The translations under genes were made by a program, and so were the position numbers. The notes beneath the pieces were generated by a model. That model saw nothing but the letters and a program-made list of their open reading frames with translations. It was not told the DNA's origin and ran no database searches. A DNA stretch of 63,275 bases, the filler included, from Stramenopiles sp. TOSAG23-6 (lineage: Eukaryota): assembly GCA_900128565.1 (NCBI GenBank). It is 7 parts of 7 records of this genome, joined end to end, with 100 filler letters (N's around TTAATTAATTAA, not from the genome) between each part and the next. Parts side by side here need not be neighbours in the genome. Positions count along the whole stretch, not along the records: positions 36,300 to 48,242 come from LT636228.1; 6 more parts are not named here. One strand, written 5' to 3'. Of the stretch, positions 1 to 63,275 are shown one piece after another (position 1 is the stretch's first letter; each line of letters opens with the position of its first letter).

Positions 1-94
1 TGGACACAAATAATTGTGCTTTGCGAAATAATCAATCATTTTATCCCTACGATCGGGAAAATTAATTGGACTGAAGAAGGCTAAAGTGAAAACA

Positions 95-1165
95 ATGGCT
101 AGAAAAAAAACACAAAAATCATCGAATGTGTCCAAAAGTTTAAAACGTGAGAAGACCAAAATGGAAGAAAACAAAACGATATTACAAGAAACATCTATTT
201 TACCAGAGGTAAGAATGTGCAATACTTCTAAACCAAATATATCAAGTATTATAGCAGATAAAAGTGAAAATGGATATTGTGATGTAAAGAATGAAGGTAG
301 CGATTATGAAGTAAAAAAGAATGTTAGTAATACTATTGAAACAAATATTATAGATGATATTGTACATACTAATAATACTATTGAAACAAATATTATAGAT
401 GAGATATCAAACGTAAGTAACATTGCTGTGAGAGATTTACCAAAATCTGTTCACTCTTCAATATCAAAAAAAATTAGACAGATGTTAAGAGAGAAAAAAA
501 TCAGACAAACCACATTGGCCAAAGAGTGGGGAATGTATGTTTTAATTGTTTTTTTCATACGAAATTTTGTACCTAAACAAAAATTAACAAAAATTCAAAT
601 TTTTTTTTTGAAATATTTTTATACAATACATGTTGAATAGTGTTGTCATATCACAATGGCTGGGTGGTAATATATTGACTCAGCATAACGTGGTAGTAGC
701 TGGTCAGAAATTGATCGTACGTTTTCAAACAAAATTGTTTCNTTTTTTTTTATATGAAATTTTGTACCTAACAAAACAAATTAAAAATGTTGGAAAAAAA
801 AATATTTTTAATAGTACAGGAATGGTATATACAAAATGGTGGTGATGTAACACTTGTACCAGAGAAATTGAAAGATGATTTGGAATCAAATGCGAATAAC
901 AAAAGGCTAAAAAAACGGAATGAAAATTCATCAAAAATACTAATGAAACAAGAAAATATTGTTTCAAAACAAGAAAATATTGTTTCAAAACAAGAAAATA
1001 TTGTTTCAAAACAAGAAAAGACTCTTTCAAAACAAGAAAATATTGTTTCAAAACAAGAAAATATTGTTTCATATAACTTTGATGAAGTCTATGAACATTT
1101 TCGCGTGATTCATACACGTGCTCGTCATAAAGCACAAATCAGTGTCACCGGTGCTGGTTTAGTAT
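95..1165 (+). CDS. Hypothetical protein with HTH-like segment (exons 95-534, 632-716, 820-~1165); 3' continuation uncertain
   Basis: Removing 535-631 and 717-819 joins three ORFs in frame, giving KKIRQTTLAKEWGMLNSVVISQWLGG (resembles a lambda-repressor-type HTH). Contains KQENIVS repeats. Confidence 0.5.
535..631 (+). mobile_element. Introner-like intron, GT...AT
   Basis: GGA AT|GTATGT...TACCTAAAC...AATACAT|G TTG; ATG duplicated at the junctions; frame restored. Confidence 0.8.
717..819 (+). mobile_element. Introner-like intron, GT...AG copy
   Basis: ATC|GTACGT...TACCTAAC...GTACAG|GAA; frame restored. Confidence 0.75.
946..1070 (+). repeat. 21-bp coding tandem repeat (KQENIVS)
   Basis: AAACAAGAAAATATTGTTTCA repeated about 6 times. 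Confidence 0.9.
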
Positions 1166-1255
1166 GTATGTTTTATTTTTTTTCCATTTCAATTTTTTTT
1201 CGTACGAAATGTTGTACCTAACAGTTTTTTTTTGAAATATTTTTCCAAAATACAT

Positions 1256-2101
1256 GTTCTGGGGACACAAGAAATTTTGCGATTGGCTGTGACAAATGGA
1301 TTATTCGAAACTCGAGTGAAACCTGTTTTTTATGTAAGTACTAATGGAATTTTCCCATATGGTACCGGGGAACGATTCAAAGAAGATTCAACACCAAGTG
1401 ATTATCATTTTTTCGATAATGGAAATCTTCGAGAGGATGTGGATGGATATGCAATTTCTAAATTTATTGCTGAAAATTTAACAAAACAAGCTCGAAGTCG
1501 AGGATTGCCTGTTACAATAGTCAGACCAGGTAATATGGCTGGTTGTTCTAAGACCGGTTCTTGGAATGAAACAGATTTCGTGTATAATTTACTATGTGGA
1601 TGTCTTTTACTTGGTGTTGTTCCGAGTGGCAATGAAGTTAAAAAATGGTTTTTTGATTTGACACCTGTAAATTTTGCTGCTGCTTCTATTATAAGCCTTA
1701 TTAAATATCCACAAAATTCTTTAGGTAGAGTTTTTCATATACAATCTCCACATCCTCATGTTGCAGCTACAAAGGTATTTACGTGGTTATGTAAAATTGG
1801 ATCATCAAAAGGATGGATTGTGCGAAGAAGTATGACAAATTCTAAGGCAACATCAATGAATGAAGTTTCACTTGATACATTCAAAACAATTTTGCAAAAA
1901 TCGGCGATGAATGAATTTGAACAAGTGGGAGAATCGAATGTAATTCAACGCTTGTTTGCAGGTTTTGATTCATTTATATACTATTTAAAATCACCACCTA
2001 TATTGGATTCCACCCAGTTACATCGTGAAGTGGATGGTAAAATTTCACCTTGTACAAAACTTGATGAAAACTTGTTGAAATTGTATATGCAAAACTCATG
2101 A
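1256..2101 (+). CDS. C-terminal part of a thioester reductase (NRPS/Lys2-type extended SDR) domain
   Basis: Motifs VLGTQEILRLA, YVST, GYAISKFIAE (YxxxK), IVRPG and DLTPVNFAA. The N-terminal Rossmann half is not found upstream. Confidence 0.8.
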   Translation, partial: VLGTQEILRLAVTNGLFETRVKPVFYVSTNGIFPYGTGERFKEDSTPSDYHFFDNGNLREDVDGYAISKFIAENLTKQARSRGLPVTIVRPGNMAGCSKTGSWNETDFVYNLLCGCLLLGVVPSGNEVKKWFFDLTPVNFAAASIISLIKYPQNSLGRVFHIQSPHPHVAATKVFTWLCKIGSSKGWIVRRSMTNSKATSMNEVSLDTFKTILQKSAMNEFEQVGESNVIQRLFAGFDSFIYYLKSPPILDSTQLHREVDGKISPCTKLDENLLKLYMQNS

Positions 2102-2345
2102 CTGTTTTCTTATCAACATTTGTACAAAAACTTGATGAAAACTTGATGAAATTGTATATACAAAACTCATGGGTGGTACATTTTTTCTATTATAAATGTT
2201 TCTTTTTGTAATATATAGTCGCAAAAACATTCTAATTATTTTTTGATAAAAAATTTTGTACTTTACATCACATGAATATGAAAACAAAAGTTTAATTTTA
2301 TATATGGACGGTTTAATTAAAACGTAATAGAAACTATTATTAATA

Positions 2346-3302
2346 CTACACATCATTATGGATACTACTTTCGTAAGTAGGTATGATATATTTAATGTTA
2401 ATGTAAGCATTATCCCCACCAGCCTTTTCAAAAATATCTAAAGTTTCTTCTATCAAAGCACAAAGAGTACCACCTTCACCTCTTTTATAACCAATTAAAT
2501 CTGTATCATCTTCTTTGTCTGAACCAAATGAATCAGTACATAAAACATTTGGGGCATTAACGAGGTAATAATTACATATTGGTAGAAGAAATTTATAATA
2601 TTGGACAAGTTCGATGTAGTACAAAAGAATATATCAAATATAAATTTGTTAGGTACAGAATTTCGTACCAAAACAAAAATGGAGTAGATACGAAACAAAA
2701 ATGCAGATAAACTAAAAATGATGAAAAAGTACATTCCTGCTTCTGGTGCGTTTGCTTTAACAAGCCACTGCAACACCTTTAACATTCGAGTGATTGATGC
2801 AGGTTCTTTAGTATCTAACACGCGTTTTGCTGGCATGATTAATTTAGGAAGAAGTTCTATTATTGTATCTTTATTCACAAATTCTAATAAACCTTGAAGA
2901 GAATTTTGTACCATGTTATGTGAAAAATATGATTTGATATTTGTTAGGTACAGAATTTCGTACCAAAAAAAAAAATTGAAATTCCCTAGTGACAACAAAC
3001 ATGAACGAAAAGGGCTCTTCAGTTTCTACAAGGCCATCAATAAACATCGGTAATAAATAAGGGATGTCTAAGTCTTCCATTTTGCAATCCCAAATGATTG
3101 TGCGTACACCACCTTCAAACGAAACACGAAGTGGCAACGTACTTCTCTGATACTCTCGGCGAAATTGAGTCTCAATCTTGACTACTTTCTTTTTTTTTCC
3201 ACTGCCAGACTTTGAACTCTTAGAAGGACTACGAGATATAGTTTTTGGACGCCTTGCACCTGCAGTACTTATAGACCTCGATGTTAATGCACCACTATTC
3301 AT
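2346..3302 (-). CDS. PACRG: Parkin co-regulated (axonemal) protein family; introns 2913-3000 and 2614-2732
   Basis: FRREYQRSTLP, LLPMFIDGLVETEEPFSFM, LVQYYKFLLPICN and GGDNAYINIKYIIPTYES. Both introns are GT...CAT. Confidence 0.8.
2614..2732 (-). mobile_element. Introner-like intron, GT...AT
   Basis: GGA AT|GTAC...TACAT|C GAA gives AGIELVQYY; only AT is duplicated. Confidence 0.8.
2913..3000 (-). mobile_element. Introner-like intron, GT...AT
   Basis: TTC AT|GTTTGT...AACAT|G GTA gives EEPFSFMVQNSLQGLL. Confidence 0.8.
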
Positions 3303-3558
3303 TTTGTGCTTAAATATTGGTGACAATTATTGTCAAAGACAAAATGCTTGAGAGTATATACTAGTTCGCAGATATACTGTATAGTACCTAAAGCTAGAGA
3401 GAAGGCTAAAAAATAGCAAAAAATAAAAGTGAAACCGTTGTTGTCAACGGAAACTACTGATAGTATATACTATAGGCTATATATAGTGCTTCAGCTACAA
3501 ACGAACAAAAAAGAAATTAGAGGTTTCTGTTTTATTTTTGATGAAATAGCATCTGTTA

Positions 3559-6055
3559 ATGCTGATGCAACTAAAAAAAACTAATATGTATTATAGTATT
3601 GTTACTTTTATATTTTGGGCTTTATATAGATCAGAAATAGTATTGGCAGCTTGCCCAAACAATTGTTCTAATCATGGACTATGTTCCAGTTCCAAATGCA
3701 CTTGCTTTCATGGTTTTACTGGAAGTGATTGTTCTAGAAGACATTGTAACGTTGGACGTGCGTGGTTTGATGTTGCTAGTGCAACAGATGTAGCACATCA
3801 AGATAATATTGAGTGTTCTGGAATGGGTTTCTGTGACCAAATGACTGGAATATGCCGATGCAGACCTGGTTTCTCTGGTTGGGCGTGTGAAAGAATGGAT
3901 TGTCCAAAAGATAAACAACATAGGGACTGTAACGGACATGGTACCTGCACTACGATGAGAGAAGCTGCTGAAGGTTTTGATGGCTATCGGTTAATAAACC
4001 CATCTACTACATATTCATTATGGGACGCAGATAAAATTATGGGTTGTATTTGTGATGAAGGTTGGTCTGGATATATATGTTTTCATTTTTAATTTCAATT
4101 TTTTTTTTGGTATTATTATTATTAGGGTATTCGGTATACCTAACGATTTTTTTTTCTACAATATTCTTTCACTATACATGATTGTGGTGAACGAAATTGT
4201 CCTTCTGGCGATGATCCTTTAACTACTACTGGTGTAGATGAAGTACAAACATTTCAGTGTGCTTGTACCAATTGCAATGAAGGAACATACCAATTTTTAT
4301 TTCGTGGATCTTCATCTAGTGCGATATCCTATAATGCAACACAAGCTGAAGTAGAAACTGCAATTGAAGCCATGAATACAATTGACTTTGTCACTCTTTC
4401 TTGGTCTATTGCTGGTGGTGCAATTGATTCTACATCACAAGTGTGTGGATCTGATAGTAGGACTCTTGCCATAACATTTAATTCTGAAAGTGGAGATATA
4501 CCAGATTTAATTGCAAATTCAGAATCTACTGATATCAGTCTAACAGTTACAGAAGATACAAAAGGAACAAAAGAAAATGCACCTTGTAATAATCGAGGAT
4601 TTTGTACCACAGATCGACTAAGTGAATACGGGGGTACATATATGTTTTATTTTTTTTTGCATTTCGAATGTATTCTTATTTTCATACGAAATTTTGTACC
4701 TAACAAAAAATAGTACAAAAACAAATATTTTTTCACAGTACATGCAATTGTGTTGATCTTGGTATCATTGCATTTTTATCTAGTAATGGTAAAGGTGAAC
4801 TTGGAAATAGAGGTGATTGTGGAGTAAGTAAGCCAGGAGTTACTATTGCCAATTGTCCTTTATCATCATTCACTACTACTGGTACTGATTTTTGTGCAGG
4901 ACATGGAGTCTGTGATTCAACTACAAAAGTTTGTACTTGTTACCCCGGCTGGAAAGGTCATAATTGTGAGTTACGCAAATGCCCTTTAGCAAAAGCTTGG
5001 TTTGATGAAGCTACTGGTGCTAACACTGCACATGCATTAGCAGAATGTGCAGCACGTGGGACGTGTGATGTACGTTTTCATCTCAATTTTTTGTTTAATT
5101 TTTTTTTCATACGAAATTTTGTACCTAATGAGTTTTTTTTTGAAATATTTTTTCATAATACATGCCGGGACAGGAAAATGTTCATGTCAGGATGGATTTG
5201 AAGGTGCAGATTGTTCTCGTTTGGCTTGTCCCATGTCTGCTTCTGGTATTTGTGGTGGTGTAGGTAGATGTATATCAATGAGAGACTTGGCATCTGCAAA
5301 TGGCAAAATATATGGTGCTACAGGAAGTGGTGATACTGTGTGGGATGCAGATATGATGTATGGTTGTAATTGTGATCAATATTCAGATAATTACAACACA
5401 TACGCAGTTGGTGGACGTTCAGGAGATGCTTCAGGTACTGGCCAAAACTTTTTTGGGTACAATTGTAGTCGACGCCAATGTCGTTCTGGCCCTCAATTAG
5501 CATGTAATGGTAGCCCTACAGATATGGAAGCCCAAACAATAGTTTGTTCATTAACAGCAGGTTCTTTCACTTTATCCTTTTCATCAATGACAACTTCAAG
5601 TATCTCTTTTGATGCAACAGCTGCTACATTGCGTACTGCATTAATTGAACTTTCAAATATTGGTGATGTAAATGTAACATTTTCAGCTGGAACTTCACTT
5701 TGTACATCAGGTGGAACAAATACAGTTACTATTGATTTTCTCACAGAATATGGAGATGTATGTTTTATTTTTTTTCAAATTCAATTTTTTTTTCATACGA
5801 AATTTTGTACCTAACAAATTTTTTTTTAAATATTTTTCCAAAATACATGTAGCAGAATTTACCTCATCAAGCGGCAGTGTAATTGTGGATGAATCTACAA
5901 AAGGAACTCGTACAATAGAGGAATGTTCAGGTAATGGATATTGTAACTATAAAACTGGATTATGCCAATGCAATAAAGACTATGGTAGTAGTGACGGGAA
6001 TGCAGGACAAGGGAAATTGGGCGATTGTAGTTATCGAAATATGTTATTAGAATAA
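3559..6055 (+). CDS. Secreted EGF-like/tenascin-like cysteine-rich protein; introns 4075-4179, 4640-4743, 5070-5163, 5758-5848
   Basis: Signal peptide, CPNNCSNHGLC, ECSGMGFCD..TG.C.C, WDADKIMGCICD and CPSGDDP motifs; all four removals keep frame and Cys spacing. Confidence 0.85.
4075..4179 (+). mobile_element. Introner-like intron, AT...AT
   Basis: GGA TAT|ATATGT...TATACAT|GAT TGT gives GWSGYDCGERNCPSGDDP. Confidence 0.8.
4640..4743 (+). mobile_element. Introner-like intron, AT...AT
   Basis: ACA T|ATATGT...GTACAT|GC AAT TGT gives GTCNC. Confidence 0.8.
5070..5163 (+). mobile_element. Introner-like intron, GT...AT
   Basis: TGT GAT|GTACGT...AATACAT|GCC GGG ACA gives GTCDAGTGKCSC. Confidence 0.85.
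5758..5848 (+). mobile_element. Introner-like intron, GT...AT (near-consensus copy)
   Basis: GAT|GTATGT...CATACGAAATTTTGTACCTAAC...AAATATTTTTCCAAAATACAT|GTA. Confidence 0.85.
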
Positions 6056-6372
6056 AAAGAAATAAAGACTTTTTATGTTACTTTTAAAATATGGTTTTAG
6101 AATAATACAAAGTGAATCAATTCAGTGTTTAATAATTTCCATATTTCAAATAAGATTCCTAATTTTGTTAAAAATAGATAATGTATATACTACTACGACT
6201 AGTAGTGGAATTTTATTCAAGAAAAAAAAAAAATCGAAAAAAAAAAAGAAAAAAAATCGATAATAAAAAAAAGAGCATTATTATTATGTAACCGTCTGGT
6301 GGTCTCTGAAAATAAACGCTTCTTATCTAAATCTTATTTCCTAGCTAGTTTCTCAGAATCAGAACGACAGAG

Positions 6373-6843
6373 ATGAAACGTACAATGAAAATAGCCAAGT
6401 CTCAGTACATATATACTTACATATTAGCTTTTTTCATTTTATCATTTTCATACGTAGTAGAAGCATCAAAGAAACGAGCGAGAAAAAAACGTAAGTCAGT
6501 CAATGCACCAACAAAATTCCTAAAACTTATATTTTGGGCATCTTTATTTGCATTTATTCCACTCATGTGTGTGACTCTTTATCGGCTGTATAATGACCCA
6601 GCTATCCCACGTATTTGGGCAATTGCGCAACGCAAAATTAAAAAATCATTAGCCGCTAGTTTAACCGAAACAACAGAAAAAGAAAACAATGACGGAAGAC
6701 AAAATAACGTTGAAAAGAAAGACGTAAAGAGTTCTGGTACACTTACCTCTGAAAGTAGAGTGCGAAAACGAATTGTATCTCCAACAAAAACAGTCGTATC
6801 CACGCCTGTAAATTCTATTTCATTCCCTCCCTCTGGAGTATAA
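6373..6843 (+). CDS. Hypothetical small membrane protein
   Basis: 156-aa ORF with an N-terminal hydrophobic segment and a second TM-like segment. Confidence 0.55.
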   Translation: MKRTMKIAKSQYIYTYILAFFILSFSYVVEASKKRARKKRKSVNAPTKFLKLIFWASLFAFIPLMCVTLYRLYNDPAIPRIWAIAQRKIKKSLAASLTETTEKENNDGRQNNVEKKDVKSSGTLTSESRVRKRIVSPTKTVVSTPVNSISFPPSGV

Positions 6844-6946
6844 AAGATTTCCCGGTACAACATCCTATAAAAAAAAATAAATAAAAAGTTATTCAAATTT
6901 ATTCAAATGTATTCAAAATTTTATGAAAATAAAGGACACTCCTTTA

Positions 6947-7876
6947 TTAATATCTTCCTCCTCCGCCTCCATCACGTCCACCATCATTGTAGCCACCGCG
7001 GTCTTGACGATCATATGATCTGTCATCCCTTCCTCCAGATCTGTCATCTCTTCCTCCAGATCTGTCATCTCTTCCATATCTGTCATCCCTTCCTCCATAT
7101 CTGTCATCCCGATCTCTTCCACGTCTGTCATCATATCTGTCATAATCACGATCTCTTCCATAATCGCGATCACGTCCTCTGTAACCTCAAGTAATGTGAT
7201 AAAATATTTCATGAAAAAAATCTGTTAGGTATAACATTCTCTATGAAAAAAAAAAAAAAGTGTAAGGTCAAAAAAAAAAACATACCGCCACCACCACGAT
7301 AGCCGCCACCACCGCCGCCGCGATAGCCACCACCACCTCGAGGGGGACCACCAAAACCTGGATCTTCATCGCATCCTCCAGTGACTTGTTCAGCCCGGTA
7401 TTTACCCTTGCGTTCATCGAATATTTTTACAAATTCAACTTGAGCTCCTTCCTTGAGGCATGTATTATGAAAAATATTTCAAAAAAAATCGTTAGGTACA
7501 AAATTTCCTACGAAAAAAATAAATTCGAAATTCATGATGAAAACGTACATCTGCCATCTTCAATGCAGGAGAAGTGACAAAAGACATCTTCTCCACCAGC
7601 ATCAGGGGCAATGAACCCAAAACCACGACGGTTCCAACGCTGAGCAACACCTTTGACGCGTTCCTGACCACCGCCTTGCCCATTCATGGCACCACGATCG
7701 TCCTGAGCACGATCACCAGTGCGACCTCTGGAACGAGAACGGGATCTGGATCTGGAACGGGAACGAGACCTGGAGCGTTTGTCTCGTGCTCCATTTACTG
7801 GAGCAGTTTCCTTCTCCAATTTTTTAGCCGCATTGCGCGGGCTACGTCTTGGGCTGTTGGCTGGACTTGCTGACAT
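6947..7876 (-). CDS. Cold-shock domain RNA-binding protein with RS and RGG/RD-rich regions; introns 7460-7548 and 7186-7285
   Basis: KGVAQRWNRRGFGFIAPDAGGEDVFCHFS; after splicing DGRCLKEGAQVEF...KYRAEQVTGG. Confidence 0.9.
7460..7548 (-). mobile_element. Introner-like intron, GT...AT
   Basis: AGA T|GTACGT...AATACAT|GC CTC AAG GAA GGA completes the cold-shock domain. Confidence 0.85.
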
Positions 7877-8251
7877 TTTATCTGTGTATTTTACAATACA
7901 GATTTTGATCAACAACAAAGCGCGCACCGAAGAGGAGGAGGAGGAAGCACTCTGATCTCTTGACTTGAGACACATTTTTTTGGACTGGTTGAATAATTTC
8001 GTACCTAATTGGTACGGGAAAAAAAAAAAGTCAGTGGAGCGACTTTTTTTCCTTCCTCTTCGCGACCACGGTAGTTAGCTAGGGTTAGGGTTAAGATGAG
8101 TTCCTGGCCATTCTTCTTGAAGACTTCTTCAGCCTGTCAACTCACAAACAGTACAAAATAGATACTAATACCTACTNTCAACAAAATACAGTTTTTCTTG
8201 TCGTTAATACATTACTTATTATTCCTTCATATTTTAGAATAGAAGAAAGCG

Positions 8252-10855
8252 ATGTTGGCAGTTCCTCTGAGAAAGACAAAGGATGCGGATCTTTTTCGCC
8301 CATTAAAGATAATGATCCAAAGAGATCAAGGTGTGTCCTTTTTTAAGAAAGTACGTGGTAAAGATTCAACCAAAGAGCACGACCGTGCACTGCAGGTGTT
8401 CAATTCTCTGCGTGATCAAATGGTTTCCGTGCTTAATTCTGATGAAATTACTTCGGAGAAGTTACAAACTCTCTATGGTTATTATGCTCAGTGTGAATAC
8501 GCAAAACGCCGCTTTGTCGGGGCTCCCATTCGAGTTCACTGGTATAATGCCTTTCTCGGTGGAGGTGGGACGCGTAAAGCCTCAGTAGACTCTTTAGAAA
8601 ATCTTCAAATAAGTAATGGTTTTGACAATGAACAACAAAATGTTCTTTACAACATTGCCGCATATGAAGGGCTAATTGGAATATACACAGACCGAAGCAT
8701 TCCTTCCGGATCAAAAGACTCTGCGCGACATTTTTCCATTGCTGCAGGTATATTTGAATATTTGGCCGCACAGCAAGAGTCTTCAACGAGTAATGCAAGC
8801 ACCTTAGCAGATCATCAAACAGAAACTCTCAGAGCATTTTCCCAATTGATGCTCGCGTGTAGTCAAGTTTGCTTCTATGAAAAAGGTGTAATAAGTAAAA
8901 TGAGCCCCAAAACTTTGGCACGTCTTGCACTTGGTGCAAAAGTACAGTTTGAGAAATGTATTGAACCAATGAGAAGCTTCGTTCCTTATGGAAAATGGAT
9001 ACACAAAATTCAACTACAAGTGCTTTGTTTTGAAGGTGCAGCTCATTATTGGCAATCTCATGTTGAGAAGGAAGCAGCACTTGCCAGTGGGAGTAAGTAT
9101 GGAATGGAAATTACTCGACTAAAAAAAGCTGAAACTTTAGTGATTCAAGCGGAGGCGTTAGGAAAGAGTCATTCTTTACCAAATACCTTATTAAGTTCTT
9201 GTACTGCCCTTGCTGATAAGATTCAGATTGTCATGCAAAGTGCAGTGGAAATGAATAATTCTGTATATATGGATATGATTCCCTCCTTACATGAATTGGC
9301 ACCTATTAAACCGGCAGTGGTTGCAAAAATAACTTCATTTGATTCATCTTGTCTTTTACGTGGTGGTAAAATTGCCCCAGAAGGTATCTTAGCTGTAGAT
9401 TTATTTCAAAATATAATTCCACATGAAATAACTAACGCCACTGTGGAATACGTACAAAGAGTTGAGACTATCGTAAATGAAATCAAGGAAGTTGTTTCAA
9501 CGGAAGGAGATTTAGCTAGAGCATCGCTTGCATCCCTTGGTTTACCCGCCGCAATTGATGCTGAAAGTGTCGGAAATGATCTTCCAGATTCTACTTGGTC
9601 GAAAGTGAGTGAAGTGCAATCATTAGGTGGAATAAGTGGAATTCAAGAAGATATAAAATTATCTGGAAAAACGTTGCAATCTATTCGTCATTCAATATCG
9701 TCCATACGTAAAGATTTGGATGTAGAGGAGAGTGAAGATAATACATATCGTAGTCAATATGGCAATAGATGGACACGTGTCATGTCAAAATCTTTGACTA
9801 TACCTTTTAGAAATGAAATAAAAGAGTATGAAGTTGTCCTAGAAAAAGCGGCACATGCGGATCGAAAGGTTGAGGAAAAGGCGTCTTCTTCTATGAGTCA
9901 ATTGGTACGATTGTCTGCAAGTAAAGCTCAACTTGACAGAGAAATGCCTGATGCTGATCCAGATGCAATTCGTGCGTCTGATTCTACAAAAGAAAACTTG
10001 CAAGCCTTGCTTATAGATCTGGGTAATAATATAAAAGAACGTGAAGAAATGTGTGAAAAGCTAAAACAAATGATTCAAACTACACCTGTTTCGTTAGGAG
10101 GTAAAGAAGGATCTAATGAGTGTTCTAGTCGAGTAGCTCTTCAAATGTCCATTCAAAAAGCGTTAACGAAAGATGGAATGCACGATGATGGTCATGGAAT
10201 GCTTGTTTTATCAGGTAAAGAAAAAGTGTTTGCCAAGGAAATGGAACCAATCACGTCAATGAAGGATGCGATACATGTTGGTGTTACGAGACAGAAAAAG
10301 TTATTAGAAGAAATAACTTCTGCCAATGATTTATTTTTGAAATCCAAAAATAAGTCATCTGAATCATCTCAACGTCAAGAATTTTGTCAATCAATTCTTT
10401 CAGGTTGTGATAAATTTCATGAGCTAAAGTCAAATGTGCGTGATGGGAAGGAATTTTATGAGGGGATTCTAAATCGTTGTATTGCCTTATCTCAGACTGT
10501 GAAAGACTTTTTATACACAAGATCAATGGAAACAAAAGAACTTATAGCTTCACTTGCTAAAGGTGTCCAAGCTACGCCAGCACTAGCACAACCATCTCCT
10601 CCCCCATATGAAGCTCCTGCTCAAGCTGTTCCTGTACAGAATTCTAGTAACATTGCACCTGGGCTTCCTGCGCCACCAGCTTATACTTTACCTCCTCCAT
10701 CAGCTCCACAATCCTCGGCACCACAATCACAGTATGAAATGGCTCTTGCTCAGTTGAGAAATATGGGTTTTGGTGATGAACAAGCTTCAATGAAAGCTTT
10801 ACAGCAAACAGGTGGTAAGGTAGAGCCTGCCGTAGAAATTTTATTGAGAGGTTAA
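8252..10855 (+). CDS. BRO1: ALIX/Bro1-family ESCRT adaptor (Bro1 + V domain + Pro-rich + UBA)
   Basis: MLAVPLRKT start, W.NAF, EQQNVLYNIAA, NNSVYMD, SLGLPAAID, YGNRWTR..S, GKEFY and C-terminal LRNMGF UBA; intronless. Confidence 0.9.
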   Translation: MLAVPLRKTKDADLFRPLKIMIQRDQGVSFFKKVRGKDSTKEHDRALQVFNSLRDQMVSVLNSDEITSEKLQTLYGYYAQCEYAKRRFVGAPIRVHWYNAFLGGGGTRKASVDSLENLQISNGFDNEQQNVLYNIAAYEGLIGIYTDRSIPSGSKDSARHFSIAAGIFEYLAAQQESSTSNASTLADHQTETLRAFSQLMLACSQVCFYEKGVISKMSPKTLARLALGAKVQFEKCIEPMRSFVPYGKWIHKIQLQVLCFEGAAHYWQSHVEKEAALASGSKYGMEITRLKKAETLVIQAEALGKSHSLPNTLLSSCTALADKIQIVMQSAVEMNNSVYMDMIPSLHELAPIKPAVVAKITSFDSSCLLRGGKIAPEGILAVDLFQNIIPHEITNATVEYVQRVETIVNEIKEVVSTEGDLARASLASLGLPAAIDAESVGNDLPDSTWSKVSEVQSLGGISGIQEDIKLSGKTLQSIRHSISSIRKDLDVEESEDNTYRSQYGNRWTRVMSKSLTIPFRNEIKEYEVVLEKAAHADRKVEEKASSSMSQLVRLSASKAQLDREMPDADPDAIRASDSTKENLQALLIDLGNNIKEREEMCEKLKQMIQTTPVSLGGKEGSNECSSRVALQMSIQKALTKDGMHDDGHGMLVLSGKEKVFAKEMEPITSMKDAIHVGVTRQKKLLEEITSANDLFLKSKNKSSESSQRQEFCQSILSGCDKFHELKSNVRDGKEFYEGILNRCIALSQTVKDFLYTRSMETKELIASLAKGVQATPALAQPSPPPYEAPAQAVPVQNSSNIAPGLPAPPAYTLPPPSAPQSSAPQSQYEMALAQLRNMGFGDEQASMKALQQTGGKVEPAVEILLRG

Positions 10856-10973
10856 TCAATAGCATGTCATTTTAAAAATATACGTTGATTCAATAAAAAA
10901 CACTAACCCTAATAACATTGATTCAATAAAATAATAGTAAAAGTGTAAAAGTTTATTATAATAGTAATCATAT

Positions 10974-11932
10974 TCAATCAACATCTTTATCAAGCATACT
11001 TTCAAAGCCTTTCCAAAGAACTGTAAAAAGTGCTCCCTGGAGTCCATTGGCTAATAAACGTGTGGATAATCCACGAAAAAATAGTTCTGACCATTGTTCA
11101 TGTGTAAGTTTCAGTATTGTTTTAAATGCTTCTTTTCTGATTTTTCGTTTTGGTGTTTGCTGTACTTGTTTGTTCATTTTTAAACCTTTTTGAGATCCGA
11201 CAACAACATGGATACTATTATAATACGATATTGATGTATGAAATGTTTGACGTACTGTTTTTGCAACTCGAAGAGAATTTGTTGTCGTATCAGATACTAA
11301 TGATGCTAAAAAACCAACTGTTGCATTTCTCAGTAATTTCCCTTGAAGCGTATCTATTTCTGGCAAATAATTATTAAGAGTATTATAGACAAAAAACCAA
11401 GTGTAATGTCCAATAAATGTTGCAGAAAAATGAAGTGATGAACCATGGAATAAAACACTAGGTCTCATTGATAAATCCTTTGTACCAATATTTGTTACCT
11501 GAGTAGAATTTGATGTAACATTCCAAGGAATTCTACATTTTTTTTGTAGTAATGAGAGGCCACTAATACCTTCAACTTGCATTACAGTTTTACATGCATC
11601 TAATGGCATTAACAAAATACGCCACCCAGCAGCAGCTGCTGCTGCTACAACTGATTTTGCAGTATTAGGAATATTTCGTGTTGGTTCGAAAGAATCTAGG
11701 GTATACAAAACCCCTGTATTAGCAGCAGTATCACCAAAGCGTCCAAGAGGTCCTAATATCAATGCAAAACCCATACCTTTATAAAATCGTCGAATCCCTC
11801 CCGCATTATATAAAGCTCGTATAGCTTGCATAGTAGTTGTGCCATAGCGGTATTGATAGTTCATTGTTGTTCTTAGCCACATAAGAGACCCTACTTGAGC
11901 AGCCATTGCTATCGCACCAGGAGCACCACCAC
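10974..11932 (-). CDS. Mitochondrial carrier family protein (5' partial)
   Basis: LMWLRTTMNYQYRYGT, GGIRRFYKG, RFGDTAAN, PLDACKT and LFFRGLSTRLLANGLQG; preceded by a degenerate element ending CAT at 11933. Confidence 0.85.
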
Positions 11933-12022
11933 ATGTACTTGTAGGACACATGCCAATGCTTTTTTTTTGTTAGCTACAAAATTGCTTATGAAAAAAAAAA
12001 AAAAAAAAAAAAAATTAAAAAA

Positions 12023-12122
12023 NNNNNNNNNNNNNNNNNNNNNNNNNNNNNNNNNNNNNNNNNNNNTTAATTAATTAANNNNNNNNNNNNNNNNNNNNNN
12101 NNNNNNNNNNNNNNNNNNNNNN
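12023..12122. other. Artificial contig linker (N-run, TTAATTAATTAA, N-run)
   Basis: The same all-frame-stop linker occurs at six places. Confidence 0.95.
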
Positions 12123-12219
12123 AAAAATATTTCAAAAAAATTCTAAAAAATTTGTTAGGTACGAAATTTCGTATGAAAAAAAAACTCGATTTTTTTGTTG
12201 AAAAAAAAAAAAAACATAC

Positions 12220-12881
12220 ATATGCTGATAACTAAAAGGAGTGGGTGTATCTACAATTCTTCCCATTCCAGCTGCAGCATTTAAAATACTTTTTGTTTCA
12301 TCAAAAATTTTCATATTAAATATAACACAATCAGTTTCACTTTGTTTTCCTCTCAGTGAAATTTTAGTCACAATGTATTGTAGAAAAATATTTCAAAAAA
12401 AAATAAAAATTGTTAGGTACAAAATTTCGTACGAAAAAAAAATTTTAAAAAATTTAAAAAAAAAAAATAATAAAACATACATATTAATTAATTCTTGTAT
12501 AACAATTCCAGGTCTAAAACTTGGTGAATACGGTTCTAAATAATCAATTTCAGATTCTCTCATCATCACTTTAATCGGGGGCATTCCTACAGGATCTTCA
12601 GCAAATTGCCGACTTCCTTTTTTAAACATTTTTGTTTTTTTTGTTTTACCTGCAGATATTACTGTTTTACCTTCATGAATGCATGGACATTTTGGAGGTG
12701 GGCTATGATCAATTGCAAACTGAGGTGGAGGAGAACGAGATTCACGGATAGATTGACGAATAAGTCCAAATGTGACATTTATCATTCGACAGATATTTAA
12801 CGCATCAGCAGCCATGGAATGACTATCTTTACCTCCAGCAACTTCATATTGTTTAATATATACACCCAATAATATCATCAT
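12220..12881 (-). CDS. Bestrophin-like (bacterial/UPF0187 type) fragment; intron 12373-12480
   Basis: GMGRIVDTPTPFSYQH matches the RIxxTPxPFxY motif; N-terminal part not seen, C-terminus cut by the gap. Confidence 0.6.
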
Positions 12882-14733
12882 CTTTAGTCATATGTACAAT
12901 GTCCACATTTGAAGTATTATCTTTTACCTTTTCAGTTTGGCCATTTTTTGTATCGTTTATCTTTGCATCTTCATTTTGTGTACTATTATTACCTGCAATA
13001 AATACCTGGGAACTTTTTATGCCATTCGTAGTATTTTTTGTAGTATTTTGGGATTCATGTACCTTAGGTGGAAATTCCGGCATAAATGAACTAAATTCAT
13101 CTAATAAATCACGATGACCAGAAAAAAGTTGCGTAATGGAGTGCCAAACATTTTTCATACCTGTATTAATTTTTTTTTCGGAATGGGCTGAAAATGTATT
13201 ATTGTTTTTATCTAAAGATTTTGGTACTATATTATTTTGAGTACTTTTTTGAGATTTTACTTCATTTGATGTAGAATTCATGGAATTAGGGTTAGTATGA
13301 ACTGTTCCTGTTGAAGATAAAAGTGTCGCATTTTCCTTTCTATTTTGTGTTTGAGAAACATCAAGAGTATTTATACTTGTCAAATTAGACATTGCTTCTA
13401 TACCTAACGAATTTTGAGTTGGTTTTTGAGAAACCCCTTCAGAAGCATCTATCGCAATACTATCCACTTTGATCTCATCTTTATCTTTTGTATACGAGTT
13501 TAATATTTCCAAGGTCTTGACTGCATAAACAATAATATCAAGAAAATGCTTGTATTTCATAGGATAAAATTCAAATCGTTTTTGTACTTTGGCAATAAAA
13601 TGTTCAGATTGTTGTAAACTCACTGGAGTATTTGCATCACAAGGTGAGTTATGATAATTATAATTATACATCTTATTTCGCTTACAATATTCATGCTGCT
13701 GTATGACATTTCGTACTCGCATCAAATGTTCCATTTTATATTCTTTTGGTAAGAATGGATTAAAACCAATGATAAATGCAGGTTGATCTATAAATAATGT
13801 TACAATTTCATTCATAATGTTGGGTATTTGTCGAGTTCGGTAGGCAGTCTGCAAGACTTGCAATAAACGCACTAACGTAGATATAATATTTTCATTATTA
13901 TAATAACAAATACGAACACGACGGATATAATTATCAACATAGGTAATATGTACGGGATGATCACCATTCCTAAAATACGCATTTGCTCTTTCTTGATCAA
14001 GGATAGAATTCTTTTGTAAATTGGAAAATCCAACAGGAAAATTTGTTCGATGAGCTGTCGGTTTGAGATACTTCAAATTCATGTTATTATTATTTTTTAA
14101 ATTATGATTCGTGTCATTATTCGTAGTATTCCATGAATAAGGTGTTGTTTTGATCATGTCTCTGCGTCGTCTCATTTCTTTAATCTGTGCTTTACCACAA
14201 AAAGTAGCAGCTTGCGTACCCCCCATATTCTCAGAAGCCAATATAGCATAGTTGTTGATTTTTTCTACAATACTCTGTAATCTTTCGGGCATTTTTGATT
14301 CAACAATTGCAAATTGACTGCCACGGCCTTCAGTATTACATCTGCCTTGAGAATTAATGTATGCGACAGTATTTTGGTTTGTTACCGTGTCTCCGTAAAA
14401 ATAATTAGACTCATTTTCACCACTAACTGAAGAGCCACCTATATTTGATGGAGGTCGCGATGGTGATCGAACACGACGGCGCTTCGACTGGCGTTTCTCT
14501 TTAGAAGTGCGCACCTTTTGTTTTCCAGTTTCCGTACGCCTTGCCGTTTTTTTACTGCTCTTTGTAGTAGTTTCTACATAAGCTTTTCCAGCGCATGTAT
14601 CTGCATGTGCCACAATCTGTGACCGTGAAAAACTCTTGAAACAAATAGGACACGCAACAAAATTTTCACGCCGCGAACTACGAGGAAGTGAAGATCTTTC
14701 ACGAACCACTAAATTTGAGGTTGCTGAATTCAT
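12853..14733 (-). CDS. Protein with UBZ4/Rad18-type zinc finger and PAH (Sin3-like) domains
   Basis: CPICFKSFSRSQIVAHADTC; LFIDQPAFIIGFNPFLP; LFSGHRDLLDEFSSFMP. Confidence 0.65.
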   Translation of the reverse strand: MNSATSNLVVRERSSLPRSSRRENFVACPICFKSFSRSQIVAHADTCAGKAYVETTTKSSKKTARRTETGKQKVRTSKEKRQSKRRRVRSPSRPPSNIGGSSVSGENESNYFYGDTVTNQNTVAYINSQGRCNTEGRGSQFAIVESKMPERLQSIVEKINNYAILASENMGGTQAATFCGKAQIKEMRRRRDMIKTTPYSWNTTNNDTNHNLKNNNNMNLKYLKPTAHRTNFPVGFSNLQKNSILDQERANAYFRNGDHPVHITYVDNYIRRVRICYYNNENIISTLVRLLQVLQTAYRTRQIPNIMNEIVTLFIDQPAFIIGFNPFLPKEYKMEHLMRVRNVIQQHEYCKRNKMYNYNYHNSPCDANTPVSLQQSEHFIAKVQKRFEFYPMKYKHFLDIIVYAVKTLEILNSYTKDKDEIKVDSIAIDASEGVSQKPTQNSLGIEAMSNLTSINTLDVSQTQNRKENATLLSSTGTVHTNPNSMNSTSNEVKSQKSTQNNIVPKSLDKNNNTFSAHSEKKINTGMKNVWHSITQLFSGHRDLLDEFSSFMPEFPPKVHESQNTTKNTTNGIKSSQVFIAGNNSTQNEDAKINDTKNGQTEKVKDNTSNVDIVHMTKDDDIIGCIY

Positions 14734-14866
14734 TTACAAAATGCAAAAGTCATTATCTAATATATACGTTGAATCGTTGATGGAATAAACTCCTCGCAAA
14801 CATTTGTTTTAGTGTCTCGCGTATCGCGCATGACGACAAATTTCGAGATTTTGATTGGATGAGGAG

Positions 14867-14874
14867 TGACGTCA
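14867..14874. promoter_or_regulatory. TGACGTCA (CRE/bZIP-type palindrome) in a divergent intergenic region
   Basis: Perfect palindrome between head-to-head genes; a second copy lies at 39439-39446 in another divergent gap. Confidence 0.35.
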
Positions 14875-15095
14875 TCGACGTCATCTTCCGCGTGAACCGG
14901 GTAACTATCCGTCTAGTCATTTTTGATAAGGCATATGCAGCCAATATCTTTTTTACCTTACTTTAGTATCTTTTCTTCCACTGACATCAACAGAGATTTA
15001 CTAAATACAATTGATTTTTAACACAAATGATAATCAAGACAAGTTTTGAATAAACGAACGATCCTCTAGCAAACAGTAAATTTGTGCTGAAGTAA

Positions 15096-18000
15096 ATGAG
15101 TTATATGCTGAGAGAAAACCATAATAACCAGTCATCTTCTCCTTCGCCTTTTTCACAAAGTCCCAGGTCGAAGCGCAGCAGTACACCGTCAAATGATTCC
15201 ACAACGCCCTCTGATTCCCCTGACATGGTCCAGTCTGATAGTCCAGATTCTGGAAGAGTTTCCACTGAAAGTTTTGTTGCAGATTTGCAGGAAAGAGGAC
15301 CGACTGAAGTTTTTCGTACTGCGAATGCTTCACAGAGAGCCATCTCCCGAAAAACAACAAGACTGATGTTAAGCGAACACCCAAAGAAACGACCACTGGT
15401 AAATATTCTTTCCAAAATGAAACAATTAATGGAAAAAGATGACCCAAATAAGGACCAGTGGATTTGTCATTCTTGTTTATATGAACATAATAGAAACGAC
15501 CGGTATGAGTGTCTTCTATGTGGAACCCATCGTTTGAAAAAACGACCAATAGAAGGATTTGGCTTTTCTCGTTTTAAATCAATATCAAATGATACACGTG
15601 CTGTAGCAAAATTTAATAAATCTGGTGATAAACACAATTTTATTAAAGTCACTCGGAAATTAGATGAAGCTCAAAATGTAAAGCAGGGAGAATTCGATCA
15701 GTATTCTACACCAGTGTACGTTTGATATGAATTTCTAATTTATTTTTTTTTCATACGAAATTTCGTACCGCATGCCAGCTAAGCAAACAGTAGAACAATT
15801 ACTTGAGATAGCAAAAAATAAAGTGGAAGAGATATCAATTGCTTTGGAAAAAAGCAAATATAAAAACAAAGAATTTATGTTACAAAATAAAATAAAATGG
15901 GAAAAACGTGCAAATATGGATAAAGAAACTCTTCAATTATACATGAAAAAGAAACATAAATATATTTGGAAATGGTATAAAAAAGAAGCCCAAAAACCAA
16001 TTCAGGATAAATATGGCAGATTTCCATTATTTTGGCGAGGTTTGGCCCAATGGAAACCTTGGTGGGAGGTCGATGATTTATATTGTACATATCTTATAAA
16101 ATTGGAAACAATGGAGAGTGAATTTGAGGATTTAAAACAATGGTATGTTTTATTTTTTTTCAAATTCGTTTTTTTTTTCGTACGAAATTTCGTACCTAAC
16201 GATTTTTTTTTGAAATATTTTTCCAAAATAGGTATCACCAACCAGGGCCAGCAAAAGACCAAATGCGTAAATTACATGGTGAATTTCCAGAGTTCTGGGA
16301 AGATCTCGAAGATTGGCAACCTTTCGATGATGTATATCAAGAATATAGTTTATTGATGAAATCAATATCAGTGGTTCTTCCATCTATGTGTACGTTTTTT
16401 TTTTTTTTCAATTTTGAATTTTTTTTTCGTACGAAATTTTGTACGTAACATTTTTTTTTTTTTTTGAAATATTTTTTCACAATACGTGTGCATGGTATTA
16501 CAGACCTAACCACAAAGGCAATGTCCCCGCTGAATTAAGATCTTCCCAAACGAATAAAATATTTGGAAAATTTCCATATGATGCAAATGATGCTGCAGCT
16601 TTATATGGACTTGCTGCAATAGATGAAGTGAACCATAATCGTAAAGCTATTATCATTAAAAAATATACAAATATTCGAAATAAGACAAAAATTCAGAATG
16701 AAGCTGCAAAAACAATCCAATGTCATATACGAGGATTTGTTTGTCGCAAAACTATCTGTAATGAAGATGATAGAGGTTGTGATGTTGATGAAAATAAAGA
16801 TGATAAAGGTTGTGATGTTGATGAAAATAAAGATGATAAAGGTTGTGATGTTAATGAAAATAATAAAGGTGCTAAAGATGATACATGTGATGATATAATC
16901 ACTGAAGAAAATGATAACAGTTGTGATAAAAATGCTAAAGATGATGCAAGTGATGATATAATCACTGACAAAAGTATAAAGTCCGACAATATAAAAGAAC
17001 AAAATGGAGAATACCACATTAATGAAATTTTATTTGATTTAGGACCAAACGCATCCAAGGCTGTGGTTCTCTATTGGAAATATTTTGATGAAGTAATTGA
17101 GAGATATAAACATTACCTCAAGTGGTCAGCTCCAGTAGATGAATCTGATATTCTTGAGCTATTAGTGTATACAAAACAAGATAATAGTGATATAAATAAT
17201 GTAAATGATAATTTAAGCAGTGATGATTCATCATTAGATAGTGAAAACTCGAGTGATGAATCAGAGCATGAAACAACAAAAGAGACTTTACCAGAGAAAA
17301 AAGATATAAGAATGAGTATGTTCAAACAAAAGTCTATTTCTGTTGGCGCAAAAGCTTTGAGTGGCGAATCTGCATTAGCAAATATTGTTAATCAACAGCT
17401 TGATTTAGCTTCAGTTGCAAAAACACCACCAGAAAAACGATCAACAGATGCGTTAGTTATTTTAGCAAACTTTTTGAAATCAAGTTTATCTAAGACTAAA
17501 TTGATTCTACAAAAGCTTCAAGAGCAACATGCATGGATTCAAATTGCACGAATTGTAGAGTGTAAAAGCTATCACCGAGGTGAAGTTGTATTTACTGTTC
17601 CACAAGAAGAAGACGGATACTTTATAATTGTTCGTGGACAAGCAGGACTGTGTACGGAACGTAATTTAGATAAGACAGAAAATATGTCCCCAAGAGAAGA
17701 AGAAGGTGCAATGTTTTATGATGAGCATAATGGTGATGAAGTTGGATATAATGATATAATAGCTAACAAATTTGAAGTTTTGCAAGAGTTTGGTGTAGGC
17801 ACATCAATTGATCATAGTAGCGCATGGCAGTCATGGACGGGTAGAGCAAATAGTTTTGTATCTTTAACTGACGATACATTGATTACGTTTATTGAGGGTA
17901 AAAAGCTTTTGCGAATATTTCAAGAACAAAATGATATTCTTGAAAAAGAAATATCAAGTATAAAAACGAGACAGAATACGGAAATTTCAACTTCAAGGTT

Positions 18001-20215
18001 AATACAAATATTTACTACAAAACCACCAAAGCGCACAAAAAAACAAAGACGTGTTGCAGGTGAAATAATACATCTTTTATTGTTACAGTGTCATTGTTAT
18101 GATGAGATTTACAAATCAAGCTGTGTTGGCAATGTAAGCGGCTTAAGTATTGATGTGAAGTACACACCATCACCGAAAGAGTGGAAGAATATTTTACGAG
18201 AAACAAAACAAATGAATGCGACATCAGCATCTCCTAATTTTGATATGAACCCGGTTAGTCCACGAAATCGAAGATTACAACGTGAAAAAAAGAGGAGTGA
18301 AACAAAATTAGAAGATTGTTGGGAACTTGCCAGGCGTAAATGTGGTGGAATCGATATAAACATGTTTGAAGATTTAGCTGCAACAAACAAAATGTGTATT
18401 TGTGAAATTAATATAGGTGAGTTTCTTTATAAGGAAGACGATGCAGCAAATTCATGTTATATTATGCTTGCCGGAAAAGCACATTTAATAAAAGGTTTAG
18501 ATGAATATTACAGACCTAAGGTAATATGTAAGCTTGGATCTGGCGCATTTATTGGCGAAGAGGCAATACTAGTGAATGGTGATGATAAAAATGACAAAAA
18601 TATTTTACAAACAGAGATACTTGAAAATAGCACTGTTGAATGTAAAACATTTGAAAATGGCGTACTAGCTGTTGAGCCATCGATTTTTCTTCAAATAAGT
18701 AGTAAATGGTATCAACGTGCATTAAAAAGTAGAAAATGTCGTATGCTAAAGAGTGATATAAATAATTTACGTAAAACAAGATTATTTGGTGATGCCTCTG
18801 ATGAAGAGTTGATGGTACTATTACCTTTATTTATGGTACATTATATTAATCGAGGAGATCCAATATATGCACGTGGTGATTTTACAAACAGAATTATTCA
18901 TCTTATTGCGAAAGGTACCGTCGATTTAGTTCCAGTTTCACCTGAAGCAGCTTCTAGATTATCATTTGAAAATGTTGCTATTTCTAGCGATACTACTACT
19001 ATAGGAAGTAAAAATAGTAAAAACAGATCACAAAGTCAAAGTCCAACTCTTGAAGAATTACATGCAAATTTGTTAAATAATAAGTATTTAGTCGAAGAAA
19101 ATGCCCTCGGAGCAGATAAACTAGAAGAATCAGTTGATTTGGGCCCAACACCATATGAAAAGGTAGCTTCAACTATTCGAAAGTATGGCCAATTGAAGGC
19201 AATTCCAATTTTAACTCTTAGTGCAGGACAATATTGTGGCGATGTAGAAGCATGTAGTCCATGTACACGACGAGATAATTATGGAAAATTTATTCAAATG
19301 AGAGCTAGAGCTACTGCATTAGTAAGAAGTCACCAATCGTGTATTTATTCAATGAGTTTGTTATCAGATATTTCTATTTCTTCTCGATCTGAAAAAAACA
19401 ATGAAAATTATAGTTTCAAAGATGAAGAAGCGTTAGTTCAACGTGCTAAGATCAGACTACAAACAATGATTTTAAATATTCGTGAAAACTCTAAACTCCG
19501 AAAAGAGTTTTGGGATTCTCGTTGCAAGTCTTCAGGCATTGTTAGTGATAAATTAAATGAAGAAAAAACAAGATTATTAAAGCAGCAAAGAATCGATGAG
19601 GTCATTTTATGTAAGCAACAAAGACAAAATAAAATAGATTCAGTTTTAAATGGAGTTTTTGGAGGTCATGGAAATATACCTCAAGGTAAATGTCTTGAGC
19701 CTCTTCAAATTAATACTGATCATGATAAAGTAGAAAAAACGTCTGGTAAAGAGAGCGTGAGTCCTAAATTATTTACAAGTAGCTTACAACAAGAAAAAAT
19801 TACAAATGATCCAAATAATATTCTAAGGTTTACCGATGTATTGGCGAATATATTTGATGACAAAACACGCAGAAGTTCTGGACTTCCTCCGATAGATCAG
19901 AAAACAGTTAAATTGATGGAACCATATACTTCTGACACAGAAAAAGAAATAAAATATCAAAAAATACTAAAACATGATGCAATACGAAATAGACAAATTA
20001 TGAATTCGCCAAATTCTGAATTATTGATACCTCCTTCATTTATAAAAAGTAGAAAAGCAAATATATGGGAAGATTTAAATACGGTGCCCACAGGAAGTGA
20101 ATTTGAAGAGAGAATTAGACTTGAATATCAATTACAGGCAAAACCTACTACAAGTATCTCAAAAATATCATTGAAAAGTATTAGAAAAAAACAAAAAAAG
20201 TTGATAAAAGAATAA
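15096..20215 (+). CDS. Large cyclic-nucleotide-binding-domain protein with RanBP2-type zinc finger and IQ motif; introns 15716-15773, 16143-16231, 16390-16487
   Basis: WICHSC...ECLLCGT; AAKTIQCHIRGFVCRK; GEFLYKEDDAANSCYIMLAG...LGSGAFIGEEAIL. Four ORFs join in frame after removing the elements. Confidence 0.7.
15716..15773 (+). mobile_element. Internally deleted 58-nt Introner-like intron, GT...AT
   Basis: CCA GT|GTACGT...CATACGAAATTTCGTACC GCAT|G CCA; frame restored. Confidence 0.65.
16143..16231 (+). mobile_element. Introner-like intron, GT...AG copy with perfect 16-bp palindrome
   Basis: TG|GTATGT...GTACGAAATTTCGTAC CTAAC...AAAATAG|G. Confidence 0.8.
16390..16487 (+). mobile_element. Introner-like intron, GT...GT
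   Basis: ATG T|GTACGT...AATACGT|GT GCA TGG; GT duplicated. Confidence 0.75.
16762..16870 (+). repeat. 33-bp coding tandem repeat (DENKDDKGCDV)
   Basis: About three near-identical copies. Confidence 0.8.
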
Positions 20216-20354
20216 AGTTTTTCGTGTTTTTCGTGTTTTTCAAAATATTTGAATGATCATTTTGAATTGAATGTTATTTTTTTTGAACCTTCTTCGGCGC
20301 TTTGTTCTTTGTTCCCCTAAGCTAGAGTCTCATTATCAAACATTTAAATTCATA

Positions 20355-22265
20355 ATGCATCGGGGTCGAGCAAACCCTCGAACTCCGGGTCCAAGACACC
20401 AACCCACCAGCTTTTCTTATCCTGTATTAAAGTTTTCAGTAATTCTTGATGCGTTATCTGGGTTACTACCAGGTCAGCCTGTTACGTTGGACGATCTAAA
20501 AAACCCAAAACAGGCTCTTGTATGGCGCATTTACGAAGGCTTTGCAGATCTTCTCATGGGTGTGACAAAGGAGGAATTGAATCAACCAGTATTTTCTGGT
20601 ATTGGGGAGCTGTCTCATCCTGGTTTGCACGAAGACTCTATTCCACGTTTGGCTTTACTACGCAAGACAGAGAAACTTTTATCAAGTTGTGGATACAAAA
20701 ATTTCCAGCTCAAAGATCTTCTCAAACCAAGTCCAGAAGCCCTTCGCAGTCAGCTTAGTGCTGTCATAAACCTTGCTAAATTCCGCGAAGAACGATATGA
20801 AACATATTCAGCATATGATGTTGAAGCTATAGGATTAGAAGAATCACTAGCTCAACAAAATGGAATAAACGAAGAACTTTCCGAGTCGATTGCTGCCATC
20901 AAGCTTTCAAAGGAAGAAGAACGCCCTGCAGTAGACGCACTTTTAGAAAGTAACACTGATCTTGAAAATCAAGTTAAAATGGCGAATAAGAAACAATCAA
21001 AAATGCGCTCTGATACAGCTTCTTTAAAAAAAGAGTATGAGGCTGCTCGAAATGAAATTGAAAATCTTAAATTTCAAATAGCTGGTGTAAATGTATGTTT
21101 TTATTTTATTTTATTTTTTTTCGGTAAAAAAAAATCGATTTTTTTCATAGTAAATTTTGTACCTAACAAATTTTTTAGAATTTTTTTTGAAATATTTTCC
21201 CAAAATATATGAGGCCTGTAGAATTTTAGACTCACAAATTGTTCGTTCACCTGAAAGATTGCGAGGAGAAATCGTACATCTCCAACAAACACTTGAAGAA
21301 GAAAAGTTATCTCTCCGAAATTTAACAGAACGTCGCAAAGAATATGAACGTTTTCAAAATTAAATTTTGAATTTTTTTTTCATACGAAATTTTGTACCTA
21401 ACAATTTTTTTTTTTTCGGTAAAAAAAAAAAAAATATTTTTCCAAAATACATGAACTTCGACAATCAGCTATCCAGCAAAGTGAGAAAGTGGTTTCAAAG
21501 TCAATTGCATTAATGAAGGTTATTGCCGATGAACAGAGTAAGTGTAAAAGAGCTGCAAAAGAAATGAAAACAGGTCATCTTCGTGTCCAAGAAAAAACAG
21601 CTGAAATTGAGAAAGAAAAAGTTATTCGACAACATATAACACGAAAACTCGAGAGATTTGGAGAACGATCTGAAAAAACACGTGAAAATTTGGAGGTCAA
21701 AATGGAAGCTGCTTCTGATTTATTGTATCTTTTTATTTTTTTTCAAATTCGATTTTTTTTTTATAGTAAATTTTGTACCTAACAAATTTGAGTTTTTTTT
21801 TTTGAAATATTTTTCCAAAATACATAAGTGAAAATCAAAATGAACTTCATGAACTAAAGGAAGAACATCGTAATGACGAAATGCGAATTAATAATCTTGA
21901 AAAAGAAGAAATTGGCTTACGAGCTGAAATTGCAAAGGAAAATTCTGTTTTTAATCAAGTCATGTAGGTTTTTTTTTTTCATTTTTTTTTTTCATACGAT
22001 ATTTTGTACCTAAGGTTTTTATCTCATTTTTTTTTTTTCGTAATTTTTTTTTTTTTTTTTTCCCGTAAAATTTTTTATTAAAGAATTCTGAATTGTACAT
22101 ATTTTTTCATAATAAATGTCTAGCCGGAAACAAGTTTATAATAATCTCGTTAATAAAGTATCCTGCTATAACAGACAAGTTGTGAATTGTATCCAACGAC
22201 AACATCAAACATCTTTTGAAAATACACTAACAGAATGCGACAAAAATTTAATCTCAGATTTATAA
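20355..22265 (+). CDS. NUF2: Kinetochore protein Nuf2; introns 21093-21210, 21346-21452, 21725-21825, 21964-22117
   Basis: FSYPVLK, DDLKNP, FQLKDLLKP, LSAVINLAKFREER, IVRSPERLR and a coiled-coil tail. Confidence 0.85.
21346..21452 (+). mobile_element. Introner-like intron starting GA (GAACGT...CAT)
   Basis: TAT|GAACGTTTT...AATACAT|GAA CTT; ATGAAC duplicated at the junctions. Confidence 0.7.
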
Positions 22266-22272
22266 GAGAAAA

Positions 22273-22377
22273 GTAATTTCTAAATCAATTTAAAAAAAAA
22301 AAAGAGTTTTTTTTCGTAGTAAATTTTGTACCTAATATGTTTTTAAAGTAATTTCGAATATATTTTTTACATTTTAT
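22273..22377 (+). mobile_element. Degenerate element copy downstream of the Nuf2 stop (probable 3' UTR)
   Basis: TTCGTAGTAAATTTTGTACCTAAT core; ends approximate. Confidence 0.5.
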
Positions 22378-22473
22378 GTATCTGTGTAGACAGACACAAG
22401 TGAATTTTGATTATATAAAAACATAATTCTAAACGTAATAATATATATTTGGTTTTATTTTATAATACACGTT

Positions 22474-24136
22474 TTAATCAATTGAAAATCCCGGTGGAGG
22501 TTCCCATGAAGTTTCTAATGTAGTTTTGTGATAATAATACGGTTTCCCAACCGGATCAAATGCTTTCGCCCACTCATTTTCATCATCTACGGCAGCTGCT
22601 TTTGACGATGATTCTAACTTTCTTTTGGATGTAACTGTTGTTGCTTCAACTGCTACCTTTGCTTTTGTTTCCGATTTAGCTTTTGTTTTTGCTTTAGCTT
22701 TTGCTTCATTTGCTTTAGCTTTTGTTTTTGCTTTAGCTTTTTCTTTAGCTTTTGCTTCATTTGCTTCAGCTTTTTCTTTAGCTTTAGCTTTTGTTTTTGC
22801 TTTAGCTTTTTCTGTAGCTTTTGCTTCATTTGCTTCAGCTTTTTCTTTAGCTTTAGCTTTTGCTTCATTTGCTTTAGCTTTTTCTTTAGCTTTTGCTTCA
22901 TTTGCTGCCTTTGTTTTAGATTTTACGTCTGCCATTGCTTTCGCACCAGCTAACAAAAGGTCTTCATGGGCATCTTTTTCTTTTATTTTCGCTTTANTCN
23001 ACGCNTTTTTTTGCAGNAANAAGATCTAATTCTTTGTTTCTTGCAGTAAGTTTTGCTTTTTCTTCGGCTATGACTGCCGCTTTTGCTGCAGCAATTGCAT
23101 CAATCTTAAATTTTGATGCAGTAATAGCATCATTCTTTAATTTTTTTGCTTTCATTTTTTTTTCGTCTGATATAGCAGATGCATTGGAAGATTTTTCTAA
23201 CTTTGCTTTCGATTTAGATTCCACTTTGGCTTTTGTTTTTGTTTTAGTTGCTGCCTTTGCTTTTGCTTCAGCTGCTACCTTTGCTTTTGCTTCAGCTGCT
23301 GGCTTTGCTTTTGCTTCAGCTGCTACCTTTGCTTTTGCTTCAGCNGTTGCCTTAGCTTTTGCTTCCGCTTCAGCTGCTGCCTTTGCTTCAGCTGCTGCCT
23401 TTGCTTTTGCTTTTGCTTCAGCTGCTACCTTTGCTTTTGCTTCAGCTGCTACCTTTGCTTTTGCTTCCGCCTTTGCTTTTGCTTCGGCTTCTGATTTAGC
23501 TTTTGCTTCAATTGTTGCCTTTGCTTTTGTTTCCAATTTAGCTCTTGCTCCCGCCTTTGATTTTGTTTCAACTTCCACACTAGATTTTGCCTTTTTTGCG
23601 ATTTCCTTTGGTTTTCTTTCAACTGCTTTAGTTGTTGTTGACTTATTCCGTTTTAGCAAACTTTCTTCTTTTGCATTTGTTACATCTTCGTTATCAGTGT
23701 TTTCTAATTTATTGCTTTGCTTCTTCCATTCTTTGGATACTGCAGAAGATAGTGCCTCAATATGCTCTTCATTATTGATGCCATGCTCATCACAAAATCG
23801 TTTTGTTGCTTCATTTGCATTATCTCCACTAAACATATGTAAATGCCTCACTTTTCCATTCACCTTCAAAGGTACAGAAAGTAAAGGCATTGCTTTGTTT
23901 TGTTTTGGTGGTGGCACTGGTGGCGATTCAGGCACTGTTTTCGCTCGTTTTGGTGGTGGCACTGGTGGCGATTCAGGCATTGTTTTGTTTTGTTTTGGTG
24001 GTGGCACTGGCGGCGATTCAGGCATTGTTTTGTTTTGTTTTGGTGGTGGCACTGGTGGCGATTCAGGCATTGTTTTGTTTTGTTTTGGTGGTGGCACTGG
24101 CGGCGATTCAGGCATTGTTTTGTTTTGTTTTGGTGG
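22474..24136 (-). CDS. Pro-rich and Ala/Lys/Glu-rich repetitive protein with C-terminal WW domain (5' partial; ambiguous bases near 23000)
   Basis: 42-bp MPESPPVPPPKQNKT-type repeats, AEAKAK repeats, EWAKAFDPVGKPYYYHKTTLETSWEPP. Confidence 0.7.
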
Positions 24137-24236
24137 NNNNNNNNNNNNNNNNNNNNNNNNNNNNNNNNNNNNNNNNNNNNTTAATTAATTAANNNNNNNN
24201 NNNNNNNNNNNNNNNNNNNNNNNNNNNNNNNNNNNN
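24137..24236. other. Artificial contig linker
   Basis: N-TTAATTAATTAA-N. Confidence 0.95.
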
Positions 24237-24341
24237 TTTTTTTTTTTTTTTTTTTTAGTTTTTTTTTTCATACGAAAATTTGTACCTAACATTTTTTTTG
24301 TTTTTGGTAAAAAAATTTTGAAATATTTTTTCATAATCCAT

Positions 24342-26321
24342 ATATCTGGGATTGGGGTCCTACTGATACAATGAATGCAGCCACTTTAGGTGGAAATGCT
24401 GATTTTAATACCAATCCTGAAGGCTATCGTCGTTGGGTATCAGAAAATGATGTAGGAGGGAGAAGAGGACGTTTTATAGTAGGACAAGTTAATCAAGGAC
24501 AAAATTTTAATGATACTTTAATACAAAATACAAGAAATTCAAGAAATTCAACTTTAAATTCAAGAAATACAACTTTGACTACTATACAAAATGATAATAA
24601 TCAACACCAAGTAGGAAATAATAGTACAAATACTGCTGTTAATAGTAAAAGTATTACAAAAAAATTATTAGATATTGAACGTGTAAAAGTGGAAGATGAA
24701 AGAAGACTTTGGTATGTTTTATTTTTTTTTAAAACAAAAAAATCGAGTTTTTTTTTCGTACGAAATTTTGTGCCTAACAATTTTTTTTTTTTTTTTTGAA
24801 ATATTTTTCCAAAATACAGGGAAGCCGCTGTTGTTCGCCTCGCACGACCAAAAACGTGTCGTCAGTTACTCGGACTTGCTACTGGAGGACGATCAGGTTT
24901 ATATACTGTATTTCCTCCAGCCTATGGACATGTATGTTTTCAATTTTTTTTTTTAATGAATTTTTTCTTTTTTATGAAATTTTTTTTTTTTTTTTATGAA
25001 ATTTTTTTTTTTTTTTATGAAAAAAAATTTTTTACTAAAAATAAAAAAAATATATATGTTTCACATAAAATGGTGAAGAATCAATACAGCTTTATGCAGG
25101 TATTCAAGTGTACTGTGACATGGTAACAGATGGTGGTGGATGGACATTATTGGGCTATGCAGAGGAAGGAGAGTTGGGTAATAAATTAGGAGTATCTAAT
25201 GGCCAATATGTATGTTTTCATCATATTTTTTTTTTTTAAATTTAAAATTTTTTCGTACGAAAATCTGTACCTAACAAATATAAAAAAAAAATCAAATATT
25301 TCTTTTAAAACAGGAACCTTTAGTACGTAGAGGTTCTGCCAATATAAATTCATTATGGTTAGTTCAAAGTAGTAAAGAAGCTGCATGTACGTTTTTTTTT
25401 TTTTTTAACAAAAAAATCAAATTTTTTTTTTTCAAAAAATTTTGTACCTAAGGAATTTTTTTTTGAACTATTTTTCAAAATATATTTAGTTGGTCTTTCG
25501 ACTCTTCTTCTAAAAATGCTAAACAATCGACTTTCAATAGTACAAAAGTACCTACTTCGGACATAACGTCGTATCACTTTGCTGCTAAATTTAATGTACG
25601 TTTTTATTTTTTTTTTAAATTTGAAATTGAATTTTTTTTTCATAGTAAATTTCATACCTAACAAAAACATTTCAAAAAAAAAATATTTTTCCAAAATACA
25701 TATCCCTAATCCTGAATTGCAAACACTTGCACCAGCAAATAGTATTAATGCTTGTAATAGTGCAGCGTTTTCACCTGTGGATGTAACTTGTATTAGCAAA
25801 GAAAAATGTGGTATTCCAAAAAAAATGTACGTTTTTTTTTTTTCAATAATTTTTTTTTTGTAATTGTTTTTTTTTTGTAGTGAATTTTGTACCTAACAAA
25901 TTTTTTAAATATTTTTTAAATATTTTTTCATAGTATATGTACACTGGGACAAATTCTCTTGGAGTTTGTTATGGTCATGCCTATGGACTCGTCTCTGATT
26001 CTAAGAAATCAAAAGAAAAAGTATGTTTTGATTGTACCGTTTTGTCTATTTTTTTTTTTTTNTTTTTTTTTNGTTTTTTTTTGGTTTCGTACGAAATTTC
26101 GTACCTAACAAAAAAAATCAAAAAAAAAAAATGAAATATTTTTCACAATATAGGATAAAGGTACAATTAACTGTGACTTGAAAATTTCAGATACTGGAAA
26201 AGATCGAACTGCAATTTATATGGGCTTAGATAAAACAAAAAGTTGTTCTGGAGTAAAAACTGATCGAAAAGGCAAAGAATCTGGACCAAAGCCATCAACA
26301 ATTGGTTTCTGGGTACGATAG
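24342..26321 (+). CDS. Fibrinogen-related-domain protein (5' partial); introns 24712-24819, 24932-25071, 25210-25313, 25387-25485, 25596-25701, 25827-25938, 26021-26153
   Basis: After splicing: PKTCRQLL...SGLYTVFP...IQVYCDMVTDGGGWTLLGYA...IGFWVR*. Confidence 0.75.
25210..25313 (+). mobile_element. Introner-like intron, GT...AG after an exon ending AT
   Basis: CAA TAT|GTATGT...AAAACAG|GAA CCT. Confidence 0.75.
25387..25485 (+). mobile_element. Introner-like intron, GT...AT with an unused AG 4 nt downstream
   Basis: GCA T|GTACGT...AATATAT|TT AGT TGG. Confidence 0.7.
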
Positions 26322-26327
26322 TGTGTA

Positions 26328-26369
26328 CTAGGGTTAGGGTTAGGGTTAGTGTGTAGTAGGGTTAGGGTT
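26328..26369 (+). repeat. Interstitial telomere-like TTAGGG repeats
   Basis: TAGGGTTAGGGTTAGGGTTAG...AGGGTTAGGGTT. Confidence 0.6.
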
Positions 26370-26714
26370 TCTAGATATACAATTTCAAATTGTGTTTCAA
26401 ATTATTTTCACAATAATAAAAAATACAATTTTTTCATTTTTTTTTTTTTTTGTGTGTTTTGACCTACTAGTGAAGAGTCAATAATTTTGAATTCAAAATC
26501 AAAGGCGGCCTCTTCGCAATCCAAAATATTAGACAGTCTAATATTTGTAGACAGTCTTAAAAAATTAACCGTATTTCGTGTTGTTACCGGGTAATTTCTT
26601 CCGTTATTTTTAACGGTTTTTTTTTACTACCCGTATGGGTATCCAACGATATTTTTTTAACTACCCGTAGGGGTAGAAGAAAAAGAGTTAGGGTTAGGGG
26701 TAGAAGAAAAAGAG

Positions 26715-27263
26715 TTGACAGAAGAACAAGATGAGATTGTCAGTGAATGGAATGATCTTTTATCCTTGTGTACTGCTATTGCTTTGTTTTATTATGATCT
26801 CACACATGTCCGTTTCAAAATTGAATATTGTACCAAAATGAGAAAAAAAACAATTCAAAACATTCAATCTTTTGAATTTCACTTTTTTTTTTTTTTTTTA
26901 AATTCCTAACGATTTTTTTATTCATTATTTTCACACAATACATGAAAAGACAACTAAATTTAATGAATTAGAAGAAAATCATAGTAGTATAACTGAAATA
27001 TTACAAAAACATTGTTCAACACATTCTAATAATATTGATGATGAATATTTCAATACTGATAATAATAATAATTATATTAATGATGATAATGACCTAGTAC
27101 TATCTAGTCAATCGATATCTACTAGTTTTTCAAAACATACGAAACATACTAACCCTAACCCTCATAATAGGAAAAATACTAAACATAACCCTCATAATAC
27201 AAAAAATACTGAGTTTCGAAATAAAGTTATAAATTTAGTACAATCATCCACAGACTCGGAATA
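26715..27263 (+). CDS. Hypothetical gene fragment with element intron 26808-26943
   Basis: CAT|GTCCGT...AATACAT|GAA opens a ~105-codon frame; no clear start. Confidence 0.4.
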
Positions 27264-27467
27264 AATGTAGTACAAACATTAACAAGATCATCAAAGTCTT
27301 TTTAAGATTTCGTGTAGTGGTAGACCATTGTATATTATAAAAAAGAATTACTATATAATGGTGATATAAAATGTATATAATATAAGACAATCTCTCTCTT
27401 TCTTTCTCTTTCTCTCTCTCTCTCCACGTCTCCTTTTCTTCGTTTACACAAAGTATTCTTTGATTTC

Positions 27468-28884
27468 TTACTGAAGAAAGTAGGAAAGAATAATAGGAAC
27501 AAGCACAGACACAAAACAAATCACATTAATACTACTTCCATTTGGTGGTGTTGCAGGTGGTGTTGCAGGTGGTGTTGCTGGTGGTGTTGCTGGTGGTGTC
27601 GCTTCTGGTGTTGCTGCTGGTTGTCCTGCTGGTGGTGTTGCTGCTGGTTGTCCTGCTGGTGGTGCTGGTGGTGCTGGTGGTGTTGCTGGTGGTGCTGGTG
27701 GTGTTGGTGCTGGTGTTGCTGGTGGTGGTGCTGGTGGTGTTGGTGCTGGTGTTGCTGGTGGTGGTGGTGCTGGTTTAAGAACACCAGCAGCAGCAGCAGC
27801 AGTAGCACCACGAGCAGAAACAGCACTTCCAGGACCAAGAGCACCACCACCACCATACATATCAGCATCACAAATACCACCAATAGTAAGACTTCTCACT
27901 TCTGAAACATCTATCGAATCATCTGTCATTCTTTCGTACACCTTCCTTGCACAGTCGGCCCAATCGACTCGTCCCCAAACATCCAAAAGTCCAAAAAAAG
28001 CCTTAGTGTATGTACTGTGAATAAATATTTCACAACATAAATCGTTAATTTAAAAACAAACACGACAGGTGGATTGTGTAGGGGAAAAAATATATGAGCA
28101 ATACTTTTGAGATTCGAATTTCAAAATGAATGTTGAAAACATACCAGGACCATCATTGCCACGACCATACCCCTGATAATAATCTTTTGCTGTAACCATT
28201 GGTCGTTTATTTTTAACAAAGGTGTAAGCTTCTTCTTTAGTTACGTTAAATCGGCTCATCAAATAAGCAAGTACAATTACTGTAGAACGATCATGTCCTT
28301 GCATACAACAAACCAATACTTTTTTATTTGAGCTACGTGCTTTATCAATAAGATTCATTGCACTCTCAAATTTGTCAGATTGTTCAAAAAAAGAAGCAAC
28401 GGTGATATCTGACATATCAATATTATAAGTCGCTTTTTCGAATGTGATATCAACAACTTTTCCCTTTTGTATAGCAGCATTAAATGATTCACTTTTACCA
28501 AGCTCTTCATCACCAGTTTCTCCTCTTGTAGCAGCAACAATTCCAATGTACTCCTGTATTGTGAAATTGTTGTTCAATAATTATGAAACAATGAATAATA
28601 TTTGTTGTGGAAAAATATATCAAAAAATAATTTTCAAATTAATACGAAACACATACAGGATTATACTCAACATTAGCACATCTACCTAAGTGAAGAAAAT
28701 GTAATATTTCCGTGAAAGGAGGCTCATCGAGTAAAATTCGTGTCAATTCTTCAATACTTCTCTTTGCGACTCCTGCATTTTGTATCTCATATCGAATTGC
28801 GTCATCGTCCGACCCAACATCAGCGGCATATGTATATGTAATACACATTGCAACAACCACGATAATTCCATATTGAAGTTTCAT
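27468..28884 (-). CDS. Dual-specificity phosphatase-like protein with signal peptide, Pro/Ala/Thr stalk and hydrophobic C-tail; introns 28554-28656 (GT-AG) and 28010-28144 (GT-AT)
   Basis: KVLVCCMQGHDRSTVIVLAYLM (CX5R), AYTFVKNKRP; N-terminus MKLQYGIIVVVAMCITYTYAA. Confidence 0.75.
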
Positions 28885-29509
28885 TTTGTTTTGAATGTAA
28901 TAGAATAGTCAATAGAGTATCCAATGTTATATAGAATCAAAAGCGTTTTCTTGTTTACGACGAGTAAAACAATAAAACGTATCCTACAAACAAAGATGCA
29001 CCAGAAAACAAACAACAACGCGAAAAAAAATTCAAAACAAAATTCAAACTTTTTTTTTTTCTTGAGCGTATTTTTTCAACAAACACGAAATCAAATCGAA
29101 ATATAAAATATAAAAATCATAAAATATAAAANTAAATTCGTTTGGACAAAAAAAAATTATGATAAAAATTTTACTACTAGATTTTAGTACAAATTATTTC
29201 TTTATTCCATTTTTTTCTTATTATTCTTATTATTCATAGTTAATAATGTATGTAAACCATCATTTGAAAGAAGAAAATCATTCATTGGATCTAATTCATC
29301 ATAAGATTCATCACTATCATAATGAATACTAGGGTTAGGGTTTTTTTTTTTTTCAAAATTTTTTTCAAAATTATTTTTTTTTTCATTATTTCGTGTCATT
29401 GAATCAAATGTAGATTCATATTTTGTATTTGTACTTTTATTTGATACTTGACTTCTATTTGTCATACTTTTTAAAAAATGAATTCTATTTGTACTTATAT
29501 CTTTTGCCA

Positions 29510-31189
29510 GGGAGCTCGAATGTGAGTAAGAAAAAAACATTTTGGACAAAACAAAAAGTACTTATACTCGTTGCGACTGTTCTTGTAATTGCTATAGCTT
29601 TTGGTATTTTGATTCCACTAGTGTTTCTAAAGAAGAACTCACAGTCAACAAAAATTCCTGTAAAACTAACTTATCCAGGCACATATGATGGTGACGATAA
29701 AGAAAAGTATACCCCTCTAAAGAAAAAAATCGTAAATGCGGTGGAAAAATATGGAGATTCTGTAGTTAATGGAATTGAAGGTATTTCAGTGGAGGCTGGT
29801 TCAATTATTGTGAGATGTACTGTTTCAAGAAGTAAGAGTAAAGGACCAGTAGACCCCAAAGAGTATCAAAAGAAACTGGGGAACACAACAGGCGCAGAGC
29901 AAACTACACCAGCTCCATCACCACAAACACCACCTGCAACACCACCACCTGCAACACCACCTGCAACACCTGCAACACCACCACCTGCAACACCACCTGC
30001 AACACCACCACAACCACAACCACAACCACCACAACCAAGTGTTGCAGGATCAAACCAAACAATTGAAGATGAAATAAAAAATGCCGTTTATCCAGTAATC
30101 GAAAGTGATGCAGATTTCAATCAACGAGTAGGAGGACTTTCTGATGAACAAGCTGCTATAGCACTGGCTAAAAGGTTTCCTGAATCTTCGACAATATTAC
30201 CTTTTCTAGAATTAGGTAGATGTCCTGATGTTAAGTATACGAAAGTATGTGTTAGTATGATTTTGATTTTTTTTACTAAGATTTTTTTTTTTCCATAACA
30301 AAAAATCATTAAGTATTTCACAAATTTTTAAATATTTTCTGAAAAAACAGGATTACATAGGAATTATTGCTGCTACTCGTGGAAAAAAACATCGAACATT
30401 TGTTACTGCTATAGAACAAGGTTTACTTGATATTACATTTGGAAAAGCATCTGATAACGATCTAGATGATGTAACAATCGCTTCTTTTATTGAAGAATCT
30501 CAAAAATTTGAGGCTGCAATGAATCTTATTGATAAAGCACGTGTATGTTTTATTTTTATTCAATTTCGGATTTGTTTTTGTACGAAATTTCGTAATTGAC
30601 AAATTTTATAAAACAAAATATTTTTCCACAATATATGCACAAGGAAAGAAAGTATTGGTTTGTTGTATGCAAGGACTTGCGTATTTGATGAAAACATTTG
30701 ACGTAACAAAACAACAAGCTTATAAGTTTGTAAAAAGTAAAAGACCAAAAATTACGGTAAAAGATTACTATCAATCGTATGGTTTAGATAATAATACTGA
30801 TTGTACGTTTTCATCATTCACTTCAACATGTGAAAATCAAATGTCTTTTTTAAATGTCTTTTTCAAATGTCTTTTTTTAAATGTCTCATTCTTAATTTCA
30901 TATTATATTCCATAAATAATCCAAATCGCGTATTTGTTATAGGTTTTTATACTAACAATTTATATTCGGATATATATTTATTCATAGTACATGGACTTCA
31001 GATTTATCAGGACTTTTGGATATTTGGCCACGAAACAATTGGGCCGGATGTGCCCTTTTATTGTATCAGGCAAATAAAGAGATTATTCAAATTCGATTAA
31101 AAGACCAAAAATTGCGTAAACTCCAATATCCAAGGCGTACTAAAGGTGTTGCTCCTAAAATTGAAAATGTTTGTGCCGGATTGCTTTGA
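29510..31189 (+). CDS. Paralogous DSP-like protein with N-terminal TM and Pro-rich stalk, catalytic loop deleted; introns 30245-30350, 30543-30636, 30803-30992; start not identified
   Basis: LPFLELGRC, YIGIIAATRG, AMNLIDKAR, VLVCCMQGLAYLM and GLLDIW all align to the 27468-28884 gene. Confidence 0.65.
30543..30636 (+). mobile_element. Introner-like intron absent from the paralog
   Basis: GCA CGT|GTATGT...AATATAT|GCA CAA GGA; the paralog has uninterrupted GCA CGT AGC. Confidence 0.75.
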
Positions 31190-31314
31190 AGATCTTAAAG
31201 CACTTGTAGCAGAAAGTGGATTAACTGAGGCACATGCAAAAGTGGAATGATGGGGTAAAAAAATATTATTATTTCTGAATTCAACCTACTATAAAAAAAA
31301 TTTATTTTTTTTGC

Positions 31315-34300
31315 TTAAAATAAATTTCTCTGTCTTTTTACAGGTGTTTTTATATCTAACTGGTGTTGTTTCATTCTTCTTGCATATCTCGATATTCCCA
31401 AACTTGGTGGGAGACTTTTCATGATTTTCTTGTTTTTTGATTCTGCATTTGTTGCAGTATTCCCAACCATCTGATTTCCACTTGTAAAAGATTCTGATGT
31501 AAGACGATTCAGTTTTGTAGATAATCGAAGTACCTTTAGTTGAAGATCTTCCGTCTCCAATGAGTTTTTATCAAGTAAACTTTGAAGTCTATCTCTATCA
31601 TCAAATGCAGCTTTTAATTCAAGTTTATGTGCATCTGTGAGCCGTTGCAGTTGTGAAATATTTTCATATTCTTTATCGACGAGGCGACGTTTCAAACCAT
31701 CTAAATGCTTTTCTTGAGAAGTAAATTTTCGTTTATATGACAAAGCAGTTGTATCCGCATTATTTTGTATTGTATCTTCTTGAACTTTGTATTTTTGTTG
31801 GAGAGCTTCACACTCTGCCTCTGTCACAGCTAACTTCATTTCTGTTTCCCGTAAAGCTTCTTTCAATTCGGCTAATTTTGATATTGCTTCATTGCCTAAC
31901 ACCTGATATTTCTTCACTGAATTATCAATTTTTTCTTTTTTATGTAAAAGTAAATTATATTTTTCACGCAGTGATTGCTCAACTTGTTGATGTTTTTTTA
32001 CAGATTTCTTATACTTATCTCTCCATTCTTTAATCTCATCATTTAGCATTTGCTGTTCTTCATGTATTGTGAAAAAACACGNAATCATGNAAAAAATCGT
32101 TAGGTACGAAATTTCGTATGAAAAAAATAATAAATTAATAAATTCATGATGAAACATACATGAACAAGATCTTTTAACGTGATTATTTCTTTAATTGAAT
32201 TTTTGTGTCGTTTTTTCATGAGATTATTCTGCCAATCTAATTTCATTTGTAAAATATTTTCTTTCCACGTAATCCAAGCACGAGTTTGTAAAAAACCTAA
32301 TTTTTTAGAGAGTATTGTTCGTAATGCACGCTGTCCTTCATGTATTTTGGAAAAATATTTTAAAAAAAATCTTAAAAAATTTGTTAGGTACAAAATTCCG
32401 TACGAAAAAAAAATCGAATTTTTCGGTAAATAAAAAAAAATAAAACAAACATGTACAAATGCCAATTGTGTGCGGATTAAATGGGCAAAAGTGCACCATG
32501 TATTGAATGCAAGGTTACATCGTTTGTGTCGCCATCTGCCCATTGTCATAAATAATAGATTTGTTGCATGTTCCATTTTTTGTTTTTTTACTAAAAATTG
32601 ATGCCATTTTGAAAATCCTCGATACAAGAAATGATAAATAAGTTTTCGTATTGTAGAATCAAGAATGTGAATGACACGTTTGTATTTTTGTCTTATAATG
32701 ACATCATGTATTTTGAAAAAATATTTCAAAAATTTTCTATAAAAAAAAATTTGTTAGGTACGAAATTTTTTTACCAAAAAAAAAAAATTCGATTTTTTTG
32801 TAAAAAAAAAAATAAAACGTACATGTATTCTAGATCCATGAACAATCAAATCCCATGCACGAAATCCTCTAGACAATATTTTATGCCTCATATGATCAAT
32901 CATTCGTGATAAAAGTTGAATAGCTTGTACTTGAGATTGGTGACGAAACACATGACATGTCCATGTATTGTGAAAAAACATGAAATCACAAAAAAAAATC
33001 GTTAGGTACGAAATTTCGTACGAAAAAAAAGTTTAGATAAAAAATTGAAAACAAATAAAATATACATGTGTGCCATCCACTCCATAAATTGTGTTGGAGT
33101 AATCTTCGTATTGCATTTGATGTCGTTGTGTGTAGTCTAGACACAGCATAATCTGTGCGTAAATGTAAAAATTCCTCATTGTATTTTTCTCTCATTTCAA
33201 ATTTGTCTACCAAATGTCGTTTATGAATTGTCTTTGTATACCACACATTCCACGCACCACTCAAAATCTTAGAGAGCCAATGGGATATTACCCTATAGAA
33301 AGAACGTAATTTTGTATCTCGTACAAAACTATCAGCTTGCATGGTGAGTAGTAACGCCTGGCCATTAATATCTGTTTTCTTTTGCACATATAAAAGGTCT
33401 TTAATCAAATCAATCCAACGATACCATCCAATATGAAGTTGACGTCTTTCCCAGTGACAAATTGTACGGTGTATTAAAATGAGAGCATGATGTCTTGCTA
33501 ACCAATGTAAAGTATAATTTATCCACGTAGCAAAACAACGTGTCAGTCGACGATGTATTGTGAAAAAATATTCCAAAATTTTCTATAAAAAAAAACTTGT
33601 TAGGTACAAAAATTTTTTACCAAAAAAAAAAAAAATAAATTCGATTTTTTTACCAAAAAAAAAAATAAATAAAACATACATGCTTCCAGTGGTATAATAC
33701 CGTTTGTAATTTTTGTGATGCAGTCACATATTTAGTATAACGGGCATGAGTCAAATGTGCGTAATTAATCCAAGAACTCCAAGAACGGGCTAATTGTTTA
33801 TGTACCAGTAATTTAATAAAATGTCTTAATAATCGGAGTCCATGTTCTTTTTCCATATTTTCACATTCATATTGAAAAATATTTTCTTGTTTTTGAGATA
33901 ATGATCTTTGTGTAGATAAATTATTTGAAACTTTCATCAACTTTTCATGCACATGAGACCCAAACACAAACATATCCCATGCACGAAATCCTTTTGCTTT
34001 CATTCGATGTAATGCATACTCTATTGTTCTATTTATCAATATGAAAATGTGCTTTTGACGTTGTTGTAAAGATTTATGACTCAAGTCTGCATTTTGTGAA
34101 GTTAAAACACTATGACAATGAGTTCCAAATGAAAACATATCCCATTTGTAAAAAGAGCGACTAAGCATGCGATGCATTGCATGATTCAACGATCTTTGCA
34201 TTAATAATGTGGCATGTTTTTTACATAAAAATATTTTTTTTGTTTTCATATTTAGTAAATTATTCATTTGTTCTGCTGATAAAGTGTCCTCTGTATTTTT

Positions 34301-34378
34301 TAAATTCTCTAATAAACCATTATTTTCAAGCTGTAAATCTTTATATTGAACATGTGCTGCGCGAAGTCGGTCATGTAC
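31315..34378 (-). CDS. Large helical protein with Sfi1-like F/W repeats and coiled-coil C-terminus; introns 33553-33679, 32963-33065, 32706-32822, 32340-32450, 32062-32159
   Basis: Recurrent (R/K)xFxxW motifs; all introns GT...CAT with AT duplication, all in frame. Confidence 0.55.
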
Positions 34379-34477
34379 ATGAATTTTGGAAAAATATTTC
34401 AAAAAAATCTAAAAAAATTGTTAGGTACAAAATTTCGTATGAAAAATAAATTCATAGAAAAAAAAAAAAAAACATAC

Positions 34478-36138
34478 ATGTAGAGAGAAGAGGATTGAAA
34501 CATCTCTGATGTTTCGACCATTGTGGTATTGGTTTTGGTGGTAACATTTCTTTCAACTCGTCATTAATCAAATCAAATAAAACCTTATTATGTATTGTGA
34601 AGAAATATTTTTTTGTTTTTTTGTTAGGTATAAAATTTCCTACGAAAACCAAAAAAAAAATTAAATTCATAACGAAAACGTACATGTATTTGCATATACT
34701 CAACAGAATGTCCAGATATTTTCTCATTATTTCGTTCGTGATTGACAAAATCATTGACATCTAAGACATCAAATGTTATTTGATTATCTTCAGATATTGG
34801 CTCAATTTGTGATTGATAATGATATTGTCGTTCAGCTGCAGCTTTGAGATTCTCTGAATAATAATTTTGATTTCCTTCCGTTAAATCGTGAATATAATTA
34901 CTGATATGCATCTTCCAATCATAAATATGTTTTTCATTCGACTGCTTAGAAGAATATTTATCTGTATCCACATCATCAAAATCATATTCATCATCTTTAT
35001 CTTCTTCAACAATATCATCATCTTTATCTTCTTCAACAATATCATCATCTTTATCTTCTTCAACGATATCATCATCTTTATCTTCTTCAACGATATTCTC
35101 TTCATTACCTTCTTCAACAATATCATCATCTTTATCTTCTTCAACGATATTCTCTTCATTACGGTTAGGACTAAACTTTTCTCCATCATCTTGTTCATCA
35201 TCATTGATATCTTCAATAATATCATCTTGTTCATCATCATTGATGTCTTCAATAAAAGATTCATTTAAATATTCTTCTTCGCCACCGGAGAAACTAATGT
35301 TTCCACCATTCCAATCAGAGTGAACAGAACCCAAAGAATCTCTCTGGGGTATTATTGTACTTCTTGGGCTTATTATAGCACTCTCTTCTCGACTTTTGCT
35401 AGGGATAGTTTTTAAAAATTGTTGACTTTCGTAACTTTCGTCTCCCCCACTAAATCCAGAAATATTTCCATCACCAACATCATTATCGTCATTATCATTT
35501 TCTAAGTTGTCACCACCATCATTATCGTCATTATCATTTTTAAAGTTGCATTGTTTTACTTCTTCCAAAATTTGTTGAGATTTATTTTCGTCATTTCTTT
35601 TTTCTCTCTCAAAAAATTCTTTTTTTCCTTCCTCAGAAATTGTCTCATTCACTTTTAATTCTTCCGGGGAAATATTCTTCATGTCATTATTTGAAATTTC
35701 TTGTATTGACTTCCTCACATCATTATCTGAATCATTTTGTTTATTTAAATCAATTGAAGTCTCAAATTCATCAGAGTATATACCACTATTTTCTACTGAA
35801 GAAGAAGGTGAAGAGGAAACTTTTGTTTGACTATTTTCTACTGAAAAAGAAGGTGAAGAGGAAACTTTTGTTTGACCTTTACAAGTCATTGAAATTGTTT
35901 CTGTAATCTCTTTACTTAATGGTGAAATATTTTCTGATTTTATCTCAGTGGAAGAAGAGACTATAGTAGTAGGCGAGTTTTGAATATATGAACGAGCTGG
36001 TTCAATATAATCGTATTCACTAGTAATCATTACAGGAATATCGTGTACATTATTAATTATTGGAGCTGTATTATTTACGAATCCTGTTGGTTGAGAGGAT
36101 ACTGATGATGTTTCATGAAAATTCAAATGACAAGTCCC
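34478..36138 (-). CDS. Acidic low-complexity protein with DUF4378-like motif (partial); intron 34590-34683
   Basis: After splicing QIHNKVLFDLINDEL; EEDKDDDIV repeats. Confidence 0.45.
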
Positions 36139-36199
36139 ATGTACTTTGGAAAAATATTTCAAAAAAAAAATCTAAAATTTTTTGTTAGGTACAAAATTT

Positions 36200-36299
36200 N
36201 NNNNNNNNNNNNNNNNNNNNNNNNNNNNNNNNNNNNNNNNNNNTTAATTAATTAANNNNNNNNNNNNNNNNNNNNNNNNNNNNNNNNNNNNNNNNNNNN
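36200..36299. other. Artificial contig linker
   Basis: N-TTAATTAATTAA-N. Confidence 0.95.
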
Positions 36300-36354
36300 C
36301 GTACGAAATTTTGTACCTAACGATTTTTTTTTCAAATATTTTTCCAAAATACAT

Positions 36355-37092
36355 ACATGGGGAATGGGAGACTCTTTTGTTCTTGGACATGGTAATGAAG
36401 ATAATCAATGGACCCCTAAAAAAGTTGAATCACTCAACGATGAAAAAATAGTTCAAATATCTGCTGGGTTTTATCACAGTATGGCACTTTCAGATAAAGG
36501 TGTGTTGTTTACATGGGGCGATGGGGACCATGGTAGACTTGGTCATGGTAATGAAGATTTCTGTCGTAAACCAAAAAAAATAGATGCTCTGTTGGGTAAG
36601 GAAATAGTCCAAATTTCAGCTGGCTCTAGCTTCAGTATGGCTTTATTATCAAATGGTAGGGTATATACTTGGGGTTTAGGAGATAATAGACTTGCCCATA
36701 TGTCTAATACGAATCAATATACTCCAAAAGTGGTAGAAGTTTTGTTATCTAAAAGAATTGTCCAAATATCTGCAGGAGATGAACATAGCTTGGCCTTGAC
36801 AGATAAGGGAAAAGTCCTTTCATGGGGATGTGGTGATTTTGGGAAGTTAGGACATGGTGACACGGAAGCGCTTAAATTCCCAAGAGAAATTAAATCTTTA
36901 ACAACAGACAATGATGAAGAAAAAATAGTTGAAATTTGTGCAGGTTTTGAAACAAGTTTAGTTCGTGCCAAAAAAGGTACAATCTATCAGTTTGGAAAAT
37001 CTCTTGTGCAAGAAGATGAAGATGGTGATGAGAGTCTTTTTGAGGGAGAAGACTTTTCTGATTTACCTGTTATACTTGATATGGCGAAATAA
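36355..37092 (+). CDS. RCC1-repeat protein (5' partial)
   Basis: Repeats of IVQISAG..HS.AL...G....WG.G..G.LGHG. Confidence 0.9.
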   Translation, partial: TWGMGDSFVLGHGNEDNQWTPKKVESLNDEKIVQISAGFYHSMALSDKGVLFTWGDGDHGRLGHGNEDFCRKPKKIDALLGKEIVQISAGSSFSMALLSNGRVYTWGLGDNRLAHMSNTNQYTPKVVEVLLSKRIVQISAGDEHSLALTDKGKVLSWGCGDFGKLGHGDTEALKFPREIKSLTTDNDEEKIVEICAGFETSLVRAKKGTIYQFGKSLVQEDEDGDESLFEGEDFSDLPVILDMAK

Positions 37093-37289
37093 TGCAGGTG
37101 CAAAATTACGTGATGTGGTAATATCCCTCTTTAAAACCCCCAAGTATATGGGAGTTTTGATACAATAAAATTGAACATAGATACAATACAATACAATGGA
37201 ACATAATGTGAAGCTTTAGTGCTCCTTTGATTTTTCTTTTAGTACATTATTTTTTATATTCTTGCCACAACCTTTATAAAAACTTCACA

Positions 37290-39314
37290 CTATTCTTCTA
37301 TTTTCTGTTTCTTTTTTTTATCCGTGGAAACATCACAACCTTCTTCCACTTGACGCTTGAGTTTTGTTTTAGAATTAGATTTTTGCCTCTTTTCAGCGAT
37401 TTTCTTCATTTTAGCGATGCCTTTCTCCTTTGACCTACTCTTGACTTTTTGTCGAGACCTATTTTTTGCATTTTGAGCCTCGCCATGAGAGAGATCTTTG
37501 AACTTACAAGCAACCTTTAAATGACCAAAATCATTACAATGTTCACATTTTGCTGTTTTACGAACAGGACAAGTATTTCGTCGGTGCCCAGTTTCAGCAC
37601 AAACAAAACAAGTTCTTGTGGTATTCTTTACAATTTTATCATTTTTTGATTTGTCATTTTGCCGCATTTTCTTTTTTTTCCTCTTTATAAAAGGGGCATC
37701 GCCTAAAATTTTTTGCCGAGCTATTGAAATACGCCACAAACGACTATTTGTTTTATGGTACTGCGGCGAATCAATGGATTCTTTCCAAGTTCGAAAAGGA
37801 CAACCATCACTTTCTTTTTGCTTCTTTACTGTTGTCTTGGATATTTCGTGTTTTTTCACAAGTTTAGCAAATTCAGGATAAATATGTTCTCGTTTAAATC
37901 TTTCTCGTCTTTCTTTTATAGGATCCAAATCCATCGAAATACATCCATGAATACTCGCTTTTTTCGTATCGTAGCTATCAAAAAAACATTTATCTAAAAA
38001 TAAGCCTTCTCCGGGAGCTGTTGGAACATGGCATTTATATAGTGTGAAAAATATTTTTAGAAAAAAAAAAATAAGTACGGAATTTCCTATGTAAAAAAAA
38101 TAAATTGGGAATGGATAATAAAAATGTACATGTCTTTCAAGAGCAACTTCAACAGCCTCCATCGGCAAAACACCTCTAGCAATTTGAATGGCTAGGCCAA
38201 TCATTTTACGTATTTGATGCATTATAAAACTTTGTCCTAAAACATTAATACGAACAAATTCTTCTCCTATATTGTGAAAAAATATTTTTTTTTCGTAAAA
38301 TGTTTTAGGTACGAAATTTCGTACGAAAAAAAAAATAAATTCGAAATTGAAAAAAATAAACGTACCGTCGGATAAAAAAGGATCTGAACATGTAAAAGAT
38401 TTTATATATCGCATACATTGCGGATCGTTTGGCTTCTTTCTTACAGTAAAATTATAATATCGATGCGTTCCACAGTATCGTTGAAGTACCGTACGAAACC
38501 GATGCAGTACATTTGAGTTTACAAAAGAAGAAGATAACGAGTTTGATGCTACACCTGTAGTGTAAACACTTTCGTCGGAGTTACTGTTACTACTATTACT
38601 ACTATTACTAAAAGGAGTACCTGTTATAAAACCTTCTCGTCGATTCCAACCTTCACGAATACCATTCGCTTCAGACAAACCTGTCTGAAAAGAATCACAG
38701 CCACTTTCCCATTGCTTTTCACGAGAAACAGGAGTTAGAATAAATGTTGGTAATATATATTCATATGCTCGAGAATCGCAGCAAAATCTAGCATTGAAAC
38801 TTGTCGTAACTCTTCTACAACCTAACACTGATAACTGAGGTGGAAGATGCGCATTGATCGACGCAGGTATCACATCCATCGTATTATTTAGATCCTCAGG
38901 TGTGACCATGAGCTTTAACGCGACTAGATTACCAGCAGCGTGTACACCTTTGTCTGTACGTGCTGCTCGTGTATAACCGGTCTTGGATAAATTACCACCA
39001 CCATCGTAGTTACTATCGAGAACATATCCTGCCTTAAAAAGTGCTTTTTCTAATTCAGCTTCGATTGTCTTTACCTTTGTATCTTTTTGATATTGAAGAC
39101 CCGAGAACCCAGTCCCACAGTATGCGATAGTAAGACAAACCTTTCGCTTTGGTTTACGTTTTGCGGCAACAAGGGGATTTGGAACTCCCCAGTTTTCATC
39201 ATCGTCACTCTTCTTTGCACAAAATTCACTCAGTCCTTCACCTTGGTTCTGTGCCACTGGCGCTACGGTCAAAGCACTTGTCGTTTTAGTGGCCCCCATT
39301 GTTGCACCTGGCAT
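37290..39314 (-). CDS. PUS1: tRNA pseudouridine synthase TruA/Pus1 with C-terminal CCHC zinc knuckles; introns 38267-38365 and 38037-38129
   Basis: AYCGTGFSGLQ, RAARTDKGVHA, FNARFCCDSRAYEY, GTHRYYNFT, GQSFIMHQIRKMIG and PTAPGEGLFL. Confidence 0.9.
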   Translation of the reverse strand: MPGATMGATKTTSALTVAPVAQNQGEGLSEFCAKKSDDDENWGVPNPLVAAKRKPKRKVCLTIAYCGTGFSGLQYQKDTKVKTIEAELEKALFKAGYVLDSNYDGGGNLSKTGYTRAARTDKGVHAAGNLVALKLMVTPEDLNNTMDVIPASINAHLPPQLSVLGCRRVTTSFNARFCCDSRAYEYILPTFILTPVSREKQWESGCDSFQTGLSEANGIREGWNRREGFITGTPFSNSSNSSNSNSDESVYTTGVASNSLSSSFVNSNVLHRFRTVLQRYCGTHRYYNFTVRKKPNDPQCMRYIKSFTCSDPFLSDGTFIFFNFEFIFFFVRNFVPKTFYEKKIFFHNIGEEFVRINVLGQSFIMHQIRKMIGLAIQIARGVLPMEAVEVALERHVHFYYPFPIYFFYIGNSVLIFFFLKIFFTLYKCHVPTAPGEGLFLDKCFFDSYDTKKASIHGCISMDLDPIKERRERFKREHIYPEFAKLVKKHEISKTTVKKQKESDGCPFRTWKESIDSPQYHKTNSRLWRISIARQKILGDAPFIKRKKKKMRQNDKSKNDKIVKNTTRTCFVCAETGHRRNTCPVRKTAKCEHCNDFGHLKVACKFKDLSHGEAQNAKNRSRQKVKSRSKEKGIAKMKKIAEKRQKSNSKTKLKRQVEEGCDVSTDKKKKQKIEE

Positions 39315-39591
39315 AAAAAATGCCTTCAAGGTTGGTGATAATTACTGTAATACCTTAGCTAGACAGTTTATAGGCTAGTTAGTACATAATATCATGTTCA
39401 TAACACCAAAAACACGCTAAATAGCGCTGAACTAATTCTGACGTCAGTCATCTCATTTGACTGATGATTGATCGTACAGTTACAGAAATTAGATATACTT
39501 TGGAAAGGATTAATACTATATCTATGTTTTGATCTTGGTAAATTCGAAACGACTGAAAATGTTATCAAGATAGCGTAAAAGTTACAAATAA

Positions 39592-41997
39592 ATGGAAGGT
39601 ACGACATTAGACGATAAAGGCAACAGTAGCGAAACGAGAAAATATTCAGTTGATTCTTTTGCAGTACAACCTCGGTCGTTACTGGAAGTTAGTGAAGCTG
39701 GATTGAAGATCGGTATAGATATCATTTATCAACCTCGTTATGCTTGGCTAGCTGAGGAATTTCTTTGCAGCTCTCTTGGCGAAAACGTAATCGAGTCTAA
39801 AGATGATGAAGGAAATGATTACTTCATGAATACAGTTACTAATGAGTCTTTCTGGGAACATCCAAGGTTAGACTATTTTAAAGATTTATATAACACAATT
39901 AAAGCAGAAGATGAGAAAAAGGGTTGCAAAAGTGTAAGTATAAAATCGAGACTTTCGCTCAATGACAAACAAGGCAAGCATTTAGCAAATACATCAGATA
40001 TAAACAAAAATAAATCGAAACATGAATCGAACAATTTATCAAAACCCAAAGAGCCCATAGAGAAAATAATTTGTGATCCGAATTATCTAATTGAGACAGC
40101 AAAACATTTAGGAGTGAAATTTGGAGTTGACGATGAAAGCGAAGTCCGAGAGTTTAATCTTCTCTCATATGCAGGTGAATATTTATATATGCAGCATGCG
40201 TCTACTGCTCCAAATCCGTGGCAGGTTAGTGTAGATGAGCATTCACAAACATACTTTTACAACTGGGTAACGAACGTATCCAGTTACATTGACCCTCGCG
40301 ATGATTATTTTAAAAAGGCAGTTGGTAATGCGAGACGTGCAAATATAGCACGATATAAAAACTATCCTAAGGGTTGGAATGGTGGATATTTAGATTGTTG
40401 GTATGTTTTTGCGGATGCAACCAAGGATAACAATGTATTCTATTATAATTTTAAAACTGGTAAAAAGAGGGCAAACTGTCCAAATATTGGTTTAAATCTA
40501 ACGTTGGTATTTCAGAGATGTTGTCGTAGATTCCTAGCAAAACAAATCCGTAAAAAAAATCTTGAGAAGCAACATCTTGCTAAATTATTTGCAACGACTG
40601 CTTTCGTAAGTCTAAGTGCATCTAGTCTAGCATCTAGTGTATCTATTGAAGCAAGCACCTTGGCGGAAGATTTATTTAACCGGGTTAAAGCGGAGCAGAA
40701 AGTTGCCGAGATAGAGCAGAAAGTTGCCGAGACAGCACAGGCGCATTTAGATGACTTTCTACAAAAAGAAATTGAAAAAGAATTAGAGATGGAGCGACAA
40801 GAACGGGAAGCAGAAATATTTTCTTTGGAGCAAATGCGCAAAGCAGAAGTCGAGCAACGCAACAAAGGTGATGCATTCTTGGGATTTTACCAGGCGCATT
40901 TAAATGACTTTCTACAAAAAGAACTTGAAGAAGAATTAGAGATGGAGCGACAAGAACGGGAAGCAGAAATACTTTCTTTGGAGCAAATGCACAAAGCAGA
41001 AGTCGAGCAACGCAGCAAAGGTGATAAATTCTGGGGAATTGACCTGCATATGATTTATTTACAACGTGAAAGAGATCGGGAAGGAATGGTTCAGGCAGAG
41101 GAGTATACATTGGCATGGATAGCATTTGAAAAGGCACAGCGTCAGAAATCTTGGGAAAGAGTTCAGCAAATTAAGCTAGCCGAAGCGATGCGACATGAGC
41201 GTAATAGAAATAAGCGAATGTGCCAAGAGGAAAAGCATGTACGTTTTCAGAACTGAATTTCGAATTTATTTTTTTTCATAAAAAGATTTGTACCTAACGA
41301 ATGTTTTTACCAAAACAAATATTTTTTCATAATACATCAAACAGCTTTTGGTGACTCATTCTGGGGTTTGGATGTTATGAAGAAAAACATAAAACAAAGA
41401 TTTATGGCTGAAGAGGTTCGTCAAAATCAACTCAATGATGCTCAACTTGCAAAGTTGCATAGATCTTGGGAACTGATTGGTGCCCAAAGGATAAAAGCCC
41501 AACGTGATATTGCACAACGTAAACATTCACAGAATGCAAAGCGGTACATGAAATCATTTTGGAATGCTAAACACACTTCATTTACTGCTATTCATAGGTG
41601 GAATGAGAGTAACGATACCCCTGTAGAAGACGCATCCAAACAAAATCATCTAATGCTTCCTCTTCACTTCGCTACTGCCCCTCTGGACGCTGAACAAGCA
41701 CAAGTATTTCATTCTTCTAATTCAGGGAAAAGGGGATCTGGAAGAATGATTTACAAGGAGCCAGATACACGTTGCTTTCTTCCAAACTTACAGAGTAATA
41801 GCCCCAAAGTGAATTTATACAAACGACACACCGGAGCGGATTTGCGGTCATCGATCGTAAAGAGGGAAACGAAATCTGTGCGGGATAAATCGTTAAAAAG
41901 TAAAAGTCGTAAAAATGGTGTTAATAGTAACAATACTAAGCTTCCTCTTATGGTTAAAAATCATTCAAAGTCAATGGTAAAACAAACTACTGGGTAA
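39592..41997 (+). CDS. WW-domain protein (CEP164-like N-terminus) with IQ-like motif and coiled coil; intron 41239-41337
   Basis: YAWLAEE...DYFMNTVTNESFWEHP; PWQVSVDEHSQTYFYNWVTNVSSYIDP; internal ~50-aa duplication. Confidence 0.65.
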
Positions 41998-42119
41998 AAT
42001 ATTCTGTACCAAAGATCTACGAACGGGAATACTTAAGGTGCATCATGCATATTTTATAAAAAAAAACAGTCAACAATTTTATCTTGTAGTACTATGAGGA
42101 CTTTCTAATGTTAATTTAT

Positions 42120-43739
42120 TCATTTATCACTCGGAACAAATACAACACTGTTGCTTAGACCTTCATAATGATGATGCTCTTTTAGAGATTCGACAGTACC
42201 AATGTGTATAGTGAAAAAATATTGATGTTTGTTTTTGTTAGGTACAGAATTTTTTATGAAAAAAAAAATAAAAATAAATTTGAAATGAAATGAACAATGA
42301 CAACATATAAGCATTTCTTCTACCTTTCGGAAATTCATTTCAAGTTTTTCTTCAGCCTTTTTGCATGAATACTTTAACTTTTCTGGGACATTACTTTTCC
42401 CTTGATTCGAATTTTGATTCAAATTTTGACTAAAATCCTTTTTTTGAGGTTGGATTCCTGCAGGTTCTACTAATGCTAACGTCGAATAAATTTTTGACCA
42501 AGGGACTACATCACCAATAAGTAAAACTCGCTCATTGTCTACCGTTTCAAGCTCATGAGCTTTGATGTGTGCTAAGGCAACGTCTCTAACATCGATAAAT
42601 GCCTTCTCAAGCAAAGGAGAGGGTGGATTTAATGTATTTTGGAAAAATATTTCAAAAAAAAACTCGTTAGGTACAAAATTTCGTACGAAACAAAACTCGA
42701 GTTTGAAAAAAAATTAAACATACATGATTTTCCATTTATAAGCTGTAGAATTTGCTGAAGACTTTGATTGAGTTTAGGTTGTAAAGCAGGACCAAGAATT
42801 AGTGTTGGATTCATGTATTGTAAAACATATTTGTTTTTACGTAATAAAACAATGTTAAGTTTCTATGAAAAAAGAAATGTAGGTGAAACATTGAAATGGA
42901 CATTGAAATGGACATTGAAATGGACATTGAAATGACAACGTACATTACAACAAGTTTAAAAGGAGGTGATTTTGTTTTGATAAAATCCCACGCTGCTCTC
43001 TCCGCTCGAAGTTTACTCAGAGCATACCAATCTTCATGTGCTAATAATTCTGCATCGCTACTCCAATCATTCTCAGTAAATATATGGGAATCAGGTTTAC
43101 CTGTGTAACAATATACTGTAGCAGTCGAACTTGTGATAACAACACGTTCAACAGTGTATTGTGAAAGAAAAAAAATATTTTAAATCGTTAGGTACGAAAT
43201 TTCGTATGAAAAAAAATTAAATTGAAATTCATGATGAAAACATACGTTCTACTTTGAGCACAAGCACTGAGAATTCCAATAGTCCCTTCAATAGCTGGTG
43301 GAAGCATATTGTTTGAATTGTATTCTAAGTTGCCTTTTGCGACACTTGGAGCAGCGAGGAAAAACGGTGAAGCAGTATGAAACACACAACAACAATCCGA
43401 AATAGCCAAGTTGAATGAGTCAGGACGTGACAAATCTGCCTCGAACAATTTTAGACGCTGGAGAGCTCCTGGAAGGGACTGTAAATGCTTTATACGATCA
43501 CCCGTAAATTTGCGCACCGTGCCTCGCACATGATACCCCCTTTCTAGAAGTTGACGGACTAGTTCTGAAGCGAAGAAACCAGAAGCTCCTGTAACACACA
43601 CACGTTTTTTACGAACCAACAGGCGACGTCTCTGTGACAGGCGTGCCATAAGAGCTGCACCAGCGATTCCAGTAGCAACTCCAAATAAGAGCTTTGATAT
43701 TAGAGAACGATTTGGCATTTCCAATGCAATCATTGGCAT
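42120..43739 (-). CDS. NAD-dependent epimerase/dehydratase (DFR/CCR-like SDR); introns 43154-43245, 42813-42943, 42632-42723, 42204-42308
   Basis: VCVTGASGFFAS, VRGTVR, VFHTASP, RVVITSS, WYALSKLRAE, MNPTLILGP and FIDVRDVALAH. Confidence 0.9.
43154..43245 (-). mobile_element. Introner-like intron, GT...AC
   Basis: AGA AC|GTATGT...AATACAC|T GTT GAA CGT gives SRTVERVVITSS; AC duplicated. Confidence 0.8.
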
Positions 43740-44010
43740 CTTCACTACGACGTCACTCAGCAAAAAAAAGAAACAGGAAATGAGGTTAAAGAAGAGTACG
43801 AAAATACCTTGGACAGTGGAGTCGCGAGTCAGACGAATTGGCAAAAAATGTCATTTTTTTTTTAACAGTTACTGTCATATTTTGAGTGATCACGTGAATA
43901 TGTTGACGTTGACATCATATGATATCTTTTACATGAACCTTCCGGGAAAAAAAAAGGAAAGATTTTTCTGACAATTTGAAATTGCAAAGTTGCAATCCTA
44001 TCTTTACCCC

Positions 44011-45850
44011 ATGTGGTATGTTTTCCGAGTACATCTCATCATATTTGCACTAGTTTATACGTGCATTGCGAATGCTCTTGACAACGGTCTAGCACGCACA
44101 CCACCACAAGGGTGGAGCACTTGGAACACTTTCGGTTGTGACATCAGTGAGAAGCTATTGTTGGAAGTGGCAGACGCCATAAAAAAACGAGGCATGTTGG
44201 ACATGGGCTATGACCTACTCAACATCGATGACTGTTGGGCTTCCAAGACGCGTGATGCTGTAACTGGTCGCATGGTCGCTGATCCTGTACGCTTTCCAAG
44301 TGGTATGGGAGGGCTTGTAAAAAACTTGCATGCCAAAGGTTTTCGAGTTGGGCTTTATACAGACGTCGGTTCGAAAACTTGTGCTGGTTACCCCGGAAGT
44401 GGTCCTTATGGAGGTAAACATCGCTTGAGATCCCGTAATCAACAATACGCAGAAAATGCTACAACAGCAAGCGAAGAAAATGTGATGACCAAAAAAGAGA
44501 ACAATTTTATACTGGACGCCAAAACATTTGCAGATTGGGAAATTGACTATCTAAAAATAGATAGGTGCTATGAAACTTCACAAGAAAAAAATGAACCTTG
44601 GGAGTTCTATACCAATTTTTCAGCTGCACTTAATGCCACGGGACGACCTATCGAAGTCTCAATATGCAACTGGGGCTTCAAGAAACCATGGACGTGTACG
44701 TTTTTTTCATCATGAATTTCAAATTTATTTTATTTTTTTCAAAAAATTTGTACATTACAATTTTTTTTTTAAATATTTTTTCACAATACATGGGCAAGTA
44801 ATATCGGAAATCTTTGGCGGACAACCACTGATATATTTCCAAGCTATCAGCGTGTAATTACTGTGTTAGATGAACAGGTACAACTTGCACCATTCGCAGG
44901 TCCTGGTCATTGGAATGATCCAGATATGTACATTTCCTTCATTCAGGTCCAAATTTCAATTTCGAATTTTTTTTTTGTACTAAATTCTGTACCTAACGAA
45001 TTTTTCTAATTTGTTTTTTCAAAATACATGCTCGAGGTTGGTGTAAAAGGAAATGTAATGAACTATAAATATATGCCAAGCACTGAACTCACAATTTCAG
45101 AATCTTCGCTTCACTTTTCGATATATGTTTTCATCATGGATTTAAATTTTTTTTTTTTGGCACGAAATTTTATACCTAACAAAATGTCAATTTTTAAAAA
45201 TATTTTTCCAAAATACATGTGGGGTATGCTTGCAGCTCCACTCATCGCAGGTGCTGATATTCGCACAGTTTCGGATGACTTTTTGAAAATTCTCACAAAT
45301 GCTGAAATAATTCATACAATCAATCAAGATCCACTAGGTATACAAGCAACACGAGTGTACTTTTTCAACACGAATTTTTATTTTTTTATTTTTTTTTCAT
45401 AGAAAATTTTGTAAGTAACGATATTTTTATTTTTTTAAATTTTCACAAAACATATCTCAAACGAAATCAGGAAGATTCGTACCTGCCATACTTATACCTG
45501 AGGAATTCATGGGCCATGCATCTTTCTGTTATGGAACATGTAAACGAATAGAAGTATGGGTTAAACCTCTTGTAAATGGACGAGCTGCCGTGGCATTACT
45601 CAATGTTGGAGATCAGTTTACAGATAAAAGTAAAGACTTCAAGGCTGAGAACGTGTCTATTTCAGTAAGTGACATCATTGGTCTTTCGCCATCAGATGCT
45701 CCATTTTGTGTACATGATGCGTTACGTCACATTGATACTGATGAAAGGCTGACTATGAATTCAGTACTTTTGCGAAAACAAATACCTGTACATTCACATG
45801 AGCTTTTATTGGTTGAATCATGTACTATACAAGAAGAGGTAATTAGATAA
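44011..45850 (+). CDS. Alpha-galactosidase, glycoside hydrolase family 27; introns 44696-44791, 44928-45029, 45123-45218, 45357-45453
   Basis: LDNGLARTPPQGWSTWN, NIDDCW, IDYLKID; after splicing GNLWRTTTDI, WNDPDMLEVG and HFSMWGMLAAPL. Confidence 0.92.
44928..45029 (+). mobile_element. Introner-like intron, GT...AT, inside WNDPDMLEVG
   Basis: GAT AT|GTACAT...AATACAT|G CTC GAG GTT GGT. Confidence 0.88.
45123..45218 (+). mobile_element. Introner-like intron, AT...AT
   Basis: TCG AT|ATATGT...AATACAT|G TGG gives HFSMW. Confidence 0.82.
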
Positions 45851-46060
45851 AAAGTTAATGTAAATAAGCACAAAAGGTAAATTTAATTTGATATAAATTG
45901 ATCCTCAACCCTATTTGTTCTTTATCTTTAATTACTTCTTGTTACGATACAAAAGGTTTCATTTTGTGTTACGAGTTAACCATCGAAAATAAAGTGAATC
46001 ATATATTTTCTATTGATTTTATTTTTTATTTTCAAAGCAAACTCAAATAAAAAAGAAGTA

Positions 46061-48182
46061 CTACTTCCATCGTGGTTTTACCCCTACTATATTTGGTGGC
46101 CTCCAAGATTGAATAATTGATGTATCATTTGATGAACTTTGACTACGCCGTACATGAGCATTATCTATCATATTTGTTTCATCCATCAATGAAATTTGCC
46201 ACCAACCACCATATAAGTCATGTTTCCTTGCTACATGTATAGATGCAGAGTCAATACCATCATACTGGGATTTTTTTCTTGTATTTCTATATAAATTTAA
46301 TAAACCTCGCGCCTGCATTAGTTGCTTGACACAAACAATTACGAGTGCTCGCAATGTAGCTCGTCTTCGAATAGATATTTCAAGAGAATGTTGTATTTCA
46401 ATTATAAAATCATTCTCATTTCGTAGAGTATCATTAGAATGTACATCAAAAGAATCTACTTTTTGAGATCTCCAAACTTCTGTTTTTGATTCAATTTGAG
46501 CTAGGTTTCTGGGAGATATATATTTAGATCCACATGAAATGATCCATTTACGAAATGCAGATCCTAATTTTTCCGTATATGTGAGTATTATTAACTTCCG
46601 TGCAATATTTTGTAATCTTGCCAGTTCCGTAACTTCCAAATATAACTTTTGAAATGCTCCACTGAGCTTTTTATGACAAGCGTATCTTATCCACTTCATT
46701 GCCTTAAGTTCTACCAGATTTACGCGAATTGTGATAGAACGCCATCGAGAAAATGAATAATGTTTTCGCGAATGTTGCATACGTCTTACACACCTTTTTG
46801 AAAGTTCCCGGGCACGTAGTAGAGTTTTCGTTGATCTTTGCCAAGTACGAAATGCATATAGTAATTGTAAGTTACACATTATTCGAACTTTACTAATGAG
46901 ATGCTTTCTTACGTCTGCTTCTCTGAAAGCTACTAGCAACCAGCGCTGAAAAGCTTGACTTTTCAGCCTGTGAATCATTTGACAAAGGCAACGCCGTGTA
47001 AGTATATTTTGTTTATGCTGATGTAAAAGTTCCATGAAAACAGTTTTGCGCCACTGTTGAAAACTTTTGTTTATCTGTTTAGAGAAATATCGTTGCATCA
47101 AAAATTCTAACTTTGTTAAACCATCTTTTTTAATATTCATCATATGTTTTTTAATATATATCATATGAACAGCATTTTTCCATGTTGAGAATGCAGCATA
47201 TACTGTGTTTGCTTGGAATCGTCGAAGAACTGTTCGTTTCACACGAAGTTTTCTATCTTTAATCAATATTGCGTACATATTCATTTCTCGGTCTTCCACG
47301 TATTGTGAAAAAATATTTCAAAAAAAATCAAATTTTTTTTGTTAGGTACAAAATTTACTACGAAAAAAAAACTTCGAAATTGAAAAAAAAAATAAAACGT
47401 ACACTTCTGCTAGCTCCGTTTGAAGTGAAGATTTCATTTTTCTCATATGATAAATAACTGCATTGTGCCATTGATGGAACCAACGACCTAAATATGCATG
47501 GAAAATTCGAAGAATTGTTGCGTGCATCACCTTTGTTGCTAAAGTTGTGCCTCTATCATTTGCCTTTTGTATTGCAGATGTAGCTGAAGAGATATTCACA
47601 TTATGCCGCCATTTCCAGTACGCGTAACATAAGCTATGAGTTCTCCAACGAGTAGACCAGCTATTTAATATTGTGTATACAGATTGCGTTTTTCTTTTTG
47701 ATTCATTTTGTTCAAATTCCACATGAGATCTTGTTAATGAGATAAAGTATGACCATGTGCGCCAAGCTTGAAATAAACGAAAATATTTTCCATTATACGA
47801 TACTGTGTGAAATAGTCGCAATGCATCGCGTTTCTTTTTTTCTACACAAGTTGCTTTATATACTCTTGTTTTCCATTTTTTCCATGATAATTGAAGTGTT
47901 GAATATTTCCATGAAAGAATAGCCCTCTCAAACACTTTTAGTGACGTCACTACATCATTTTCATGTTTTACAACATTTTGTCCTATAGAAAAAGTGACCA
48001 AACGCCAATGATTGAATGCAAGATTCTCACGCCTTTTTAGTAATCGAAGAAGAATACCAACAACAGATTTTGTCTTCCAGGAAACTTCTCTCCTATTTTG
48101 TTCAGATTGTAGAGAAAATTCACGCCAAATTGACCAGGCTCGAGATAATGCAGTATAATTTATATATCGGAGAACTAGTGTC
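46061..48182 (-). CDS. Second Sfi1-like F/W-repeat helical protein (5' partial); intron 47298-47402
   Basis: Repeats such as AAFSTW, KSFQQW, QAFQRW and YAFRTW. Confidence 0.55.
47298..47402 (-). mobile_element. Introner-like intron, GT...GT
   Basis: GAA GT|GTACGT...AATACGT|G GAA. Confidence 0.75.
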
Positions 48183-48242
48183 ATATATTTTGGAAAAATA
48201 TTTCAAAAAAAAATCGTTAGGTACAAAATTTCGTACGAAAAA

Positions 48243-48342
48243 NNNNNNNNNNNNNNNNNNNNNNNNNNNNNNNNNNNNNNNNNNNNTTAATTAATTAANN
48301 NNNNNNNNNNNNNNNNNNNNNNNNNNNNNNNNNNNNNNNNNN
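48243..48342. other. Artificial contig linker
   Basis: N-TTAATTAATTAA-N. Confidence 0.95.
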
Positions 48343-48443
48343 GAAAAATATTTCAAAAAAAAAAAACTAAAATTTGTTAGGTACAAAATTTCGTACGAAA
48401 CAAAAAACGATTTTTTTTTGTAAAAAAAAAAAATAAAACATAC

Positions 48444-51046
48444 ATACACTGCCTTCATTGATACAATTATCACAAGTTTTGTTGCAACCTGTCTTTTGAA
48501 ATTTTTCTTCAAAATGCTTTAAAAGAAGTTGGCGTCGGCAAATGACGTCATTTTCACAATATTGTAACATTTGCTTTAATTGATCCATTTGTCGTCGGAT
48601 TTCACTTGGTTGTGCTGTCTCGCTTTTATTAATTAAAAATTCGTGAAGTTTTTTGTCTCCATAATTATAAAAAAGAATACATTCGGCTTTGCGCCCGTCC
48701 CTCCCTGCTCGTCCAGATTCCTGATAATAGCCTATTATAGATTTTGGCATAGAAAAATGAACTACGTATCTTACATCAGGTTTATTAATACCCATTCCAA
48801 AAGCAATAGTGGCAACAATCACTTTACATCTATCTTTTGACCAACGCTCATATATTTTGGAAAAATATTTCAAAAGAAAAAACTAAAATTTGTTAGGTAA
48901 AAATTTTCAAAAAAAAAAAAAAAAATTAAAAAATTAAAGATACATGTTTCTCTCTTCTAAGTTGTTTGTCTTCTATACCCGCATGATACCATTCTACTGA
49001 ATTTTCAAGTTTTGTACCTTTCAATGCTTCAAGAAGACCTTGTGCAACATCTTCCACCGCTTTCCGAGTTCCTGCGTACACAATACCTGACTCATTTGGA
49101 TATCGCAAACAAATCTTTGCAATTTCTTTTAAGGTTGTTTTTTTCCCTTTTTTGAGAAACACATCATATGTTAAATTCGGTCGATTAAAACTAGTTGAAA
49201 ATTGTCGAGGATTTCGCATACAGAGATTTTTCTTGACATCTTCTTGAACAGCTTTCGTTGCAGTTGCTGTTAAGGCCATTAATGGAACATCTGGAAAAGT
49301 TTGTTTCAGACAGTTTAAACGCATATAGTCTGGTCTATAATCATGACCCCATTGAGAGACACAATGAGCTTCATCAACAACAAACATGCTCAAGAGACCT
49401 CGACTATTCAGTCGCTCAAATTGTTGCATCAAACTACTACTTGCAGCAATTTTTTCAGGTGTTACATACAAAACTTTTAATTCATTACGAGCAACTTGGC
49501 CCCAGATTCGACTTGACTCCTCAAACTCCATTGCACTATTTAGCGTGTTTGCTGCAATGTCATTTTGTTGTAGATCCATCACCTGATCCTGCATCAATGC
49601 AAGCAAAGGAGATATTACTATGGTCAAACCTGGGAGTAAAACAGCTGGCAACTGGTAGCATAGACTCTTTCCTCCACCAGTTGGCATTAATACAAAAAGA
49701 TCGTGTCCTTCTAGTGCTAATTTTACTACTTTTTCTTGTACTAAACGAAAGCGATCATGACCAAATTTGTTTTTCAATTCACGTCGAATTTCAATATCAC
49801 TATAACTTTTTCTATTACTCATGCTACTTCTAGAAATTTCATAATTGTTGTTGTAGTCATTATTTGTATTATTGTATTGATTTCCATTCTGATAGTTATT
49901 GTTGTAGTCATTATTTGTATTATTGTATTGATTACAAGAAGAGTTGCTACAATCGCTTATATTCCGACTCAGATCAATCACATCATCACATTTTTTCATA
50001 TTCGTATTATTATTTTGATTAAAACTATTTTCATCATCAAAACTATTTATACGATCGAGCCTAGTTGAGTGATTACAGTTAGACATTTTAGAATCCGTAT
50101 CATTCTTATTGTTTGTCATGTTTTTTTTATATGTTTTTTTACAATCCGTATCATTAGGGTTAGGGTTATTGTTTGTCATGTTTTTTTTATATGTTTTTCT
50201 CTCTTTTTTAAGTAGACTTCTTCGTTCTGTGAGATTTTTAATACGAACATGCAGCATTTTTCCACGTTTTGTTTCTTGTTCTTCGAAAGTCATTTCATCC
50301 CATGTATCTTCCGCGTCAAGTAAGTTTCCAGATACTTGATCGTATGTATTTTAGAAAAATATTTGAGAAAAAAATTTGAAAAATTTGTTAGGTACAAAAT
50401 TTCGTATGAAAAAAAAATTCGAGTTTTTTTTTCCGAAAAAAAAAATAAAACATATACTCTCGTTGTATGTCTTGAAATGACTTTCCAGGTAACCCTAACC
50501 CTACATTTATTGTGCCTACTGTTGTTTCTAGTTGCATTGAAGAATTTGGATTCATAGTATTATCTCTATTTTGATTGAAATTGTTACATTGGTTGTTTTG
50601 ACTTTTAGTAGTAGTTTTTGATAAAGCAAACTCTTTGTATGCGCATTCTGGAATATGTATTTTGGAAAAATATATTTGTATTATTTTTGTAGAAAAAAAA
50701 TCGTTAGGTACAAAATTTACTATGAAAAAAAATTTGAAATTTGAAAAAAATAAAACATACATCCTCCTCAATAGTCATTTGTGGGATATTTTCCGATTTC
50801 TGAGACAACTGCTTTTCTTTATATGTTGCGGCCTCTACTTTGTCCATTTCCTCCATAATATCTCCGTAATCTTCATCATAATCAGAAAACAAATCATCTT
50901 CGTCTTCTTCCACATTATGAATTGTTGGTTTTTTATCATTTGTTTTGTTTAAAGAATATCCAATCGTAGTAGTAAGTTGTGTAGGTTTCGTGTTATTGAA
51001 TTGTTGTGTAGGTTTCGTGTTATTGAATTGTAGAGATACCTTTTTC

Positions 51047-51078
<32 letters not shown>

Positions 51079-51597
51079 AGTAGTGTTACACATCTTTCCA
51101 ATGTCCTGTTTCATATTATTATAATTATCATTGTTATTAATATGTGTCTTTGTATTGATTTGCATTGGTTCACTTTTCATATTATTATTATTATTATTAT
51201 TATTANTATTATTATTATTATTATTATTACTATTATAGCCAGTAGGTCGATTGAAATTATCTGGTTTAGTAGAGTTATGCGAGCCAAGTTTATAGGGTAC
51301 TATATTTCCAGGCAATTTCGGTGGACCCAACCAACCAGATTGTAACGGAACAGTTTTGTGAGTTTCTGATATTGACGTGCCTGCGAAACGTTTTAGCGAA
51401 TTCAACCATCCCGAAGACCGACGAAGATCCTCATCATTTGGTTTACCTCGAAAATTTGGATCATTTGAAGACAACGATTTCCGCTTATGTATTGCAACTC
51501 GATAATATCGTCCACCTCTATTCGTAACCTCACCGTGTTGATTTCTCCAATGTACATGTTCTGCAAGGTTGTTTTTCATTTTTCGATTTCCTGCCAT
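48444..51597 (-). CDS. RecQ-family DNA helicase (BLM/RecQ4A-like), 3' partial; introns 50655-50760, 50344-50455, 48850-48943
   Basis: [59 protein letters not shown] and RQC cysteines. Confidence 0.92.
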
Positions 51598-52011
51598 TAT
51601 AGCGTGACTTGTATTCGACTGCAGCTACAGCAGCTAAATTATATAGTTCCAGTTCTCAAATGCGATGACAACGAATACGTGACCTATTCAATATCTAAAA
51701 GTTCTTTATTTATTACCTGAATGTGGTAGGAGCAGAGGGAGAGAAAACGATAGATTTACTTGAAGGAAGAGTCTGGAATTGGAGAATATAGTACACATGT
51801 GTGCATTGCCATTGTGCGTTGCGCGAACATCAAATTCCAAATTTTCCCCAATCAAAAATATTGACACGACGACACAAACCTGCCTGAGACATGAATTTTA
51901 GAAGAAATTTCTGTCAAGACCGAGTAGACACAGACTGTTGACTTGCTCAAGATACTACCTTCTAACTTTGTACGTCAGGTCATAATATATCTATTCCTCA
52001 TAGAGAGGACA

Positions 52012-54382
52012 ATGAATACCCAAGATGGTCTATATCCAAATGCAGGATACCCACGATCATTTCCTCAACATCGGGAAGATAGTGAAACACTAATATCTTC
52101 CCCGCCTGGCGTATTTTTCTATAGTAATCAATATTCACCGAACTCAAAAGACTCTTCTTGGTTTGAGTTTGAGGAGACCCGCCGTTTGAAAGTGTCAAAA
52201 TCAGAGTGGGAACATAGAATGAGAACATGTGGTTCGATGAAAACACATGAAACAGACTTGAATAATTCTGACTGGAGTATGGATTTGCGGAAGACTATTT
52301 TAGATTACTTAACGGTACGTGGTTGGGGTAAAGCAGCTGCAGCATTTTATAGAGAATCTGCCTTCGAGGAGGTCAAAGCAGTGAATAATTTTGAAACGTC
52401 TATTGTAGAAAATTCACCGGGGGTAATACGCAGGCGAATAAAGTATGCAATTGAATCTGGAAAGGTGCTACATGCAATAGAAGAAATCTCAGAATATTTT
52501 CCTAATGTTTTGACAGATTGTAAGTTATCATTTTTATTGCACAACCAGCAACTTATAGAACTAGTTCGTGAAGGCAATGTTAAAGATGCTCTAAAATATG
52601 CTAGTGAGCATCAACCGGAACTTGGTTTAAGGACATTAGACAATAACTCTATAGAAATAAGTGATAGAAAAAATGGGGAGGATAAAGTTGTAAGTGCTGA
52701 GTCATATGATAATAATTGTAGTAAGAAATTTTCTAAAAGTGAAAATGAAAGTAAAGATAGTACTATAATTGCAACAGAAAACTTTGATGGAATTAATAGT
52801 GAAAATAAACAGCAATTAAATGGAGCAAATACAAAAAATCAACAGAATGGACATATATCAAATAAAACAAATAAAACAAATGAAACAAATGAAACAAATG
52901 AAACAAATGAAATAAAAGAGAGAAAACAGTCATCCAAAGAAATAAAAGAGAGAAAACAGTTATCCAAAGAAGTTCAAGAATCAACACGAAATCCTGAGTT
53001 TCTAACAATGCTCAATGAAACAATGGGACTTATTGCATTTCGAGATCCTACAAAATCTCCTTCTCACAAGTTATTAGAGCAGTCTCAAAGAAATGTTGTT
53101 TCAAATGCATTCGACTTTGCAATGAGACAATATATCCCGGGTACCTTTCCATCATGAATTTTAGATATAGTTTTTCGTATNTTTTTTTTTTTTCTAACGA
53201 TTTTTTTTTGAAATATTTTTTCACAATATTGGGACTCCTCGAATAGAACATCTACTGAGACAAATTGGCTGGTGGCAAATTGAACTTGCAAAGTCTCACG
53301 AATGTCCTAAAGTTGAGATGACAAAAACTGGATTGACAACAGTGAACTTAATATCAAAGTTGCCAAATAGAGCATCTATGCCAAGTGTACTTCCAACTCC
53401 TCATCAAAGGAATGGGTTTTTCAATCAACAGGTGACCCCAGATTTTAACTCGCGTATTCGAAATCGCATTTTTCGTAATCATTCAAGAAGAACAAACACG
53501 AGTTCAACACAAACAACAAATGTAAGACAAAACACAAATCGTTATAGAGTGGAATCTTCAGTCAATTTATTACGATCTATGAGACGTAGACGTAGTCCTT
53601 TCATTAGCAGGAACCCACGTCATAGTAGTAGTCCAAATGATATTGAAAGCACTAGTCAGCCGGTCCGTCTTCAATTAGAATCGCGAGAAGGGCACAGATA
53701 TTTAATAAGCACCGGAACAAATACAATTCGCGGAAATGATAGTACAAATAGCGACGATTATGATGCATATTCATCATCAAATTATGAAAGNTCTGGATAT
53801 AGCTCTCCAAGTAATAGAATGCGTCATCGATTTTATCAAAATACCAATAATAATAATGAAGTAAGCCCTTTCAATAGGTCTTCACTCTCTCATGCCCAAA
53901 CAACATCTAATTTGTTTGAACCCAATGATTTAGAACCAAATATGAATCTTGGAAGAATCAGTTCTCAGAATGAGGTCGTTGGTGATAATACTAATACTAA
54001 TACTAATACTAATAATGAAATCATTAATCAGCAGGTTAGTAGGAATGATAGTGGTTTGGATAATTGGGGCAGATATAATATTGAATCTCACCGGACAAGG
54101 CGACAAAGATCGTTTGGTAGAACTCGGTCTGCGCAACAAGTAATCAATCCATTTTCCAATTCTAGTAGGAATGCTTTTGCATACGAAACTGTTGATACAT
54201 CTTTGCAAACTCTTCGAGCACCACAATATGCTGCTCGAGCTGGAGCACGAATCTGGGCACGAGCGCACCAGGGACATCAAGGCGTTGCGAGTGACTATGA
54301 AAATGTGGTAAATAGTGATTTATTTTCCAATCAAACTCACGAAATAGCAAATAATGAGCTCGAGGTTGACGATCAAAATTAG
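52012..54382 (+). CDS. LisH/CTLH/CRA-domain protein (GID8-like); intron 53141-53231
   Basis: ILDYLTVRGWGKAAAAFYRES, RRRIKYAIESG, FLLHNQQLIELVREG, MGLIAF and PRIEHLLRQ. Confidence 0.75.
53141..53231 (+). mobile_element. Introner-like intron, GT...TG
   Basis: CCG G|GTACCT...CACAATATTG|GG ACT CCT CGA; frame restored at the consensus end position. Confidence 0.65.
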
Positions 54383-54749
54383 GAGAGAAGAGTAAGAAGT
54401 ATCTACGAAATATATTATATAAAGAAGTAGTCATTCATTGAAATGTTTGTTTTTATGCAAAATAGATTTTTTGTCTGTGTCCTTGTTCAATAAGAAAGTA
54501 ATATCTAACCGTTCCGGTCGTTCCTATAGTACGGTAGGGTAACTAGTAGGGTCCTAATGGTATTCTTACGTTAATTACGGTACCTTACCGGTTACCGGTA
54601 CGGTAGACACTTATGGCCCAAAGGGTCGTCTACCTACGTATAGCTACATTACGTACTATCATCAATGCATAACTTCAACATTAAGAGACTATTCCATGAT
54701 AACATAAGCCATGTCGATTCGAAGTTCGAGGATAGAAGCATGAAGTGAT

Positions 54750-55595
54750 ATGAAGCCTAGAAATAGCGACAAGAAGTCCTTGCTAAAGTCACTATTAAGC
54801 ATTCCAGTATCATCTTGTACTTTATCTACGGAACAGATTAAAAAAGGAAGTAAGGTGTTTGGGGAAATGACAAGAGTCACTTCTTGGCTATATTTGGGGT
54901 CCCGATTTAATGCTGCTGACAAGGATGCACTTTTAAAGGCAAATATCACACATATCATTAACCTTAGCAAAGCTGTGCCCAACTTTTTCGCTACTGAAGG
55001 TAACCGACAACACTCTAACCTAGTCGTTCAGTACAACAATAATTTTTGTGTTGAGGACTCAGCAGCTGTGGATATTTCTAATGAAATGAAGCAATTTTGT
55101 CTTTATTTAGAAAATATCCGTAAAGAAAAAGCGTTGGGTATCACAGAAAAATGTAGCACTAGTAAAAAGCACGAAAAAGAATATAGCAGTACTTTTGGAA
55201 GTCTGAACAATCATGACCAGAAAAGTAGACAGAAACACTTTATAGGATCCGTATTAGTACATTGTAAGTGTGGAGTATCTCGAGCACCAACATTTGTGGT
55301 AGCATACTTGATGAAATTTGCCGCGGAGGCTTTCAATCATGAATCTTTGGTTTCTACTTCACCAGATTTTTTTGAAAAGCTCTCACACGCTACCTCTGCT
55401 TTAGAGTGGCTCAGTAGCATAAGACCTTGTATTAATCCTAATGTAGGTTTTAGAGGTCATTTGCATATTTGGGAAAATGCCCCCATACCGACCAACAAAA
55501 CAGCTGTGGTTGGCAAGCAATTACTGATTAAAAAATCCCAGAAAAGGAATAAAGATAGAGAAATAGTGAGAATAAAAATTTGTAGTATACAATAA
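54750..55595 (+). CDS. Dual-specificity protein phosphatase
   Basis: WLYLGS, ITHIIN, VLVHCKCGVSRAPTFVVAYLM and RPCINPNVGF. Confidence 0.9.
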   Translation: MKPRNSDKKSLLKSLLSIPVSSCTLSTEQIKKGSKVFGEMTRVTSWLYLGSRFNAADKDALLKANITHIINLSKAVPNFFATEGNRQHSNLVVQYNNNFCVEDSAAVDISNEMKQFCLYLENIRKEKALGITEKCSTSKKHEKEYSSTFGSLNNHDQKSRQKHFIGSVLVHCKCGVSRAPTFVVAYLMKFAAEAFNHESLVSTSPDFFEKLSHATSALEWLSSIRPCINPNVGFRGHLHIWENAPIPTNKTAVVGKQLLIKKSQKRNKDREIVRIKICSIQ

Positions 55596-55756
55596 ATGCT
55601 TTCCAATAAGAAAATGTTATGAATTTAAAATCACACGAAAATAAATTTGCATTTTACTTTAAATACGAGAAGGTCATTACCACAAGTTCCCGATGTTTCA
55701 GTATATGCACCAAATGCTATGACACCAGTAAAGTACAAAAGTTTACTAGGATGTGG

Positions 55757-57568
55757 TTATCGTCTGCCCATCATTCCCCCCATGTTGTTATTGAACTGTT
55801 GTTGTTGTCCACCACCCATGTTATTAAAACCCATTTGTTGTCCACCACCCATGTTATTAAAACCCATGTTGTTATTGAACTGTTGTTGCCCACTGCCAAA
55901 ATTACTATTATTTCCAGACATCATGGCAAAATTCTGGTTCATGTTCATTCCAGAATTCATCATGGCAAAATTCTGATTCGGAGACATTCCAGTCGTAGAG
56001 TTCATCATTCCTCTCGGGGATCCAAGACTTGAAAACGCATTTGCAGAAGCATTGGAGCTGATAGGAGAAGGACCCATAGCTGGAAGTTGCCCAGTTCTTA
56101 TTGGCCTTGGAACCCGAGAAGCATTGTTTATCGGATTTTTGCCAGATGAATTAGTCCGACTCGCACCTCCCCCCCATCGATTTTTCAGTAGTGGAGGTTC
56201 CTTCTTCGGCGGAGTGTCGAGAGTAAGAGAACCGAGATTCACAAGTGAATCCCCTACATCGTCAAAAATTGTTGGTTTGTTATTGTGGGGAAATGCTGGG
56301 GGCATAGTTATAGGTTGATCATTGGATGTACCAGTAGAACGATCTGTATTACCTGATATCATTTGACCAAACATATCAGAATTAGAAGTAGACTGGGAAT
56401 TTCCAAATACACCACCTGAGGAAAAGGCATCAAAATCACCTCCATGGTTGCTGTTGGCTGCGTTATTAAATACATTGCTTCCACCAGAAATAAGATCTCC
56501 AAAACCATCATCAATATTTGAAGATTGAGGAGCGCCACCTGAGACAAGATCACCAAAGCCGTCATCATCAACTTCGGCACCTACAGCATTGTCACTTTTC
56601 ACAAAGCTACCAAAAGCCACATCATCTTCTTTGCTATTTTTACTTTGTTTCTTTTTTCTACTATTCTTTTTTACGCCGTTAATTTTGACCTTTATCTTGG
56701 AGTTTCCATCTAATTTTCCAATTTGAGATTTACTTTTCTTCTTCTTCTCCGATCTCTTTTTGGAAAAAACGTCTTCTTCTTCGTCGGTAGAAGATGTTCT
56801 GTTTTTATTATTATTACTAGACGAACTTTCCGTCTCCGTATCGGAAGAAGAATCGGATGACGATGATGAATCAGTGGATGATACAACACTCTTTTTTTTC
56901 TTTCTAGATTTATTCGTTCTCCGGCCACCACCAGCACCATGGCGATAATTATCACTATACTTGTTACGGTTTCTTTCGTATTTATCAGAACTAAAACCAC
57001 TATTACGCCCATTATTGTATCTGTTATCAGAACCTATACCTGAATATTTATTGCGATTCTTTTTCGCCTTTTCACGTTCTTCCTTAAGAAGTGTTTTATT
57101 AGACAAAAGAGCCACTACTTGCTTCGCTTTTTCGCGCACTCCGTTGCCCCTCTCTTGCAACCCAACTTTAAAGCGAAATTTAGTCAAATTACGAATTTCA
57201 TAAATATGATCTCGTGCTTCATCAACAGCTCGTTTAGATCCATATTTTGTCACGGTATCCAATAATGTAAGACCTTTAAATATACGGAGCCACGACCTAG
57301 ATGGAAGTCCAAGAGTTTCCCAGATTGCTTTCATCACTGTTTCGTTTTCATTATAGCTAAAGGTTGAAGCCGCGATTTTTTGCAAAATAGTATTGGAAGC
57401 ACCCCAATTTTCACTAGATAAAGCCTCATCTAACATCTTTTCAAGCTCAGTTTTGTTTTTCAAGGCTCCCTTGACTTCTTTTAACGCGTCAGCCGCTGCT
57501 GAACTCGCCCATCTTCCTGCCTGTTGTGCACCTTGAGCAGCCAAGTCAGCAAAGGAAGCTAAAGACAT
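55757..57568 (-). CDS. ENTH-domain epsin-related clathrin adaptor
   Basis: EALSSENWGAS, WLRIFKGLTLL, GNGVREKAK, LKEEREKAKKNRNKYSG; DDGFGD motifs; Met/Gly-rich tail. Confidence 0.88.
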   Translation of the reverse strand: MSLASFADLAAQGAQQAGRWASSAAADALKEVKGALKNKTELEKMLDEALSSENWGASNTILQKIAASTFSYNENETVMKAIWETLGLPSRSWLRIFKGLTLLDTVTKYGSKRAVDEARDHIYEIRNLTKFRFKVGLQERGNGVREKAKQVVALLSNKTLLKEEREKAKKNRNKYSGIGSDNRYNNGRNSGFSSDKYERNRNKYSDNYRHGAGGGRRTNKSRKKKKSVVSSTDSSSSSDSSSDTETESSSSNNNKNRTSSTDEEEDVFSKKRSEKKKKSKSQIGKLDGNSKIKVKINGVKKNSRKKKQSKNSKEDDVAFGSFVKSDNAVGAEVDDDGFGDLVSGGAPQSSNIDDGFGDLISGGSNVFNNAANSNHGGDFDAFSSGGVFGNSQSTSNSDMFGQMISGNTDRSTGTSNDQPITMPPAFPHNNKPTIFDDVGDSLVNLGSLTLDTPPKKEPPLLKNRWGGGASRTNSSGKNPINNASRVPRPIRTGQLPAMGPSPISSNASANAFSSLGSPRGMMNSTTGMSPNQNFAMMNSGMNMNQNFAMMSGNNSNFGSGQQQFNNNMGFNNMGGGQQMGFNNMGGGQQQQFNNNMGGMMGRR

Positions 57569-57919
57569 CTTCGATAAATAATGACCTTTACCTGTAGCTT
57601 ACTTTAACGATATCACAAATTACCTTAATCAATTATTTGAGAATGTAGAATATGACCTTCCTGGTTTCCTCAAATCCTTTTATTGATATTATATCAATTC
57701 GATGATATCAATATATGATAGAATTCAAGCAAGAGATCAGATCCTCTGAGTGGAAAATTTGGAACCATTGGTTGGACTCATTCAGCAGGTATGTGCCAAA
57801 AATGAAGAAGTTTCTGTACGTTTTTTTTTCTCTCCTGTCGTCGTATTTTCAAAATTTCGAAAAAATCCTCATACTTGAACAGTATTTATATAAATATTTA
57901 ACGTCGCCTTTTCATCAAA

Positions 57920-59323
57920 ATGGTAGGTGTACGATTGGCGGGCCTGATACTAATAGTTAATCTCATATTATCGATGGCAAGAAGACATCTTAGAAAAGAT
58001 AAAAGAGTGAAGAACAAACCCGTTGACCTTTTAGTTCAAAAATATCACGACGTTCAGCAGTCGGCAGATACTGCCAAGAAAGCCGCAGAAGGAGAATCAG
58101 TAAACGCAGGAGACGTATCTATCAATTTGTTCAAAGACAAAATTAAAAGATCTGGTGATAATGAAAGTTCAAATTTACTGCGTTTTGCACGCACTGGAGC
58201 CCAAGTATATCCAACTATGGCAGGGGGGAACGCAAAAAATATCTATTCTCTGGGGAGTTCTTATGGACGAGGTCCGCTGGATTCGAATTCGGCGGGGTAT
58301 GGTTCTTTCTACAACCATAGATATGGACCAATTGGTGGCCCTCCATTGTAATTATCAATCCAATCACATACTTTGTGTTTATCCATTCATTTGACTATTT
58401 TATTTTCATAACCTGTCTCTTTTCATTTGTGCTTTAATATTGGGTTTCTCTCTCACAATTCACAATTGTTTGTCTACATTCACACAAAAAAGACCTGGAG
58501 GAGCTCGTGGTGGATTTCCAGTTTGGGTAGATCCTAGAGGCTTTGCAATGGATTACAATACAACACGAGGTACACAAGATTTTATGGGTCTGAACGGTGA
58601 TGTTCACGGAAACGTCGGAGGAATGGGTGGTATGGGAATGATGGGAGGAATGGGTGGAATGGCAGGAATGGGTTTGGGAATGGGTCTCCTTGGCTATGGC
58701 ACTCAGATGTTACCAGGAAAAGCTTTCCCATCAAGGACGACTGGGTTCAACTTGGCTATGAGCGGCCCTCTAGGAATGCCACCGTTTACCGGGAGACCAG
58801 TAAAAGCTTTGGGTCCTTTTGGTCCTTTTACAGAAGAAAGTGAGGAAGAAAGAGTTGGTAAATCCCAAACAGTTTTTATGGGTCCTTTACCGTTCGGTCC
58901 ATATGGTGGAAATCCAGTGGCACCAATGGGTATGGGTATGGGTATGAATGGTATGGGTATGGGCATGAATGGTATGATGAATGGTATGGGTGTTGGTGCT
59001 ATGCCAGGACTTACTGGACCTGGTATTTCACCTAGTGTTAATCCATATACTGCGTTGCACCATGTATGTTTAATGTTTTGAATTTCGAATTTATTTTTTT
59101 TTTCGTACGAAATTTTGTACCTAACAAATTTTACAAAAAAAAAAATTCCACAACACATGCGGTGACACTTGGTCCAGGTTTTGTTCCTCCTGGACTAATT
59201 CCACAAGCTCATTTACAGACTGATTATCCTCACCCGTCATCAGATAGATATGGCACTGTTGTTGAAAAGCCAGTCCCACCACCAAGCACAGGAGGTGAAG
59301 CAAGAAGTGAAGCCGCGGGGTAG
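57920..59323 (+). CDS. Hypothetical secreted Gly/Met/Pro-rich protein; ordinary GT-AG intron 58348-58492 and element intron 59064-59158
   Basis: N-terminal hydrophobic segment; three ORFs join in frame. Confidence 0.6.
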
Positions 59324-59725
59324 ATAATTGATTTTGAGAAAATGTTTACCCCTGTACAAAAATAATAAACTTCATGCAAATTTTGTTATGTATCAGTTGG
59401 AAGTTTGTTAAGCAAATAGATTATTAAGTATATAAAATATGAATTTTTGCAATATAGTATTATGATTATTATCATATTTATACTTTGTCCTCATATTCTG
59501 GACATCGATGAAAAATTTAATAATTACAATAAATTGGAATTTGAATGGATGAAGCAAAAAAAAGTTATTTATCCAAAAATCAAATGCGTCACACATCAAT
59601 CAAATTATCAAAATGAAAAAAAAATAATAGTATATTTTTTTGCTAATTTTATTCCTCCCTTGTGTACTGTTTATATAAACACTATCTTTTGAAAGTAATA
59701 TCGTTGGCGTATAGCGTATTGCTGA

Positions 59726-60197
59726 ATGGAACATTCGGATGTCAATGCCAGATTTTCTGAGCCACTGATCAAAGAAGAAAATTTAGCTGTGAATCAGATA
59801 TTTCAGTCAAGTCAAACTTATAACTCATCAAAACGCAAATTTCGTCGTTGGATATGGCAGTTGCTTTCAGTGAAAGCTACAAAATATCGTCATATTACTA
59901 CACACTGGCCGTCAAAAATATTCGAACTTTTCATTATGACGTTAATCTTGTTTAATGTCATTCTTGGATGCTACAGTATAGGTCGTACAGATGGTACTTT
60001 TGACCCTACCCTAAAAAATGAGTTTACGGAATCATCATCTTCTGAGAAGATTAAAGCTTTAGTGAATTCTTCGTTGTTTCCCTTTTTAAACTATTGTTCA
60101 ATTACAGTCTTTACAATTGAATATCTTGCTAGAATGTGGTCTTGTGTAGAAGATCAACGATATCAATATAATGATTCGATATGTGTCTGGCGTGGTC
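59726..60197 (+). CDS. Ion transport (voltage-gated channel-like) protein, first exon
   Basis: FELFIMTLILFNVI...TVFTIEYLARMWSCVE (S1-S2). Confidence 0.75.
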
Positions 60198-60267
60198 GTA
60201 CGTTTTCATTATGAATTTCAAATTTATTTATTTTTTCGTACGAAATTTTGTACCTAACAAATTTCGA

Positions 60268-60367
60268 NNNNNNNNNNNNNNNNNNNNNNNNNNNNNNNNN
60301 NNNNNNNNNNNTTAATTAATTAANNNNNNNNNNNNNNNNNNNNNNNNNNNNNNNNNNNNNNNNNNNN
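60268..60367. other. Artificial contig linker
   Basis: N-TTAATTAATTAA-N. Confidence 0.95.
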
Positions 60368-60422
<55 letters not shown>

Positions 60423-61771
60423 GCGTTCTTCTACAGTAACGTCACCTTCCTCAAGGACAAATACGATTTCTCCGATTCAACCATACTCTGGGCAAACAAC
60501 GGTATATGGAGGAACACAACAACATACATCTCAAATGAGACAAAGAGGTTACTCTTCTCAATACGATTCAGTGGAAAGAAGTTCTCAACCACATCATCAT
60601 TATTATAACAATTCTTCAGCAGGGGAGAGACTTATAGCAAGAACAGAAGCCTTGAATACAAATTTAACTTTGAAAACAAGTTTGTCCCAATCTAACCCCA
60701 AAGCTACCCTTTCCAATTATTTTAATAGACACGAAGGATATCCTACTATAACTGATGTACGATCATCAAGTACTGGTATACAAAAAACACAACAAAATAT
60801 GCAACAAAATCAAAATATATGCACAAAGGACTATTTCAGTCATCCTAGCTTAAACCCTAACCCTACTCCCTTGACAAGAAAGGATTATTTTACTCCAACG
60901 TTGACAACAACAAATTCAACAGAGGATTATTTTAGTAATAATAATAATACTAAACAATATTCAAATAATACTCATCTCAGTCCAATGATGTGGTCAAATC
61001 GACAACCATATCGTCATCTGCCTCCGGACCGTCAACCGCTACAACAGTCTTCAATTCCACTACATCATACTTCATATTCCCCTAACCCTAATCACACACA
61101 GCAATTTAATACACGTCAACAATTCAACCAACAACAATTATATAACCAACAACAATTATATAACCCAGTTCATATGTCTACTATAAGTAATATTACTAGT
61201 CCACGTATTCAACAACAATACAACCAAAAACACCAAATGAGCCAAATTAATAAAAAATTGAATCAGAATTTGAATCAGAATTTGAATCAGAATTTGAATC
61301 AGGAGCGAATGTATCAAAATAATGAAATGTATAAAAATAATTCAAGTCATACACAAGCAATTCACAATCCCAGTACAAATATTCATTATTCCAATATGCG
61401 GCAAGAAATAATCAGTGAATTTGGTGAAGAAGACGTTAATTATGGTACGTTTTTTTTTTAGAATTTTTTTTTTTTGGTTTTCGTACGAAATATCGTACCT
61501 AACGAAATTTTTATGACTAACAAAAAAAAAAAAAAATATTTTTTCACAAACAGCTGTGGATATTTTATCCAAATTTGATGGTGACATTGCTGCTGCTGCA
61601 CGATCTTTACAACATGGGGATATAATTGGATTTGATGATGACGTCACTTATAAAAGTGCTTTGCCTACCAATCAGGCATCTTCTACTTCAAATAATCATA
61701 CATCGAACCCTAACCCTAATAATAATTCAAATACTAATTTTGAAACAACTGTATATGATGATAATAATAAT
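60368..61771 (+). CDS. Gln/Asn-rich protein fragment with UBA-like segment; intron 61445-61553 (GT-AG element copy)
   Basis: After splicing EFGEEDVNYAVDILSKFDGDIAAAARSL; CAA microsatellite at the contig start. Confidence 0.5.
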
Positions 61772-61871
61772 NNNNNNNNNNNNNNNNNNNNNNNNNNNNN
61801 NNNNNNNNNNNNNNNTTAATTAATTAANNNNNNNNNNNNNNNNNNNNNNNNNNNNNNNNNNNNNNNNNNNN
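61772..61871. other. Artificial contig linker
   Basis: N-TTAATTAATTAA-N. Confidence 0.95.
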
Positions 61872-61965
61872 TTTTTTTTTTTTTTGTAAAATTTGTTAGG
61901 TACGAAATTTCGTATGAAAAAAAATTATAAATATATTTTTTTTTTTAATCCTATATAGTATGTAC

Positions 61966-63275
61966 ATATGAGCTCGCTTCAAGTCATGTAAACTTTTTAC
62001 GTATTTTTTACTACGCGTACGTGGAGTTGATTGAAACATAATTTTGATTTCTCTACCTAATTTTTGTGTGTTTGAATTTTTGTTTTTTGTACTTAATTTT
62101 TGTGTGTTTGAATTTTGTAACTGTAAACACTCTTTCAACTCAATCGCACAAATTTTATTCTCATATAAAGTTACCTGGTACTGTGCATGTATATTTTTGA
62201 AATATGCAATACATGTATTTACTTTTGTTAGATAAAAAAGTGAACTACAAACAAAATAGTTACACAATATATAAATGTTCTATAAAAAAAATATTTAAAA
62301 AAAAAAAAATCGAAATTGAAAAAAAAAAAATTGAAATGAGTAATACAATAATAATGGTAAAATACATGACGGATATTTTCATCAAGGATAGGCAAATGAT
62401 TACTCTTGGTATTTTTTATCAAATGACTCATGTTATTATACTGTTTATCTATAGAATGATTTTCGGACATTTTCTCTAGTGTCTCGATTTCTTGCAGTGC
62501 AACTAATTTTGCTATTTCTTGTTGTCGTCTATTTAATGTGAACGATATATATATATATATATTTGTTAGGTACAAAATTTCGTATAAAAAAAAAAATAAA
62601 AAAAAATAAAAATAAAAAAAATAACTTATCTTTCTCAATTTTTGTAACTCTTTTTTCTGTAACGCTGACAAACATCTCTTCATTGGATTAGGGTTAGGGT
62701 TCTTCATTGGGTTTGGGCTACTTTGTGTACTATCCTGTAGACCATGTATTTTGGAAAAATATTTCAAAAAAAAATTTTAAAATTTGTTAGGTACGAAATT
62801 TCGTACGAAAAAAAAAATCGAATTTGAAAAAAAATAAAACATACATGTATATCATTCTGTTCTTTGTGTTGATTCATTTCATCAGAATTATCTTTTGTAT
62901 TGGAATGATAAATACTTGACTCAATTGTTCCATGATGTTTGCTAATCGAATGCACTCCTGTAACATTACTTTCTTTAGTGTTATGTTCAATATTATGTAA
63001 AGCTTTGTTGATTTTATGAACTTCTGCCTCAACGGCATGTTCAATATTATGTTCAATATTATGTATTTCATTCATAGCTTTATGAGCTTCTGCTGCAACA
63101 GCATGTTCAATATTTTGTAAGTCATTCTTAAGTTTATGAGCTTCTGCTCCAACGGCATGTTTAATATTATGTTCAATATTATTTAACTCATTATTGATTT
63201 TATGTGCTTCTGCTCCAACAGCATGTTCAATATTATGTTCAGTATTATGTATTTCATTCTTAAGTTTATGAGCTT
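61966..63275 (-). CDS. Hypothetical protein fragment with His-rich NIEHAVxAEAHK repeats; introns 62744-62844, 62531-62629, 62187-62365
   Basis: The frame is continuous after removing the element copies. Confidence 0.45.

What the first reader, a model, noticed from the sequence alone, without database searches (positions are those of the whole stretch)
535..62844. Dominant intron class with non-canonical boundaries (mostly GT...AT) from one repeated element family
Seen: about 70 related inserts interrupt most genes on all 7 contigs, always in the host gene's sense orientation. Most end AATAC-AT or AATAT-AT; only about ten end in AG. Removing GT...AT units rebuilds conserved motifs: WNDPDMLEVG in GH27 (44928-45029), DGRCLKEG in the cold-shock domain (7460-7548), REKHERW in RecQ (48850-48943), VVMNPTLILGP in the SDR (42813-42943), and EGF Cys spacing. 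Hosts include housekeeping genes (Nuf2, RecQ, Pus1, PACRG) whose exons are otherwise intact. Established: major-spliceosome introns almost always end in AG; mass non-canonical introns are known from a few lineages such as Fritillaria, Amoebophrya, euglenids and diplonemids. Inference: this organism splices a high-copy Introner-like family with a relaxed 3' dinucleotide. That implies an altered spliceosome or a dedicated excision route. I do not recognise this consensus from a described system.
Basis: partly seen in the sequence, partly recalled or inferred. Interest (0 to 1): 0.96.

Follow-up and report, generated by a model that had tools for sequence, protein, structure and literature searches.

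The report
Repeated introns that end in AT
A marine protist's genes are peppered with copies of one small mobile element that is cut out of the messenger RNA like an intron although most copies end in AT instead of the near-universal AG, a rule-breaking design so far described mainly in a few tunicates and parasitic dinoflagellates.

Summary
A profile built from the window finds 62 hits of one ~100-nt element on all 7 pieces. For 52 introns I could fix both ends: 33 GT..AT, 9 GT..AG, 4 AT..AT, 2 GT..GT, 2 GT..AC, 1 GA..AT, 1 AT..AC. Removal puts independently chosen upstream and downstream frames in register in 42 of 46 copies (1/3 expected) and restores ORFs up to 1429 aa. Contigs of a polyA seawater metatranscriptome lack 3 of 3 inserts of the GH27 gene at exactly these junctions; one junction excludes an AT..AC reading. 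The element carries GTAYGT, a CTAAC branch-like box and a T-rich tract, so spliceosomal removal is the best reading. But this organism is not a tunicate: the only close labelled protein carries a MAST-3 stramenopile label, and five literature searches found no such report for that lineage. That public gene model reads through one copy. Which spliceosome acts, and how AT is recognised, remain untested.

The parts
535..631 (+). family intron GT..AT
717..819 (+). family intron GT..AG
1162..1255 (+). family intron, 5' site uncertain (1166 breaks the frame)
2614..2732 (-). family intron GT..AT in PACRG
2913..3000 (-). family intron GT..AT in PACRG
4075..4179 (+). family intron AT..AT (AT..AC by 2-nt slide) in EGF gene
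4640..4743 (+). family intron AT..AT (AT..AC by slide)
5070..5163 (+). family intron GT..AT
5758..5848 (+). family intron GT..AT
7179..7285 (-). family intron GT..AG, cold-shock gene tail
7460..7548 (-). family intron GT..AT inside the cold-shock domain
12373..12480 (-). family intron GT..AT
15716..15773 (+). 3'-truncated copy, 58 nt, GT..AT, lacks the CTAAC box
16143..16231 (+). family intron GT..AG
16390..16487 (+). family intron GT..GT (GT..AC by 2-nt slide)
21093..21210 (+). family intron GT..AT in Nuf2
21346..21452 (+). family intron GA..AT in family register; 6-nt junction repeat allows GT..AC
21725..21825 (+). family intron GT..AT
24712..24819 (+). family intron GT..AG (ACAG where others have ACAT)
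24932..25071 (+). diverged intron GT..AT, no profile hit, Fibrinogen_C gene
25210..25313 (+). family intron GT..AG after exon end AT; no slide possible
25387..25485 (+). family intron GT..AT
25596..25701 (+). family intron GT..AT
25827..25938 (+). family intron GT..AT
26021..26153 (+). family intron GT..AG
30245..30350 (+). intron outside the family, GT..AG, GTATGT and ACTAAG
30543..30636 (+). family intron GT..AT
32062..32159 (-). family intron GT..AT
32340..32450 (-). family intron GT..AT
32706..32822 (-). family intron GT..AT; 7-8 nt junction repeat
32963..33065 (-). family intron GT..AT
33553..33679 (-). family intron GT..AT
34375..34477 (-). family intron, 3' site set by frame only (GT..AC)
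34590..34683 (-). family intron GT..AT
38037..38129 (-). family intron GT..AT in Pus1-like gene
38267..38365 (-). family intron GT..AG in Pus1-like gene
41239..41337 (+). family intron GT..AT
42204..42308 (-). family intron AT..AC (3' site set by frame)
42632..42723 (-). family intron GT..AT in SDR gene
42813..42943 (-). diverged intron GT..AT, no profile hit; retained in part in contigs of runs X2 and X3
43154..43245 (-). family intron GT..AC after exon end AC
44696..44791 (+). GH27 intron, absent from polyA RNA contig; junction excludes AT..AC
   Evidence: joint 44694>44791, slide 2
44928..45029 (+). GH27 intron GT..AT, absent from the same RNA contig
   Evidence: joint 44925>45028, slide 3
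45123..45218 (+). GH27 intron AT..AT or AT..AC, absent from a second RNA contig
   Evidence: joint 45120>45217, slide 2
45357..45453 (+). family intron GT..AT in GH27
47298..47402 (-). family intron GT..GT (GT..AC by slide)
48850..48943 (-). RecQ intron GT..AT; in-frame AG 3 nt downstream is used by public model P0004
50344..50455 (-). family intron AT..AT in family register (GT..AC gives the same protein)
50655..50760 (-). family intron GT..AT
59064..59158 (+). family intron GT..AT
61445..61553 (+). family intron GT..AG
62744..62844 (-). family intron GT..AT
48343..48443 (-). copy cut by a piece end; translated as protein tail in public model P0004
53141..53231 (+). family copy whose ends I could not reconcile with the frames

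Best explanation
These are spliceosomal introns made by one MITE-like 'introner' family. Shown: the element (median 103 nt, 18.6% GC) sits in the sense strand of protein-coding exons about once per kb, and it is absent from polyA RNA at the predicted junctions. Inferred: each copy brings its own 5' splice site (GTATGT or GTACGT, sometimes ATATGT), a branch-like box (ACCTAAC) 31-51 nt from the 3' end, and a T-rich tract; the 3' cut falls after a Y-A-Y triplet, usually CAT. The A at -2 is kept in 50 of 52, while the last base is T instead of G. Because family members ending ACAG occupy the same alignment columns as those ending ACAT, the natural register is GT..AT. The 5' signals fit the major (U2-type) spliceosome, whose 3'-site recognition must tolerate U or C at the last position. 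The element has 6-nt inverted ends (ATGTAT/ATACAT) and prefers sites reading ACAT|G. The last 1-2 exon bases are repeated at the intron end, as a short target-site duplication would give, so part of the 3' splice site comes from the target.
For: 62 profile hits; 18 copy pairs >=90% identical in unrelated genes, median 70%. Frames in register in 42 of 46; ORFs restored across up to 7 introns. RNA: run X1 (polyA), record 4 (263 nt, no mismatch) joins across 44696-44791 and 44928-45029, and record 5 across 45123-45218; 2 of these 3 had an in-frame GT/GC..AG alternative within 30 nt and did not use it. 5' hexamers GTATGT 21, GTACGT 16, ATATGT 5 of 52; G at +5 in 45, T at +6 in 52. CTAAC in 39 of 52 sense against 1 of 52 antisense. 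Exon[-1] equals intron[-1] in 45 of 52 against 33.3 in shuffles, 0 of 2000 shuffles reaching it; [-2] 38 against 34.9, 36 of 2000. Exon ends: AT 33 of 52 against 9.7% background, CAT 17 of 52 against 2%. PACRG exons are collinear with solved PACRG chains within 1-3 residues at both junctions.
Against: Only 3 junctions have RNA support, from two low-depth contigs (depth about 5) of one run; 30 further joints were not shown. No lariat, snRNA or splicing factor was seen. Contigs of X2 and X3 (records 10, 22) run from exon into 42813-42943, so the insert is retained in some RNA-library molecules (pre-mRNA or DNA). For 30 of 43 non-AG introns an in-frame canonical alternative exists within 30 nt, so ORF logic alone does not prove the AT site there. 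4 of 46 copies needed a neighbouring site, and 53141-53231 could not be reconciled. The junction repeat is significant only at -1 and weakly at -2; matches further out are shared consensus, so a true target-site duplication is not proven. No autonomous partner or empty site was found.
Confidence: 0.72

Rival explanations
1. The family is removed by the minor (U12-type) spliceosome: an introner carrying U12-like signals has multiplied minor-type introns, and the loose 3' end reflects the known tolerance of that machinery.
For: G or A at +1 (47 G, 5 A of 52) followed by TA, and 3' ends AT, AC and AG. GT-AT (17%) and AT-AT (8%) are among the commonest non-canonical pairs of U12-type introns in Physarum (preprint passages). 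Minor introns and snRNAs are reported for non-ochrophyte stramenopiles such as Blastocystis and oomycetes (preprint passages). CCTAAC resembles the CCTTAAC branch box quoted there.
Against: The defining 5' motif [G/A]TATCCTT is not met: +5 is G in 45 of 52 (C in 2), +6 is T in 52 of 52, and +4 is C in 21 of 52. GTATGT and GTACGT are the classical U2-type set (recalled for budding yeast). The branch box lies 31-51 nt from the 3' end, further than the 9-12 nt seen in Physarum.
Confidence: 0.12
2. The inserts are removed from RNA without the spliceosome, guided by pairing of their inverted ends, as proposed for euglenid nonconventional introns and for some Amoebophrya introners.
For: Exon AT plus GTAT can pair with ATAC plus AT, putting the two cut sites 2 bp apart on a short helix. 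This terminal stem appears in the minimum-energy fold of 4 of 8 copies. C at exon -3 (20 of 43) and G at exon2 +1 (27 of 43) would extend it.
Against: Folds are weak (-5 to -17 kcal/mol, z from +0.45 to -2.5). Copies with GTACGT break the stem without compensation. AC/AC junction repeats cannot pair, so identity rather than complementarity is what is kept. Strong strand-specific GTAYGT, CTAAC and T-tract are unexplained by this model. Family members with plain GT..AG exist (9 of 52).
Confidence: 0.08
3. The inserts are not spliced at AT: the RNA comes from insert-free DNA (programmed DNA elimination or insert-free alleles), or the cell uses nearby canonical GT..AG sites.
For: Contigs cannot tell RNA-level from DNA-level removal, and the joined form was not looked up in DNA runs (table 5b not given). 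30 of 43 non-AG introns have an in-frame canonical alternative within 30 nt. Public model P0004 uses one at 48850.
Against: Sense-only orientation and splicing signals are not expected for DNA elimination. With about one insert per kb in housekeeping genes, an insert-bearing genome would be dead without removal. All 3 RNA junctions are the non-AG ones. 13 of 43 have no canonical alternative. P0004 also deletes a conserved helicase stretch that homologue P0008 keeps and translates an element, so it is a poor guide.
Confidence: 0.05

Closest known systems
Non-canonical introns of Fritillariid larvacean tunicates (Henriet et al. 2019, recalled and cited in the review PMC11282704; Soo et al. 2026, PMC13326754, sections read)
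   Same: Mass departure from AG. 3'-AT is the commonest ending (44% in F. pellucida, 34% in F. borealis). A YAY triplet ends the intron and often precedes the 5' site. The 3' site is attributed to a duplicated exonic triplet of a MITE-like insertion. T-rich tract kept. Removal by the U2-type spliceosome.
   Different: Here the 5' end is canonical GT in 47 of 52, not AG as in the main F. borealis classes. One dominant family carries strong GTAYGT and CTAAC boxes. The host looks like a MAST-3-type stramenopile, not a chordate. Only 22 of 52 exon ends are YAY. U2AF duplication and snRNA m6A changes could not be examined.
Introner elements with TIRs and target-site duplications (Micromonas, Aureococcus, Symbiodinium, Chrysochromulina; Huff et al. 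2016 recalled; Gozashti et al. 2022, PMC9860276, passages)
   Same: Short non-autonomous elements in many genes that carry one splice site and take the other, wholly or partly, from the duplicated target. The Chrysochromulina type carries the 5' site and co-opts the 3' site.
   Different: Those families give GY..AG introns. Here the co-opted end is AT, AC or GT, so the host must splice non-AG ends. The junction repeat is only 1-2 nt.
Amoebophrya introner elements (Farhat et al. 2021, PMC7789003, passages)
   Same: Marine protist; more than 60% non-canonical introns; inverted repeats at intron ends plus 3-5 nt direct repeats across the boundaries, which make the exact cut ambiguous.
   Different: Amoebophrya shows no dominant dinucleotide pair and many families, and no clear 5' or branch signals were reported. 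Here one pair (GT..AT) dominates and the classical signals are strong.
U12-type introns with non-canonical ends (Physarum expansion, preprint 10.1101/2020.10.12.336362, passages)
   Same: GT-AT and AT-AT pairs; G or A at +1; large-scale gain in one protist lineage.
   Different: The 5' motif and branch spacing do not match (see membership test).

Membership tests
Introner / introner-like element | Many similar intron copies in unrelated genes | tested here: met
   62 profile hits; 18 pairs >=90% identical; similarity includes a non-signal palindrome GTACGAAATTTCGTAC
Introner / introner-like element | Copies are removed precisely from mRNA | tested here: met
   3 of 3 GH27 copies absent from polyA RNA contigs; frames in register 42 of 46
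Introner / introner-like element | Transposon hallmarks: terminal inverted repeats and target-site duplication | tested here: inconclusive
   6-nt inverted ends. Junction repeat in excess of shuffles only at -1 (45 of 52 against 33.3) and weakly at -2. No empty site or autonomous copy seen
Fritillaria-type non-canonical U2 introns | YAY triplet as the last three intron bases | tested here: met
   CAT 31, TAT 6, CAC 2, TAC 1 = 40 of 52; 9 are YAG
Fritillaria-type non-canonical U2 introns | YAY triplet just upstream of the 5' site | tested here: inconclusive
   CAT 17 + TAT 5 = 22 of 52; a further 11 are AAT or GAT
Fritillaria-type non-canonical U2 introns | Non-GT 5' ends (AG/AC and AG/AT as main classes in F. 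borealis) | tested here: not met
   GT 47, AT 5... of 52 first dinucleotides are GT 46, AT 5, GA 1 by pair counts; none is AG
Fritillaria-type non-canonical U2 introns | Host is a larvacean tunicate | tested here: not met
   Only close labelled protein, P0004, bears a MAST-3-type label; BRO1-V-UBA architecture clusters with diatom proteins (a lead only)
U12-type (minor) introns | 5' motif [G/A]TATCCTT | tested here: not met
   +4 C in 21 of 52, +5 G in 45 of 52, +6 T in 52 of 52
U12-type (minor) introns | Branch box TTCCTTRAC close to the 3' end | tested here: inconclusive
   ACCTAAC in 39 of 52, but 31-51 nt from the end
U12-type (minor) introns | U11, U12, U4atac and U6atac snRNAs in the genome | not testable with these tools
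   No genome held; no Rfam hit in the window
Euglenid nonconventional introns | Stable end-to-end pairing, no pyrimidine tract, no conserved 5' or branch signals | tested here: not met
   Weak folds; T-rich tract, GTAYGT and CTAAC present
Ciliate-type internal eliminated sequences | TA-bounded, removed from DNA, no strand preference | tested here: not met
   Sense-only orientation; bounds are AT|GT...AT|, not TA...TA. DNA-level removal itself not testable here

The most novel reading that the evidence does not exclude
A free-living marine stramenopile has independently re-tooled its major spliceosome to accept U or C as the last intron base. This let a single introner family that supplies only GTAYGT, a branch box and ...ACA(T) seed most of its genes with GT..AT introns. 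It would be a second, protist origin of the Fritillaria-type YAY 3' splice site, and a much cleaner one (one family, one dominant pair). A bolder variant that is not excluded: the family is spliced by a co-evolved minor spliceosome, which would make it the first transposon known to multiply U12-type introns.
Probability: 0.5. Interest if true: 0.85.

Novelty: new variant of a known kind. Interest (0 to 1): 0.72.

Why it matters
Why nearly all introns end in AG is an open question, and natural systems that break the rule at scale are few. This one is unusually tidy. It has one element family and canonical 5' and branch signals, and in most copies only the last intron base differs from the rule. 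Comparing its snRNAs, U2AF small subunit, Prp8, Slu7 and Prp18 with those of relatives could show what is needed to read A-U instead of A-G. Family members ending ACAG and ACAT sit side by side in the same genes, which gives an internal control. There is also a practical side. Gene finders that assume GT..AG will break most genes of such genomes. The one public model I could compare (P0004) deletes a conserved helicase stretch, shifts an acceptor to the next AG and translates an element as protein. Gene counts, completeness scores and calls of gene loss or pseudogenes in this lineage may therefore need re-checking; I did not test this.

Tried and rejected
- AT..AC reading of the whole family (every xAT|GT...AC|AT copy allows it): rejected as a general rule. 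The RNA junction at 44696-44791 keeps G where AT..AC would give A. It stays possible for the 5'-A copies.
- Larvacean origin: considered after reading the Fritillaria paper, then dropped.
- Whole-genome search: no genome held.
- Rfam and tRNA scans of the window: nothing.
- Element core in metagenome contigs: 8 loci, of which only L005 holds a full copy, again ...acat|GT...ACAT|g in another gene.
- Element core in viral contigs: 6 loci, no full copy.
- BRO1 protein search: 3 distant hits, no help with lineage.
- Earlier scan notes: none on this genome.
- Maximising stop-free span to find boundaries: failed because T-runs are stop-free.
- PACRG alignment to solved chains: collinear only to within 1-3 residues, so it cannot fix exact sites.
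- Runs X2 and X3: very high summed depth over element sequence (up to about 2400 against 3-5 on exons). This cannot be interpreted, because words are shared among copies and DNA may be present. Parts of the stretch without cover say nothing.

Full report
What the window is. The 63,275 bases are 7 pieces joined by N spacers: five of about 12 kb and two of 1.4 kb. GC is about 33%. No whole genome is held for it.

The family is real. Searching for a branch-like box followed by AATAYAT gave 28 matches, most of them obviously related. A profile of 18 seed copies then found 62 hits at E<=0.01, 61 of them non-overlapping, on all 7 pieces. The consensus of 52 aligned introns has three conserved blocks. 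The first is the 5' end, GTATGTTTT. The second is a central block, T-run, then CGTACGAAATTTYGTACCTAAC. The third is the 3' end, GAAATATTTTTYCAMAATACAT. The central block holds a 16-nt palindrome that is not a known splicing signal. Median pairwise identity is 0.70, and 18 of 1323 pairs reach 0.90 in unrelated genes. So the likeness is common descent and not only shared splice signals.

They interrupt genes and their removal mends them. I fixed both ends of 46 copies from the family alignment: 5' at GTAYGT or ATATGT, 3' after YAY, YAG or CGT. I then picked the longest stop-free frame upstream and downstream independently. The two were in register in 42 of 46, where 1/3 is expected (P = 3e-16). 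The other four come into register with a site 2-4 nt away (1162-1255, 34375-34477, 42204-42308) or with a tied frame (26021-26153). I list these as uncertain. Removing 47 introns in silico gives ORFs of:
- 1429 aa spanning 2 introns;
- 1367 aa spanning 7;
- 841 aa (RecQ) spanning 3;
- 703 aa (EGF-rich) spanning 4;
- 495 aa (GH27) spanning 4;
- 436 aa (SDR) spanning 4.

It adds BRO1-ALIX-UBA, ENTH, CTLH, RCC1 and Fibrinogen_C. The three PACRG exons align to solved PACRG chains in order, with 1-3 residues of slack at each junction.

Orientation. A crude test of stop-free runs on either strand of 62 hits sense, 6 antisense and 1 ambiguous. Five of the six lie in the Gly-rich tail of the cold-shock gene or in the short-exon Fibrinogen_C gene. 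There Pfam finds the domain on the sense strand and nothing on the antisense ORF. One sits at a piece end. I found no copy that is clearly antisense to a gene.

RNA. One search found three seawater metatranscriptome runs that hold 6-7% of the sampled words of 38300-48200. Laid on 36300-48242, the polyA run X1 gave two informative contigs:
- A 263-nt contig without a mismatch covers 44645-44694, 44791-44925 and 45028-45105.
- A 164-nt contig joins 45120 to 45217.

So 3 of 3 GH27 inserts covered by X1 are absent from polyA RNA, at the junctions predicted from the DNA. The tool's slide values allow these readings:
- First intron: TG..CA, GT..AT or TA..TG.
- Second intron: AT..AC through TA..TG.
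- Third intron: AT..AC, TA..CA or AT..AT.

The first junction therefore excludes AT..AC, and the third excludes a cut after ...CATG. Only a 3' cut after ...ACA or after ...ACAT fits all three. The third intron also shows that its 5' site is ATATGT at 45123, not the GT four bases further on.

Against this stand three limits. The depth is about 5. Only 15 of 45 joints were printed. And contigs of runs X2 and X3 (library 'other') run from exon into 42813-42943, so unspliced RNA or DNA is present in those libraries.

Termini.

| Feature | Counts (of 52) |
|---|---|
| Terminal pairs | GT..AT 33, GT..AG 9, AT..AT 4, GT..GT 2, GT..AC 2, GA..AT 1, AT..AC 1 |
| Last three bases | CAT 31, TAT 6, CAG 6, TAG 3, CGT 2, CAC 2, AAT 1, TAC 1 |
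| 5' hexamers | GTATGT 21, GTACGT 16, ATATGT 5, others 10 |

A stands at -2 in 50 of 52. Of the 52, 49 overlap profile hits. The three that do not are two GT..AT introns and one plain GT..AG intron (30245-30350). These counts use the family register. Members ending ACAG (for example 24712-24819) or ATAG occupy the same columns as those ending ACAT or ATAT, and two AG copies allow no slide at all (717-819, 25210-25313). Both facts place the 5' cut directly before GTAYGT. In the 5'-A copies an AT..AC reading is allowed in 4 of 5, and the two GT..GT copies can equally be read GT..AC. So the true share of ...AC ends may be higher.

Could nearby canonical sites be used instead? Within 30 nt, 30 of 43 non-AG introns have some in-frame, stop-free GT/GC..AG pair and 13 have none. 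Two of the three RNA-verified introns had such an option and did not use it. At 48850-48943 an AG 3 nt downstream gives a protein one residue shorter. Homologue P0008 has the extra residue. I leave this junction open.

Signals. CTAAC occurs in 39 of 52 introns in sense and 1 of 52 in antisense, 31-51 nt from the 3' end; 4 more have CTAAT or CTAAG. Introns are 58-140 nt (median 103) and 18.6% GC.

Junction repeat and target. The exon end resembles the intron end. The empty-site logo for 43 non-AG introns reads A(22) C(20) A(33) T(41) | G(27). Background frequencies are 9.7% for AT and 2% for CAT. Pairing each intron with its own exon rather than a shuffled one gives an excess only in two places: at -1 (45 of 52 against 33.3; 0 of 2000 shuffles) and weakly at -2 (38 against 34.9; 36 of 2000). 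Examples are exon GT with intron ...CGT (twice), exon AC with ...CAC, and exon G with ...AG. This fits a 1-2 bp target duplication plus a preference for sites like C-AT-G. Longer repeats of up to 8 nt (32706-32822, 34590-34683, 62744-62844) I cannot explain beyond that preference. The ends ATGTAT and ATACAT are inverted repeats. RNA folds are weak, and the end stem appears in 4 of 8 minimum-energy folds.

Who is the host? The BRO1-V-UBA protein's nearest Atlas cluster is mostly diatom (a lead only). The RecQ exon has one close hit, P0004, whose source label is of MAST-3 type. tblastn shows that P0004 is a model of this very gene. It is identical where aligned, but it lacks four stretches, including the conserved stretch after the Walker A motif that P0008 keeps. 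It uses the AG 3 nt past 48850, and it ends in a translation of the element at 48343-48443. The host is thus a MAST-3-like marine stramenopile and not a tunicate. I did not try to establish which assembly the window belongs to.

Comparison with what is known:
- Fritillaria. The 2026 paper (sections read) describes YAY before the 5' site and as the last three bases. It reports 3'-AT in 44% of F. pellucida introns and 34% of F. borealis introns, and removal by the U2 spliceosome with duplicated U2AF subunits. A review (passages) attributes the 3' site to a duplicated exonic TAC of a MITE.
- Amoebophrya. More than 60% of introns are non-canonical, with inverted and direct repeats but no dominant pair (passages).
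- Introner surveys. They describe families that carry the 5' site and co-opt the 3' site (passages), and they treat AG and AC as the expected 3' ends (passages).
- U12-type introns. In Physarum they include GT-AT and AT-AT pairs (passages), and minor introns exist in some stramenopiles (passages). However, the 5' motif here has G at +5 and T or C at +4, which fits U2-type and not [G/A]TATCC.

Is it in print? Five full-text searches found no report of non-AG introns in MAST or other heterotrophic stramenopiles. I also read passages of two papers on single-cell genomes of these lineages, which mention introns only in passing. Supplements were closed and the 2019 Fritillaria paper is not in the library, so a mention there cannot be excluded.

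Verdict. The mechanism is most likely spliceosomal removal of an introner family with a Y-A-Y 3' site. The kind is known, but the combination is new as far as I could search: a stramenopile host, canonical GT with AT, and a single family with strong signals.

Noticed in passing
window 48343-50350 (-) and protein P0004: A public gene model of this RecQ gene is identical where aligned but drops four exon stretches, moves one acceptor to the next AG and ends in a translated element copy. Other copies in the window match that tail.
   Followed up: partly
window 22650-24136: Long tandem repeats (periods 12-69 nt; 45 nt x 5.6 at 23885-24136) that read as an Ala/Lys/Glu-rich repeat protein on the minus strand. 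Both strands are open, which explains the strong AT skew there.
   Followed up: partly
window 12856-12887 (-): Two long ORFs of a PAH (Sin3-like) gene overlap in different frames with no intron-like insert between them. This may be an assembly indel or a very short intron.
   Followed up: no
window 742, 26062, 26072, 32082, 32090, 53181: Single N bases lie inside element copies, in or next to T-runs, which suggests base-calling trouble in homopolymers.
   Followed up: no
window 8243-10852 and 51900-58300: Element density is uneven. An 870-aa BRO1-V-UBA gene has no intron, and about 6 kb holds only one (unresolved) copy, whereas 31318-36171 has seven.
   Followed up: no
central block of the element, e.g. 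window 62783-62798 (-): A 16-nt perfect palindrome (GTACGAAATTTCGTAC) lies directly 5' of the CTAAC box. It folds as a 6-bp hairpin in 5 of 8 copies. It could be a transposase site or could present the branch point.
   Followed up: partly
runs X2 and X3 on window 36300-48242: Summed contig depth over element sequence reaches about 900-2400 against 3-5 on exons. This may be many genomic copies, excised introns or DNA; it cannot be told from contigs.
   Followed up: no
L005:2475-2578 (-): A further full copy (91% identical to 32963-33065) sits in another gene on a metagenome contig, with the same acat|GT...ACAT|g junction.
   Followed up: partly
exon ends before phase-0 introns, e.g. window 32160, 34684, 41238, 48944: Many copies follow a His codon CAT. 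Phases are 23, 12 and 17 for 0, 1 and 2, as expected if the target is CAT|G rather than a codon position.
   Followed up: partly

What the first reader, a model, noticed from the sequence alone, without database searches (positions are those of the whole stretch)
4075..4743. The 5' G is also dispensable: AT...AT introns
Seen: copies at 4075-4179, 4640-4743, 45123-45218 and 50344-50455 (minus) start ATATGT instead of GTATGT and still end CAT; 42204-42308 and 62531-62629 probably start with AT too. At 4640 the nearest GT-AG pair gives a frameshift. Established: tolerance of A at +1 and of varied 3' ends is a property of U12-type introns, but these lack the U12 signature RTATCCTT and look U2-like (GTATGT, CTAAC). 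Inference: neither terminal G is required, so the usual first-G/last-G interaction is relaxed.
Basis: partly seen in the sequence, partly recalled or inferred. Interest (0 to 1): 0.75.

Follow-up and report, generated by a model that had tools for sequence, protein, structure and literature searches.

The report
Mobile introns starting with A
A few copies of a marine protist's mobile intron begin with A instead of the usual G and are still cut out of the RNA exactly, but the cut can be drawn in two ways, so they do not yet prove that both terminal Gs are dispensable.

Summary
The sequence observation holds. Copies at 4075-4179, 4640-4743, 45123-45218 and 50455-50344(-) read ATATGT...CAT. Copy 42308-42204(-) reads ATATGT...CAC. 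Copy 62629-62531(-) is unresolved.

All are G-to-A (+1) variants of one ~100-nt introner-like family: 64 profile hits in 63 kb, 50 complete copies, all inside ORFs that read through once the copy is removed. This scan had already found the family on other pieces of the same genome.

Seawater metatranscriptome contigs join the exons exactly across 4075 and 4640. A gap-free alignment to eight GH27 homologues confirms 45123.

A 2-nt repeat (exon end = intron end, mostly AT) means three A-start copies can equally be drawn as AT-AC two bases upstream. A fourth is AT-AC in the family register. A-first/C-last is the known tolerated pair, so these copies alone do not force "AT...AT".

The family does show a relaxed 3' end. 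16 of 49 copies have no GT-AG, GC-AG or AT-AC reading. One RNA contig shows a GT...TT excision that ignores an in-frame AG 3 nt downstream.

My odds are about 50% AT-AT in the family register and 35% AT-AC slip. U12-type is unlikely.

The parts
4075..4179 (+). A-start family copy (ATATGT...TACCTAAC...ACAT), 105 nt, inside an EGF repeat (..GWSGY|DCGERNCP..). Equivalent registers: 4073-4177 AT-AC, 4074-4178 TA-CA, 4075-4179 AT-AT.
   Evidence: RNA contig X6 record 23 joins 4072|4178. X3 record 16 is unspliced with the A. No GT-AG or GC-AG pair lies within +-15 nt.
4640..4743 (+). A-start family copy, 104 nt, flanked by a 6-nt direct repeat GTACAT. There are seven equivalent registers, including AT-AC (4638-4741) and AT-AT (4640-4743). 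None is GT-AG.
   Evidence: Contigs from X1 and X2 join 4633->4738, skipping 104 with both=6. The GT-AG alternatives of 105 nt (frameshift) and 95 nt (open) are not what the contigs show.
45123..45218 (+). A-start family copy, 96 nt, in an alpha-galactosidase (GH27) gene. It splits the Met codon of HFS[M]WGMLAAPLIAG. Registers: AT-AC (-2), TA-CA, AT-AT (0).
   Evidence: Gap-free alignment to 8 GH27 homologues across the junction. Pfam Melibiase_2 on the next exon.
50344..50455 (-). A-start family copy, 112 nt, with the upstream exon ending GT. Strictly equivalent registers are TA-CA, AT-AT and TA-TA only. The -2 (GT-AC) and +2 (AT-AC) registers give synonymous mRNAs (..REYD..).
   Evidence: It lies inside a 981-aa ORF after removal. 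No RNA was laid here.
42204..42308 (-). A-start family copy, 105 nt, with the upstream exon ending TT. In the family register it is AT-AC (..ATACAC|), and +2 gives AT-AT.
   Evidence: It lies inside a 181-aa ORF after removal. No RNA was laid here.
62531..62629 (-). Diverged family copy (ATAAGT...TTAAAT), 99 nt by family alignment. The borders are unresolved.
   Evidence: nhmmer E=8.4e-12. A GT-AG alternative (+4/+13, 108 nt) is also open.
7189..7285 (-). GT-start family copy excised as GT...TT (or TA...TG), 97 nt, although an in-frame AG lies 3 nt downstream. This is the one RNA-supported copy where the -2 (..-AC) register is excluded.
   Evidence: Joint 7187->7285 skips 97 with both=1, and the lengths of the X2 record 12 pieces add up. 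Sequence.
3550..6052 (+). Host gene of 4075 and 4640: an EGF-repeat protein, a 703-aa ORF after removal of 4 family copies (4075, 4640, 5070, 5758).
   Evidence: Pfam EGF_Teneurin and EGF_2.
43972..45847 (+). Host gene of 45123: alpha-galactosidase (GH27), a 495-aa ORF after removal of 4 family copies (44696, 44928, 45123, 45357).

Best explanation
The A-start copies are ordinary members of the window's single introner-like intron family. The family is about 100 nt, with consensus RTAYGTTT ... TACCTAAC ... CAMAATAC plus 2 nt, and it sits in the sense strand of unrelated genes. These copies have a G-to-A transition at intron position +1.

I think they are removed by a U2-type, yeast-like spliceosome. 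That spliceosome finds the 5' site through RTAYGT and the branch through CCTAAC. It places the 3' cut two bases past the element's own ..TAC, whatever those two bases are. In that family register the A-start copies are AT...AT, and one is AT...AC.

Shown: family membership, exact excision, the lengths, and absence of U12 motifs. Also shown in RNA: one GT-start copy is cut at ..ACTT| and ignores a nearby AG.

Inferred: that the A-start copies use the same register as the rest, that the machine is U2-type, and that the 2-nt repeat is a target-site duplication of a DNA element (GTA..TAC ends, target C-AT-G).
For: - Family: 64 hits. 50 complete copies all lie inside ORFs of at least 120 aa once removed. 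Lengths fall in all three phases, 20/16/13.
- Six of six copies for which one search shows joints are joined exactly at the borders predicted from the family alignment: 2732-2614, 4075-4179, 4640-4743, 5758-5848, 7285-7189 and 7548-7460.
- One register explains all 49 copies: 5' GT 43, AT 5, GA 1, and A at -2 in 45 of 49.
- The 7 AG copies are GT-AG only in this register.
- 7285-7189 is GT-TT in RNA, which excludes the -2 register there.
- 16 of 49 copies have no canonical or AT-AC reading, so a relaxed last base is needed anyway.
- Position +1 is G 44 / A 5 / C 0 / T 0. Positions +6 and +7 are T in 49 of 49, and +2 is T in 48 of 49.
- RTAYGT in register 0 is the better fit to a universal-type U1/U6. 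This is recalled, not tested.
Against: - The mRNA cannot tell the registers apart. 4075, 4640 and 45123 have an AT-AC reading at -2, where the 5' end reads ATATAT and still fits RTAYRT.
- The only A-start copy whose family-register ending differs from AT (42308, upstream TT) ends in AC, and C at -1 occurs in only 2 of 49 copies.
- 50455 happens to be followed by AC, which allows a synonymous AT-AC reading at +2.
- No RNA was laid over 45123, 50455 or 42308.
- The organism's snRNAs could not be seen.
- The RNA support is assembled contigs at depths of about 3-11, not raw reads, and the GT-TT joint comes from one contig of one run.
Confidence: 0.5

Rival explanations
1. AT-AC slip. In A-start copies both cuts move two bases upstream (ATATATGT...TAC|AT), or stay put in 42308 (ATATGT...CAC|). 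The intron is then a U2-type AT-AC intron. The first/last interaction is kept as the known A-C pair, and the G-to-A mutation is harmless only because the flanking AT repeat lets the register slide without changing the mRNA.
For: 4 of 5 A-start copies have a strictly equivalent AT-AC reading. The fifth has a synonymous one. 42308 combines an A start with the rare C at -1, seen in 2 of 49 copies. The G-G and A-C terminal pairs are isosteric, and U2-type AT-AC introns exist (PMC13326754 section 30; PMC1557818 passages, 24 U2-type AT-AC introns in five species).
Against: 26 of 49 family copies have an AT-AC reading anyway, so 4 of 5 is not an enrichment. It needs two different registers within one family. 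The family's spliceosome demonstrably accepts non-G, non-C last bases: GT-TT in RNA, and 16 copies with no canonical reading. The +2 reading of 50455 starts ATGTTT, a poor 5' site.
Confidence: 0.35
2. The family, A-start copies included, is spliced by a divergent minor (U12-type) spliceosome. That would explain R at +1 and the varied 3' dinucleotides.
For: U12-type introns include an RT-RN class with AT-AT, GT-AT and AT-AA ends (PMC1557818 passages and tables). RTAT at +1..+4, TT at +7..+8 and CCT-AAC in the branch motif resemble RTATCCTT and TCCTTAAC (consensus recalled).
Against: 0 of 49 copies have RTATCC. The distance from branch A to the 3' end is 31-51 nt, median 39.5, against roughly 10-20 nt for U12-type (recalled). 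Nearly every intron in the window is of this family, so the organism's main spliceosome must process them. GTATGT and CTAAC are yeast-like U2-type signals.
Confidence: 0.07
3. Artefact or non-splicing removal. Either the A is an assembly error, or the copies are not removed, or they are cut out of the DNA (IES-like, TA/AT-flanked) rather than spliced.
For: The 2-nt direct repeats and inverted ends resemble DNA elements.
Against: An independent RNA contig carries the A at 4075, and spliced contigs exist for 4075 and 4640 in runs of two studies. All 50 complete copies lie in the sense strand of their host ORF, which DNA excision would not require. Conserved 5' and branch signals are present.
Confidence: 0.03

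Closest known systems
Introners (transposon-derived intron families of Micromonas, Aureococcus, dinoflagellates and others)
   Same: Many near-identical short introns sit in unrelated genes, always in the sense orientation, and carry their own splice signals. They have short inverted ends (GTA..TAC) and a 2-nt flanking direct repeat that is removed together with the element.
   Different: Here most copies end in AT instead of AG, and about 10% start with A. A search of the held library for 'GT-AT' with 'introner' found 0 papers. The Huff et al. details are recalled, not read.
Non-canonical introns of the larvaceans Fritillaria borealis and F. pellucida (PMC13326754: abstract and sections 4 and 30 read)
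   Same: Non-GT/AG introns on a genome scale are processed by a U2-type spliceosome. [quoted passage not shown] The question of which first/last base pairs are tolerated is the same.
   Different: The paper gives under 10% GT/AG introns in F. borealis. Here the 5' site stays a strong GTATGT in 43 of 49 copies and only the last base is odd. This is a protist, not an animal. No U2AF or snRNA data are available here.
U2-type AT-AC introns (type II; SCN4A and SCN5A; PMC1557818 passages)
   Same: They start with A in an otherwise U2-type 5' site and end in AC. 42308-42204 fits in the family register, and three other copies fit if shifted by 2 nt.
   Different: Those are isolated introns, 24 in five genomes. 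Here the AT-AC reading is only one of two drawings that give the same mRNA.
U12-type introns with non-canonical ends (RT-RN class: AT-AT, GT-AT, AT-AA; PMC1557818)
   Same: The same terminal dinucleotide combinations occur, with a purine at +1 and A at -2.
   Different: There is no RTATCCTT motif, and the branch motif is 31-51 nt from the 3' end.

Membership tests
Introner / transposon-derived intron family | Many introns of high mutual similarity in unrelated genes of one genome | tested here: met
   64 nhmmer hits at E<=1e-3 in 63 kb. Host genes include an EGF-repeat protein, a GH27 alpha-galactosidase and a DSPc-like phosphatase.
Introner / transposon-derived intron family | Sense orientation and exact removal restores the ORF | tested here: met
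   50 of 50 complete copies lie in ORFs of at least 120 aa after removal. 6 copies are joined in RNA contigs. 4 are confirmed by GH27 alignment.
Introner / transposon-derived intron family | Terminal inverted repeats and target-site duplication | tested here: inconclusive
   The GTA(Y)/(R)TAC ends pair in 83.6% of cells but show no covariation above shuffles. The exon end equals the intron end (2 nt) in 34 of 49 copies against 23.9 in shuffles. Non-AT matches are 3 against 0.39, P=0.0035. AT is self-complementary, so for most copies duplication and inverted-repeat extension cannot be told apart. No empty site was seen.
U12-type (minor) introns | 5' splice site RTATCCTT | tested here: not met
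   0 of 49 copies. Positions +5 and +6 are G (41 of 49) and T (49 of 49).
U12-type (minor) introns | Branch motif TCCTTRAY close (about 10-20 nt) to the 3' end | tested here: not met
   TCCTTAAC and TCCTTGAC occur 0 times in the window. The distance from the CTAAC branch A to the 3' end is 31-51 nt, median 39.5, n=40. The distance norm is recalled.
U12-type (minor) introns | Dependence on U11, U12, U4atac and U6atac | not testable with these tools
   No genome is held. The window has no Rfam match.
U2-type AT-AC introns | AT-AC termini with an otherwise U2-type 5' site and branch site | tested here: inconclusive
   An AT-AC reading is available for 4 of 5 A-start copies. The actual cut site cannot be read from the mRNA.
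Euglenid nonconventional introns | Ends brought together by a stable stem, with no conserved 5' or branch signals | tested here: not met
   RNAalifold finds 0 pairs on 45 copies. GTAYGT and CCTAAC are conserved.

The most novel reading that the evidence does not exclude
This protist's major spliceosome has given up reading both terminal nucleotides. It cuts before R-TAYGT and two bases after the element's TAC, whatever stands there. AT...AT introns (an A-U terminal pair) are then spliced as well as GT...AT, GT...GT and GT...TT. That would make this a natural system in which the first/last-base interaction of nuclear splicing is dispensable, and a mobile element supplies all the positional information.
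Probability: 0.35. Interest if true: 0.8.

Novelty: new variant of a known kind. Interest (0 to 1): 0.6.

Why it matters
The G at the first and last intron position is among the most invariant features of nuclear splicing, because the two bases pair during exon ligation. This family offers dozens of natural variants of one intron: GT-AT, GT-AG, GT-GT, GT-TT, GT-AC and AT-AT/AT-AC. All share the same 5' and branch signals, so which terminal pairs a spliceosome can accept becomes directly testable. It also shows how a mobile intron can spread without an AG.

On the practical side, gene prediction that insists on GT-AG will break most genes of this organism. The A-start copies also show that borders cannot simply be read off the mRNA when the flanks repeat.

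Tried and rejected
- Own snRNAs. No whole genome is held, and Rfam at gathering thresholds finds nothing in the window. The proposed test of complementarity to U1, U6 and U2 against U11, U6atac and U12 could not be run. Earlier notes of this scan hold no snRNA note either.
- Transcript-derived proteins to read discriminating junctions. The search for homologous proteins on exon 45455-45847 and exon 30637-30912 gave no hits. A PDB search with exon 30267-30542 gave 0 hits. The 100%-identical Logan protein P0001 (234 aa) has the length expected if it reads from exon 1 into the intron, so it is probably unspliced and gives no junction.
- More copies from public collections. The viral-contig scan gave 0 hits. 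The metagenome-contig scan gave 4 loci, of which only L003 is a true copy.
- An RNA stem bringing the ends together. RNAalifold found 0 pairs. The 4-bp terminal pairing shows no covariation above shuffles.
- Protein-level discrimination of register 0 from -2. 44696 and 50455 are synonymous. 45357 gives V against I and homologues have V, I or L. 21725 gives L against I. 30543 gives R against H, with no homologue alignment obtained. None is decisive.
- Mirusvirus lead (PMC12768974 passages: intron-rich viruses, some AT-AC, branch WCTAAC). I did not pursue it. The genes looked at are ordinary cellular types, and I made no search for viral hallmark genes.
- Read laying parts without cover, and family-internal chimeric joints such as 1252->5785, are not evidence either way.

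Full report
**What is there.** The window is AT-rich eukaryotic DNA of about 33% GC, with contig spacers of N44-TTAATTAATTAA-N44. TACCTAAC occurs 48 times against 0.88 expected. These motifs lie in one repeated intron family. A profile built from 40 copies finds 64 hits on both strands.

The consensus is (C)AT|GTAYGTTTTATTTTTTTT ... TTTCGTACGAAATTTTGTACCTAAC ... GAAATATTTTTCMAAATACAT|G. I placed borders for 47 complete copies from the profile, corrected a few by eye and by RNA, and added 3 more. All 50 lie inside ORFs of at least 120 aa that read through only after the copy is removed, always on the copy's own strand. Lengths are 88-133 nt (median 99) and fall in all three phases, 20/16/13.

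Earlier agents of this scan described the same family on other pieces of this genome as GT-AT introns of an uncultured marine protist. I tested what I use below myself.

**The observation.** The four listed copies read ATATGT...CAT exactly at the stated coordinates. 42308-42204(-) reads ATATGT...ATACAC. 62629-62531(-) reads ATAAGT...AAAT. In the family register, 5 of 49 copies start with A and none with C or T. Positions +2, +3, +6 and +7 are more conserved than +1. I set 62629 aside because a GT-AG alternative of 108 nt is also open.

**RNA.** Thirteen seawater metatranscriptome runs from 5 studies hold exon words of 2500-8100. I laid the contigs of four runs on 1-12000.
- X6 record 23 joins 4072 to 4178, skipping 105 nt.
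- X1 and X2 join 4633 to 4738, skipping 104 nt with six ambiguous places, which contains 4640-4743.
- Four other copies are joined at the predicted borders: 2732-2614, 5758-5848, 7285-7189 and 7548-7460.
- X3 record 16 covers 3897-4306 unspliced without any difference, so the A at 4075 is real.

These are assembled contigs at low depth, not raw reads. They show presence of the joined form, not its share.

**Homology.** The GH27 gene, spliced at the predicted borders, aligns without gaps to eight homologues across all four junctions. This includes the A-start copy 45123-45218, where HFS[M]WGMLAAPLIAG matches HF[ST][LM]W...

**The catch: the register.** In 34 of 49 copies the last two bases of the upstream exon equal the last two bases of the intron: AT/AT 31 times, GT/GT 2, AC/AC 1. 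Shuffling gives 23.9. The three non-AT matches compare with 0.39 expected, P=0.0035. The flanks read (C)AT|...|G, so the empty site would be CATG. This fits a 2-bp target duplication of an element with GTA..TAC ends. However, AT is self-complementary and no empty site was seen, so I call it likely, not shown. My count supports it in this window.

The consequence is that the same mRNA results from several drawings:
- For 4075, 4640 and 45123, one drawing is AT-AC two bases upstream.
- 42308 is AT-AC in the family register.
- 50455 has only TA-CA, AT-AT and TA-TA among strictly equivalent drawings. Its -2 (GT-AC) and +2 (AT-AC) drawings change only a synonymous base.

A-first/C-last is isosteric to G-G and is handled by U2-type spliceosomes (PMC13326754 section 30; PMC1557818 passages). 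The A-start copies by themselves therefore do not force the conclusion that the first/last interaction is relaxed.

**Why I still favour the family register.** One register explains every copy.
- The 7 AG copies are GT-AG only there.
- 16 of 49 copies have no GT-AG, GC-AG or AT-AC drawing at all. These include 44696 and 45357, whose lengths are fixed by the GH27 alignment.
- Copy 7285-7189 is excised as GT...TT (or TA...TG) in an X2 contig, although an in-frame AG lies 3 nt downstream. The -2 drawing is excluded there.

So this spliceosome does accept a non-G, non-C last base. It places the 3' cut two bases after the element's ..TAC, within a conserved 10-nt motif CAMAATACAT, and not at a fixed distance from the branch, which varies from 31 to 51 nt. 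RTAYGT in register 0 is also the better match to a universal-type U1/U6; that is recalled, not tested.

Against this, 26 of 49 copies allow AT-AC, 42308 couples an A start with the rare C at -1 (2 of 49), and 50455 happens to be followed by AC. I put register 0 (AT-AT) at about 0.5 and the AT-AC slip at about 0.35.

**Other readings.**
- U12-type is unlikely. No copy has RTATCC, the branch motif is far from the 3' end, and almost every intron here is of this family. The terminal pairs seen do match the U12 RT-RN class, and the snRNAs could not be examined.
- An RNA stem joining the ends is not supported.
- DNA-level excision is contradicted by the 50 of 50 sense orientation and by the unspliced RNA contig.

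**Novelty.** Introners and Fritillaria-type non-canonical introns are known. A held-library search for 'GT-AT' with 'introner' found nothing, and 'introner' with 'AT-AC' gave no paper describing this family among the 10 listed. I read passages of one of those. The A-start copies are a variant within that picture. Their value is as a natural allelic series for the first/last base rule.

Noticed in passing
window 7186-7285 (-): A family copy is excised as GT...TT (97 nt) in an RNA contig, although an in-frame AG lies 3 nt downstream (the GT-AG form would be 100 nt). The 3' cut follows the element's ..TAC+2 rule and not the AG.
   Followed up: yes
window 21346-21452 (+): A family copy has GAACGT at the 5' end, so T at +2 is replaced by A. 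The equivalent drawings are AT-AC (-2), GA-AT (0) and GT-AC (+4). The ORF stays open after removal. No RNA was laid.
   Followed up: partly
window 16390-16487 (+), 47402-47298 (-), 43245-43154 (-): In these copies both the exon end and the intron end are GT/GT, GT/GT and AC/AC instead of AT/AT. These are direct repeats, not inverted ones, and they are the best hint of a 2-bp target-site duplication.
   Followed up: yes
window 12023-12122, 24137-24236, 36200-36299, 48243-48342, 60268-60367, 61772-61871: The N44-TTAATTAATTAA-N44 spacers are flanked by truncated family copies (for example 12123-12226, 24255-24347, 36133-36199/36300-36360, 48177-48242/48343-48455, 60188-60265). The assembly apparently broke inside the repeat.
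   Followed up: partly
window 44928-45029 and 45123-45218 (+): Both introns split ATG Met codons (AT|G). The first Met (NDPD[M]LE) is M in 7 of the 8 GH27 homologues aligned; the second (HFS[M]W) is M in only one of them and L or F in the others. This fits insertion into CATG/ATG sites.
   Followed up: partly
window 6996-7100 (-): In the Gly/Tyr/Arg-rich repeat region of the gene at 6950-8074, RNA contigs differ from the window by in-frame deletions of 21 nt (at 7073, X2) and 60 nt (7038->7099, X3). These look like repeat-length variants between populations, not introns.
   Followed up: no
window 15711-15769 (+): This is a 5' half of a family copy (GTACGTTTGATATGAATTTC...CGTACC) that breaks off before the branch motif, close to the start of a 1429-aa ORF. 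How or whether it is removed is unknown.
   Followed up: no
L003:290-480 (-) (metagenome contig): This is the only true family copy found in the JGI metagenome collection. It reads ..aaacATGTATGTTTTAG...CACAATACATGgtc, with the same CAT|GT...CAT|G borders as the window copies.
   Followed up: partly
window 4634-4639 and 4738-4743 (+); also 32822, 34683, 62844 (-): The exon end repeats 6-7 nt of the intron's 3' end ((A)ATACAT or GTACAT). Repeats of at least 4 nt occur in 6 of 49 copies, more than a 2-nt duplication alone would give. This may reflect a target preference for ..ACAT|G.
   Followed up: partly

Follow-up and report, generated by a model that had tools for sequence, protein, structure and literature searches.

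The intron at the centre of this analysis interrupts a gene for an NAD-dependent reductase (DFR/CCR-like), with 201 codons of open reading frame before it and 113 after. With its flanks it reads exon ..GAAC | GTATGTTTT..CAATACAC | TGTTG, and it is a GT..AC intron. In an alignment with 4qtz_A, residue 119 of exon 1 falls at residue 114 and residue 2 of exon 2 at residue 118; the exons are collinear with this homologue only when 92 nt are taken out, so that homology fits exact removal of the intron. In the window, that is, the whole stretch of 63,275 nt from Stramenopiles sp. TOSAG23-6 that was analysed, a single family of introns about 100 nt long is represented at least 55 times, and nearly every gene is interrupted by its members (Table 1). 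Counts of terminal dinucleotides refer throughout to a curated set of 51 copies with both ends fixed; they leave out four both-ended but ambiguous copies (7192-7285, 24932-, 34380-34477 and 62530-62625) and about nine that are interrupted by assembly joints.

Table 1. Introns of the family and a longer diverged intron in the window (exon end/intron end, last two bases of each)
Feature	Position	Strand	Exon end/intron end	Remarks
Family intron	535..631	+	AT/AT	
Family intron	717..819	+	TC/AG	
Family intron	1162..1255	+	TA/AT	5' site at doubled GTAT (GTATGTATG); frame fails with 5' site 1166
Family intron	2614..2732	-	AT/AT	GTACTT
Family intron	2913..3000	-	AT/AT	GTTTGT
Family intron	4075..4179	+	AT/AT	ATATGT
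Family intron	4640..4743	+	AT/AT	ATATGT
Family intron	5070..5163	+	AT/AT	
Family intron	5758..5848	+	AT/AT	
Family copy	7192..7285	-		TAC+2 site TT; AG 3 or 10 nt onward probably serves; outside counts
Family intron	7460..7548	-	AT/AT	
Family intron	12373..12480	-	AT/AT	
Shortened copy	15716..15773	+	GT/AT	58 nt, truncated
Family intron	16143..16231	+	TG/AG	TAC now TAG, AG two bases earlier used; GGTAT at both junctions
Family intron	16390..16487	+	GT/GT	63 codons before, 1241 after
Family intron	21093..21210	+	AT/AT	
Family intron	21346..21452	+	AT/AT	GAACGT
Family intron	21725..21825	+	TT/AT	GTATCT
Diverged family intron	21964..22117	+	AT/AT	
Family intron	24712..24819	+	TG/AG	
Family intron	25210..25313	+	AT/AG	
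Family intron	25387..25485	+	AT/AT	
Family intron	25596..25701	+	AT/AT	
Family intron	25827..25938	+	AT/AT	
Family intron	26021..26153	+	AA/AG	
Diverged family intron	28010..28144	-	TG/AT	
Family intron	30543..30636	+	GT/AT	
Longer diverged intron	30803..30992	+	TT/AT	Family-like 5' end, TACTAAC box, ..GTACAT end; outside the 51
Family intron	32062..32159	-	AT/AT	
Family intron	32340..32450	-	AT/AT	GTTTGT
Family intron	32706..32822	-	AT/AT	
Family intron	32963..33065	-	AT/AT	GTATAT
Family intron	33553..33679	-	AT/AT	
Family copy	34380..34477	-	AT/AT	Ends by position; frame needs 97, 100 or 103 nt, not 99; outside counts
Family intron	34590..34683	-	AT/AT	
Family intron	38037..38129	-	AT/AT	GTACAT
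Family intron	38267..38365	-	CG/AG	
Family intron	41239..41337	+	AT/AT	
Family intron	42204..42308	-	TT/AC	ATATGT start (AT..AC by ends)
Family intron, reductase gene	42632..42723	-	AT/AT	
Diverged family intron, reductase gene	42813..42943	-	AT/AT	Contains 12-nt tandem repeat
Focal intron, reductase gene	43154..43245	-	AC/AC	92 nt, GTATGT..CAATAC+AC
Family intron, GH27 alpha-galactosidase gene	44696..44791	+	GT/AT	Removal in RNA; homology
Family intron	44928..45029	+	AT/AT	GTACAT; removal in RNA
Family intron	45123..45218	+	AT/AT	A at +1 (ATATGT); alignment start 45217 of X8 record 29 fits removal
Family intron	45357..45453	+	GT/AT	GTACTT
Family intron	47298..47402	-	GT/GT	
Family intron	48850..48943	-	AT/AT	GTATCT
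Family intron	50344..50455	-	GT/AT	ATATGT; alternative reading GTATAT..TAC, start two bases earlier
Family intron	50655..50760	-	AT/AT	
Family intron	53141..53231	+	GG/TG	GTACCT
Family intron	59064..59158	+	AT/AT	
Family intron	61445..61553	+	TG/AG	
Family intron	62744..62844	-	AT/AT	Nearest to consensus (60.6 bits)

The family is laid out as GTAYGT, T-runs, the branch box TACCTAAC, a tail ..ATAC (or ..ATACA) and two further nucleotides, and the segment removed extends from the G of GT through the two bases beyond TAC. An earlier reading of the sequence alone (hereafter the sequence-only reading) had the element carrying its own 5' splice site, and this is supported. A GT start is present in 45 of the 51 copies (AT in five, GA in one) and the yeast-like GTAYGT in 34 (hexamers GTATGT 18, GTACGT 16, ATATGT 5, others 12). 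At the 3' end, where AG is nearly universal among introns, the dinucleotides are AT in 39 copies, AG in seven, GT in two, AC in two and TG in one; the last two intron bases amount to an A followed, mostly, by a repeat of the final exon base. An AG lying 11-38 nt past the branch A, out of frame, is skipped in at least seven copies. Diverged and possibly non-family introns (30803-30992 and the candidate 30245-30296) also end in AT, and AT may therefore be the general 3' signal of the host. Rfam and tRNA scans of the window gave no matches, hence no snRNA for comparison with the splice sites. U12-type introns have an [A/G]TATCCTT 5' site and a branch box about 10-15 nt from the 3' end. The family resembles the U12 and U2 AT-AC introns in its non-GT-AG ends, with five A-initial copies, one of which ends in AC (42204-42308), but a U12 type is rejected, since a ATATCCTT-type 5' site is absent and the branch A is separated from the 3' end by 31-104 nt (median 40).

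These introns are a repeated family and do not merely share common splice signals, as the sequence-only reading had assumed in speaking of copies. A family HMM built from 23 copies gave 57 nhmmer matches at E<=1e-3 across the 63 kb, and GTAYGTTTT occurs 39 times in the window against 2.3 expected. Full-length pairwise identity reaches 0.90, also between copies from unrelated genes, and 23 of the 51 copies have a partner at identity >=0.80. The hosts, identified by Pfam scan as genes for ALIX, a GH27 alpha-galactosidase, the reductase, a DEAD helicase and others, are unrelated to each other; a homologue search with the ALIX exon protein gave no match at E<=0.001. In the seawater DNA run X3, summed depth was 1262-17238 in bins holding copies against about 8.5 over exons, and a copy abuts each of the six assembly joints (6/6). 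When metagenome contigs were scanned with the core pattern, one unrelated locus (L121) was found, holding one AT/AT copy with 91% identity over 110 nt to the copy at 32963-33065; a pattern for copies whose end lacks the initial A gave 0 matches in the same kind of scan. In viral contigs a 17-nt tail pattern hit 120 stretches, and nhmmer with the family model recovered 0 copies in the stored loci, so that these hits were dismissed as a chance AT-rich word. The 5' motif and the tail type, compared in crude classes for traces of subfamilies, showed no significant association (p = 0.23).

All the conserved blocks do sit where splicing signals could be placed (5' site, branch box and 3' end), as would be expected if there were no mobile family at all and these were ordinary introns under strict, long splice signals, with the AT at exon end and intron end forming part of those signals. 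This we consider very improbable. The similarity runs along all of the 90-120 nt and takes in stretches that have no known role as signals, namely a palindrome ahead of the branch box, CATCATGAATTTCGAATT and GAAATATTTTT. The identity between unrelated genes, the 91% identical copy on a separate metagenome contig, the DNA depth hundreds of times higher over copies and the breaking of assemblies at them also speak against it.

The sequence-only reading further proposed that excision from RNA leaves no scar, and frames, homology and RNA all agree with it. When 37 confident copies are cut at GT..TAC+2, the frames fuse into 703, 495, 845 and 841 codons (across 4, 4, 5 and 3 introns, respectively), and restoration of the reading frame extends to the 51 curated copies. 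Two copies are seen spliced in this manner in a single poly(A) RNA contig (X8 record 28). At 44696 the contig joins 44694|44791 with 0 extra letters, exactly 96 nt being absent, and the mRNA junction ..GGACG-TGGGC.. is given only by a GT..AT (or T..A) intron. At the 44928 intron, whose upstream exon ends ..HWNDPD at residue 216 of 1uas_A, it joins 44925|45028 with exactly 102 nt absent, the same product after a slide along the AT repeat. An alternative reading, with an AT..AC intron offset by two bases in place of each AT/AT copy, is ruled out for 44696, by the RNA, and for copies without the repeat only. The RNA run X6 was not taken as evidence for splicing, as it contains deep intron sequence and one of its contigs reads across the 42813-42943 intron.

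The relation between exon end and intron end was examined by shuffling pairs. Exon and intron share their final dinucleotide in 34 of the 51 copies; shuffled pairs average 24.9, and 0 of 200,000 shuffles reach 34. All the combinations listed in the sequence-only reading are there: AT/AT is the commonest (31/51), AC/AC stands at 43154-43245 and GT/GT at 16390-16487 and 47298-47402, the non-AT matches thus numbering three against 0.39 expected (p = 0.003). An AT exon end precedes 31 of the 39 AT-ending copies and one of the 12 that end otherwise (Fisher p = 1.6e-5), while G-ending exons precede five of eight G-ending introns and one of 43 others (p = 1.4e-4). The pairing of G with G noted earlier holds for five of the six curated cases (16143, 24712, 38365, 53141 and 61445), 28144 being the exception. 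Taken position by position, the locus-specific match is strong at -1 (45/51 versus 34.0; 0/20,000 shuffles) and weak at -2 (36/51 versus 32.5; p = 0.014), where the signal depends on the two GT/GT copies, mutual nearest relatives that may therefore not be independent. No locus-specific match was seen at -3 or at +1 to +8, and a duplication of more than two bases is rejected on that account. For the 2-bp target-site duplication postulated from the sequence, the match is solid at the last base only and weak at the base before it.

Of the 51 copies, 42 obey a rule 'A + last exon base', 39 a fixed AT and 34 a two-base copy; ten of the 17 mismatches retain the last base and differ only through an A at -2. 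Of 19 copies at non-AT exon ends, a perfect copy is kept in three only, and eight end in AT anyway, several of them near consensus (55, 49, 45 and 43 bits), which is the pattern expected of an element carrying its own AT. The end does track the exon locus by locus, but the proposal that the duplicate serves as the 3' end whatever its sequence goes too far: 46 of the 51 ends are AT or AG. The mismatched copies singled out earlier (717, 25210, 26021 and 28144) are indeed present, but the suggestion that such copies are older and drifted did not hold up: the match does not rise with similarity to consensus, and copies with a mismatch show no greater divergence (Mann-Whitney p = 0.17-0.28).

Such failures give some weight to the view that the whole ..TACAT end is carried by the element, or set by the splice code of the host, and that insertion is flush after an exonic (M)AT with nothing duplicated, for example through reverse splicing into an mRNA that is then copied back to DNA, or through blunt DNA insertion. 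The AT pair would then combine a target preference with a fixed 3' signal, and the residual covariation would come from later selection (AG gained at non-AT exon ends) and a few related copies. The better fit of fixed AT than of a two-base copy, the AT ends retained at non-AT exons, the ..ACAT end of diverged introns and the indifference of the match to copy age all fit this view, as does the kinship of both GT/GT copies; M-A-T|GTAYGT .. |G also resembles an ordinary splice context with T for G, and across-intron matches of this type are termed ambiguous by Gozashti et al., in the available part of their text (bioRxiv 10.1101/2022.06.06.494994). Left unexplained are the tracking of the last base, both overall and for G after G, the rarity of AT exons before non-AT ends and the AC/AC pair at 43154-43245. 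The AG-ending copies, moreover, are each nearest to AT/AT copies and so arose locally rather than as one lineage. We regard flush insertion as rather unlikely.

A terminal dinucleotide might instead be carried by the element, for example at a circle joint, and inserted by recombination or microhomology at a matching target, the repeat being the matched site and the dinucleotide being inherited within sub-lineages. Integration by recombination at a matching short target is the route ascribed to tyrosine-recombinase elements, Cryptons among them. The two GT-ending copies, each after GT and each other's closest relative, would suit this mechanism, as would the prevalence of AT in both element ends and targets, the frequency of matches at the last base only and the near absence of terminal inverted repeats. 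The margin of relatedness is small, however (16390 to 47402, 0.854; next relatives 0.84 and 0.82), the AG-, AC- and TG-ending copies form no lineages, each being nearest to AT/AT copies, and no recombinase gene or circle junction was seen in the window. Matched-site integration seems distinctly improbable.

At the insertion sites, position -3 is C or A in 38 of the 51 copies, position -2 is A in 34, position -1 is T in 41 and position +1 is G in 34. The target is near-palindromic (C-AT-G); an M at -3 and a G at +1 also belong to the ordinary exon consensus at splice sites, and the 'palindrome' may simply reflect splicing. The imperfect terminal inverted repeat described in the sequence-only reading survives in part. 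It amounts to GTA(Y)/(A)TAC, 3-4 bp, which is all that every copy shares, plus T/A runs; the longer form GTAT(G)TTTT/AAAATAC is present only in copies with a CCAAAATAC tail, and an excess of the inverted repeat over chance was not confirmed. A terminal inverted repeat of at least 6 nt, a feature of introners, was not found. RNAalifold gave 0 pairs for 24 copies, and fold z-scores for four copies were -1.46, -0.46, -2.29 and +0.49; end-to-end RNA pairing as the selector of the 3' site was rejected for want of such a consensus structure. No transposase or recombinase was found among the 17 large ORFs of the window scanned against Pfam. The DNA-run joints listed are all repeat-induced and include no empty site or insertion polymorphism, uncovered parts carrying no evidence either way. 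Tc1/mariner-Stowaway MITEs have inverted-repeat ends flanked by a TA target duplication; here the flanking repeat is AT (31/51) and TA/TA never occurs, so that this class was rejected, and we know of no transposon superfamily that makes an AT duplication.

On balance we favour, by a modest degree, an introner-like mobile element that becomes a spliceosomal intron when it lands in a gene, a target duplication of 1-2 bp supplying its 3' end. DNA insertion would take place through a staggered cut at M-A-T|G sites, and repair would duplicate two target bases, or possibly only one. The downstream copy of the duplicated bases would become the 3' splice site, and splicing would take out the element with one copy, leaving the coding sequence unchanged. 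The host spliceosome, no longer insisting on AG, would tolerate YAT or, more rarely, YAG, YAC or YGT at a fixed point past the branch box, and copies at other targets would have been selected towards A at -2. A bolder formulation can be offered only tentatively: almost all introns of this uncultured marine protist, probably a stramenopile, may derive from one element, with one or two duplicated bases as the 3' site, in a host whose major spliceosome would have been freed of the final-G rule and would cut at a fixed point past the branch box after 'A + any base', usually T.

The origin of new introns and the limits of spliceosome flexibility are long-standing questions. In this system a classical 5' site and branch box combined with a variable 3' end isolate one variable, the last intron nucleotide, and the natural variants AT, AG, GT, AC and TG of an otherwise identical intron make its role testable. 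There is also a practical side, as gene finders that require AG would miss about one intron per kb here and break most gene models. Uncultured marine stramenopile genomes have been described as having 'few but long introns' (PMC5269757, in the portion available). In the papers searched, a GT-AT intron family of this sort is nowhere described, although the supplementary tables of the introner surveys could list it, and none of these papers joins introners and MAST-4.

An introner with a target-derived splice site is of a known kind; the GT-AT splicing is the unusual part. In the Chrysochromulina sp. family and in Micromonas pusilla IE1, as far as the available text of the sources goes, the element supplies GT or GC at the 5' site and the final bases of the intron come from the duplicated target (bioRxiv 10.1101/2022.06.06.494994; PMC11282704), and the present family resembles them in its many near-identical short introns in unrelated genes with mRNA length unchanged. 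Target-borrowing introners nevertheless normally yield GT-AG introns: in these two the duplication is 3-4 bp and the AG canonical, whereas here the repeat is 1-2 bases and the end is AT in 39 of 51. IE1 also has clear terminal inverted repeats, against 3-4 bp here; an inverted repeat of at least 6 nt counts as clear for Gozashti et al., in the text available, and is not required of all introner families (bioRxiv 10.1101/2022.06.06.494994). Fungal introner-like elements, for which spread through RNA has been proposed (bioRxiv 10.1101/2022.06.06.494994), are likewise repeated introns of about 100 nt with an ordinary 5' site and branch signals; they are confined to genes and, in the available text, reported with GT-AG ends and without target duplication or inverted repeat, unlike the locus-specific repeat at -1/-2 and the AT end found here.

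Genomes with mostly non-canonical introns are known from very few lineages. In the tunicate Fritillaria borealis, non-canonical introns occur genome-wide, and small DNA transposons are regarded as their source (Henriet et al. 2019, as excerpted in PMC11282704); the likeness is that an exonic repeat forms the 3' site, AC and AT ends are common and the spliceosome is tolerant. Its introns, as described there, have a non-canonical 5' end (AG-AC, AG-AT) and an exonic repeat TAC; a Fritillaria-type intron was rejected here, the 5' end being GT in 45 of 51 and the exon end AT in 32 of 51, so that only the 3' dinucleotide deviates. The introner elements of Amoebophrya and the nonconventional introns of euglenids are also repeated, non-canonical introns of marine protists with short direct repeats across their borders (PMC7789003; PMC11282704). 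They show, in the available parts of these sources, inverted repeats of 8-20 nt or a pairing of the ends by which the exons are drawn close, along with 3-5 nt direct repeats and borders that differ widely, and no U1 snRNA has been found in Amoebophrya; the family described here has no conserved pairing, a classical 5' site and nearly uniform borders, and an intron of that type was rejected on the RNAalifold result and the fold z-scores. If the tentative formulation is true, this protist would join Fritillaria and Amoebophrya as another independent case of a splice code rewritten by transposon invasion, and it would be the first of them to have freed the last intron base alone and kept a strictly classical 5' site.

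Introns of the repeated family (~100 nt, running GTAYGT .. branch box .. TAC plus two bases) mostly repeat the last bases of the preceding exon at their 3' ends, and this match, suggested by a sequence-only reading, is real and above chance. It was tabulated over 51 copies whose ends were set by family homology and the reading frame, never by the exon/intron match; the ambiguous both-ended copies 7192-7285, 24932-, 34380-34477 and 62530-62625 were omitted, as were about nine copies cut by contig joints and the diverged 30803-30992 (TT/AT, last two exon/last two intron bases), found later. Intron ends are AT (39), AG (7), GT (2), AC (2) and TG (1), and exon ends AT (32), GT (7), TG (4), TT (2) and TC, TA, AA, CG, AC and GG (one each). 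Exon and intron dinucleotides agree in 34 copies (31 AT, 2 GT, 1 AC) against a shuffled mean of 24.9, and none of 200,000 shuffles gets to 34; non-AT identical pairs number 3 versus 0.39 expected (p = 0.003). Exon AT precedes 31 of 39 AT-ending copies versus 1 of 12 others (p = 1.6e-5), and exon G precedes 5 of 8 G-ending introns versus 1 of the remaining 43 (p = 1.4e-4). With per-position, within-locus matching after the method of Gozashti et al. (bioRxiv 10.1101/2022.06.06.494994), position -1 matches in 45/51 copies versus 34.0 (0/20,000 shuffles) and position -2 in 36/51 versus 32.5 (p = 0.014), with no match at -3 or at +1 to +8 in these copies.

Of the 51 intron ends, 42 obey a rule of 'A plus the last exon base', 39 a fixed AT and 34 a two-base copy. 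Ten of the 17 mismatches retain the last base and differ only by A at -2 (GT/AT five, TG/AG three, CG/AG one, TT/AT one), and support for a copied -2 base reduces to two GT/GT copies which, being mutual nearest relatives (0.854 versus 0.84 and 0.82 for the next), may represent a single event. The suggestion that the 3' end works whatever its sequence did not hold: among the 19 non-AT exon ends a perfect copy follows in only 3, and the intron ends in AT in 8. Nor do mismatched copies appear older, since they are not more diverged (median profile scores of 39.6 bits for matched, 34.1 for mismatched non-AG and 33.5 for AG copies; p = 0.17-0.28). Two histories are compatible with this pattern: a duplication of 2 bp after which A at -2 was soon selected, or one of 1 bp made by an element whose end is ..TACA. 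A less probable account dispenses with duplication, the element carrying a ..TACAT end, or using a plain host 3' signal, and inserting after (M)AT; the eight X/AT copies are then accounted for, but the covariation of the last base is not.

For most copies the frame stays open only with an end two bases past TAC, and removal of 37 confident copies at TAC+2 yields fused frames of 703, 495, 845 and 841 codons holding 4, 4, 5 and 3 introns, respectively. A 263-letter poly(A) metatranscriptome contig covers 44645-44694, 44791-44925 and 45028-45105 with zero other letters, so that the absent 96 and 102 nt are, after sliding over repeated bases, copies 44696-44791 and 44928-45029. The former follows an exon ending in GT, and the mRNA (..GGACG-TGGGC..) is incompatible with AT..AC, so that GT..AT (or T..A) remains. 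The join at the latter encodes ..WNDPD-M-LEVG.., its D lying at residue 216 of rice alpha-galactosidase 1uas_A; in GH27 enzymes MLEVG comes next after this D. The focal intron, 43154-43245, had been read as GT..AC after an exon ending in AC, and, given a 5' cut at GT, protein collinearity agrees. On the minus strand (43245-43154), exon ..GTAGAAC is followed by GTATGTTTTC..TACCTAAC..CACAATAC-AC and exon TGTTGAACG, in a gene for an NAD-dependent reductase of the dihydroflavonol/cinnamoyl-CoA reductase kind. Against PDB chain 4qtz_A, exon 1 is aligned as far as exon residue 119 (chain residue 114) and exon 2 from exon residue 2 (chain residue 118); with a leftover exon 1 residue, the split codon and the first exon 2 residue between them, no removal other than exactly 92 nt gives a collinear join. 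Removal one codon longer or shorter does not fit, and the first downstream AG as 3' end would lose the conserved ..RVV.TSS.. block. At least seven copies skip an out-of-frame AG 11-38 nt past the branch A. RNAalifold found no conserved pairing over 24 copies, and single-copy folds showed no consistent gain over shuffles. In the non-poly(A) 'RNA' sequencing run X6, family intron sequence lies at depths of hundreds to thousands (window 36300-48242) and a contig passes unspliced through 42813-42922; the run has DNA or unspliced RNA and is useless for judging splicing.

Within the window GTAYGTTTT occurs 39 times versus 2.3 expected, a profile made from 23 clear copies hits 57 places at E<=1e-3, to which scanning with end matrices added diverged copies. 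The consensus runs from GTAYGT through T-runs and a near-palindrome (..TTTCGTACGAAATTTYGTAC..) into the branch box TACCTAAC, then further T-runs, GAAATATTTTTYCAMAATAC and two bases, with a median intron length of 101 nt (range 58-154 nt) in the curated 51. Copies in unrelated genes reach a full-length identity of 0.90, and 23/51 have a partner at 0.80 or above. This family likeness exceeds shared splice signals; a family without any mobility is very improbable. The source organism is a marine protist, and in a seawater DNA run the contig depth, summed over all look-alike contigs and so not a copy number, is 1262-17238 in copy-bearing bins versus about 8.5 over exons. One copy also sits on a 3.2-kb metagenome contig from another record (GC 0.35), so the family is present outside the source assembly; located at 2476-2578 (-) in another gene and reading ..CAT, GT..ACAT, G, it shares 91% identity over 110 nt with window copy 32963-33065. 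The seven contigs of the window come in falling size order (12022, 12014, 11963, 11943, 11925, 1404 and 1404 bases), joined by N44-TTAATTAATTAA-N44 at 12023-12122, 24137-24236, 36200-36299, 48243-48342, 60268-60367 and 61772-61871. A partial copy adjoins all six joints, indicating that the assembly broke at the repeat; gene order across joints carries no meaning.

The imperfect inverted repeat ascribed to the element stands only in its outermost part: GTA..TAC is common to all copies, whereas GTAT(G)TTTT/AAAATAC is confined to those with a CCAAAATAC tail. Some of the latter fold with GUAU/AUAC, UUCAAA/UUUGAA and a central hairpin in register, which hints at a trace of old dyad symmetry and is not significant. 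Insertion sites (n=51) have C or A at -3 in 38, A at -2 in 34, T at -1 in 41 and G at +1 in 34, on a background of A 0.34, C 0.17, G 0.20 and T 0.29. Like many transposase targets, C-AT-G forms a palindrome, yet M at -3 and G at +1 equally belong to the exon consensus commonly seen beside introns. Integration through a match of a carried dinucleotide to the target seems unlikely. No transposase gene is encoded in the window. On balance, we lean towards an introner-like element. It would enter DNA, duplicating 1-2 bp of target, and would supply the 5' site and branch box itself; the 3' cut would come after the duplicated base(s), with YAT accepted by the host spliceosome. The interpretation in the sequence-only reading is supported in part.

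Copies with unusual starts and a candidate short intron
Feature	Position	Strand	Remarks
ATATGT start (A at first intron base), five copies	4075, 4640, 45123, 50455 (-), 42308 (-)		all frame-keeping
GAACGT start, one copy	21346		frame kept
Candidate 52-nt intron	30245-30296	+	GTATGTGTT.., TTACTAAG box, T-run, ..CCAT

Several copies depart from the consensus. Copy 42204-42308 (-) has an AT start and an AC end, the classical AT-AC pairing, and the others, given AT/AT flanks, have an alternative reading as AT..AC with a two-base shift. The near-consensus 34380-34477 (-), AT/AT by position with the tail ..AAAATTCAT then GTACAT, keeps the frame only on removal of 97, 100 or 103 nt, not 99, which points either to another 3' site (e.g. 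..GTAC, AT) or to a nearby assembly indel. Copy 16143-16231 (+) has TAG in place of TAC and uses an AG two bases ahead of the usual site; a 5-base direct repeat, GGTAT, lies at both its junctions (..AATG/GTATG.. and ..ATAG/GTATC..). Copy 1162-1255 (+) has a doubled 5' end (GTATGTATG), of which the upstream GT alone maintains the frame; the exon accordingly ends in TA, though AT precedes the family-homologous GT. The longer, diverged introns 28010-28144 (-) and 30803-30992 (+) end in ..CA[CT]AGTACAT, follow exon ends TG and TT, neither of them AT, and directly precede a similar exon (..GLLD[IV]W..W..C..); the two genes, probably paralogues, would each have inherited an old copy. Tandem repeats of about four units occur near 30840-30890 in 30803-30992 (unit of 12-13 nt) and at 42890-42935 in the diverged 42813-42943 (-) (unit of 12 nt). 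The 52-nt candidate would connect frames 29414-30298 and 30267-30912 as GT..AT after exon AA, other in-frame ends being possible. On the minus strand, the long frames 14733-12856 and 12887-12135 share some 30 nt (12856-12887) without space for an intron, probably through a one-base assembly error, and single Ns stand in homopolymers at 742, 26062, 32082 and elsewhere.

The main interest of the family is its GT-AT splicing. The literature searched yielded no comparable GT-AT intron family, and supplementary tables of introner surveys could list one; as a lead only, the window's ALIX-UBA protein is nearest to an atlas cluster with diatoms as its commonest phylum. Introners with their own 5' site and a duplication-derived 3' site are described in Chrysochromulina sp. 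(4 bp) and Micromonas IE1 (3 bp); these, unlike most copies of the present family, end in AG (bioRxiv 10.1101/2022.06.06.494994; PMC11282704). Transposon-derived non-canonical introns are reported on a genome-wide scale from Fritillaria, with AG-AC, AG-AT and an exonic TAC (PMC11282704), and from euglenids, and those of Amoebophrya have direct repeats of 3-5 nt and inverted repeats of 8-20 nt (PMC7789003; PMC11282704). The window family shares a common logic with all of these and with the AG introners, whereas its strictly classical 5' site, its 1-2 base repeat and a freedom limited to the last intron base are its own.
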